A stretch of DNA of 39,019 nucleotides from an uncultured Planctomycetaceae bacterium (GCA_964585335.1 CAZPED010000001.1:1-39019), one strand, 5' to 3'. Positions 1-39,019 are shown, counted from the stretch's first letter. Notes: generated from the letters alone by a model not told the origin. Numbers and translations are program-made.

Positions 1-218
1 ACACGTATGCCGAGCGGCTGCAATCGCTGATCGAGGCCAAAGTGGCCGGCCGCGAAATCGTCGGCGCCCCGCCTAAGGAGGAGCCGCCGGTGATCAACCT
101 GATGGATGCGCTCAAGCAGAGCATTGCCCGCAAGGAAAAGCCCGCCAAACGGATCACGAAGCGGCCGGCTGCCAAGTCGGTCAAAAAACGGCACCCGAGC
201 AAACGTCACACGGCTTGA
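1..218 (+). CDS. ku: Ku-type DNA end-binding protein, C-terminal fragment (5' end outside window)
   Basis: Reading frame 3 is open from the window edge to TGA at 216-218. It is missing from the ORF track because it has no start. The translation TYAERLQSLIEAKVAGREIVGAPPKEEPPVINLMDALKQSIARKEKPAKRITKRPAAKSVKKRHPSKRHTA has the typical bacterial Ku C-terminus: LIEAK..G.EIV, a Pro/Glu linker, V.NLMDALK.S, then a Lys/Arg-rich tail. Confidence 0.65.
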   Translation, partial: TYAERLQSLIEAKVAGREIVGAPPKEEPPVINLMDALKQSIARKEKPAKRITKRPAAKSVKKRHPSKRHTA

Positions 219-268
219 TTGTGCGTTAAACGGCTATTTTGGGGCAGTTCAACTACCAGCGCCGGCTT

Positions 269-284
269 TGGCGCGGCGTTTGCA
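269..284 (+). promoter_or_regulatory. candidate sigma-54 (-24/-12) promoter, TGGCGCGGCGTTTGCA
   Basis: GG at 270-271 and GC at 282-283 are separated by exactly 10 nt, and the -12 element is TTGCA. The box lies 50 nt upstream of the ATG at 334. Confidence 0.45.
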
Positions 285-333
285 ATTTACCAGCGGCACC
301 CTGTTCTGATCACTCAGTCCGGAGACCGCCACG

Positions 334-543
334 ATGATTGCCTCTCAGCGCAGCACGACTCGTTCCAAGACCTCGCCCGACCGCGTCGACCCTTCCCCCG
401 CGATGATTCGCCGCCGGGCCGCCGCCATCCAACGCCAGTGGAGCCAGCATACGCGGATCAAGCGAGCGGGCGGGGCGGAAGACTTTCGGGCAGTGATCGA
501 ACTGCCCTCGCAACCGAGTCGGCGCGGTTTTAGCGTCGAGTAG
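334..543 (+). CDS. small basic hypothetical protein (69 aa) with I-x-R-R-x3-I-x3-W-[ST]-x3-R-x2-R motif
   Basis: GGAGA lies about 10 nt upstream of the ATG, and third-position GC is high by eye. It shares a motif with the ORF at 18710-18904, and both follow a sigma-54-like box. The internal ATG at 403 is an alternative start. Confidence 0.4.
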   Translation: MIASQRSTTRSKTSPDRVDPSPAMIRRRAAAIQRQWSQHTRIKRAGGAEDFRAVIELPSQPSRRGFSVE

Positions 544-567
544 TCCGCCAGTTCTCAACGAAAGGAC

Positions 568-1098
568 ATGGCCATGCAACGCCCAGATCAGGCCAATTTA
601 CCGATTCGCGTTGGTGTCTTCGACTCGGTCCAAGAGGCCGACGCCGCCGTCGCCGAACTGCTGGCCGCGGGCTTCACCCAGGACGAAATCACGGTGATTT
701 GCTCGCGCGAAGCGGTCCAAAAGCATTTCGCCCGCTTCGAACACCAGGACCCCGCGGGAGCGCATACGCCAGCCGCGGTGGCCACGGGCGGAGCCATTGG
801 CGCGACCCTGGGCGGGCTGGCCGTGTTGGCGGGTGCCGCCACCGTGGGCGGCGCCGTGCTGTTGGTTGCCGGAGGCTTGGCGCTGTGGACCGGCGGAGTC
901 GTCGGCGGTTTGGTCGGAGCCATGATGACCCGCGGCGTCGAGAAGGAACTTGCCAACTATTACGACCAGGCCGTCTCGCAAGGTCGGGTGCTCGTGGCCG
1001 TCGAAGAGACCGCCACGGACCGCAAGCAACTGCTCGCGCGGGCCGAGACCATCCTGGCGTCACACGGCGTAGATCCGCTACCGCTGCCGGAAGCCTGA
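568..1098 (+). CDS. YflT-like general stress protein with central glycine-zipper transmembrane segment
   Basis: The N-terminus RVGVFDSVQEADAAVAELLAAGFTQDEITVI and the C-terminus YYDQAVSQGRVLVAVE resemble the repeated YflT/DUF1269-type stress domain. A Gly/Ala-rich hydrophobic core lies between them. AAGGA precedes the start. Confidence 0.55.
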   Translation: MAMQRPDQANLPIRVGVFDSVQEADAAVAELLAAGFTQDEITVICSREAVQKHFARFEHQDPAGAHTPAAVATGGAIGATLGGLAVLAGAATVGGAVLLVAGGLALWTGGVVGGLVGAMMTRGVEKELANYYDQAVSQGRVLVAVEETATDRKQLLARAETILASHGVDPLPLPEA

Positions 1099-1206
1099 CC
1101 GCCGCCGTCTTGCACCCGGATTCATCCTGACCACGCTGGGCAAATTGGTGCCAGGGGGATGAATTCGGCTCGAAAAAACCGGGGTGAGCGGCCCTCTCAA
1201 GCCATT

Positions 1207-1222
1207 CGGCACGCGGTCTGCT
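1207..1222 (+). promoter_or_regulatory. candidate sigma-54 promoter, CGGCACGCGGTCTGCT
   Basis: GGCACG is exact at -24. GG (1208-1209) and GC (1220-1221) are 10 nt apart, with TGC at -12. The box lies 54 nt upstream of the ATG at 1276. Confidence 0.5.
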
Positions 1223-1275
1223 CATAACCCAAGTCGCACATCCTGTCTCACACGTCCCATCGAAGGAGTGTCGCT

Positions 1276-1569
1276 ATGAACCTGTTTGCCGAATTAGTGT
1301 TGAGCCCCGGCGGCGTGCTCTCGTGGATCGTCGTAGGCTTGATTGCCGGGTGGCTGGCCGGTCTGACCATGAGCGGCGGCGGCTACGGCATTGTCCGTGA
1401 CATCTTGTTGGGCCTGGCCGGTGCGCTCGTGGGTGGTTTTGTCTCTGGGTTCTTCATTGCTGGCGACGCCGGCTTTTGGGGCAGCCTGGTCATTGCCGCG
1501 CTCGGCGCCTGCCTGTTGATCGGCATTTCGCGGTTGCTCATTCCTGGACATCGCGCGCCGCGACTGTAA
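1276..1569 (+). CDS. GlsB/YeaQ/YmgE family stress-response membrane protein (transglycosylase-associated)
   Basis: 97 aa with a GAAGGAG Shine-Dalgarno. Typical family sequence: WIVVGLIAGWLAG....GGYGIVRDILLGLAGALVGGF. Confidence 0.85.
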   Translation: MNLFAELVLSPGGVLSWIVVGLIAGWLAGLTMSGGGYGIVRDILLGLAGALVGGFVSGFFIAGDAGFWGSLVIAALGACLLIGISRLLIPGHRAPRL

Positions 1570-1620
1570 GCTGGCTGCCAGGCACCCATACCCGAGGTAA
1601 CGCGAGCCGAATTCAAGCTG

Positions 1621-3504
1621 ATGTTCTCGTTTACCAAGCAGACCGCCCAGCGGCGCCTCCCCATTGGCGCTGAGATGCAGCCCGGGGGAGGCGCCCATGT
1701 TCGCGTATGGGCGCCGCGTTGCCGCCGAGTTGCCTGCGTGCTGCCGCACGCCGACGTGGCAGTGGAGCTCTCCGCCGAAGAGGGCGGCTACCACAGCGGC
1801 CTGGTGCCCGCAGCCAAGGCCGGTCAGCGCTACGGGTTTCGCCTCGACGATCAAGAGCGGCTCTATCCCGACCCTGCCTCGCGCTATCAGCCCGAGGGGC
1901 CACACGGTCTTTCGCAACTGGTCGACCCAGCCAGTTTTGAGTGGCGCGATGGCAACTGGCGGGGCGCCGCCCTGCCCGGCCAGGTGATCTACGAACTGCA
2001 CGTCGGCACGTTCACGCCCGAGGGAACCTGGAGCGCGGCGCTCGTCAAGCTGCCCCACCTGGTGGACCTGGGCATCACGCTGATCGAAGTGATGCCGGTG
2101 GCCGACTTCGCGGGCGGCTTTGGCTGGGGCTACGACGGCGTCAACCTGTTTGCCCCCACCCGGCTATACGGCACACCCGATGACTTTCGCCGGTTCGTGG
2201 AGGCGGCTCACCTGGCGGGCCTGGGTGTGATTCTGGACGTGGTTTACAACCACTTTGGACCGGTGGGCAACTACCTGGGACAGTTCTCGACGCACTATCA
2301 ATCGCAAAAGCATCAGACCGATTGGGGCGACGCCATTAACTACGACGCCGACGAGTGCCACGGCGTCCGCGAGATGATGATCGCCAACGCCGGCTATTGG
2401 ATCGACGAGTTCCACATCGACGGCCTGCGGCTCGACGCCGTGCACGCCATCGTCGACGATTCGCCCGATCACGTTCTGTCGGCCATCGGTCGCCAGGTGC
2501 GCAGTGCTGCGGGCGACCGCCAGACGCTCGTATTTGCCGAGAACGAACAACAGCAAACTCGCTTGCTGCGCGCGGCCGATCAGGGTGGCTACGGCCTCGA
2601 CGCGGCCTGGAACGACGACTTCCACCACGCGGCCCGCGTGGCGATGACCGGACACAACGAGTACTACTACAGCGACTATCAGGGTACGCCGCAGGAATTG
2701 ATTTCGGCCCTGCGCTGGGGCTACTTGTACCAAGGACAGTGGAATCATCGCCAACGGCGTTTTCGCGGCGCGCCGGCGCTCGACCTCGAGGCCCGCCAAT
2801 TCGTCGTCTTTTTGCAGAATCACGATCAGGTGGGGAACTCGCCGCAAGGCAAGCGGTTGCCCGAGCTGACTTCGCCGGGCCGGTATCGCGCGATGACGGC
2901 GCTCTTGCTGCTCTCGCCGGGCACTCCACTGCTCTTTCAGGGACAGGAGTTTGCCGCCAGCGCGCCGTTCGTCTACTTTGCCGACCATGAACCCGACCTG
3001 AGCGCCCTGGTGCGCGAGGGCCGCATGAACGAGCTGCGGCATTTTCGCCGACTGGCCGGCTCGAACGGCCTGGCCCACTTCGACGATCCTTGCGACGGCG
3101 CGACGTTCGAAAAGTGCAAGCTCGACTGGCAAGAGCTCGACGCGCACTGTCAGCACTACGCGCTGCACCGCGATTTGCTGCGACTGCGCCGCGACGATCC
3201 GGTGTTCGCCGCACAGCGTGCCGAGAGGATTCATGGCGCGGTCATCGCCCCCGAGGCCTTCTTGCTGCGCTACCTGGGCGACGATGGCGACGACCGATTG
3301 CTGCTGGTCAACCTGGGTCGCGACCTGGATTGGCGACCGATCACCGAACCGCTGCTGTCGCCGCCGCAGGACAGCGAATGGCAGATTATCTGGTCGAGCG
3401 AAGATCCATGCTACGGCGGACTGGGCACGGCGCCGCTCGACGTGCGCGGCTGGTACTTGCACGGCCATGCCGCCGTGGTGCTGGCAGCCCAGCGGACGAG
3501 CTAG
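1621..3504 (+). CDS. treZ: malto-oligosyltrehalose trehalohydrolase (GH13)
   Basis: Carries RRLPIGAE..HVRVWAP, PDPASRYQPEGPHGLSQLVD, IYELHVGTFTPEGTW and GWGYDGVNLFAP. GH13 regions DVVYNH, GLRLDAVHA, FAENE and QNHDQ are all present. Confidence 0.85.
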   Translation: MFSFTKQTAQRRLPIGAEMQPGGGAHVRVWAPRCRRVACVLPHADVAVELSAEEGGYHSGLVPAAKAGQRYGFRLDDQERLYPDPASRYQPEGPHGLSQLVDPASFEWRDGNWRGAALPGQVIYELHVGTFTPEGTWSAALVKLPHLVDLGITLIEVMPVADFAGGFGWGYDGVNLFAPTRLYGTPDDFRRFVEAAHLAGLGVILDVVYNHFGPVGNYLGQFSTHYQSQKHQTDWGDAINYDADECHGVREMMIANAGYWIDEFHIDGLRLDAVHAIVDDSPDHVLSAIGRQVRSAAGDRQTLVFAENEQQQTRLLRAADQGGYGLDAAWNDDFHHAARVAMTGHNEYYYSDYQGTPQELISALRWGYLYQGQWNHRQRRFRGAPALDLEARQFVVFLQNHDQVGNSPQGKRLPELTSPGRYRAMTALLLLSPGTPLLFQGQEFAASAPFVYFADHEPDLSALVREGRMNELRHFRRLAGSNGLAHFDDPCDGATFEKCKLDWQELDAHCQHYALHRDLLRLRRDDPVFAAQRAERIHGAVIAPEAFLLRYLGDDGDDRLLLVNLGRDLDWRPITEPLLSPPQDSEWQIIWSSEDPCYGGLGTAPLDVRGWYLHGHAAVVLAAQRTS

Positions 3505-3620
3505 AGCCCGGCGCGTCCCCGAACAAGACGATTGACGCCAGGCCAAGCCATCGGCTAGGAACATAGCGTGTAGATCGTTGCCGAACGGCAGTTCCCAGTT
3601 CTTCGCGAGGGCCCTGGCGC

Positions 3621-6600
3621 GTGATGGCGAAATCTGCCTCCCCGACCCGAGTGGACGCCGATGCCGAGGCGGTGCTCGGCGTCGATCCACTCTGGTACAA
3701 AGATGCCGTTATCTATCAGCTGCACGTGCGGTCGTTTCGCGATAGCGACGCTGACGGTATTGGAGATTTTCCGGGGCTGACGCAAAAGCTCGACTACCTG
3801 CAAGACCTCGGCGTCACGGCACTGTGGTTATTGCCGTTCTATCCCTCGCCGCTGCGCGACGATGGCTACGATATTTCGAGCTACACCGAGGTGAACCCCG
3901 CCTACGGCGACCTGCGCGATTTCAAGGCCTTCATACGCGAGGCCCACGCTCGCGGGCTGAGGGTCATCACCGAACTGGTCATCAACCACACCTCGGACCA
4001 GCACCCCTGGTTCCAGCGGGCGCGGCATGCCAAGCCCGGCAGTCCGGAGCGAGACTTCTACGTCTGGAGCGACACGCCCGAGAAGTACGCCGATGCCCGG
4101 ATTATTTTCAAGGACTTCGAGGTTTCGAACTGGGCCTGGGACCCACTGGCCAAAGCCTATTACTGGCATCGATTCTACGCGCATCAGCCCGATTTGAATT
4201 TCGATAACCCGCGCGTGCAAAAAGCCGTGCTCGACGTGCTCGACTACTGGCTGAAGCTGGGCGTCGACGGTTTGCGGCTGGACGCGGTGCCCTACCTGTA
4301 TGAGCGCGAAGGGACGAACTGCGAGAACCTGCCCGAGACACACGGCTTTCTCAAGCAGCTGCGCAGCCATGTCGATCGGTATTTTGCCGGCCGCATGCTG
4401 TTGGCCGAAGCCAACCAGTGGCCCGAGGATGCGATCGCCTATTTCGGCGAAGGCGACGAATGCCACACGGCGTTTCACTTTCCGGTGATGCCGCGACTAT
4501 TCATGGCGATTCACATGGAAGACCGCTTCCCGATTGTCGACATCTTGCAGCAGACTCCGGCCATACCGGCCGACTGCCAATGGCTGATCTTTCTGCGCAA
4601 TCACGATGAATTGACGCTCGAGATGGTCACCGATGAAGAACGCGACTACATGTACCGCGTTTATGCCCGCGACCGCCAGGCGCGCATCAACCTCGGCATT
4701 CGCCGCCGCCTGGCGCCGCTCTTGGGCAACAATCGCCGCAAGATCGAGCTGATGAACGGCCTGCTCTGCTCGCTACCCGGCACGCCGGTCATTTATTACG
4801 GCGACGAGATCGGCATGGGCGACAACATCTACCTGGGCGACCGCCACGGCGTGCGCACGCCGATGCAATGGAGCCCCGACCGCAACGCGGGATTTTCCAG
4901 CGCGAACCCACAGCGGCTGTACTCGCCCGTGATTATCGACTCCGAGTACTTGTTCGAGACAGTGAACGTCGAAACGCAGCAGAAGAATCCCTCGTCGCTG
5001 CTCTGGTGGATGCGGCGGCTGATCGCCTTGCGCCAGCACTACGTGGCCTTGCGCCGCGGCACGCTCGAAGTGCTCTCGCCCGAAAACTCCAAGATCCTGG
5101 CCTTCATCCGCGAACACAGCGATCAATGCGTGCTGATGGTGGCCAACCTCTCGCGGTTCGTGCAGTTCGTCGAGCTGGACCTGAGCCGATTCGCCGGACG
5201 CCGGCCGCTGGAAATCTTCGGCCAGACCGCCTTTCCGGCGATCGGCAAGACGCCCTACGTGCTGACGCTCGCGCCCCACGCGTTTTATTGGTTCGCGCTG
5301 GAAGGCGAAGTAGCGGCCGTGGTGCCGGCCGCGGGCGTCGAGTTGCCGCTCATTAAGGCTGACCCGGCGGCCGACTGGCGGCCGCTACTGCAAGGCCGCC
5401 AGCGGCGGTCGTTCGAGGCCCTGCTGCGACGCGAGCTGCCGCAACGCAACTGGTTCCAGGGCAACGGCCGGCAGATCCAGGCGGTTCATCTATTCGATGC
5501 CGTTCCGCTCGACCGCTCGGAGCCGCACAACCCCTGCCTGACGATTCTCAGGGTCGACTATCTCGAAGGCGAACCCGAGGGCTACCTGTTGCCCCTGTCG
5601 ATCGTCGGCGACGGCCAGGCGGAACCCGCGCCGCTGCCGGGCTCGACGCCGCTGGCGCGGACCCAGAAGGCAGGCGCCAAGGAATCGTCGCTCGTGGTCG
5701 ACGCCGCGTTCGACCCGATCGCCGCGGCGAAGCTGCTCGAGGTGATGGCCGGGCGGCGACGTTTGAAAGGCGCGCACGGCCACCTGATCGGCTGGTCGGA
5801 GCCGGAATTGAACGATCTGGTCGATTCTGGCGCGGAGCTGCGCGCGGCGCCCACGCGGGTCGACGAGCCCGACAGCTACCTGGTCTATGGCGACCGGCTG
5901 CTGCTGACGCTGTATCGGCGGTTGGAAAGCGGCATTCATCCCGACCTGGAGCTGAGCCGTTTTCTTTCGCGTCCCGAGGCTCGCTTTACCCATGCCCCGC
6001 GGCTGCTCGGGGCGCTCGAGTATCGCAGCGAGGCCGACGAAGGCATCACGATCGGCGTGCTGCACGACTATCAGCCCCACTCGGTCGTGGGCTGGCAATT
6101 CGCGCAAGACTCGCTCGCGCGCTTTTGCGAGCAGGTGATGGCCCTGCCGGCCGACGCCCGGCCAGCCACTGACCCTGCCGCGCAATCGTCGCTATGGGAC
6201 CTCGCCGCCGGGCAGGCCCCCTCCCAGGCCAAAGAACTGCTCGGAGGCGTACTCGAGTGGACGGCGCTGCTGGGGCGTCGCACGGGCGAGCTGCATTTGG
6301 CGCTCACGGCCGACCAGGTCGATCCGGCCTTCGCACCCGAACCGTTCACGCAGTTCCACCAGCGTTCGCTTTATCAATCGTCGCGCAAGCTGGCGCTGCA
6401 AACCTTGCAGAAGCTGCGGGCGCGAATCAAGTCGTTGCCGGGCGAGGTCGAAGCGCTCGCGCTCGACGTGCTGGGGCGCGAGCGGCCACTGCTCGACAAG
6501 TTGCGGCAGATCGTCGGCCCCAAAATCGTGGCCACGCGCATTCGCTGCCACGGCAACCTGCACCTGGGCCACGTGCTCTACACGGGCAAGGACTTTATGT

Positions 6601-7007
6601 TCATCGACTTTGGCGGCGAGCCCACGCTGCCGCTTTCTGCCCGCCGCATCAAGCGCAACGCCATCGACGACCTGGCCGGCATGGTCCACTCTTTTCAATA
6701 CGCCGCCTCGCAAATGCTCACGCAGCTGCCCAAGCTGGGCATCACCGCGCCCGACGCCGTGGCCGCCTGGCACAAGGCTTCCCAGTTTTGGGCACTGTGG
6801 AGCGGTTCGGCCTTTTTGCGATCCTATGCCACGACCACGGCCGGCAGCGGGTTGCTGCCCAAGAGCCGCGCGCAGTGGGACCTGCTCTTGCAGTTCTACC
6901 TGCTCGAAGAAGCGATTTACGAGCTGCGCTACAACCTTTCGTCGGCCGCCGACCAGGTGGCGGTGCCCCTGGGACGGATCGCGCAACTGCTCGATGCCAC
7001 GCCGTAG
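3621..7007 (+). CDS. treS: trehalose synthase (maltose alpha-D-glucosyltransferase) fused to maltokinase (Pep2/Mak)
   Basis: The N-terminus DPLWYKDAVIYQLHVRSFRDSDADGIGDF...LLPFYPSPLRDDGYDIS...INHTSDQHPWF is the TreS signature. The roughly 450-aa C-terminal extension has a kinase-like region (HGNLHLGHVL....DFMFIDFGGEP). The track start is GTG at 3621, and ATG follows at 3624. Confidence 0.85.
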   Translation: MMAKSASPTRVDADAEAVLGVDPLWYKDAVIYQLHVRSFRDSDADGIGDFPGLTQKLDYLQDLGVTALWLLPFYPSPLRDDGYDISSYTEVNPAYGDLRDFKAFIREAHARGLRVITELVINHTSDQHPWFQRARHAKPGSPERDFYVWSDTPEKYADARIIFKDFEVSNWAWDPLAKAYYWHRFYAHQPDLNFDNPRVQKAVLDVLDYWLKLGVDGLRLDAVPYLYEREGTNCENLPETHGFLKQLRSHVDRYFAGRMLLAEANQWPEDAIAYFGEGDECHTAFHFPVMPRLFMAIHMEDRFPIVDILQQTPAIPADCQWLIFLRNHDELTLEMVTDEERDYMYRVYARDRQARINLGIRRRLAPLLGNNRRKIELMNGLLCSLPGTPVIYYGDEIGMGDNIYLGDRHGVRTPMQWSPDRNAGFSSANPQRLYSPVIIDSEYLFETVNVETQQKNPSSLLWWMRRLIALRQHYVALRRGTLEVLSPENSKILAFIREHSDQCVLMVANLSRFVQFVELDLSRFAGRRPLEIFGQTAFPAIGKTPYVLTLAPHAFYWFALEGEVAAVVPAAGVELPLIKADPAADWRPLLQGRQRRSFEALLRRELPQRNWFQGNGRQIQAVHLFDAVPLDRSEPHNPCLTILRVDYLEGEPEGYLLPLSIVGDGQAEPAPLPGSTPLARTQKAGAKESSLVVDAAFDPIAAAKLLEVMAGRRRLKGAHGHLIGWSEPELNDLVDSGAELRAAPTRVDEPDSYLVYGDRLLLTLYRRLESGIHPDLELSRFLSRPEARFTHAPRLLGALEYRSEADEGITIGVLHDYQPHSVVGWQFAQDSLARFCEQVMALPADARPATDPAAQSSLWDLAAGQAPSQAKELLGGVLEWTALLGRRTGELHLALTADQVDPAFAPEPFTQFHQRSLYQSSRKLALQTLQKLRARIKSLPGEVEALALDVLGRERPLLDKLRQIVGPKIVATRIRCHGNLHLGHVLYTGKDFMFIDFGGEPTLPLSARRIKRNAIDDLAGMVHSFQYAASQMLTQLPKLGITAPDAVAAWHKASQFWALWSGSAFLRSYATTTAGSGLLPKSRAQWDLLLQFYLLEEAIYELRYNLSSAADQVAVPLGRIAQLLDATP

Positions 7008-7032
7008 CCGGCACTCGGCTGTGTCGCGCCGG

Positions 7033-7035
<3 letters not shown>
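7005..7035. terminator. stop-to-stop inverted repeat TAGCCGGC-N15-GCCGGCTA between convergent treS-mak and glgX
   Basis: A perfect 8-bp inverted repeat. Its left arm begins with the treS-mak TAG (7005-7007). Its right arm ends with the complement of the glgX TAG (7033-7035). No U-tract follows, so terminator function is uncertain. Confidence 0.3.
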
Positions 7036-9180
<2,145 letters not shown>

Positions 9181-9237
9181 GCAGCGTCCAGAATGACAAG
9201 TGATGGGAGTTGTTGAGAGGTTCGCAATTGCCCCGAC

Positions 9238-12159
9238 TCAGTTTTCACCAGCCAACAGCGACACAGGAAAGTATCGAAACACGTCGCTCAAGTCCAGCGC
9301 GGCGGCGCCCGATGCCAATCGCGTGGTGCTCACGGTTCGCCCCGAGAGCACGTCGCGCCACTGCCGCGGAGCTTCTTCAGGCAAGATTAGCACTGTTTCG
9401 ACCCAGCCGTCGGCCCAAGGGTTCTCGTCTGGCCCTTGGCCGGCGAAATTCTGCCAAGCCGCCGCCAGCAAACGGGGCGCCAGGCACAGAGCCCATTGCG
9501 GCTCGGCCACGCGGGCAAAGGCACACAGTTGAGCGCTACGTGGTCCCTCGGCAAACACCGGCAGGTACTTGCCCTCCAGCACGCTCTGGTGGCTGCGGCG
9601 ATACTGCAGCACCTGCCAGATGGTAAACATCTTGATTCGCGCATCGGGCCAGGCGGCCGCCAGCTCGCTGACCAACTGCCCGCGATTCTCCGCGAACTTC
9701 TGTTTCAGCTCCTCGAGCGCGGCGGCCCGGGCGGCAAAGTCGACGGGCCGGCGATTATCGGGATCAACCAGGTTGAAGTCCCAGAATTCGGTGCCTTGAT
9801 AAAAATCGACAACGCCCGGCGCGCAACACTTGACCAGCAATTGCGACAGGCTGTTGCAAAATCCCGGGCCCACGATCGACCGCACGAACTGGTCGAGATC
9901 CTGCACGAACGGCGACTCGGCATCGGCCAGGATCGTGCGAATGAAATTGGCCACCCCCTCGTCGTACTCCTCATACGGATTGAGCCAACTGGTGTGCAGC
10001 TTGGCTTCGCGCAGCGCCTTGTCGAGATACCGCACGATCCGCTCGACATACTCCGCCCCGCCGACGGCCAGCCCGCCTGCCGGCCAGGTGCCCACCAGCG
10101 TCTGATAAACCAGGTATTCCTCGTTGGCGTCGGGCACGGGTTCGCCATCGAGCTCGACACGCGCCGCGGCATTCATCGCTTGCCAGCGGCCGATGGCCTG
10201 CTGCCACTGCTCGGGAATCTCAGAGAGCACGTTCAGCCGGGCGCGGACGTCCTCGCCGCGCTTGGTGTCGTGAGTTCCCGAGGCCAGCATCGTGTGCGGC
10301 CAGCTCGATGCTTGCTCGACAACGCGGCGATGAAACTGCTCGACCGAGACGCCGGCAATCGTCGGATCGCCCCCCACCTCGTTGAGCGACGCCAAGGGGT
10401 AGTAGCGGTAAAACGACGTGTCCTCAAGCCCCTTGGCCGTTACCGGGCCGGTGAACTGCTGAAACCGCAATACGAATTGCTCGCGCTGCCGGCGGTCGGC
10501 CTCGCTCAACCCGCTGGGTGCTTCCAGCAGCAATACCGAGGCAATAAAGTCGAAGAACGTGGGACTCATGGCCGGGTTGCGCCGCTTGGCAATCCGCACC
10601 GCCTCTTGAATCCGCCGCCGATCGTCCAACCGCACCTCGCCCGTCGAGGGACGGATATAAGTGCGGTAGACCGGGAAGCAGGCTACCACCTCGCGCAAGG
10701 CCCGAAACAGCGAAAACCGGGTGAAATCGCGCGACCAGCGGTCCTGCTCCGAGATCTGATCCAGCAAGTGAGCCAGCACGTACATTTCCGATGAGAGCGA
10801 AGTGGACAAAATCGTTCGCTTGCTCTCGTGCAGCACCTGGGCAAACGAATCCCAGCGGCCAATGAAGCGGGCGTACGCCTCGCGCAGGGCATAGGCTCCC
10901 CGGCGGTCGACAAACACGCCATTAAGCAGGTTGAGAAAGTCATAGCCCGTGGTGCCCTGCACGGGCCAATCGGCTGGCAGGCCCTCGTCGAAGGCCAGGA
11001 TCTTTTCGACGACCGTGTAGAGTGGGCCGTCCGCATCGTCTCCGGCCGAATCGTCGTTGACCGAGCTTCCCCGGCGGGCATTGGCGACCGCTTCGGCCAG
11101 ATTGCTGAGATAGGCTTGCGGATCGCGCAGCCCATCGGCATGGTCGATCCGCAGCGCGGTTACCCAGCCGGCTCCCACGTAGTGCAGGATGGCGGCGTGC
11201 ACGGCATCGAACACTTCGGGATCTTCGACCCGGATGGCGGCCAGCGAGTCGACGTCGAAAAACCGTCGGTAGTTGATCTCGTCGGTGGCGACGCGCCAAT
11301 AACATAGACGATAGGCCTGATCGGCCAAAAAAGCTTCGAGCTTGTCGAAACTGGCCGGAGTTCCCGGCTGCCCGTTGAAGTCGGCCAGTGCCCGTTCGAT
11401 GGCAGCCGCGATCTCGCTGTTCTGTTCGATCAGCGCCGCCAGTCGGCGCCGAGCTACTTCCTTTTCGCGGTAGCGCTGGCCGACCGCATCGCTGTCCGTG
11501 GCGTTGCGGTCGGGCAAGTGCTCCAGCGAACTGATAATGCTTTCCAGCTCCATGCTCTCGTCGGCATCCGGCTCCATCCGGGGCACGAGCAACTCGGCCA
11601 TGTGCCGCAGCAAGGCGACCCAGCTCCGCGGATCGGTGGGAAATGCCCGGTCGTAATAGCGAACGACGAAACGCTGAGCTTCATAGGCCAAGCGCAATTG
11701 TCCTTCGTCGACCACCCGGCCAAACTGATCGCCCAAGACCGGCAATAGCACCTTGCCGCGCAGGGCTTCCTTCGGCGGACTCCAATCAATGTCGAAAAAA
11801 CGGGCATAGATCGACGCCGGCCCATTCTCGAGCACGTCTTGCCACCACAGGTTGTGCGGGTCGGCAATGCCCATGTGATTGGGCACGATGTCAACCATCA
11901 CACCCAATCCCTGCTTGCCCAGCACCAGGGCCATCTGTTGCAAATCGTCTTCGGTGCCCAGCGCCGGGTCGAGCTGCGTCGGATCCACCACGTCGTAGCC
12001 GTGGCCGCTTCCCGCGGAAGCCCGAAAGAATGGCGACAAGTACGCTGACCCAATGCCCAGGTCGGCCAGATAGCCGGCCAGGTCGCGGACTTGCGCAAAG
12101 CTGAGATGGCCGCTCAACTGCAAGCGATAGGTCGCGCTGGGTGCTGAAGCTCGGGCCAT
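9238..12159 (-). CDS. treY: malto-oligosyltrehalose synthase
   Basis: The N-terminus ATYRLQLSGHLSFAQVRDLAGYLADLGIGSAYLSPFFRASAGSGHGYDVVDP is the TreY signature. The protein is 973 aa and lies 57 nt upstream of glgX on the same strand. Confidence 0.85.
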   Translation of the reverse strand: MARASAPSATYRLQLSGHLSFAQVRDLAGYLADLGIGSAYLSPFFRASAGSGHGYDVVDPTQLDPALGTEDDLQQMALVLGKQGLGVMVDIVPNHMGIADPHNLWWQDVLENGPASIYARFFDIDWSPPKEALRGKVLLPVLGDQFGRVVDEGQLRLAYEAQRFVVRYYDRAFPTDPRSWVALLRHMAELLVPRMEPDADESMELESIISSLEHLPDRNATDSDAVGQRYREKEVARRRLAALIEQNSEIAAAIERALADFNGQPGTPASFDKLEAFLADQAYRLCYWRVATDEINYRRFFDVDSLAAIRVEDPEVFDAVHAAILHYVGAGWVTALRIDHADGLRDPQAYLSNLAEAVANARRGSSVNDDSAGDDADGPLYTVVEKILAFDEGLPADWPVQGTTGYDFLNLLNGVFVDRRGAYALREAYARFIGRWDSFAQVLHESKRTILSTSLSSEMYVLAHLLDQISEQDRWSRDFTRFSLFRALREVVACFPVYRTYIRPSTGEVRLDDRRRIQEAVRIAKRRNPAMSPTFFDFIASVLLLEAPSGLSEADRRQREQFVLRFQQFTGPVTAKGLEDTSFYRYYPLASLNEVGGDPTIAGVSVEQFHRRVVEQASSWPHTMLASGTHDTKRGEDVRARLNVLSEIPEQWQQAIGRWQAMNAAARVELDGEPVPDANEEYLVYQTLVGTWPAGGLAVGGAEYVERIVRYLDKALREAKLHTSWLNPYEEYDEGVANFIRTILADAESPFVQDLDQFVRSIVGPGFCNSLSQLLVKCCAPGVVDFYQGTEFWDFNLVDPDNRRPVDFAARAAALEELKQKFAENRGQLVSELAAAWPDARIKMFTIWQVLQYRRSHQSVLEGKYLPVFAEGPRSAQLCAFARVAEPQWALCLAPRLLAAAWQNFAGQGPDENPWADGWVETVLILPEEAPRQWRDVLSGRTVSTTRLASGAAALDLSDVFRYFPVSLLAGEN

Positions 12160-12298
12160 ACGCGTTTAATCCCTGTGGTGTCCCGCGCGCTGGCTCACAA
12201 TCGACCATCATGGTCGGCATGCAACCAATGCGATCATCATACTGCCTGCGTCGGCCCTGGCAAAACTCGCAAGTTGGGCCAATCGACCACAGACCGAT

Positions 12299-12314
12299 TG
12301 CAGGTCGCGTGCCA
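12299..12314 (-). promoter_or_regulatory. candidate sigma-54 promoter (minus strand reads TGGCACGCGACCTGCA)
   Basis: The plus-strand text TGCAGGTCGCGTGCCA gives exact TGGCACG at -24 and CTGCA at -12 with GG-N10-GC spacing. The box lies about 140 nt upstream of the treY ATG (12159). Confidence 0.5.
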
Positions 12315-12337
12315 CGCGGCGCGACATGGCTTCTGCG

Positions 12338-12353
12338 CGGCGCGGTTCTTGCA
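12338..12353 (+). promoter_or_regulatory. candidate sigma-54 promoter, CGGCGCGGTTCTTGCA
   Basis: GG at 12339-12340 and GC at 12351-12352 are 10 nt apart, and the -12 element is exact TTGCA. The box lies 50 nt upstream of the ATG at 12404. It is very similar to the box at 269-284. Confidence 0.5.
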
Positions 12354-12403
12354 GCACCCGGCCATTGAGCAGTTAGTTCGCAAAGCCCCCTTTCGATCAT
12401 GTC

Positions 12404-14275
12404 ATGCAGCGCACCACGGGCCGGCGATATCCAATTGGGGCGGAACTGGTCGCAGGCGGTGCACACTTTCGCGTCTGGGCTCCCGACCACGAGCGGGTCG
12501 ATCTGATTTCCGACGCTGGACGGTTGCAACTCGAGCGGCAGGCGGATGGTTATTTCTCGGGGGCGGCCCCGCTGACTGCCGGAGCCGATTACCAGTTTTG
12601 CCTCGACCGCCACGATCAACCATGGCCCGACCCCGCCTCGCGCTTTCAGCCGCAGGGGCCACTGGGCCCCTCGCGACTAGTCGATGGGAGCCGATTTGAC
12701 TGGCGCGACGACCAATGGCGGGGCCTGGGCCCGCACGACCAGGTGCTCTACGAGCTGCACGTGGGCACCTTTACTCGAGAAGGCACCTGGGCCGCCGCGG
12801 CAAAGCAGCTGGCCGGGCTGGCAGAGCTGGGCATCACGGCGCTCGAAATCATGCCGATCGCCGAGTTTCATGGCCGGTTTGGTTGGAGCTACGACGGCGT
12901 TAACCTGTTTGCGCCCAGCCGGCTGTATGGCGCTCCGGACGACCTGCGGCGGTTTGTCGATCAGGCCCATCAACTGGGCATCGGCGTACTACTCGACGTC
13001 GTTTACAACCATTTCAGTCGCCTTGGCGAACGAGTGCTCACGGCATTCTCACGGCATTATCTTTCCGAGCGACACAAGAGCGAATGGGGCGGAGCACCCA
13101 ATTTCGACGCCGCACGGTCAGCGGGCGTCCGCGAGTTCTTCCTGGCCAACGTGGCCTACTGGATCGAGGAGCTCCACTTCGACGGACTGCGAATCGACGC
13201 CACGCAGTCGTTTGCCGATAAGTCGGCCTCGCATATTCTGACCGAACTCTGCCAGACCGCTCGGCGCGCGGCCGGAGCCCGTAGCGTGCTGCTCGTGGGC
13301 GAAAACGAACCGCAACGAGCCGAGCTGCTATGGCCGGCCGATCAGGGCGGCTGTGGGTTTGACGCGCTCTGGAACGACGATTTTCATCACAGCGCCCTGG
13401 TGCGGCTGACGGGCCGCCGCGAGGCCTATTACACCGACTACACGGGTTCGGCCCAGGAGCTGTTGGCCGCCGTGCAATGGGGCTATCTCTACCAGGGGCA
13501 ACGTTACTCCTGGCAGCACAACCCGCGCGGCACACCGGCGATCGACCTCCCCGCCCACCAGTTCGTCAACTTCCTCGAAAACCACGATCAGCTAGCCAAT
13601 TCGCTCACGGGCCAGCGAGTTCACCAGCGGACCAGCCCTGGCCGCTATCGCGCCCTGACCGCCTTGTGGCTTTTGGCGCCGCAAACCCCTCTGTTGTTCC
13701 AGGGCCAGGAGTTCGGCGCCTCGACGCCCTTCCTATACTTCAACGATGCGCCCGCCGACGAAGCCGCGGCGGTGCTTGCCGGGCGGGCACAGTTCATGTC
13801 CCAATTTCGATCCGTGGCGACCGCGACCATGCAAGCCCGTTTACCCAATCCGTGCGACCAGCAGACGTTTGCCTGCTGCCAACTCGACCCGCGGGAGCGT
13901 GACGCGAGGGGGCCGATCTACTTGCTGCATCGCGACTTGCTCCGCTTGCGGCGCGACGACCCCGTGATCGGCCAGCGCGGATCAACCGTGGTCGAAGGCG
14001 GCCAACTGTCCGACGACGCGCTGCTGATTCGCTTTCTGGCCCCCCACGACACGCGGTTGTTGATGGTCAACTTCGCCGCGGAGCTACGGCGCGCTTCCAT
14101 CGCGCATCCGCTTGTCGCGCCGCCGCGCGGTTGCCAATGGCAAACACTTTGGTCTAGCGACGACCCACGTTACGCCGGCCCCGGCAGCGCCGCGCTCTGC
14201 CAGGCCGACGGCTGGGTCGTACCTGGAGAATCGGCCACGCTGCTGGCACCAGTTTCCGAAGAGCATCAGCCATGA
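12404..14275 (+). CDS. treZ: second TreZ-like GH13 glucanohydrolase (paralog of 1621-3504)
   Basis: Colinear with the first TreZ, at roughly half identical residues by eye. Shares RRYPIGAE, PDPASRFQPQGPLGPSRLVD, LYELHVGTFTREGTW, DVVYNH, GENE and ENHDQ. Region II reads GLRIDATQS rather than GLRLDAVHA. Confidence 0.7.
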   Translation: MQRTTGRRYPIGAELVAGGAHFRVWAPDHERVDLISDAGRLQLERQADGYFSGAAPLTAGADYQFCLDRHDQPWPDPASRFQPQGPLGPSRLVDGSRFDWRDDQWRGLGPHDQVLYELHVGTFTREGTWAAAAKQLAGLAELGITALEIMPIAEFHGRFGWSYDGVNLFAPSRLYGAPDDLRRFVDQAHQLGIGVLLDVVYNHFSRLGERVLTAFSRHYLSERHKSEWGGAPNFDAARSAGVREFFLANVAYWIEELHFDGLRIDATQSFADKSASHILTELCQTARRAAGARSVLLVGENEPQRAELLWPADQGGCGFDALWNDDFHHSALVRLTGRREAYYTDYTGSAQELLAAVQWGYLYQGQRYSWQHNPRGTPAIDLPAHQFVNFLENHDQLANSLTGQRVHQRTSPGRYRALTALWLLAPQTPLLFQGQEFGASTPFLYFNDAPADEAAAVLAGRAQFMSQFRSVATATMQARLPNPCDQQTFACCQLDPRERDARGPIYLLHRDLLRLRRDDPVIGQRGSTVVEGGQLSDDALLIRFLAPHDTRLLMVNFAAELRRASIAHPLVAPPRGCQWQTLWSSDDPRYAGPGSAALCQADGWVVPGESATLLAPVSEEHQP

Positions 14276-16302
14276 TCCCGGTAGTTCTGCGCCGCCGCCC
14301 AGCGCCCCCCGACTCGCACGATCCCCAGCAATTGGTCGAGCACGAATGGCTGGTAACCAACGGCTTGGGCGGTTATGCCTCGGGCACTCTATCGGGCATC
14401 AGCACGCGGCGCTACCACGGGCTGTTGATCGCCGCGCTACCGGCGCCGCTGGGCCGGACGATGATGTTCAATCACTTGATCGAACAGGTGCGGCTGCCCG
14501 ACAACCGGGTGATTTCACTGGCCGGCGAGGCGGCCCAAAACGAAGTTGACGGCGAAGCCCGGCGGCTGTCGAGCTTCGAACTGCAGGACGGCTTGCCCGT
14601 GTGGCGTTACCACGCCGGCGGCTGCGTGTTGGAAAAGCGACTTTGGATGCAGTATCGAGCCAACACGGTGATCATCAGCTACCGGATGTTGCAAGCCCCG
14701 CAGCCTGTCGTGTTGCGGTTGCGCGCCGGCCTGCACTTTCGGCCGCACGAGGCCGGGGTGGGCCAGGCTCTGACCACACCCTACCGCGTGCACGCGGCGG
14801 GCAACTGTTTTGAGGTGACAGCCGCAGACTTGCCGCCGCTGCGGCTGCAAGTCTGCGAACATCCCGGGGCCCTCGTGCTCGACGGCGGCAAGTTCTACGA
14901 GGTCGAGTATCCGCTGGAGCGCGATCGCGGCTACGCGTTTCGCGACGTGCTCTGGTCACCCGGCTATTTTCGCGCGGAGCTGACCGAGAACGAACAGGTG
15001 GCGCTCCTGGCATCCACCGAGCCGTGGGAAGCAATCGGCGCGGTTTCGCCGGCCGAATCGCTGCCGACTGAACTGCAGCGGCGCCAGCGGCTGATCGAGC
15101 AGGCGCTGCCAGCTGCGCGCAACGGCGTGGGGGCCGAGCTGGTGTTGGCCGCCGACCAGTTCATCATCACCCCCACGACGCGCACGACCGACGCGGCGCT
15201 GGCCCACGCAGGCGGCGACGAGCTGCGCTCCGTGATCGCCGGCTATCATTGGTTTACCGATTGGGGCCGCGACACGATGATCAGCCTGGAGGGGCTGACG
15301 CTGACCACGGGCCGGCTCGCCCAGGCCGGCTATATTCTGCGCACGTTTGCCCACTACGTGCGCGACGGCCTGATTCCCAACCTGTTTCCCGAAGGGGAGC
15401 AGCAGGGCTTGTACCACACGGCCGACGCCACGTTGTGGTTCTTTCACGCGCTCGATCGCTACGTGCGTGCCTCGGACGACCGCAACACGCTACGGATGCT
15501 GCTACCCACGCTGCGCGACATCGTGGCCCATCATTTGCGCGGAACGCGTTTTGGCATCGGCGTCGATCCACACGACGGCCTGCTGCGGCAGGGGCAAGCG
15601 GGCTACCAACTTACCTGGATGGACGCCAAGGTAGGCGACTGGGTCGTCACGCCGCGGCGCGGCAAGGCCGTGGAAATCAACGCGCTTTGGTACAACGCAT
15701 TGCGGCTGCTGGCGGACTGGCTGCAACAAGAAGACGAACCGGCCGCTGCTCACGAGCTGGCCCAACACGCCAACCGCGCCTGCGAGTCGTTCAACCGCCG
15801 CTTCTGGTCGGCCGAACACGGCTGGCTGTACGACGTTGTCGACGGCGAAAGTCGCGACGACAGCTCGCTGCGGCCCAACCAACTGCTGGCCATCTCGCTG
15901 GCGCACCCAATTCTCGATCCGGCACGTTGGCAAGCCGTTGTCGACGTGGTCGAGCGGCAGTTGCTCACGCCGCTGGGGCTGCGCTCGCTCGGACCACGCG
16001 AGCCTGACTATAAGCCGCAGTATGACGGCGATCTGCGCTCGCGCGACGCCGCCTACCATCAAGGCACGGTTTGGGCCTGGCTCATTGGCCCTTTCCTCGA
16101 CGCCTGGCTCAAGGTCTATCCGAATGATCAAGAGCGAGCGAGGGCGCACCTGGCGGCCTTTCCCGATCACTTGAGCGAGGCCTGCATCGGCTCGATCAGC
16201 GAGATCTTCGACGCCCAGCCGCCCTACTGCCCGCGCGGCTGCATTGCGCAAGCCTGGAGCGTGGCGGAGGTGCTCCGGCAATGGGCGCGGCTGCACGGTT
16301 AG
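14272..16302 (+). CDS. amylo-alpha-1,6-glucosidase / glycogen debranching enzyme family protein (GDE_N + GDE_C, GH133-like)
   Basis: The N-terminus EWLVTNGLGGYASGTLSGISTRRYHGLL, plus AGYHWFTDWGRDTMISL and a C-terminal (alpha/alpha)6-type region ending AQAWSVAEVLR. The ATG overlaps the upstream TGA as ATGA. Confidence 0.8.
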   Translation: MIPVVLRRRPAPPDSHDPQQLVEHEWLVTNGLGGYASGTLSGISTRRYHGLLIAALPAPLGRTMMFNHLIEQVRLPDNRVISLAGEAAQNEVDGEARRLSSFELQDGLPVWRYHAGGCVLEKRLWMQYRANTVIISYRMLQAPQPVVLRLRAGLHFRPHEAGVGQALTTPYRVHAAGNCFEVTAADLPPLRLQVCEHPGALVLDGGKFYEVEYPLERDRGYAFRDVLWSPGYFRAELTENEQVALLASTEPWEAIGAVSPAESLPTELQRRQRLIEQALPAARNGVGAELVLAADQFIITPTTRTTDAALAHAGGDELRSVIAGYHWFTDWGRDTMISLEGLTLTTGRLAQAGYILRTFAHYVRDGLIPNLFPEGEQQGLYHTADATLWFFHALDRYVRASDDRNTLRMLLPTLRDIVAHHLRGTRFGIGVDPHDGLLRQGQAGYQLTWMDAKVGDWVVTPRRGKAVEINALWYNALRLLADWLQQEDEPAAAHELAQHANRACESFNRRFWSAEHGWLYDVVDGESRDDSSLRPNQLLAISLAHPILDPARWQAVVDVVERQLLTPLGLRSLGPREPDYKPQYDGDLRSRDAAYHQGTVWAWLIGPFLDAWLKVYPNDQERARAHLAAFPDHLSEACIGSISEIFDAQPPYCPRGCIAQAWSVAEVLRQWARLHG

Positions 16303-16557
16303 AACCGTCGGTTTTCATTGACCGCGCCGATTCTCTGCGTGGCTTCTTCAGAACCATCGGCGGGGGACCGGCGCGGATCGACTCGCGCTGAGGTCCTCCA
16401 CGCCGATGGATGGTTTCTTGCGATCGGCAATCGAACCTGGCGTCGAGTGGCACAGCAAACAGGATGCCAAGTGCCATGCAAACGGCGGACGCGTTTTCTG
16501 CCTGGCAGTGAGCTAGCCGCGCGCATACGGGCGTGAGAGGCCACAGGCATGCGAGGG

Positions 16558-16573
16558 CGGCACGTGATGTGCA
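16558..16573 (+). promoter_or_regulatory. candidate sigma-54 promoter, CGGCACGTGATGTGCA
   Basis: GGCACG is exact. GG (16559-16560) and GC (16571-16572) are 10 nt apart. The box lies 51 nt upstream of the ATG at 16624. It sits inside the 5' extension of the track ORF that starts at 16549. Confidence 0.45.
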
Positions 16574-16623
16574 TCGCCTCTGCAACCATCCCCATTCGCA
16601 CCTCTGTGGCAGGAACCACCGTG

Positions 16624-18156
16624 ATGAAAACGCATGCGCGCGCCTCGACCGAATCGGTCTGGACTTCACAAGCCGTTCCCACTTACGCACCTCTTGGCGA
16701 CGACGTGAACGTCGACGTCTGCGTGGTAGGCGCCGGCATTGCCGGGCTCACCACCGCATATCTCCTGGCCCTGGCTGGCCAGCAAGTGGCCGTGATCGAC
16801 GACGGCGCGGTCGGTTCCGGCCAAACCTCGCGCACCAGCGCGCACCTGGCCAGCGCGATCGACGATCGGTTCGTGGAAATCGAACGGCTCCATGGTCGTC
16901 AGGGTGCCCGGCTGGCCGCCGAAAGCCACGCCATGGCAATCGACCGCATGGAAACCATTTGCCAGCGTGAGGCGATCGATTGCGAATTTCGCCGCGTTGA
17001 TGGGTTTCTGTTCGCCGGCTCCGACCAAGACACCGAGTTGCTCGACCGCGAGCTTAAGGCGGCGCTCGCCACGGGCGTGCTCGAAGTCGAGCGGCTCGAA
17101 CAAATCCCCGGCGTAACCTTTCCGAGCGGCCGCTGCCTGCGGTTTGGCCGCCAGGCGCAGTTTCATCCGCTCAAATACCTTTCCGGGCTTAGCCAGGCGA
17201 TCGTTCGCCAAGGCGGGGCGATCTACTGCCAAACCCGCGCGGCGTCGATCGAAAGCGCCAAGCCGGCCAAAGTTACGACCCGCGGCGGTCCGACCGTCAC
17301 TGCCCAGCACGTCGTCGTGGCGACAAACACGCCAGTCAACGACTTGCTGGCCATTCACTCCAAGCAGGCCTCTTACACCAGCTATGTGATCGGGGCCAGC
17401 ATTCCCTCTGGCAGCGTGCCCGCCGCGCTCTACTGGGATACGGAAGATCCCTATCACTACGTGCGCGTGGAGCCGGGTGGAGCCGAGGGCGGCGCCGGCT
17501 TGCTGTTCGGCGGTGGCGTGGATCATAAGAGGGGTCAGGCCCAGGATTGCCTTCAGCGATTCGGCCGGCTGGAAGTCTGGGCCCGCGCTCGCTTCCCCTG
17601 GCTGAAAGCCGTCGAGTACAGCTGGAACGGCCAGGTCATGGAGACGCTCGACGGGTTGGCATTCATCGGACGCAATCCGCTCGACCAGGGCAACTGCTAC
17701 GTGGCCACGGGCGATTCAGGCATGGGCCTGACCCACGGCACGATCGCCGGCATCATTATCACCGATCTGATTCTCGAGCGCGAAAACCGCTGGGCTCGAC
17801 TGTACGATCCGGCCCGTAAGCCGCTGGGAGCTTTGGGGCGCTTCGCGGTGGAGAACGCCAACGTGATGGCGCAATATGGCGCCTGGTTGTCGCCCGGCGA
17901 AGTCGACTCGGAAGAAGCAATCGCGCCGGGCAGCGGCGCGGTGTTGCGACAGGGATTAACCAAGCTGGCCATCTATCGAGACGATGACGGTCAATTGACC
18001 AGACTGTCGGCCGTGTGCCCACATTTGAAGTGCATCGTAACGTGGAATCCGGCTGGTCGAACCTGGGATTGTCCTTGCCACGGCTCGGCATTCGATTGCC
18101 ACGGCAAAGTGATCAATGGCCCCTCGGCCGCCGACCTGCCCCCCGCCGACCAATAG
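16624..18156 (+). CDS. FAD-dependent oxidoreductase (DAO family) fused to a C-terminal Rieske [2Fe-2S] domain
   Basis: The dinucleotide-binding motif is VCVVGAGIAGLTTAY. The Rieske motifs are CPHLKC...CPCHGSAF. I prefer the start at 16624 (MKTHA) over the track start at 16549 because of the promoter-like box at 16558-16573. Confidence 0.8.
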   Translation: MKTHARASTESVWTSQAVPTYAPLGDDVNVDVCVVGAGIAGLTTAYLLALAGQQVAVIDDGAVGSGQTSRTSAHLASAIDDRFVEIERLHGRQGARLAAESHAMAIDRMETICQREAIDCEFRRVDGFLFAGSDQDTELLDRELKAALATGVLEVERLEQIPGVTFPSGRCLRFGRQAQFHPLKYLSGLSQAIVRQGGAIYCQTRAASIESAKPAKVTTRGGPTVTAQHVVVATNTPVNDLLAIHSKQASYTSYVIGASIPSGSVPAALYWDTEDPYHYVRVEPGGAEGGAGLLFGGGVDHKRGQAQDCLQRFGRLEVWARARFPWLKAVEYSWNGQVMETLDGLAFIGRNPLDQGNCYVATGDSGMGLTHGTIAGIIITDLILERENRWARLYDPARKPLGALGRFAVENANVMAQYGAWLSPGEVDSEEAIAPGSGAVLRQGLTKLAIYRDDDGQLTRLSAVCPHLKCIVTWNPAGRTWDCPCHGSAFDCHGKVINGPSAADLPPADQ

Positions 18157-18201
18157 CTGCCCAGTGGCCATTCAGGATTTGAGCTCTGCTGGGGGCGTGC
18201 C

Positions 18202-18603
18202 TTACTCTTTCGCGGCCGAAGTCAAGTCGGCCAAAATCTTAAGCAACTGCTGCAGGTCGGCCGGCTTGACAAGGTAATCGTGAAAGCCCGCGTCCTTGGC
18301 CAGTTGCCGATGATCGGGGTCGTCGTGCCCCGTGATGGCGATGCAGCGCGGGGAACGTTGGCCCGCTTCGCTACGAATGATGCGGACGAGCTCGAAACCG
18401 CTGGTGGCCCCGGGGAGCGCCAGGTCCGAGATCACGGCGTCGGGCTTGAACCGTCGCGCCAGATCGAGCGCCGTGTCCCCCTCGTCGGCCGTTTCTACCT
18501 CGTAACCCACACGCGTGAGCAGCGTCCGCAAAATGACCGTAATGTCGCGGCGATCGTCGACGACGAGTACGCGCAGGCCGGGGGCCGCGGGTATTGCATT
18601 CAT
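18202..18603 (-). CDS. single-domain response regulator (CheY-like receiver)
   Basis: Carries RVLVVDD, PDAVISDLALPG, IAITGH and LVKP, which form the canonical Asp pocket, Thr and Lys. There is no output domain. ATG is at 18603, and the track uses an upstream GTG at 18624. Confidence 0.85.
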   Translation of the reverse strand: MNAIPAAPGLRVLVVDDRRDITVILRTLLTRVGYEVETADEGDTALDLARRFKPDAVISDLALPGATSGFELVRIIRSEAGQRSPRCIAITGHDDPDHRQLAKDAGFHDYLVKPADLQQLLKILADLTSAAKE

Positions 18604-18709
18604 GGGGCGCTCAACTGCGGGCACGGGTTTGCCATTGCAATCAGCGCATCATCTCATGGCCGCGTGGCTGAAACAAGCCAATTTGACTGGCGACCGCTGC
18701 TCTTCCCTA

Positions 18710-18904
18710 TTAGTAGCAAAGCTTGCTCGACATGTCGTCGCTTCCGCTGACCAGGGCCCACAGCGCATCGCGACGCCACTGGGCCTCGCGACGGCGTTGC
18801 TGGCGTTCCAGCGGCGTCCACGAATCGCGAATTCTGGTACTGCGCCGTTCAATCTGGCGCCGCGAGAGCATTTCGTCGGAACGCGTGGTTTGATGAACAG
18901 GCAT
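18710..18904 (-). CDS. small basic hypothetical protein (64 aa), paralog-like of 334-543
   Basis: GAGGAG lies 9 nt upstream of the ATG. The motif QIERRSTRIRDSWTPLERQQRR aligns with MIRRRAAAIQRQWSQHTRIKRA of the 334-543 ORF. It lies downstream of a consensus sigma-54 box and upstream of the receiver gene. Confidence 0.45.
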   Translation of the reverse strand: MPVHQTTRSDEMLSRRQIERRSTRIRDSWTPLERQQRRREAQWRRDALWALVSGSDDMSSKLCY

Positions 18905-18985
18905 CGGTCAGACTCCTCTTGAGAAACCTGTGAATTGTTGCAGGCGGCTCTGCGCAAAAAGACGCAGAAAGCGGAAAGCCCAAAA

Positions 18986-19001
18986 AGCAAAGAGCGTGCC
19001 A
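18986..19001 (-). promoter_or_regulatory. candidate sigma-54 promoter (minus strand reads TGGCACGCTCTTTGCT)
   Basis: A perfect match to TGGCACG-N4-TTGCT. The box lies 82 nt upstream of the ATG at 18904. Confidence 0.6.
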
Positions 19002-19198
19002 CGGCCGGAACTCACGGCACGCTTTAGCACGATCAACCCCAGACGCTTTACCAGCTTGAGCCAAAAGCCCTGGTCGATTGTCGAGCGATCCGCTGCCACG
19101 CAGCCTGGTCGACAAACGACCGACCAGCAGGGCTGACCAATGCCAGCGGTGGCGAGTTCGTCGGCGCGAACGAGTCGAAAAAGCCGAGTCTGGGTGGT

Positions 19199-19214
19199 TG
19201 GCACGCCACATGCA
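19199..19214 (+). promoter_or_regulatory. candidate sigma-54 promoter, TGGCACGCCACATGCA
   Basis: TGGCACG is exact. GG (19200-19201) and GC (19212-19213) are 10 nt apart. The box lies 79 nt upstream of the ATG at 19293. Confidence 0.5.
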
Positions 19215-19292
19215 TAGGGCTGGCTGACGCACTTCGGCCGAACTTTGTCGCTCTTTAAACTCATCGCCTTCGACGAAAGGGAGGATGCCAGC

Positions 19293-19466
19293 ATGTTGTA
19301 CTGGGCTGCCGTATTCCTTGTGATCGCGCTGGTGGCCATGGTGCTGGGTTTCAGCAGCGTGGCGGCTAGCGCGGCGGGGATCGCCAAAATCTTGTTCTTC
19401 GTGTTTCTCGTGCTGTTCGTTGTCAGCCTGGTTTTTGGCGGCTTGCGCCGCGGACCGGCCCCCTAA
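19293..19466 (+). CDS. DUF1328 (UPF0391) small membrane protein
   Basis: [47 protein letters not shown] is the family signature. GGGAGG lies 7-8 nt upstream. The track ORF starts earlier, at 19245. Confidence 0.85.
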
Positions 19467-19515
19467 CCATTAAGGGCGCCATGCCGCCCCATACGTCACA
19501 GAAGGAGAGCAAATT

Positions 19516-20010
19516 ATGCGATATTTCGTCACGTCATTGTCGTTGGCCTGCTGCCTGGCCGCCGCGCCCGCGATGGCCGCCGACGCACCGGCCGGTACCC
19601 CCAAAACGAACGCCAACGCCAACAATCGCATCCTGGTCGCCAAGGCGTTTCGCACGAGCAAGCTCACAGGCCTAAACGTGCGTAATAGCCAAGGCGAAAA
19701 GCTGGGCACTGTGAACGATCTGGTCGTCAACATTGAAACCGGCAAGATCGCCTACGTGGCCTTGTCGTACGGCGGCGTACTGGGCATCGGCGACAAGCTG
19801 TTCGCCGTGCCGTTCTCGCAGCTGAAGTTCGACCACGGCAAGGACGAGATGTTCTTTGTGCTGGACATGCCCAAGGAAAAGCTCCAGGCGGCCCCCGGCT
19901 TCGATCAGAGCGATTGGCCGAACTTTGCCGACCCCACCTGGTCGGAGAAGATCGACAACTACTACCGCCGTGCTCAGACCACGACCGGCAGCAAGGAAGT
20001 GGCGAGGTAG
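19516..20010 (+). CDS. secreted PRC-barrel domain protein
   Basis: The signal peptide is MRYFVTSLSLACCLAAAPAMA. The PRC-barrel core is LTGLNVRNSQGEKLGTVNDLVVNIETGKIAYVALSYGGVLGIGDKLFAVPF. AAGGAGAG serves as the Shine-Dalgarno. Confidence 0.8.
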   Translation: MRYFVTSLSLACCLAAAPAMAADAPAGTPKTNANANNRILVAKAFRTSKLTGLNVRNSQGEKLGTVNDLVVNIETGKIAYVALSYGGVLGIGDKLFAVPFSQLKFDHGKDEMFFVLDMPKEKLQAAPGFDQSDWPNFADPTWSEKIDNYYRRAQTTTGSKEVAR

Positions 20011-20054
20011 CAAGCTCGTTGCCAAGTCGCGCACCCAACGCCTCCAGTAGCGCG

Positions 20055-20078
20055 GAAAAAAGCATCCCGCGGGATGCT
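20055..20078 (-). terminator. intrinsic terminator downstream of the hybrid kinase gene
   Basis: The minus strand reads AGCATCCCGCGGGATGCT, a perfect 18-nt palindrome, followed by TTTTT. It lies 24-47 nt after the kinase stop codon (20102-20104). Confidence 0.6.
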
Positions 20079-20101
20079 CCGCGACTGGGGGCGGTTGTGT
20101 T

Positions 20102-22546
20102 TCAGCCGGCGGCCGGCCTCCGATGCGGCGCTAGCCCCTGTTGCAGCCGCGCAATCTCGCGCTCGAGGTCATCCAACCCTGCGGCCGCCTCGTCGAGTTG
20201 CTTGTCGCGACCGGCCTTTTCCACGCGGGCTGCTGCCCGCACGGCGTCGTGGGCGTCGAAGTTGGCCACCAGCCCTTTCAAACTGTGGGCTGAGCGCGTG
20301 ACGGCTTCCGGGTCTCCGTTGGCCAGTCCTGCGCGGACTTGGTCGAGCAGTGCAGGCGAGTCTTCGAAGAAGAACTCGATGAGCGTGGCCAGAAAGCCCC
20401 GGTCGTCGCCCAGCCGCGCCAGCGCGGCTTCGAGGTCAAAGATGCGTTGGGCAGCCATGGCAGAGGGCGCCTTTGCTTGAGGTAACTGGTCGGCAGCCCC
20501 GGCAGCGTCATCGCTGCTCCATTTCTCCACCGCTTCAATCAGTCGCGCGCCATCGACGGGCTTCGACAGGTAGGCGTCCATGCCCACGGCCAGGCAGCGC
20601 TCGCGGTCGCCGGGCATGGCATGCGCGGTCAGCGCCACAATTGGCACCCTTTGTCCCAGCTGCGCTTCCAGCGAACGAATGGCCACGGCCGCCTGCAACC
20701 CGTCCATGACCGGCATCTGTACGTCCATCAGAATGATATCAAATGGATGCCGGCGGATCATGTCGACCACCTCCCGCCCATTTCGGGCAACCTCAACCGC
20801 ATGGCCTCGCCGAGAGAGAATGCGCTGGACGATCTTCTGGTTCACCACCGTGTCTTCGGCCAGCAAAACTTGCAAGCGGCGGGGCGCCGCGTACATGACC
20901 GTTGCGGGCGGCTCTGCGGCCGTGCTGGCCGGCGTCGCAAGGCCCCACGCATCGCACAACGCCCGCCAGGTGCTGCGCCGGCCGACCGGCTTTTCCAGAT
21001 AAACGACCGGACGATGCGCGCTGGCGGTCGTCGGCGCCGCGCCCAAAGCCCGCGGAATGATCAGCGGAACGTCGGACGGCTGCGCGGCCAGCCACTCGGC
21101 CAGGCTTGCGCCTTGCGGGCCTGGCACCGAGGCATCGACCACGAGCAGATCGTGGCTCTGCCCGGTATCGCTCAGTTGGGCAATTAGTTTCTCACCGCTG
21201 ACGGTCGCGTCGAGGACCGTGGCTCGCAATTTCCAGCTCGTCAGCAGTTCGGCCAGAATGCTGCCCGAGGTGGCCTGCGGATCGAGGATCAGCACGCGGC
21301 GACCGGCCATTTGTTCAGCGCCAGGCCGTTTGCTGTCGGCGTGGTCGGCAGGCCGCGACTCCAATTGCAACGTCAACCGCACCAGAAAGGTGCTGCCAGA
21401 GCGCGGCCGGCTGTCGACCGAGAGCGTGCCGCCCATCAGGCGCACCAGCTTTTGCGCAATGGCCAGTCCCAGGCCGGTGCCGCCATGCCGCCGCGAGCTG
21501 GACGAATCGACTTGCGTGAACGGCTCGAATATTCTCGGCTGGTCTTCTTCGGCAATGCCGATTCCGGTATCGGAGACCGAGAACAGCAGCACGACCTCTT
21601 GCGCCGCGAGGCTTTCGACGTCGACCCTGAGCACGACTTCGCCCCGCTGGCTGAATTTCAGTGCATTGTTGAGCAGATTGGTCAGCACTTGCCGCAATCG
21701 CGGGGCATCGCCGCGGATGCGGTCGGGCACGCCGGCCGCCAGGGCATAGCTCAGCTCCAAGCCCTTCTCCACCGCCACGGCACAAAACGGCCTGATCGTC
21801 CCTTCCAGCAACTGTTCGAGGTCAAACGGATTGGCGTCGAGCGTGAAGCTGCCCGACTCCAGCTTCGAGTAGTCGAGAATGTCGTTGACCAGCCGTACCA
21901 GCACCTCGGCCGAGCCTTTGGCGATTTGCAGATACTCTCGCACCGCTGCCGGCGGATCCTCGTCGAGCGCCAGCTCGGTCATGCCGATGATGCCGTACAT
22001 TGGCGTGCGCAGCTCATGGCTGACGTTGGCCAGAAAATCTCCCTTGGCCCGGTCGGCGGCCTCGGCATATTGCCGTGCGCGGCGCAAGTGCTCTTGCGCG
22101 GTGCGGCGCGCGTCGTCTTCTTGCAAGGCTAACAGCCAGCCTTGCTGATCAAGCGGCACCCATTGCAAGGTCACGTGGCGGTACAACCCGCTGGGCTGGT
22201 GCCATAATCGCAAGTAGCACCGGCTTGCCGTCCGCTTGGCGGTCGCGGTGGTACAGGCGGTGGCCAGTGCCGGCCGATCGAACGTATGCACCGCGTTCGT
22301 CCAGCCCTGCCCGTTGCAATCAGACCAGTTTTGACCGGTGAAGGTCTCCCAGAACGGCTGGTGTTCGACGAAACTCCAATCGTCGTGACAGCGGCACACC
22401 ATGTCGCAGGCGGCGCTCGTCAGCAGGCGCAACTCGGCATCCGACAAGCCCGTGGCGAAACGAGTCAGCGGCCCGGGCTCCCCATCGATGCGCAGCCGCT
22501 CGGCAGGCTGATCGCGACGAGCGGCCGAATCGCGTGGGGATTGCAT
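20102..22546 (-). CDS. soluble hybrid sensor histidine kinase: PAS-like, HisKA, HATPase_c, degenerate receiver, receiver, Hpt
   Basis: The H-box is [13 protein letters not shown] and the G-boxes are DTGIGI...[10 protein letters not shown] degenerate REC (RRVLILDP...LLVVDAS) is followed by a canonical REC ([29 protein letters not shown]). A C-terminal Hpt carries SAHSLKG. No transmembrane segments are visible. The first ATG is at 22546, and the track extends to a TTG at 22666 through an Arg-rich stretch. Confidence 0.85.
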
Positions 22547-22768
22547 AGACAAGATCTGATTGTCTGCGCGGCATCGGCCTGGGGGGCGCCTGCACGGAGT
22601 TGGTCCGCGTACCCTGCGGATCTCGATGGAGGGACACTTTCGGCTGGATTTCCGCTTAACCAACAAATCCCGCTGAGCTCCTGCGATGCAGCGGGGGTCA
22701 CTTCTGCTTGGTTACGCTGCTTATGAGCCGCCGAGATATGATTCGACAGCCGAAGCCATGCATGTAAA

Positions 22769-22784
22769 TGCACATCGCATGCCA
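22769..22784 (-). promoter_or_regulatory. candidate sigma-54 promoter (minus strand reads TGGCATGCGATGTGCA)
   Basis: GG-N10-GC spacing. The -12 half, GATGTGCA, is identical to the box at 16558-16573. The box is upstream of the hybrid kinase, about 100 nt from the TTG at 22666 and about 220 nt from the ATG at 22546. Confidence 0.4.
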
Positions 22785-22972
22785 AGGGGCCAGGCTGTCG
22801 CTTTCCTGGAGCAAGCCGCTACCCCTCAAGTACTTAGGATAGGCCATCGGCTTAGCGGCCGTCTCTTCGCCTGGTCAAAAACCTGCCGCGTCGGTCAGCC
22901 GCCAGCCACGGCACGCAGGCCCTGCAAGAACGGTGGCCTAAAAGATGGCCGAATTCGGCGACCCGCCAACCG

Positions 22973-22988
22973 TGGCACGAAGTTTGCC
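22973..22988 (+). promoter_or_regulatory. candidate sigma-54 promoter, TGGCACGAAGTTTGCC
   Basis: TGGCACG and TTGC are both exact. GG (22974-22975) and GC (22986-22987) are 10 nt apart. The box lies in the long intergenic region upstream of the lipoprotein gene at 23257. Confidence 0.55.
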
Positions 22989-22998
22989 TTAAGCGGGC

Positions 22999-23073
22999 TC
23001 TCGCTGAAACGCGGCCGAGTCGCTGAGTCGCCCCGGTGTTATGGGGACGGCTCAGCACTCAGCGGGAGCGAGA
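22999..23073 (+). other. 75-nt imperfect extended hairpin at the predicted start of the 22973 promoter transcript
   Basis: Nested complementary arms: TCTCGCT(22999-23005)/AGCGAGA(23067-23073), GAGT/ACTC, GCTGAG/CTCAGC and CCCC/GGGG, around the loop GGTGTTAT. No credible ORF covers it. Confidence 0.4.
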
Positions 23074-23256
23074 TCACCTCACGCTTCCGAGCTCGGCCGG
23101 CCGAGTCGGTTTCAACCTGTTCCGTCGGCGCTAGAGGTGCGCGCCGCAGGAAGACAGGGTGACGACCGTAACGCAACTTTGCTCCGCGATATCCGAGCTT
23201 CGACAGACGTTCTGCTCGACGATCGGAATCGCGTACTCACGCCGAGGAACTTAACC

Positions 23257-23454
23257 ATGAAACGCTTCGCCGTCGTTTGCTCACTGTTGGCCCTGACCTT
23301 CCCCGCGATCGTTGGCTGCGAGAAGAAAGCTAAGACCGAACATCAAGAAACGGTTAGCGGCCCCGGCGGCAAGACGACCACCACCGATACGCACACCGTC
23401 GAATCGTCTGGCCAGAATCCGCCGGCCAATACCCAGGGCGAAACCGCCAAGTAG
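23257..23454 (+). CDS. small lipoprotein (65 aa)
   Basis: The signal plus lipobox is MKRFAVVCSLLALTFPAIVGC. The mature part is Thr/Gly/Pro-rich and low in complexity. GAGGAA serves as the Shine-Dalgarno. Confidence 0.7.
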   Translation: MKRFAVVCSLLALTFPAIVGCEKKAKTEHQETVSGPGGKTTTTDTHTVESSGQNPPANTQGETAK

Positions 23455-23580
23455 CGGCAAGGCGTCCAAGTGCCTTGCTCGGGTGTCGTGCTGGCCTCGA
23501 ACGCCACCAGGTCAGGCCAGCACGGCCCCGCGGCAAGGCCGAGGCCACTCGACGGCTCGTCACGAGCGAAAGGAACTGTC

Positions 23581-23733
23581 ATGGGTACCATCTTATTGAT
23601 CATTTTGATTTTGTTGTTGCTGGGGGCCGTTCCCGCCTGGCCGTACAGCCGCAACTGGGGCTATTACCCCAGCGGCGGGTTGGGCTTGGTGGTGGTCATT
23701 CTCATCGTGCTGTTGCTGATGGGCCGCATTTGA
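23581..23733 (+). CDS. DUF3309 family small membrane protein
   Basis: MGTILLIILILLLLGAVPAWPYSRNWGYYPSGGLGLVVVILIVLLLMGRI matches the family signature over its full length. AAGGAA serves as the Shine-Dalgarno. Confidence 0.85.
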   Translation: MGTILLIILILLLLGAVPAWPYSRNWGYYPSGGLGLVVVILIVLLLMGRI

Positions 23734-23837
23734 CGGACGCACTGCCTTGGCCGCGCGGCGACCATGCTGGTCGGCGCCGGCGCTGCCCGAGGGCCTTGGG
23801 TAGTGGCCATGTGCTCATGCAGCGAACCAATTGCCGA

Positions 23838-23853
23838 CGGCACACTTTTTGCC
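23838..23853 (+). promoter_or_regulatory. candidate sigma-54 promoter, CGGCACACTTTTTGCC
   Basis: GGCAC and TTGC are both exact. GG (23839-23840) and GC (23851-23852) are 10 nt apart. The box lies 45 nt upstream of the ATG at 23899. Confidence 0.5.
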
Positions 23854-23898
23854 CCTAGCCGTCCGCGGTTCGAAACACTCAACCTGAAGGAGGCAGTC

Positions 23899-24423
23899 AT
23901 GCTCAATCAACAGACGCTCAGCGGACACTGGAACGAGGTCCGCGGCAAACTGAAGGAAAAGTGGGGTAAGCTCACCGACGATGATCTGCGCAGCTTCAAC
24001 GGCAACGTCGACCAGCTCGTCGGCCGCATTCAACAGCGCACCGGCGAAACGCGGGAAGCCGTCGAGCAGTTTCTCGGGCAGATCTCGGGCGAAGGCTCGA
24101 ACATGCTCGACGCCGCGCGGCAGCGCGTCGAAGAAACCGCCAACCAGATTGGCGACAGCATGCGTCAAGGTTACGACGGGCTGCACCAGGGCTACGCCGA
24201 GGCCGAACGCGTGGTGCAAGAGCGCCCGGCCCAATCGCTGGCGGTCGCCTTTGGCGTCGGCCTGCTCGCCGGCATCGGCGTCACGCTGCTGCTGCACGAA
24301 GGCGCGCAGCGCCGCACGCTGTTCGACCGGGGGCGCTCGAATACCGAGCACTTTGGTCGCTATATGCGCGACATGCTCAGCAACTTCACTCCCGAAACGC
24401 TGACCAAGAACTGCCGCTCGTAG
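23899..24423 (+). CDS. CsbD-domain protein fused to a DUF883 (ElaB/YqjD-like) tail-anchored region
   Basis: The CsbD core is GHWNEVRGKLKEKWGKLTDDDLRSFNGNVDQLVGRIQQRTGETREAVEQF. The DUF883-like region is AERVVQERPAQSLAVAFGVGLLAGIGVTLLL. A strong Shine-Dalgarno GAAGGAGG precedes the start. The track ORF begins earlier, at 23764. Confidence 0.85.
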   Translation: MLNQQTLSGHWNEVRGKLKEKWGKLTDDDLRSFNGNVDQLVGRIQQRTGETREAVEQFLGQISGEGSNMLDAARQRVEETANQIGDSMRQGYDGLHQGYAEAERVVQERPAQSLAVAFGVGLLAGIGVTLLLHEGAQRRTLFDRGRSNTEHFGRYMRDMLSNFTPETLTKNCRS

Positions 24424-24453
24424 AGCGTAGCCCGGCGGACAGGGAGCGTGATC

Positions 24454-24897
24454 GTGAAGCCATCACCGCGCGTCGATGAACTGCAACGGCAACTGGCCCA
24501 AGCGCGGGCCGCCTTGACCGACGACCTGGCGGGCGCGCTCGGAAGTGCCAAAACGCTGACCAATTGGCGGTACCACTTTCGGGCGCGACCGCTTTGGTTC
24601 TGCGGCGCCGCGATGCTGGCGGGCTACCTGGCCGTACCCCGGCACCGGCAGCCGCCGAGCATCGCGATCGCCAGTAACGAAGCTTACCGCCCGCTGCAGG
24701 CGGCCGAAGCTCCCAGCCCCTCGCTGATCAAAGCGCTGGCGCTGATGGCGGCGACGACCATTGGCAAGGAACTTCTTGCCAGCGCGCGGCTCAAAGGCAC
24801 CGAGTGGTTGATGCGGCAGCTCCATACCCGCGCCAGGCAACAGACCGGACCCCAGCCGACCTCGGAGTTCACGTTCGATGATTACTCGCATCCGTAA
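24454..24897 (+). CDS. hypothetical membrane protein (coiled N-terminus, one TM; DUF3618/YqjK-like context)
   Basis: AGGGAG lies 7 nt upstream of the GTG at 24454, and the track uses the GTG at 24448. Carries VDELQRQLAQARAALTDDLAGA, then WRYHFRARPLWFCGAAMLAGYLAV. It sits in operon position between DUF883 and holin-like genes. Confidence 0.55.
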   Translation: MKPSPRVDELQRQLAQARAALTDDLAGALGSAKTLTNWRYHFRARPLWFCGAAMLAGYLAVPRHRQPPSIAIASNEAYRPLQAAEAPSPSLIKALALMAATTIGKELLASARLKGTEWLMRQLHTRARQQTGPQPTSEFTFDDYSHP

Positions 24898-25060
24898 TGG
24901 AAAGCCGCGGCCGGTTGGCGCTCAGCGGGAATCTGCGCCGCGTGTCTCGGCGGGCTTCGAAACCTGGCCCGGCAGGACATTGCGTTTGCATCCGCGGGCC
25001 AGTCTGGTGTCGTTCTTCGCCGCCGGGTTGCTGCTCGGCTGGATGGTGAAGCGACGATGA
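24878..25060 (+). CDS. small tail-anchored hypothetical protein (60 aa)
   Basis: The C-terminus LVSFFAAGLLLGWMVKRR resembles DUF883-type anchors. Its stop overlaps the next start as ATGA (25057-25060). It overlaps the previous ORF by 20 nt. Confidence 0.4.
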   Translation: MITRIRNGKPRPVGAQRESAPRVSAGFETWPGRTLRLHPRASLVSFFAAGLLLGWMVKRR

Positions 25061-25497
25061 GCACTTCGCCCACCAGACAACTAGGACGGCGCGCCGGCGG
25101 AGTCGCCCATGACCTGCTGACAATTGCCGAGCTGCAATGGCAACTGCTGCTACTCGATCTGCGCGACCTGTCAGGAACGCTCGCGCGGCGAAGCGCCGTG
25201 CTGCTGGGGGCGCTGATCCTCGCGGCCAGCAGCTTGCCACTGCTGCTGGCGGGAGCAGGCATTTGGATCGCGACGGCCTGCGGCTACGGCGCGGGTCCGG
25301 GACTGGTGGGGGCCGGCCTGGTCGCGGGGGCGCTGGCCGCACTTGGTGGCTGGGCTGCCACCCGCACATCCGCAAACCCGCCAGGCTTCGCGCGCTCGCA
25401 GGAGGAACTGCGGGCAAACCTGGCAACCCTCAAACAGTTGCTCCGCGAGCTCGGCAGCCCGGACGACGACGACTCGACGAATCATTTCAATCACTGA
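25057..25497 (+). CDS. phage-holin-superfamily / YqjE (DUF1469)-like membrane protein
   Basis: Two adjacent transmembrane helices (AVLLGALILAASSLPLLLAGAGIWIA and GLVGAGLVAGALAALGGWAA) follow an amphipathic N-terminus (LLTIAELQWQLLLLDLR). The context matches yqjD-yqjE-yqjK type clusters. Confidence 0.6.
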   Translation: MSTSPTRQLGRRAGGVAHDLLTIAELQWQLLLLDLRDLSGTLARRSAVLLGALILAASSLPLLLAGAGIWIATACGYGAGPGLVGAGLVAGALAALGGWAATRTSANPPGFARSQEELRANLATLKQLLRELGSPDDDDSTNHFNH

Positions 25498-25523
25498 CAC
25501 TTCATAGCAAAGGAGTTCTTCTC

Positions 25524-25724
25524 ATGGCAACCACTGCCAGCAATCGTGCGCAACGTCCGCGTCAATCGGCCCCCACGACCGCACAACTGGAAGAGTCGGC
25601 CCACGAAATTACGACCGACCTGGTCGACTACCTGACCAACTATGCCCGACAGAAGCCTGGCTATGCGGCCCTCTGCTGCATTGGCGTTGGTTTCGTGCTA
25701 GGCTGGAAGCTCAAGCCCTGGTAG
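25524..25724 (+). CDS. small DUF883-like tail-anchored protein (66 aa)
   Basis: AAGGAG lies 8 nt upstream. The C-terminus is YARQKPGYAALCCIGVGFVLGWKLKPW. Confidence 0.6.
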   Translation: MATTASNRAQRPRQSAPTTAQLEESAHEITTDLVDYLTNYARQKPGYAALCCIGVGFVLGWKLKPW

Positions 25725-25785
25725 CGTGCTGCCTGGGCGGCTCGACCGTACGCCCCGATGCCGGTTCGGAAGGGATTTAAGCTTC

Positions 25786-27648
25786 ATGGCCAGTGCCGAC
25801 TCGCAACCGACGGGACGCGCGGTGCGCGTGCTCGAGGGAGTGGTGCTCGTCGTAGCAGCACTCTACTTTGGCCGCCCCGTGCTGGTGCCGTTGGCGCTGG
25901 CCCTGCTTTTTTCTTTCCTGTTGACCCAGCCAGTTACCGTGCTGGAGCGACGGGGATTGCCGCGCGTCGCGGCCGTCGGGGTCATCGTCTGCCTGATTGC
26001 CTGTCTGCTGGCGGCCGTGACCTGGAAGACCGTCGACCAGCTCTCCGAGCTGGTGCTCAACCTGCCCCAGTACAAAGAGAATTTGCGCGGCAAGATCGAA
26101 TCGCTGCGCGGCAGCGGCAGCTCGGTGATCAAGACGCTGGAGCGCACGGTCTCAGAAGTTTCTGACGAGCTGAAACGCACGGGAAAAACCGCGCAGGAAG
26201 CCGCCGCCACGACCAGCCAGCCCCCGCAAAGCGCGCCGACGCCGGTGACCGTCGTCTCCGAACCGTCGCGCCCCTGGGCACTGGTGCAAACGACCGTAGC
26301 GGCCTTGGCCGAACCGCTCGCTCAGGCCGGTATCGTCGTCGTGCTCGTGATCTTCATGCTCATGGGGCGCGAAGATCTGCGCAACCGCTTCGTGCGCCTG
26401 GCCGGCACGGGACGGATCACCCTCACGACCAAGACGCTCGACGAAATCGAAACCCGCATCAGCCGCTACCTGCTGATGAACGCCCTGGTCAATAGCGGCT
26501 TCGGGCTGACGATTGGCACGGGACTGTACCTGCTGGGCGTCGACTATGCCGTGCTCTGGGGATGCCTGGCCGCGGCATTGCGGTTTGTTCCCTACCTCGG
26601 ACCGATCGTGGCCTCGGCTATGCCGATCTCCATGTCCGTCATTCAGTCGCCCGATTGGACTCAGCCGCTGCTAACTCTGGGGCTGTTCATCGTCGCCGAA
26701 CTGATCACCAACAACGTCGTGGAGCCGCTCACCTACGGCCGCAGCAGCGGCGTTTCCACGGTCGCGCTGCTCACCGCCGCGGTGTTTTGGAGCTGGGTTT
26801 GGGGACCGGTGGGCCTGCTGCTCTCGGTGCCGCTGACCGTGGTGCTGGTGGTATTGGGCAAATACGTGCCGCCGCTCGAGCCGCTCTGGATACTGCTGGG
26901 CGACGAGCCGCCGTTGCCGCCCCACGTGCAGCTATACCAGCGGCTATTGGCCGGCGATGCCGACGAGGCGGCCGATGTGGTCGACGACTTTAGCACCGCC
27001 CGCAGTCCGGTGGAAATCTACGACGAGCTGTTGATTCCGGCGCTCGTCATGGCCGAGCGCGACCGCGGGCGCGGCCAGCTGACCGAGGCCAATCAGCAAT
27101 TCCTCTGGTCCACCACTCAGCAGCTGCTCGATAACTACCTGGAACTGGCCGACACCGAGGCAGCCGACGACCAGGCCACCGTGACCAGGCCGACGGTTAT
27201 TGTGGGCTTGCCCGCCACGGACCGCAGCGATGAGCTGGCCCTCGAGATGCTGGCCCATTGCCTGCCCGAGCACGTCGAACTTCATCGCATCGGCCAAAGC
27301 GCCTTGGCGTCGGAAGCAATCGAGCTGGTTGCCAAGCTACAGCCCAGCGCGGTCGTCGTCTCTGCCTTGGGGCCAGGCGGCGCCAACCAGGTGCGTTATT
27401 TGTGCAAGCGGCTGCGCCAGCGCTTTGCCGACTTGAATCTCGTGGCTGCCCGTTGGGGATATCCGGGCGACACGGCCAAGATGCGCGCCGCGCTGCATGC
27501 CCGTGGCGCCGGCCGGATCGTGACCACATTGGCCGAAGCGGTCGATGCGGCCAACCGCTTGCCGCGCCTGCCCGATGCCAAAGCTGGCGACGAACCGGCG
27601 GCTACCGCTGGCGCTCGCGCAGCTCAATTACCCGTTGCTGGCTCCTGA
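25786..27648 (+). CDS. AI-2E family transporter (PerM/UPF0118) with about 240-aa C-terminal B12-binding-like cytoplasmic module
   Basis: The permease core is FVPYLGPIVASAMP...ITNNVVEPLTYGRSSGVSTVALLTAAVFWSWVWGPVGLLLSVPLTVVLVVLGKY. The C-terminal part is described in the findings. I prefer the start at 25786 (MASADS), and the track starts at 25726. Confidence 0.8.
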   Translation: MASADSQPTGRAVRVLEGVVLVVAALYFGRPVLVPLALALLFSFLLTQPVTVLERRGLPRVAAVGVIVCLIACLLAAVTWKTVDQLSELVLNLPQYKENLRGKIESLRGSGSSVIKTLERTVSEVSDELKRTGKTAQEAAATTSQPPQSAPTPVTVVSEPSRPWALVQTTVAALAEPLAQAGIVVVLVIFMLMGREDLRNRFVRLAGTGRITLTTKTLDEIETRISRYLLMNALVNSGFGLTIGTGLYLLGVDYAVLWGCLAAALRFVPYLGPIVASAMPISMSVIQSPDWTQPLLTLGLFIVAELITNNVVEPLTYGRSSGVSTVALLTAAVFWSWVWGPVGLLLSVPLTVVLVVLGKYVPPLEPLWILLGDEPPLPPHVQLYQRLLAGDADEAADVVDDFSTARSPVEIYDELLIPALVMAERDRGRGQLTEANQQFLWSTTQQLLDNYLELADTEAADDQATVTRPTVIVGLPATDRSDELALEMLAHCLPEHVELHRIGQSALASEAIELVAKLQPSAVVVSALGPGGANQVRYLCKRLRQRFADLNLVAARWGYPGDTAKMRAALHARGAGRIVTTLAEAVDAANRLPRLPDAKAGDEPAATAGARAAQLPVAGS

Positions 27649-28032
27649 ATCGGGCACGTCGCTGGCGGTATCTTCGCACTGCCGGGCGGAAAGGTCCTGG
27701 AACTCTCGCTTCAGGTTTGTCAGCTCCGTGTCGGAAAGTTCCTCAAGGTCGACCAGCCGGGTCCGCGCCGACTCGACGGCGCGCAGCAACTCGTCGAGCT
27801 TCAGGTGCAAGGCCAGCGAATCGCGGTTCTGCGTGTTTTGAATCAAGAACACCATCAGGAACGTGACGATCGTTGTGCCGGTGTTGATAATCAATTGCCA
27901 GGTATCGGAAAAGCCAAAGACCGGCCCAGTGACTGCCCAAACGACGATGACTCCCATGGCCAGCACGAATGCCCAGGACGAACCCATGCGGTCGGCAGCG
28001 ACCCGGGCGAAGCGTCGAAACTGTTCCTGCAT
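27628..28032 (-). CDS. low-affinity iron permease family protein (Fet4-like, PF04120-type)
   Basis: GSSWAFVLAMGVIVVWAVTGPVFGFSDTWQLIINTGTTIVTFLMVFLIQNTQNRDSLALHLKLDELL is the family signature. I prefer the start at 28032 (MQEQF). The 3' end overlaps the AI-2E gene by 21 bp. Confidence 0.85.
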   Translation of the reverse strand: MQEQFRRFARVAADRMGSSWAFVLAMGVIVVWAVTGPVFGFSDTWQLIINTGTTIVTFLMVFLIQNTQNRDSLALHLKLDELLRAVESARTRLVDLEELSDTELTNLKREFQDLSARQCEDTASDVPDSGASNG

Positions 28033-28223
28033 TGCCTTGGTTCCCAGCGACACGAGGTGACGACTGGCCCGGCACACATGCAATTGGCATACCTTCGCCA
28101 AGCGGCTCGCCGACCTTTGCGTCCGTGCGGCACGTTGATGTGCCCCCGGTCTCAAGCGATACTGGCCCTTGGTTTTGCGCGCTAGAAAAGACCTGCCAGA
28201 CCGCTCCGAGGAGGCCCACGGCC

Positions 28224-29630
28224 GTGAAGCGATTTACAGGGTATCGCCGAAATTACAGGGCGTGGATGCTCGTCGTCTGGGCGCTACTGGCCTGTGGCGG
28301 CGGACTGCACGAAGCGGTCGCCAGGCCCAACATCGTGCTGATCCTGGCTGACGACCTGGGCTACGGCGACCTGGGTTGCTATGGGCAACAGCGCATCGTC
28401 ACGCCGCGCATCGATCGATTGGCCCAGGAAGGCGTTCGCTTCACGCAGTGCTACGCCGGCAGCACGGTCTGCGCGCCTTCGCGCTGCGTGCTGATGACCG
28501 GGCTGCACACGGGGCATTGCCGCGTGCGCGGCAACAGCCTGGTGCCGCTCGAGCCGGGCGACGTCACCGTGGCCGAAGTGCTCAAGACGGCCGGCTACAC
28601 GACAGGCATCTTTGGCAAGTGGGGGCTGGGCGAGCCCGATACCTCGGGGTTGCCGAACCGCCAGGGCTTCGACGAGTGGTTTGGCTACCTGAACCAACAC
28701 CATGCCCACAACTATTATCCGGACTACCTCTGGCACAACGACAAGCGCGTGTCGCTACCAAACGAAGTGACTGGCAACGTGGCGAGTGTCAAGCAAGAGT
28801 ATTCGGCCGACTTGATCGCGGCCCACGCGCTCAACTTTCTCGACCACCACGCCCGCGAGCGATTCTTTTTGTACTTGCCGTTCACCCTGCCGCACGCCAA
28901 CAACGAGGCCGGTCAGCGCGGGATGGAAGTGCCCAGTGACGCGCCCTACTCGCACGAGCCGTGGCCGCAGCCGCAAAAGAACCACGCGGCGATGATTACG
29001 TATCTCGATACGCTGGTCGGCAAGGTGCTCGACAAACTCGACGCCCTGGGACTGGCGGACGACACCCTGGTGCTGCTGTCCAGCGACAACGGACCGCACC
29101 GCGAAGGGGGCGCCGATCCGAGCTTCTTCAACAGCGCGGGTGGGCTGCGCGGATTCAAGCGGGCGCTGTACGAAGGGGGAATTCGCGTGCCAATGATCGT
29201 CCGCTATCGGGGTCATGTCGCCGCCAACACCACCAGCGACCAAGTCTGGTGGTTTGCCGACATGCTGCCGACGCTGGCCGAGCTGGCAGGCGCCGCGGCT
29301 CCCCAGCACCTTGACGGCATCTCAATGGCCCCAGCGCTACTCGGCCAGCAGGCCGCCGGCCGAGCGCAGCCACAGCATGCCTACCTGTACTGGGAATTTC
29401 ACGAACGCGGCTTCGCGCAGGCCGTGCGCTTGGGCGATTGGAAAGCCGTGCGGCCCAAGCCCGGCGGCGCGGTCGAATTGTATGACCTGCGCACCGACCC
29501 CGCGGAAGCGCACGACGTGTCCACGCAGCACGCCGAGGTAGTCGCCAGGGCCGAGAAAATCATGACCGAGGCCCGCGCCCCTTCGCCGCATTGGCCGGCG
29601 CCAGGCGAAACGGTCGAAAAAGTCCCGTAA
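28224..29630 (+). CDS. secreted arylsulfatase (formylglycine-dependent sulfatase family)
   Basis: Carries PNIVLILADDLGYGDLGCYG and the CAPSRCVLMTG (C-x-P-x-R) motif, plus a signal-like N-terminus. GGAGGAGG lies about 10 nt upstream of the GTG at 28224, and ATG at 28266 is an alternative start. The track ORF starts at 27969. Confidence 0.85.
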   Translation: MKRFTGYRRNYRAWMLVVWALLACGGGLHEAVARPNIVLILADDLGYGDLGCYGQQRIVTPRIDRLAQEGVRFTQCYAGSTVCAPSRCVLMTGLHTGHCRVRGNSLVPLEPGDVTVAEVLKTAGYTTGIFGKWGLGEPDTSGLPNRQGFDEWFGYLNQHHAHNYYPDYLWHNDKRVSLPNEVTGNVASVKQEYSADLIAAHALNFLDHHARERFFLYLPFTLPHANNEAGQRGMEVPSDAPYSHEPWPQPQKNHAAMITYLDTLVGKVLDKLDALGLADDTLVLLSSDNGPHREGGADPSFFNSAGGLRGFKRALYEGGIRVPMIVRYRGHVAANTTSDQVWWFADMLPTLAELAGAAAPQHLDGISMAPALLGQQAAGRAQPQHAYLYWEFHERGFAQAVRLGDWKAVRPKPGGAVELYDLRTDPAEAHDVSTQHAEVVARAEKIMTEARAPSPHWPAPGETVEKVP

Positions 29631-29683
29631 AGCTCGCGGCAATGGCCGTGCGGGCCGGTCATGTTCGGGGGCGCACTGAGTCG

Positions 29684-30718
29684 CTACGCCACCACGTAGC
29701 GGATCGGCGGGTTTTCTTCCCGCTGGAACTCGTCGAGGTTGGCGATCGTCAGCTTGCCGTGCTGGTACAGGTACTCGACGTGCGCGGCGACTTCCTCGAT
29801 TGCCAGTAGCACGTGAAATCCCTTGGCGTGCACGTACAGACGTTCGGAAATCTCGTTGATGGTCAGCGATCCTGGCGCGTCGGCAATCAGCGCCAGAATC
29901 TTGTCCAGCTTGCGCAGATGCCCTTGGCGAATTTCGGTCACGCGTTTGTAAACGTCCTTGATCGGCCCCTGGTGGCCGCCTAGCGCCATGTCGAAACCGC
30001 CGGTGCGGCCGATTTTGTCCAGCGACTCCAGGTAGTGCCCTAACCCGGTGTAGGGCATGATGCTCTCGGGAACCTGGTGCGGCGAGATCTCGGGTAGGAT
30101 ATGGTCGGCCGTCAGCAGCACGTCATCGATGGCGATGCACACCTGGCCAGGACAGTGCCCGGGCGTATGAATGAAACGCAAGCCGTCGATCTGCTGCCCA
30201 TCGACAATCGTTCGCACCTGGGGCAAGCTGCGGACGTTCTGTTTCGAGAAACCGTAAATGTCCATGAAGCCCTGCAACAGCTCGGCGCCGACGCCGGCCT
30301 GTTGCAGAAAGCGGCGGATGGCCTTTTTCGCCACGGCCACGCGCTCGTCGAACGCGGTCAAAATCCGCGCGTCGAGCTCATGAATCAGGATTTCCGCCTG
30401 TGGCGTGTGATCGTAAAGCGCCGCCAGGCCGCCAAAGTGATCGATGTGTCCGTGCGTGATCACGATCCGCTGGATGTCGCCCACTTTCAGCGGTTCGCCA
30501 AACTCGCTGCGCACCTGGGCGATGCCCTCGAGCAATTGGCGGTTGGCATCGCCCATGCCGCTGCCGGTGTCGACGATCGTCGGCGGCCCGCATTCGAGCA
30601 GCAAATAAATGTTGGCGATCAGCCCGGGAAAAGCGTCGCAGGCGATCCGGTAAATCCGCGCGCCGCTGCTGGCGTCGAACCGTCGCACTTCGGGCAAAAC
30701 CGGTTTGGCGGAACTCAT
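29684..30718 (-). CDS. MBL-fold metallo-hydrolase
   Basis: Carries the ITHGHIDHFGG (HxHxDH) motif and a later HTPGHCPG. I prefer the start at 30718 (MSSAKP). Confidence 0.8.
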   Translation of the reverse strand: MSSAKPVLPEVRRFDASSGARIYRIACDAFPGLIANIYLLLECGPPTIVDTGSGMGDANRQLLEGIAQVRSEFGEPLKVGDIQRIVITHGHIDHFGGLAALYDHTPQAEILIHELDARILTAFDERVAVAKKAIRRFLQQAGVGAELLQGFMDIYGFSKQNVRSLPQVRTIVDGQQIDGLRFIHTPGHCPGQVCIAIDDVLLTADHILPEISPHQVPESIMPYTGLGHYLESLDKIGRTGGFDMALGGHQGPIKDVYKRVTEIRQGHLRKLDKILALIADAPGSLTINEISERLYVHAKGFHVLLAIEEVAAHVEYLYQHGKLTIANLDEFQREENPPIRYVVA

Positions 30719-30783
30719 GGGCACCACTTGAAAATGCAATCGCCGGCGAGCGCGAGCTGCTTCGCTCCGCCGGGCTGGCGGCA

Positions 30784-31293
30784 TTATAGCGTCGGCAGCC
30801 AGGGACCGCTTGAATCTTCGTGTGGCGCCCGGGCCGCCTTGAGCAGGCCGATCAGCTCGCGCAGTTGATCGTCGGCCAGGTGGCCGATCTGCTGCTCATG
30901 GCATTTGCGCACCTGCACGTCGAGATCGGCCAGCAGCTTCTGGCCGGCCTCGGTCAGGCCGATGAGCACCATGCGGCGATTGTCGGCCGGCCGCTCGCGC
31001 TCGATCAACCCCCGCTCTTCGAGCTTATCGAGCAGCCGCGTGATGTCGGGTGCCCGCGAAACCAGCCGGGCGGCCAGCGACAGCGTGGGCAACTTGCGGC
31101 CCCCTTCGCCGCGCAGCAGTCGCAGCGCGTTGTACTGCTGGGGCGTCAGCTCGTAGCGGCCGAACAGCTCCTCTTCGAGGATGTGCAGCCGGTCGTACGT
31201 TCGCCAGAGGTTGAGAAAAGCCTCTTGCTCAAGCGAGTCGAAACGGCGCGGTCCGCCTTGGGGAACATCGGCAGGTGTGCTCATGCCGCCCAT
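30784..31293 (-). CDS. MarR family transcriptional regulator
   Basis: The winged-helix core is LTPQQYNALRLLRGEGGRKLPTLSLAARLVSRAPDITRLLDKLEERGLIERERPADNRRMVLIGLTEAG. An ATG at 31293 or 31284 avoids overlap with the upstream gene. Confidence 0.8.
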   Translation of the reverse strand: MGGMSTPADVPQGGPRRFDSLEQEAFLNLWRTYDRLHILEEELFGRYELTPQQYNALRLLRGEGGRKLPTLSLAARLVSRAPDITRLLDKLEERGLIERERPADNRRMVLIGLTEAGQKLLADLDVQVRKCHEQQIGHLADDQLRELIGLLKAARAPHEDSSGPWLPTL

Positions 31294-31366
31294 GCTAACG
31301 GCCGGCGAGGCAATTGTCCAAACCCCGGCCAGAACGTCGCGCCCCGACGCGGGGGCACGATGGCCG

Positions 31367-32668
31367 TCAGGCGAATAGCTCGTCGACGGGCTTGCCGCCG
31401 TCGACAATCTTGATCGGCCGGCCGTTGGGGGCGATGTTCTCGACCGCTGGATTGATCTTCAGGCTCTTGCAGAAGGTCTGGAATAAGTCGGCAACGTTCA
31501 CGGGCCGATCGGTCACTTCCGAGCCGGCTTCGTCGGTTTTGCCAATCACCTGGCCGCCCCGCACGCCTCCGCCCGCCATGACGACGTTGAAGGCCCGCGG
31601 ATAGTGGTCGCGTCCTCCGCGGGGATTGATCTTGGGGGTGCGCCCGAACTCGCCCGTCCACACCACCAGGGTCGTGTCGAGCAGCCCGCGCTGCTTCAGA
31701 TCCTCGAGCAGGGCCGCAAATGGCTGATCGACCTGGCCAGCCAGCTCTTTCACGCGACTGAAGTTGTCGAAGTGGGTATCCCAGCCGTTGAGCACCACCT
31801 CGACGCAAGGAATGCCGGTTTCGACCAGCCGCCGGGCCAACAGGCAGCCGCGGCCGAACTGCGACGAACCGTAAGCCGCCTTGGTGCTCTCCGCTTCGGC
31901 GTCGAGGTCAAAGGCCTTCATCTGCGAGCTGAGTATCATCCGCGAAGTTTTCTGATAGAGCTTCTGGTGCTCGCTCACTTCCTCCTTGGCGCCGCTTTCG
32001 GCATAGTCGCTCTCCAGCCGTCCCAGCAGGTCGAGCCGGCGTTGATAACGCTCCACCTGGGTCGGCAGCGCCGTGTTGGTTGGCAGTTTGCCGGCCTCGG
32101 GCATCAAGAACGGATCGTACTCGACGCCCAGAATGCCGCCGCTGGCGCCGTCCCGCGCGCCGCCGCCAATGCGCACGAATGCGGGCAGGTCGAGCGCCGG
32201 GTGCGCCGTTTGCTGGGCCACGATCGAGCCGAACGCCGGGTACTTGACGCTGGCCGTCGGCAGATAGCCGGTGTGCATCAGGTAGCTGGCCCGAGGGTGG
32301 CTCCCCTCTTTGCTGGTCATGGAGCGAATGATAGCCGCATGCTGCATGGCCTGCGCCATGCGGGGAAAGTTCTCGCTCACTTCGATGCCGGCCACGGCGG
32401 TGCTGATCGCCTTGGTTTCACCTCCATTGGGATGCCCCGGTTTGGGACTGAACGTCTCGAAGTGGCTGGGACCGCCTTGCATCCAGAGCAGAATGCAAGC
32501 CATGCCTCGTTGTTGCAGCTCGCCGGCCTCGAGCGTCAATAGATCGCGCCACGAGAGCGTGCCCGCCGCGAGGCTGGCCGCCGAGATTCCGCGGAGGAAA
32601 TCGCGGCGGCAAACGACTCCGCGCCGCTCGAGCGAAACGTTCACTTGACGTCGCCAAAAGACACTCAT
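31367..32668 (-). CDS. DUF1501 domain protein (sulfatase-like fold, Tat-exported)
   Basis: The twin-arginine signal is RRDFLRGISAASLAAG. Also carries ILLWMQGGPSHFETF and WDTH, a typical planctomycete DUF1501 sequence. Confidence 0.85.
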   Translation of the reverse strand: MSVFWRRQVNVSLERRGVVCRRDFLRGISAASLAAGTLSWRDLLTLEAGELQQRGMACILLWMQGGPSHFETFSPKPGHPNGGETKAISTAVAGIEVSENFPRMAQAMQHAAIIRSMTSKEGSHPRASYLMHTGYLPTASVKYPAFGSIVAQQTAHPALDLPAFVRIGGGARDGASGGILGVEYDPFLMPEAGKLPTNTALPTQVERYQRRLDLLGRLESDYAESGAKEEVSEHQKLYQKTSRMILSSQMKAFDLDAEAESTKAAYGSSQFGRGCLLARRLVETGIPCVEVVLNGWDTHFDNFSRVKELAGQVDQPFAALLEDLKQRGLLDTTLVVWTGEFGRTPKINPRGGRDHYPRAFNVVMAGGGVRGGQVIGKTDEAGSEVTDRPVNVADLFQTFCKSLKINPAVENIAPNGRPIKIVDGGKPVDELFA

Positions 32669-32735
32669 CGTCAGTTACCTTGCCCGAAAAGAAAGTAGTG
32701 TGGCGGCGCTGCTGGCCCAGAGGCGCGCGGCCGGT

Positions 32736-34355
32736 TTATTTGCGATGCAGAAACTCGGTGGAATTGACGAGCGACCAGAGGACGTCTTCAAATCCCTCGC
32801 TACGGCTTGGCGACGACCGCACATGGTCGAGGCAGGTCTGCACCTCGATGGCCTTCGGCTCGCGCGCCAGGCAGCGCAAGTAGAGTTCGGTCACCACGGC
32901 CTTGTCGTCGCGCACTTCTTCAAGCAGGCGGCCTAGCTGCGTGCCGGGCCGCTTTCCCTGCAGGGCCTGGTTGATTTCCGGCGCGTTCATCAGGAACAGC
33001 GCCTGCGGAATCGACCCGGCAATCTCGTCGCGACGCACGCTAGGGTCGTAGCCAAACGTTTGATTCATCTTGCCCCGCGGACCGGCCAGCATCGCCCGCG
33101 GATTGTCGCCCAGGGGAACCTCGGGCAGCCCGAGCACCTCGGCTAGCGCGTTGAACAGCTGATCGGCCCGCAACCGCTGCGGGCAGCTGGCCAAGAACGG
33201 CGACTCTTCGAGCGACGTGCGGGTGCGACTCTGGCGGGCGTAAGCGTCGCTGGCCATGATCACCCGGTACAGCCACTTCACGTCGTAGCGGCTGCCGGCG
33301 AAGTGGTCGGCCAGGTAATCGAGCGTTTGCGGCGCCGCGCACTTGCGATCGGGGCCCATGTCGTCGACCGGTTCGTAGAAGCCGGTGCCCACCAGCTCCG
33401 ACCAGATCCGATTGACGAACGCCTTGGCGAACCAATGGTTTTTTCGGCTCGTGATCCACTCGGCCACTTTCTCGCGGCGCTCCAAATCGGCCAGTCCCGT
33501 ATCGAGCTTCTGTCCCGTGACAAAGAACACGGGCTTCATCAACTTGCCTTGCTCTTCCGGATGATCGAGGTCGGGCATGTAATGTTCGAGCGAGCCGCGC
33601 TTGGGCTTATCGTCGCGCTTGCCGCGCTCGCGGTCGACCGACACGACGGCGAACGAGCGTTTCTCGCCATCGCGCACCGGCCGTACGGCAATCCGTGGGA
33701 AGAACGCCGCCAGCTCATGGAATTGCTCGCGCTTCCAGCGGTCCGTCGGATGGTTGTGACACTGGGCACATTGAATCTGAATGCCCATAAAGATCCGCGA
33801 CACTTCGGCGGTCGTGTCTTCGGCATTGGCCATCTGCGCCATGATCACGGCCGTGGCCCCCTCGTCGCGCAGGTCGCCCGTGGCGGTAATGAACTTGCGG
33901 GCAATCTTGTCCCAGTGCGGGTCGTTGTTGAATTCGTTCGCCAGAAACCGCACCAGCGAGTTGCTCACCAGCAGCGCCCGATCCTCGCTACGGCGATACA
34001 GAATGACGTCGCGCCAGTAGCGGGCCCAGTTGTCGCCAAAGGCCGGGTCGGCCAGCAAGCGTTCGACAGCGGCCGCGCGTTTGTCGCTCGACGGATCGAG
34101 TGCAAAGGCCGTAATTTCATCGGGCGTGGGCGGGCGGCCAACCAGGTCGAGCGCGGCCCGGCGCAAGAACACTTCATCGTCGACCGCCGGCGCTACCTGG
34201 CCAGGGCTGGCCGTGTTGCCGCCGAAGTGCTCTTTCGCAAGCAGCTCGTCGATTTTCTTCGCCGCCACCGTGGGGTCGAGCCCCGCCGCCATGGCCGGCG
34301 CAGCCAGCAACAACACTCCCAACACGCCTGACAGGCAACTTCGCACCAGCGCCAT
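32736..34355 (-). CDS. DUF1549/DUF1553 domain protein (PSCyt2/PSD1 type)
   Basis: The signal peptide is MALVRSCLSGVLGVLLLAAPAMA. Carries FLRRAALDLVGRPPTPDEI, CAQCHNHPTDRW and FAKAFVNRIWSELVGTGF. It is paired with DUF1501 downstream. Confidence 0.85.
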   Translation of the reverse strand: MALVRSCLSGVLGVLLLAAPAMAAGLDPTVAAKKIDELLAKEHFGGNTASPGQVAPAVDDEVFLRRAALDLVGRPPTPDEITAFALDPSSDKRAAAVERLLADPAFGDNWARYWRDVILYRRSEDRALLVSNSLVRFLANEFNNDPHWDKIARKFITATGDLRDEGATAVIMAQMANAEDTTAEVSRIFMGIQIQCAQCHNHPTDRWKREQFHELAAFFPRIAVRPVRDGEKRSFAVVSVDRERGKRDDKPKRGSLEHYMPDLDHPEEQGKLMKPVFFVTGQKLDTGLADLERREKVAEWITSRKNHWFAKAFVNRIWSELVGTGFYEPVDDMGPDRKCAAPQTLDYLADHFAGSRYDVKWLYRVIMASDAYARQSRTRTSLEESPFLASCPQRLRADQLFNALAEVLGLPEVPLGDNPRAMLAGPRGKMNQTFGYDPSVRRDEIAGSIPQALFLMNAPEINQALQGKRPGTQLGRLLEEVRDDKAVVTELYLRCLAREPKAIEVQTCLDHVRSSPSRSEGFEDVLWSLVNSTEFLHRK

Positions 34356-34771
34356 GTTCGGGATCTCTCGACGGGGTGAGACCGGAGCGCGACAAACTGC
34401 CGCGACGATTCCGGCCACTGATCCATTCAACACCGGCCGCGGGGCGGCGTTTCGCCTTCTCTATCACCAATCTGCCGCATAAAGCGCCGCGCGGTGGCAA
34501 TTCTTCCGTCGCGCCGCCCCACGTCGGCGGGGGGAGGCCCGCATGCCACGACGTCGACAAATCGCCACACGAATCAGGCGGCTGCGTCGTCAAAACGCCT
34601 CATTCGTTTGGAGCGGGCTCAACCGCGTTCAGCTCCAATACTTTGGCCCATAATTACTTATTGCAACCACGCCGGGGGAGATTCTGCTGCCGCCGGCGCG
34701 AGGTATCGCAGTTGCAATATCCACCTGGCATGGCATTTCGCTCCCGACAACCGCGCAACCAGTACCCCAGC

Positions 34772-35902
34772 ATGCTCCGCGTGGAAACTATCAGCCAGTT
34801 CAGCCAATTGGCGACCATCGCGTCCCAGTGGCAAGCCCTGCTGGCCGAAACGCCGGGAGCTTCGTTCTTTCAATCGCTCCCCTGGCTCGAAGCCTACTGG
34901 GCCCACTACGGCCGGCACCAGCAGCTGCGGGTCATGACGGTCTGGTCGGGCGACAAGCTGGCGGGCATCGTGCCGCTGGTGATCCGCAAGCAGACGCGTC
35001 TGATCGGCGCGCTGTCGATTCTGACCTACCCGCTTGACGACTGGGGCAGCTTTTTCAGTCCCATTAGCGCCCAGCCTGCCGAAACGTTTACGGCCGCCAT
35101 GGCGCACCTTCGCGATCAACGGCGCGATTGGGATCTGATCGAGCTGCCCTGGGTCGACGGTGCCACCGATCGCGGCCAAACCGCCGCGGCCATGGCGGCG
35201 GCCGGCATGCCGGTCGAGGCCGAGTTGCGTTCCACGTCGGCTGTAATCGACCTGGCGTCGTTCGACGGCTGGCACCCCTACTGGGCTTCGCGCACCAGCC
35301 GCTGGCGCAATAACGTCAAACGCAGCGAGCGCAAACTTGCCGAACAAGGCGCGGTGACTTACCTGCGCTACCGACCGGGCGCTGGCGGCGATCCGCGCTG
35401 GGACTTGTACGACCTGTGCGAGCAACTGGCCGCCAGCAGTTGGCAAGGCGGCTCGCAGACGGGAACCACGCTTTCGCACGACGAAGTGCGGCCGTTCCTG
35501 CGCGACGCGCACGTGGCGGCCGCGGCCGCCGGAGCGCTCGACCTCAACCTGTTGGCCGTCGATGGCCGCTACGTGGCCTTCAACTACGCCTATCATTGCC
35601 ACGGCAACGTGTTCGGCCTGCGCACGGGCTTCGACGCCAACTTCGACGGCGCGGGCACGGCACTGCAAGCGCGCATGATTGCCGACAGCTTTCAGCGCGG
35701 CGATCGGCTCTACGATCTCGGGCCCGGCTATCTCGATTGCAAGCGCTACTGGCAAACCGAGCTGCGGCAGAGCATCCGCTATACGTACTTTCCGCCGGCG
35801 CCGCGGGCACAGTTGGTGCGGGTCAAACGGCAACTCGAGAGCCTGTGGACCGAAGCCGTTTCGCAGGCCGAAAGCAAGCGCGCCCAGGGCGCGGCGAATT
35901 AG
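34772..35902 (+). CDS. CelD/BioF2-like GNAT family acetyltransferase (FemAB-like fold)
   Basis: Carries W.ALLAETPGASFFQSLPWLEAYWAHYG and LAGIVPLVIR, and the C-terminal half has YDLGPGYLDCKRYW. ATG at 34730 is an alternative start. Confidence 0.7.
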   Translation: MLRVETISQFSQLATIASQWQALLAETPGASFFQSLPWLEAYWAHYGRHQQLRVMTVWSGDKLAGIVPLVIRKQTRLIGALSILTYPLDDWGSFFSPISAQPAETFTAAMAHLRDQRRDWDLIELPWVDGATDRGQTAAAMAAAGMPVEAELRSTSAVIDLASFDGWHPYWASRTSRWRNNVKRSERKLAEQGAVTYLRYRPGAGGDPRWDLYDLCEQLAASSWQGGSQTGTTLSHDEVRPFLRDAHVAAAAAGALDLNLLAVDGRYVAFNYAYHCHGNVFGLRTGFDANFDGAGTALQARMIADSFQRGDRLYDLGPGYLDCKRYWQTELRQSIRYTYFPPAPRAQLVRVKRQLESLWTEAVSQAESKRAQGAAN

Positions 35903-35923
35903 CCCGCGCCGCCGCGAAGTCTG

Positions 35924-36298
35924 CTATTCCTCGACGCGGGTATACTGCCGGCGGCGACTGTAGTAGGGAGCGCGAATGCGAAAGCCGCGCTCTCCCTCGA
36001 CAAAGAACCGCCCGCCCAGCAAGCGGTAGAAGAACAGCAGCATGAAGGCGCCGGCCGTGGCCACGACAAAGCCCAATGGGCTGATCGGTGTGATCCGCTG
36101 GCCGTTGGTGAAGTACATCAGCAGGCTGCAGCCAATGACGGTGCCGCCAACGCCCATCATTAGGGTGGCGACGGCTCCGCCCGGATCGCGACCGGGCATG
36201 ACGGCTTTGGCCATCAGTCCGACCAGGGTGCCAAAGCCGACCCACACCAGGACGTCGTTGGCCCAGTGTTGAACCGCCTCGGGAAGCTGCATGTCCAT
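35924..36298 (-). CDS. GlsB/YeaQ/YmgE family stress-response membrane protein (second copy)
   Basis: Carries WVGFGTLVGLMAKAVMPGRDPGGAVATLMMGVGGTVIG. Confidence 0.8.
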   Translation of the reverse strand: MDMQLPEAVQHWANDVLVWVGFGTLVGLMAKAVMPGRDPGGAVATLMMGVGGTVIGCSLLMYFTNGQRITPISPLGFVVATAGAFMLLFFYRLLGGRFFVEGERGFRIRAPYYSRRRQYTRVEE

Positions 36299-36558
36299 GG
36301 TCTGATGTTCCCTGGCCGCTCGGAATGAACTTCCCCCAGCCGCTGACGCCCGAGGCGCGCTTCGTCAGGCGAAGCGCGGCGGCTCGGAAGTCAGCTGCTG
36401 GGGGCGTCGTCCCCCCAAAGCGCACTCGTGGGGGCACGACGTTGCCCTGCTGTCGCCACGAGGGCGGCAACCCGGCAACGCCCCCGCGGGGCGCTCGACG
36501 AAACCTCTGACGCGGAGCGCGCTCGCTCGACGGCGCGCTCCGCCAACGCGTGTTTTAC

Positions 36559-36795
36559 TTACTGCTGTTCGGCCGCCTGGCTTTCCTTGAAGGCCTTGAG
36601 CGCCGCCGCCTCGCGAGACAACTTGAATTCAGGTCCCGGCGGGAAGTACTGAATGTCGTCCTTCTGATAGTGCGGGCTGGGCAGCGTCTGGCCTCCCACG
36701 TCGACCTGGCAACCGGTCATGGTTAGCGCGGTACAAACGCCCAAGCCGTAGAGCGCTCGCCGCCAGCTGTGCCTTCGTTCGTGTCGTGGCCGCAT
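36559..36795 (-). CDS. small lipoprotein (78 aa)
   Basis: GGAGGGAG serves as the Shine-Dalgarno. The Arg-rich N-terminus and the lipobox LTMTGC are followed by QYFPPGPEFKLSREAAALKAF. Confidence 0.65.
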   Translation of the reverse strand: MRPRHERRHSWRRALYGLGVCTALTMTGCQVDVGGQTLPSPHYQKDDIQYFPPGPEFKLSREAAALKAFKESQAAEQQ

Positions 36796-37171
36796 CTGAG
36801 TCTCCCTCCGTGGACGCGGATTTGCGAGCTTCGGGCCGGCGGTCCTGGCAGGTCGTTGGCGACCCGGGCCGCGCGGCAAAGTCATCGCGTCCGATACAAT
36901 CCGCACCCCAGTTATCGGCGCTAACAATCGGCAGACTTTTGCACGAATGAAAACTTGGCCGAAAATGCCAGCCTTGGCCGGTCAGACTGCTAGCAGTTTC
37001 CCCCGTGCTGGCAGCGGCCAGCGGGCAATTGGCCAAAGAGTGCTGAAATTAGGAAAGTTAGGTATGATAAAAGGCAGTCGTGCTGCCGGAACACACGACG
37101 CTAAGAGAGTTGCCCACATAGCACTATTGCCGCGGTACGACCGCCGCTGACTTCGAGGAGGCTCTGGATCG

Positions 37172-39019
37172 ATGCATGCGCGCATTGCGAGCCCCATGCT
37201 TGGCGTGGCGCTATTGGTGGCACTGGGCTGCACGGCCCTCGGCCCCCGCCCAGCCCAAGCGCAGTTAGCCGGCGGCTTGGGGGGCGTGCCCTCGCGACTT
37301 TATTTCAACGCGCTGCCAACCTACTGGGACGGCAACTATCAAACGGCCCTGGCGGTTTATCTGGGCGAAGCCAATGGCGGCGTCAAGACGCCTGCCGGAC
37401 GCTGGATCGACGCCATCTGCTACCTCGCGATGGCCGGCGAATGCTACTACCAGATGGGCCAGCTCCGCGACGCGCTTAACAACTACAGCTCGGCGCTGCA
37501 GCTCTACGTGTCTTATTCCGACTGGATGATGCGCATCCAGTTCACCAACGTGCGCACGGCCTCGGGACCGATGGTTGCCCCCTGGGGACAGAGCAAGCGG
37601 GGGGCAGCGGTCGGCGCCTTTGACGAAACGTTCCTGATGAGTCAGGGGCAAGTCGACCAGTCGGCCGCGGTGACTCGGGGCGGGGTCATTCAAAACCCCG
37701 TCATGTTTCCAGTACACGTCGCGGAAGTGTGCAAGAGTGTGGCGCTGTCGATTCGCCGCCGCCGCGAGCTGATGGGCGTGGTCGCGCGGTTCGACTGCAA
37801 GAGCGACCCGCTGACCGGCAGCCTGATCGACGCGCTGTCGCGCCGGGCCGGGCCACCCAATCATTGGAGCGAGGCCTGGGTCAACGTGCAGCTGGGCTGT
37901 GCGCATGCCGCGGCGGGCAACTTTCCGCAAGCCAAAACGGCGCTCGAACGCGGCCTGCTCGTGGCCGGGCAATACGACCACCCGCTGACCGGCACCGCGC
38001 TGGTGGAACTGGGCCGCATTGCCCTGGAAACCGGCGACTTCCCGGCCGCTTCGAAGTACTTCGAGGAAGCGACTTACTCGAGTCTTGCCTTTCCGGACGC
38101 CACCGTCCTCGAAGAGGGGTTCCGGCTCGGACTCCTGTCGCACCTATTGCTCAATCAGCGCACGCCCTATCCGCTGCTGCTGCCGGCGATCGCCTGGTCG
38201 AAGAACCAGGGCTTTCGCCATTTGCAAACGTCGCTGCTGCTGCTGGCCGCCGAGAACATGGCGATGCTCGGCGACGCCGGCCAAGCCGCGAACTTCGTGG
38301 CCAGCGCGCGGCAGTTGGTGGGCCGCAGCGATCTGGCCAACAGCCAGGTCGGCGCCCGGCTTAATCACTTGACCGCGCTGGTGTCGTACCAGGCCGGCAA
38401 CATCGACGCTGGCGACCAGGCCATCGGCGCTGCGCTCGGTTTTCAGCGCCACGGTTCGCTTTGGGCGTTCCAAATCGGACTGGCCGATAGCCGTTACCTC
38501 GGCGGCGAGCTCAGCGATCGCTCGGCCATGTCACTTTATGAATACTTGCTGCGCGATCCGGCGCCGGCCGATTGGGCCAGCAGCCCGCTGGAATGCCTGT
38601 CGATCCTTTCATTGCCGCATTCCGAGGCGATCGAGCACTGGTTCGAGCTCGCGCTCAAGAGCACGAAGGAACACGAACTGGCGCTCGAGATCGCCGATCG
38701 CGCCCGTCGGCATCGCTTTTACAGCACGTTGCCGCTGGGCGGCCGGTTGCTGGCGCTGCGCTGGATTCTCGAGGGCCCGGTCACGATGCTGGGGGAACAG
38801 GGCCTGTTGCAGCGGCAAGACATTTTGGCGCGCTACCCGCGCTATACCGAGCTGGCCAAAAAAGCCGCTGAAATTCGCAACAAGCTGGCCGGCAAGCCCG
38901 TGGTGGCTGAAGCCGGCGATCCAAGGCGCGAACAGGCCGCGCTGTTGGGCTCGCTGGCCGAGCTGAGCCAAGAGCAGGAAGTGATTCTGCGCGAGATTGC
39001 CGTCCGCCGCGAGCCGGCA
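37172..39019 (+). CDS. secreted TPR-like repeat protein, N-terminal 616 aa (3' end outside window)
   Basis: The frame is open from ATG 37172 to the window end with no stop, so it is absent from the ORF track. GAGGAGG lies about 10 nt upstream. The signal peptide is MHARIASPMLGVALLVALGCTALGPRPAQA. Repeated helical-hairpin segments include ICYLAMAGECYYQMGQLRDALNNYSSALQLY and ALVELGRIALETGDFPAASKYFEEA. Confidence 0.7.
   Translation, partial: MHARIASPMLGVALLVALGCTALGPRPAQAQLAGGLGGVPSRLYFNALPTYWDGNYQTALAVYLGEANGGVKTPAGRWIDAICYLAMAGECYYQMGQLRDALNNYSSALQLYVSYSDWMMRIQFTNVRTASGPMVAPWGQSKRGAAVGAFDETFLMSQGQVDQSAAVTRGGVIQNPVMFPVHVAEVCKSVALSIRRRRELMGVVARFDCKSDPLTGSLIDALSRRAGPPNHWSEAWVNVQLGCAHAAAGNFPQAKTALERGLLVAGQYDHPLTGTALVELGRIALETGDFPAASKYFEEATYSSLAFPDATVLEEGFRLGLLSHLLLNQRTPYPLLLPAIAWSKNQGFRHLQTSLLLLAAENMAMLGDAGQAANFVASARQLVGRSDLANSQVGARLNHLTALVSYQAGNIDAGDQAIGAALGFQRHGSLWAFQIGLADSRYLGGELSDRSAMSLYEYLLRDPAPADWASSPLECLSILSLPHSEAIEHWFELALKSTKEHELALEIADRARRHRFYSTLPLGGRLLALRWILEGPVTMLGEQGLLQRQDILARYPRYTELAKKAAEIRNKLAGKPVVAEAGDPRREQAALLGSLAELSQEQEVILREIAVRREPA

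Follow-up and report, generated by a model that had tools for sequence, protein, structure and literature searches.

Predicted sigma-54 promoters upstream of trehalose and general-stress-like genes in a Pirellulales genomic island

Introduction

In the NtrB/NtrC system (e.g. at enterobacterial glnAp2), the promoter has -24/-12 elements with GG-N10-GC geometry, the activator combines REC, AAA+ and HTH_8 domains and carries a GAFTGA-type loop, and a sigma-54 promoter of the regulator operon provides autoregulation. These features recur at the Pirellulales locus described here, the loop being GSFTGA in the bacterial enhancer-binding protein (bEBP) of relatives and the promoter of the regulator operon being predicted. 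The locus differs in that the activator of the relatives falls below the NtrC, AtoC, PrsR, ZraR and NtrX cut-offs, the sensor is a hybrid HK-REC-Hpt protein and not NtrB, genes for trehalose and stress functions take the place of nitrogen assimilation genes as targets, and enhancer sites were not found by k-mer, dyad and EM searches.

The gene content of the island overlaps with that of the general stress regulons governed by sigma-B (Bacillus), RpoS (Enterobacteria) and EcfG/PhyR (Alphaproteobacteria). Families shared by these regulons with the island and with box-preceded genes of other loci (Pfam/NCBIfam) are CsbD, YflT, GlsB/YmgE-type Transgly_assoc, DUF1328, DUF883/ElaB-type, DUF892/YciE, GSP26-type PNPOx-like, Ku and trehalose synthesis, and the organization into many small scattered units, each with a copy of one promoter motif, is also alike. 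In contrast, the island motif is of sigma-54 type and requires an ATP-dependent activator, so control would be exerted through activator phosphorylation, not through availability of a sigma-70-family factor or partner switching. [quoted passage not shown]

For Pirellula sp. strain 1, the in silico analysis of sigma-54 bEBPs by Studholme & Dixon 2004, as related in PMC2754498, described rpoN together with several bEBPs, as well as predicted sigma-54 promoters, and tied the stress-induced thioredoxin RB10378 to a sigma-54 promoter; unlike the present work, the account in that citing paper ties no trehalose genes or general-stress island to sigma-54. During spore formation of Myxococcus xanthus, in which sigma-54/bEBP (Nla) cascades run alongside trehalose accumulation, rpoN, bEBPs, treY, treS and otsAB are up-regulated together (PMC2875238), but PMC2875238 reports no direct sigma-54 promoters on trehalose genes, and the setting there is a developmental programme instead of a compact stress island. 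A 2011 comparative survey of sigma-54 mentions neither trehalose nor Planctomycetes (PMC3162934). Our literature search, which covered Studholme & Dixon 2004 through the citing paper PMC2754498, found no earlier link of sigma-54 to trehalose or general-stress genes in Planctomycetes.

Results

The window, that is the whole stretch analysed, is a complete 39-kb Pirellulales contig (39,019 nt) with an intergenic share of 11%. The original prediction named ten intergenic 16-mers as sigma-54-type boxes, all of which are present in the sequence. They are given here with their weight-matrix scores, together with one further strong site and the hybrid kinase.

269..284, + strand: box TGGCGCGGCGTTTGCA, 14.6 bits, before a 69-aa small ORF (334-543) and a YflT-like gene (568-1098)
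1207..1222, + strand: box CGGCACGCGGTCTGCT, 13.1 bits, before GlsB/Transgly_assoc (1276-1569), treZ (1621-3504) and treS-mak (3621-7007)
12299..12314, - strand: box TGGCACGCGACCTGCA, 16.3 bits, before treY (9238-12159) and glgX (7033-9180)
12338..12353, + strand: box CGGCGCGGTTCTTGCA, 11.5 bits, before treZ2 (12404-14275) and GH133/GDE (14272-16302)
16454..16469, - strand: strong box TGGCATCCTGTTTGCT, 15.2 bits, outside the original ten, also recovered de novo
16558..16573, + strand: box CGGCACGTGATGTGCA, 12.3 bits, before a FAD-oxidoreductase/Rieske gene (about 16651-18156)
18986..19001, - strand: box TGGCACGCTCTTTGCT, 18.6 bits, the best match, before a 64-aa small ORF (18710-18904) and a single-domain receiver (18202-18624)
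19199..19214, + strand: box TGGCACGCCACATGCA, 16.2 bits, before DUF1328 (about 19290-19466) and PRC-barrel (19516-20010)
20102..22546, - strand: hybrid histidine kinase, HisKA-HATPase-REC-Hpt by Pfam
22769..22784, - strand: box TGGCATGCGATGTGCA, 14.9 bits, about 222 nt upstream of the hybrid kinase ATG
22973..22988, + strand: box TGGCACGAAGTTTGCC, 15.7 bits, before a lipoprotein (23251-23454) and DUF3309 (23578-23733)
23838..23853, + strand: box CGGCACACTTTTTGCC, 12.2 bits, before a unit whose first gene is CsbD-DUF883 (23896-24423)

The unit behind 23838(+) continues with hyp149, hyp60, a holin-X-like gene, hyp65 and an AI-2E transporter (25726-27648). For the minus-strand boxes originally placed at 12314, 19001 and 22784, these figures are the right-hand ends. 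Pfam bore out the gene labels, and GGCAC occurs in seven of the ten boxes and TGC in all of them, as had been stated. Each of the ten has a start codon downstream in the same orientation, at 44-262 nt; the distances first given (45-140 nt, and about 220 nt for the kinase) do not hold for the lipoprotein, whose true start (MKRF..., 23251) is about 260 nt from box 22973. The list itself, although composed of real sites, had overlooked the strong box 16454-16469(-) and a weak one at 34701(+). A matrix scan agreed that the internal gaps of the GlsB-treZ-treS-mak unit (51 nt before treZ and 116 nt before treS-mak) lack a box. The treY and treZ2 boxes stand back-to-back with a 23-bp gap. Stress-type content of the window (Pfam/NCBIfam) comprises CsbD, YflT, Transgly_assoc, DUF1328, DUF883, PRC and DUF3309, with a Ku C-terminus and the trehalose enzymes also encoded, a profile matching general stress regulons of the sigma-B, RpoS or EcfG type. 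Exact-protein look-ups of the window YflT and hyp124 gave no match, probably because of start-codon differences.

Prior-free de novo EM over all 21 intergenic regions yielded the consensus TGGCACGCnnTnTGCn, which matches the extended sigma-54 reference consensus TGGCACG-N4-TTGCW, and recovered nine of the ten listed boxes plus 16454(-) (IC 16.8 vs a null maximum of 15.9). The GG-N10-GC spacing is exact in 11/11 window sites and in 34/34 compiled Pirellulales sites, the column counts of the latter giving yGGCACG-N4-(t)TGCA with unconserved flanks. GGCAC-N6-TGC matches the window 10 times vs 3.0 +/- 1.9 in dinucleotide shuffles, none of 100 shuffles reaching 10, and seven of these matches are intergenic (Fisher p = 1.4e-5); all six matches to GGCACG-N5-TGC are intergenic (p = 1.5e-6). 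For the looser core GGC[AG][CT]-N6-TGC, 13 intergenic matches compare with 1.7 expected from coding-sequence density (Poisson p = 2.8e-8), close to the earlier estimate of about one. At 14.5 bits or more, a generic sigma-54 weight matrix finds seven intergenic and no coding sites (p = 1.6e-7), and of 12 intergenic matches of at least 11.5 bits, 10 face a start codon no more than about 260 nt away. Neither coding sequence nor the wrong strand reaches the same density of matrix matches, which supports the sigma-54 reading. Boxes 1207, 12338, 16558 and 23838 (11.5-13.1 bits) lie within the coding background (maximum 13.8); for these four, support comes from position, orientation and conservation, not from score. 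A reading of the boxes as a repeat element was rejected because their flanks are unconserved.

The boxes were compared with eight syntenic Pirellulales loci (L161-L168, protein identity 50-72%), in which they are kept at orthologous positions while spacers and flanks have diverged. Conservation is position-specific at treY, treZ2, GlsB, small ORF/YflT, CsbD, DUF1328, kinase and small ORF/REC, the subtypes GGCGC and GGCAC each being conserved gene by gene. The small ORF/YflT box is kept as a GGCGC variant in L163 (21765(-)), L164 (18620(-)) and L162, and alignment with relatives shows the 69-aa ORF to be conserved as a protein. GlsB boxes were located at L162 20836(-), L166 17022(-) and L168 5613(-); the one of L163 is lost, the YflT-GlsB gap there being only 28 nt. 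Orthologues of the treY box, with diverged spacers, lie at L162 9732, L163 9730, L164 6598 and L166 5774, and a CGGCGC-N5-TTGCA variant stands 39-63 nt from treZ2 in L162, L163 and L164. In L166 a treZ2-type box, 5735(-), is paired back-to-back with the treY box, the called treZ2 start (5843) being upstream of it; the spacing of about 23 bp is retained in L162 and L166. The small ORF/receiver box has its counterpart at L165 15756(+), before homologous small ORF and REC genes, the DUF1328 box at L165 15446(-), L167 8544(+) and L168 8920(+), and the kinase box at L167 13328(-) and L165 9638(+), 221 and 348 nt upstream respectively. A divergent box opposite the kinase box, L167 13544(+), is equivalent to 22973 in position only, not by downstream gene. 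CsbD boxes were found at L161 9508(-) (17.9 bits, 48-51 nt), L165 9476(-) and, in a further locus, L004 3064(+). No box was detectable before treY in the rearranged locus L161, which counts against the sigma-54 model. In the relatives, boxes are missing from operon-internal genes too, and likewise from the units originally called box-free (MarR, MBL, DUF1501, PSCyt, GNAT); the window itself has a weak, unconserved candidate, 34701(+), located 56 nt ahead of the GNAT start codon (ATG, 34772). Inside the glgX coding sequence a motif match is conserved in frame, indicating that coding constraint is able to imitate the motif.

As had been noted originally, no AAA+ enhancer-binding protein is encoded in the window; nor did scanning the 39-kb contig reveal rpoN, and both absences count against the sigma-54 model. 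In L165, L167 and L168, a REC-AAA+-HTH_8 bEBP of the NtrC family lies inside the syntenic island as the third gene of an operon ordered DUF1328-PRC-bEBP, which follows the DUF1328 box; in L165 the bEBP gene has an additional box of its own. The corresponding slot of the window, the PRC-kinase interval, measures only 92 nt, a further point against the model. The operon stands beside GlsB-treZ-treS in L168 and beside the CsbD operon in L165 and L167, where the orthologous hybrid kinase adjoins the bEBP. The protein has the Walker A sequence GESGTGKE, the ESELFGHEKGSFTGA loop and HTH_8, and its orthologues form a distinct group (71-100% identity) above a plateau of NtrC paralogues at about 60%, several of them named from Pirellulales or Planctomycetaceae. 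A representative, P0148, scores 477.8 bits against TIGR01818, under the NtrC cut-off of 558.6, and lies below every equivalog cut-off (NtrC, AtoC, PrsR, ZraR, NtrX), indicating a separate subfamily; judged by its domains and its PDB matches to Aquifex NtrC1/NtrC4, it belongs to the NtrC family in the broad sense only. None of the syntenic loci examined contains a second bEBP. The window kinase is of BarA/TorS type by NCBIfam, under all cut-offs, and a metagenome contig scan with it returned generic kinases of about 40% identity and no orthologues. No ORF with an RpoN box was found in the Pirellulales loci compared. R. baltica, also of the Pirellulales, carries an expressed rpoN, RB6491, a point in favour of the sigma-54 model; under salt stress its rpoN is reportedly down-regulated and treS induced (PMC2754498), a response that neither supports nor contradicts the sigma-54 model.

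Upstream regions of 10-32 promoters were searched for enhancers with one-mismatch k-mers, exact dyads and EM, masked and unmasked. The search returned the sigma-54 box itself because divergent partner promoters sit in each other's upstream regions; with boxes masked, no common motif rose clearly above shuffled controls, which counts against the model. Masked EM at w=20 gave one marginal motif above null (IC 13.07 vs 11.42), for which the common descent of orthologous leaders can account. The candidate bEBP possesses an HTH_8 domain, yet a shared enhancer motif is lacking among these 10-32 promoters.

Boxes also occur beyond the eight syntenic loci. A scan of genome contigs with DAO-Rieske brought up no genome closely related to the source but supplied a cross-phylum set of orthologues, of which 17/77 have a sigma-54-type box upstream in sense and 1/77 in antisense orientation, compared with 1.1% in random segments (binomial p = 9e-18). 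In loci L004, L048 and L064, boxes stand before genes of the DUF892/YciE, GSP26-like, Ku and CsbD families, and in L064 (Polyangiales) before the DAO-Rieske and Ku genes.

Discussion

We consider it probable (about 0.75), judging from sequence, that the boxes are functional sigma-54 (RpoN) -24/-12 promoters of a regulon for trehalose and general-stress-like functions, activated by an NtrC-family protein. Sigma-54 RNA polymerase would bind each box and wait there in a closed complex until the NtrC-family response regulator (REC-AAA+-HTH_8) opens the promoter by ATP hydrolysis. The gene of this presumed cognate activator would lie off-contig in the source genome, its counterpart in relatives being that of the DUF1328-PRC-bEBP operon. 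Upon a putative inducing signal, the hybrid kinase (20102-22546) would most likely phosphorylate the bEBP, with the single-domain receiver (18202-18624) as a phosphorelay branch or sink. Kinase, receiver and, in relatives, bEBP have boxes of their own, which would provide positive feedback. The predicted outputs are conversion of alpha-glucan to trehalose through TreY/TreZ, TreS-Mak, GlgX and GDE, the small membrane and stress proteins YflT, GlsB, DUF1328, PRC, DUF3309, CsbD-DUF883 and AI-2E, and the FAD/Rieske oxidoreductase, which together would make up a general-stress or desiccation-type regulon.

That all units form one RpoN regulon, as originally proposed, gains from the conserved boxes and the linked bEBP in relatives, but a single shared enhancer motif was not found. 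This lack, the gene-by-gene conservation of the GGCGC and GGCAC subtypes and the many planctomycete bEBPs apparent in the dense NtrC paralogue plateau at about 60% would suit an island in which real sigma-54 promoters answer to several bEBPs with separate signals, the trehalose operons being controlled, for example, apart from the membrane-protein operons. We regard such a mosaic as unlikely, since the units remain clustered with one bEBP/kinase pair despite rearranged gene order, the bEBP operon adjoins trehalose genes in L168 and the CsbD operon in L165 and L167, and the syntenic loci show no second bEBP.

It is highly improbable that the motif is read by a protein other than sigma-54, be it a transcription factor or a different sigma factor with a similar site. 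Partial palindromy (GGCA-N8-TGCC) is seen in boxes 22973 and 23838, but most boxes are not palindromic, their orientation is always that of the downstream gene, and the invariant GG-N10-GC with TGGCACG and TTGCA halves is the sigma-54 signature; ECF-type promoters, whose two elements are separated by about 16-17 nt, have a different architecture, and the island of relatives harbours a sigma-54-dependent activator gene. Chance combined with selective hand-picking of GC-rich intergenic 16-mers could draw on the four boxes scoring no higher than the best coding matches and on the glgX mimic, but it is effectively refuted already by the shuffle, Fisher and Poisson tests, the prior-free de novo recovery and the conservation at orthologous positions, with the negative controls remaining negative.

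On the sigma-54 reading, the regulon is new while the mechanism is known. Trehalose and general-stress functions would join the processes linked to sigma-54, and Pirellulales would gain a testable answer to how such a response is controlled: a defined motif, a target set (alpha-glucan to trehalose plus small stress proteins) and a candidate pair of P0148-type bEBP and hybrid kinase. For annotation of metagenome-assembled genomes, the promoter model could predict co-regulated "hypothetical" stress genes. A bolder proposal, to which we give less than even odds, is that sigma-54, one NtrC-family regulator and a hybrid-kinase phosphorelay together act as master switch for the general stress or desiccation response of Pirellulales, and that sigma-54 possibly serves likewise in phyla without RpoS, SigB or EcfG (Acidobacteriota, Gemmatimonadota, Myxococcota and some Bacteroidota); if true, this would be a fourth, activator-gated paradigm of the bacterial general stress response.

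Two further sites of the window deserve mention. Within the PRC/kinase gap, the match 20009(-) was rejected as a leftover bEBP promoter because it is palindromic and on the wrong strand, and is more likely terminator-like. Box 16454(-) has no ORF downstream and no Rfam match was obtained for the whole window; the 153 nt downstream of this box fold with z = -3.8, making it a possible promoter of an sRNA or antisense transcript.

Sigma-54-type boxes in the window

The ten 16-mers with −24 and −12 elements (GG-N10-GC) that the original prediction listed as sigma-54-type promoter boxes were all found in the window (64% G+C); the minus-strand boxes begin at 12299, 18986 and 22769, their right-hand ends having been quoted before. 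Pfam searches likewise bore out its gene labels.

Gene content of the window
Trehalose and glucan metabolism: two TreZ paralogues, TreS-Mak, GlgX, TreY, GH133 debranching enzyme (GDE)
Small and stress proteins: YflT-like, GlsB/Transgly_assoc, DUF1328, PRC-barrel protein, DUF3309, CsbD-DUF883
Signalling: single-domain receiver (REC); HisKA-HATPase-REC-Hpt hybrid kinase
Other: DAO-Rieske oxidoreductase, AI-2E transporter
After AI-2E: sulfatase, MBL, MarR, DUF1501, PSCyt2/PSD1, GNAT
3-218 (+): partial first ORF at the contig start, Ku (NHEJ) C-terminus (TIGR02772, E = 1e-5)

The motif GGCAC-N6-TGC occurs 10 times in the window versus 3.0 ± 1.9 times in dinucleotide shuffles (0 of 100 shuffles reach 10), and 7 of the 10 matches are intergenic, intergenic DNA making up 11% of the window (Fisher p = 1.4e-5). 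All six matches to GGCACG-N5-TGC (p = 1.5e-6) and all five to TGGCACG-N4-TTGCA with at most one mismatch are intergenic, the latter also being correctly oriented. The looser core of the original prediction gave 13 intergenic matches versus 1.7 expected from coding-sequence density (p = 2.8e-8), which agrees with its estimate of about one occurrence by chance. When a generic sigma-54 weight matrix was applied, with frequencies after the compilation of Barrios et al., seven window sites scored at least 14.5 bits and all seven are intergenic, the coding maximum being 13.8; matrix matches are not equally dense in coding DNA or on the wrong strand. The individual scores of boxes 1207, 12338, 16558 and 23838 fall inside the coding background, and these four rest on context and conservation. 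A prior-free de novo motif search (EM) over all 21 intergenic regions gave TGGCACGCnnTnTGCn, its sites comprising nine of the ten boxes and an extra site at 16454-16469 (-), one box more than had been listed. Taken together, the observation is confirmed.

Conservation of the boxes in Pirellulales relatives

The nearest relatives of the window are Pirellulales MAGs, as judged by a TreY search, which also showed the window to be a complete NCBI contig of 39,019 bp. Eight syntenic Pirellulales loci (L161-L168, 50-72% protein identity) were found via homologues of TreY, the kinase and an NtrC-family enhancer-binding protein (bEBP; REC-AAA+-HTH_8), and their boxes were located with the same weight matrix. 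Boxes are conserved at orthologous positions upstream of orthologues in these loci and in L004, a locus of a Pirellulaceae MAG.

Loci with a box orthologous to that of the window
treY: L162, L163, L164, L166
treZ2 (CGGCGC variant): L162, L163, L164, L166
GlsB: L162, L166, L168
Small ORF/YflT (CGGCGCGGCATTTGCA): L162, L163, L164
CsbD: L161, L165, L004
DUF1328: L165, L167, L168
Hybrid kinase: L165, L167
Small ORF/REC: L165

Among orthologous boxes the −24 and −12 elements are kept, and the spacer bases and flanks differ. In L162-L164, 39-63 nt lie between the treZ2 box and the gene start, and where measured (L162, L166) this box stands back-to-back with the treY box at about 23 bp. The kinase box lies 221 nt upstream in L167 versus 222 nt in the window. 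Operon-internal genes (YflT, treZ, treS-mak, glgX, GDE and those following CsbD) have no boxes in the relatives, and the MarR, MBL, DUF1501, PSCyt and GNAT units, predicted to lack boxes, lack them there too. In L163 only 28 nt are left between YflT and GlsB, and the box of GlsB has disappeared, behaviour that would be expected of a promoter. The single exception is treY in the rearranged locus L161, where the matrix detected no box. The idea that the boxes are copies of a repeat element was rejected, because the columns on either side of them are unconserved from one site to the next.

Three further features were observed.
8099-8114 (-): matrix match TGGCCCGCGAGCTGCA inside glgX, conserved in frame in all relatives (16.4 bits in L161)
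34701-34716 (+): weakly box-like site AGGTATCGCAGTTGCA of 10.7 bits, 56 nt ahead of the ATG at 34772 that is probably the start of GNAT
35924-36298 (-): second GlsB/YmgE-type protein (PRK10457, E = 1e-12), beyond the box-rich region and with no box upstream

The glgX-internal match was rejected as a promoter, since it encodes a conserved peptide and is a false positive of coding constraint. The site at 34701-34716 is probably due to chance, because no conserved counterpart was found upstream of the L161 orthologue of GNAT.

A candidate activator in related loci

No ORF of the GAFTGA type was found in the window, in line with the claim that it encodes no AAA+ activator. The L165 island encodes, between the kinase and PRC, a 487-aa REC-Sigma54_activat-HTH_8 protein possessing the Walker A motif GESGTGKE, the sigma-54 contact loop ESELFGHEKGSFTGA and a C-terminal HTH_8 domain. 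Orthologues of this protein show 71-100% identity, clearly above the ~60% plateau of generic NtrC paralogues. In L167, DUF1328-PRC-bEBP adjoins both the kinase and the CsbD operon; in L168 its direct neighbour is GlsB-treZ-treS/mak. The DUF1328 box precedes the bEBP operon in all three loci (L165, L167, L168), and L165 has an additional box 137 nt before the bEBP gene itself. In the window the PRC and kinase genes, which are convergent, stand just 92 nt apart (20011-20101) at the position where L165 and L167 have the bEBP gene; in the genome of the window this gene would therefore be located elsewhere. A palindrome in the gap, GGCAACGAGCTTGCT, is more terminator-like than promoter-like.

Because the L165 bEBP scores below every curated NCBIfam equivalog cut-off (478 versus 559 for NtrC; AtoC, PrsR, ZraR and NtrX too), it represents a distinct NtrC-family subfamily. 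Among solved structures, Aquifex NtrC1 and NtrC4 come closest to it. We consider the L165/L167/L168-type bEBP a candidate cognate activator of the island. The sigma-54/bEBP mechanism itself is already known.

Boxes upstream of DAO-Rieske orthologues in other phyla

In 77 testable loci with DAO-Rieske orthologues from many phyla, the 250 nt upstream were scored and at least 12 bits was taken as a box. Boxes were present in 17/77 regions on the sense strand versus 1/77 on the antisense strand and 1.1% of segments drawn at random from these loci, a sense-strand excess with binomial p = 9e-18. The positives include Gemmataceae, Acidobacteriota, Gemmatimonadota, Polyangiales, Bdellovibrionota and Bacteroidota. 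In several loci the boxes form islands.
L004 (Pirellulaceae MAG): nine boxes in 17 kb, before DUF892/YciE, CsbD-DUF883, a glycine-zipper protein and others
L048 (acidobacterial MAG): seven boxes, one before a GSP26-type PNPOx-like gene
L064 (Polyangiales MAG): boxes before Ku and DAO-Rieske, the full Ku gene at 15622 lying behind a sigma-54-type box

DUF892/YciE, CsbD-DUF883, GSP26-type proteins, Ku and others belong to families that are characteristic members of the general stress regulons under sigma-B, RpoS and EcfG. In L059 (~12772, -), from a Chitinophagaceae MAG, the DAO-Rieske orthologue has its own box 75 nt upstream and is directly followed by a GAFTGA bEBP gene, an independent bEBP linkage in Bacteroidota.

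Proposed mechanism

The best-supported model is that of sigma-54 promoters opened by an NtrC-family regulator. E-sigma54 would sit at each box as a closed complex, to be opened by the phosphorylated regulator, which the hybrid kinase would feed through its Hpt domain upon an inducing signal; as the signalling genes themselves stand behind boxes, positive feedback would arise. The output would be synthesis of trehalose from alpha-glucan together with small membrane and stress proteins. What the sequences show directly is the motif with its statistics, its conservation and its linkage to the bEBP, from which sigma-54 binding, the choice of cognate bEBP, the phosphorelay and the inducing signal are inferred. 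The main weakness of this model is that no enhancer common to the promoters was found by k-mer, dyad or EM searches: all that the EM enhancer search recovered was the sigma-54 box belonging to the partner promoter in divergent pairs, and the residual signal after box masking can be explained by orthologous leaders. Room is therefore left for several bEBPs, each controlling a subset of the boxes. The sigma-54 interpretation of the original prediction is itself supported by the orthologous conservation and by the candidate cognate activator found in relatives.

In R. baltica rpoN (RB6491) is expressed (PMC2754498), and the same paper cites Studholme and Dixon (2004) for the link between one stress-induced gene of this species and a predicted sigma-54 promoter. 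Trehalose and Planctomycetes both go unmentioned in a survey from 2011 that compared the functions of sigma-54 (PMC3162934). During M. xanthus sporulation rpoN, bEBPs and trehalose genes rise together, a direct promoter link not being reported (PMC2875238). Searches of the literature turned up no account of a trehalose or general-stress regulon under sigma-54 control, and the regulon content and its dedicated regulator appear undescribed.

Small ORFs, a possible RNA and the treY leader

Small ORFs of 64-87 aa form the first gene after several boxes; they are listed here with an extra box and a leader block.
334-543 (+) and 18710-18904 (-): small ORFs of the window
L162 21662-21865, L163 21480-21683, L165 ~15830-16010, L004 8519-8782: small ORFs of relatives
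16454-16469 (-): strong extra sigma-54-type box TGGCATCCTGTTTGCT (15.2 bits), back-to-back with the DAO-Rieske box (88 bp)
~12175-12235 (-): conserved block with palindrome CGACCATGATGGTCG in the treY 5′ leader, downstream of the box and ahead of the gene start

The small ORFs share the motif I-x2-R-x3-I-[QR]-x2-W-[ST]-x3-R-x2-R, are conserved at the protein level across relatives and have no match in Pfam or NCBIfam; they seem to make up an uncharacterised family of small proteins associated with the regulon. Downstream of the 16454-16469 box neither an ORF nor an Rfam match was found. The 153 nt that would be transcribed from it (16442-16290) extend into the 3′-terminal part of GDE and have an unusually good fold (z = −3.8). 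The box may drive a sigma-54-dependent sRNA or antisense RNA. The treY leader block is kept in L162-L164 while the leader around it diverges, and its role could be that of an operator or of a structure within the leader.
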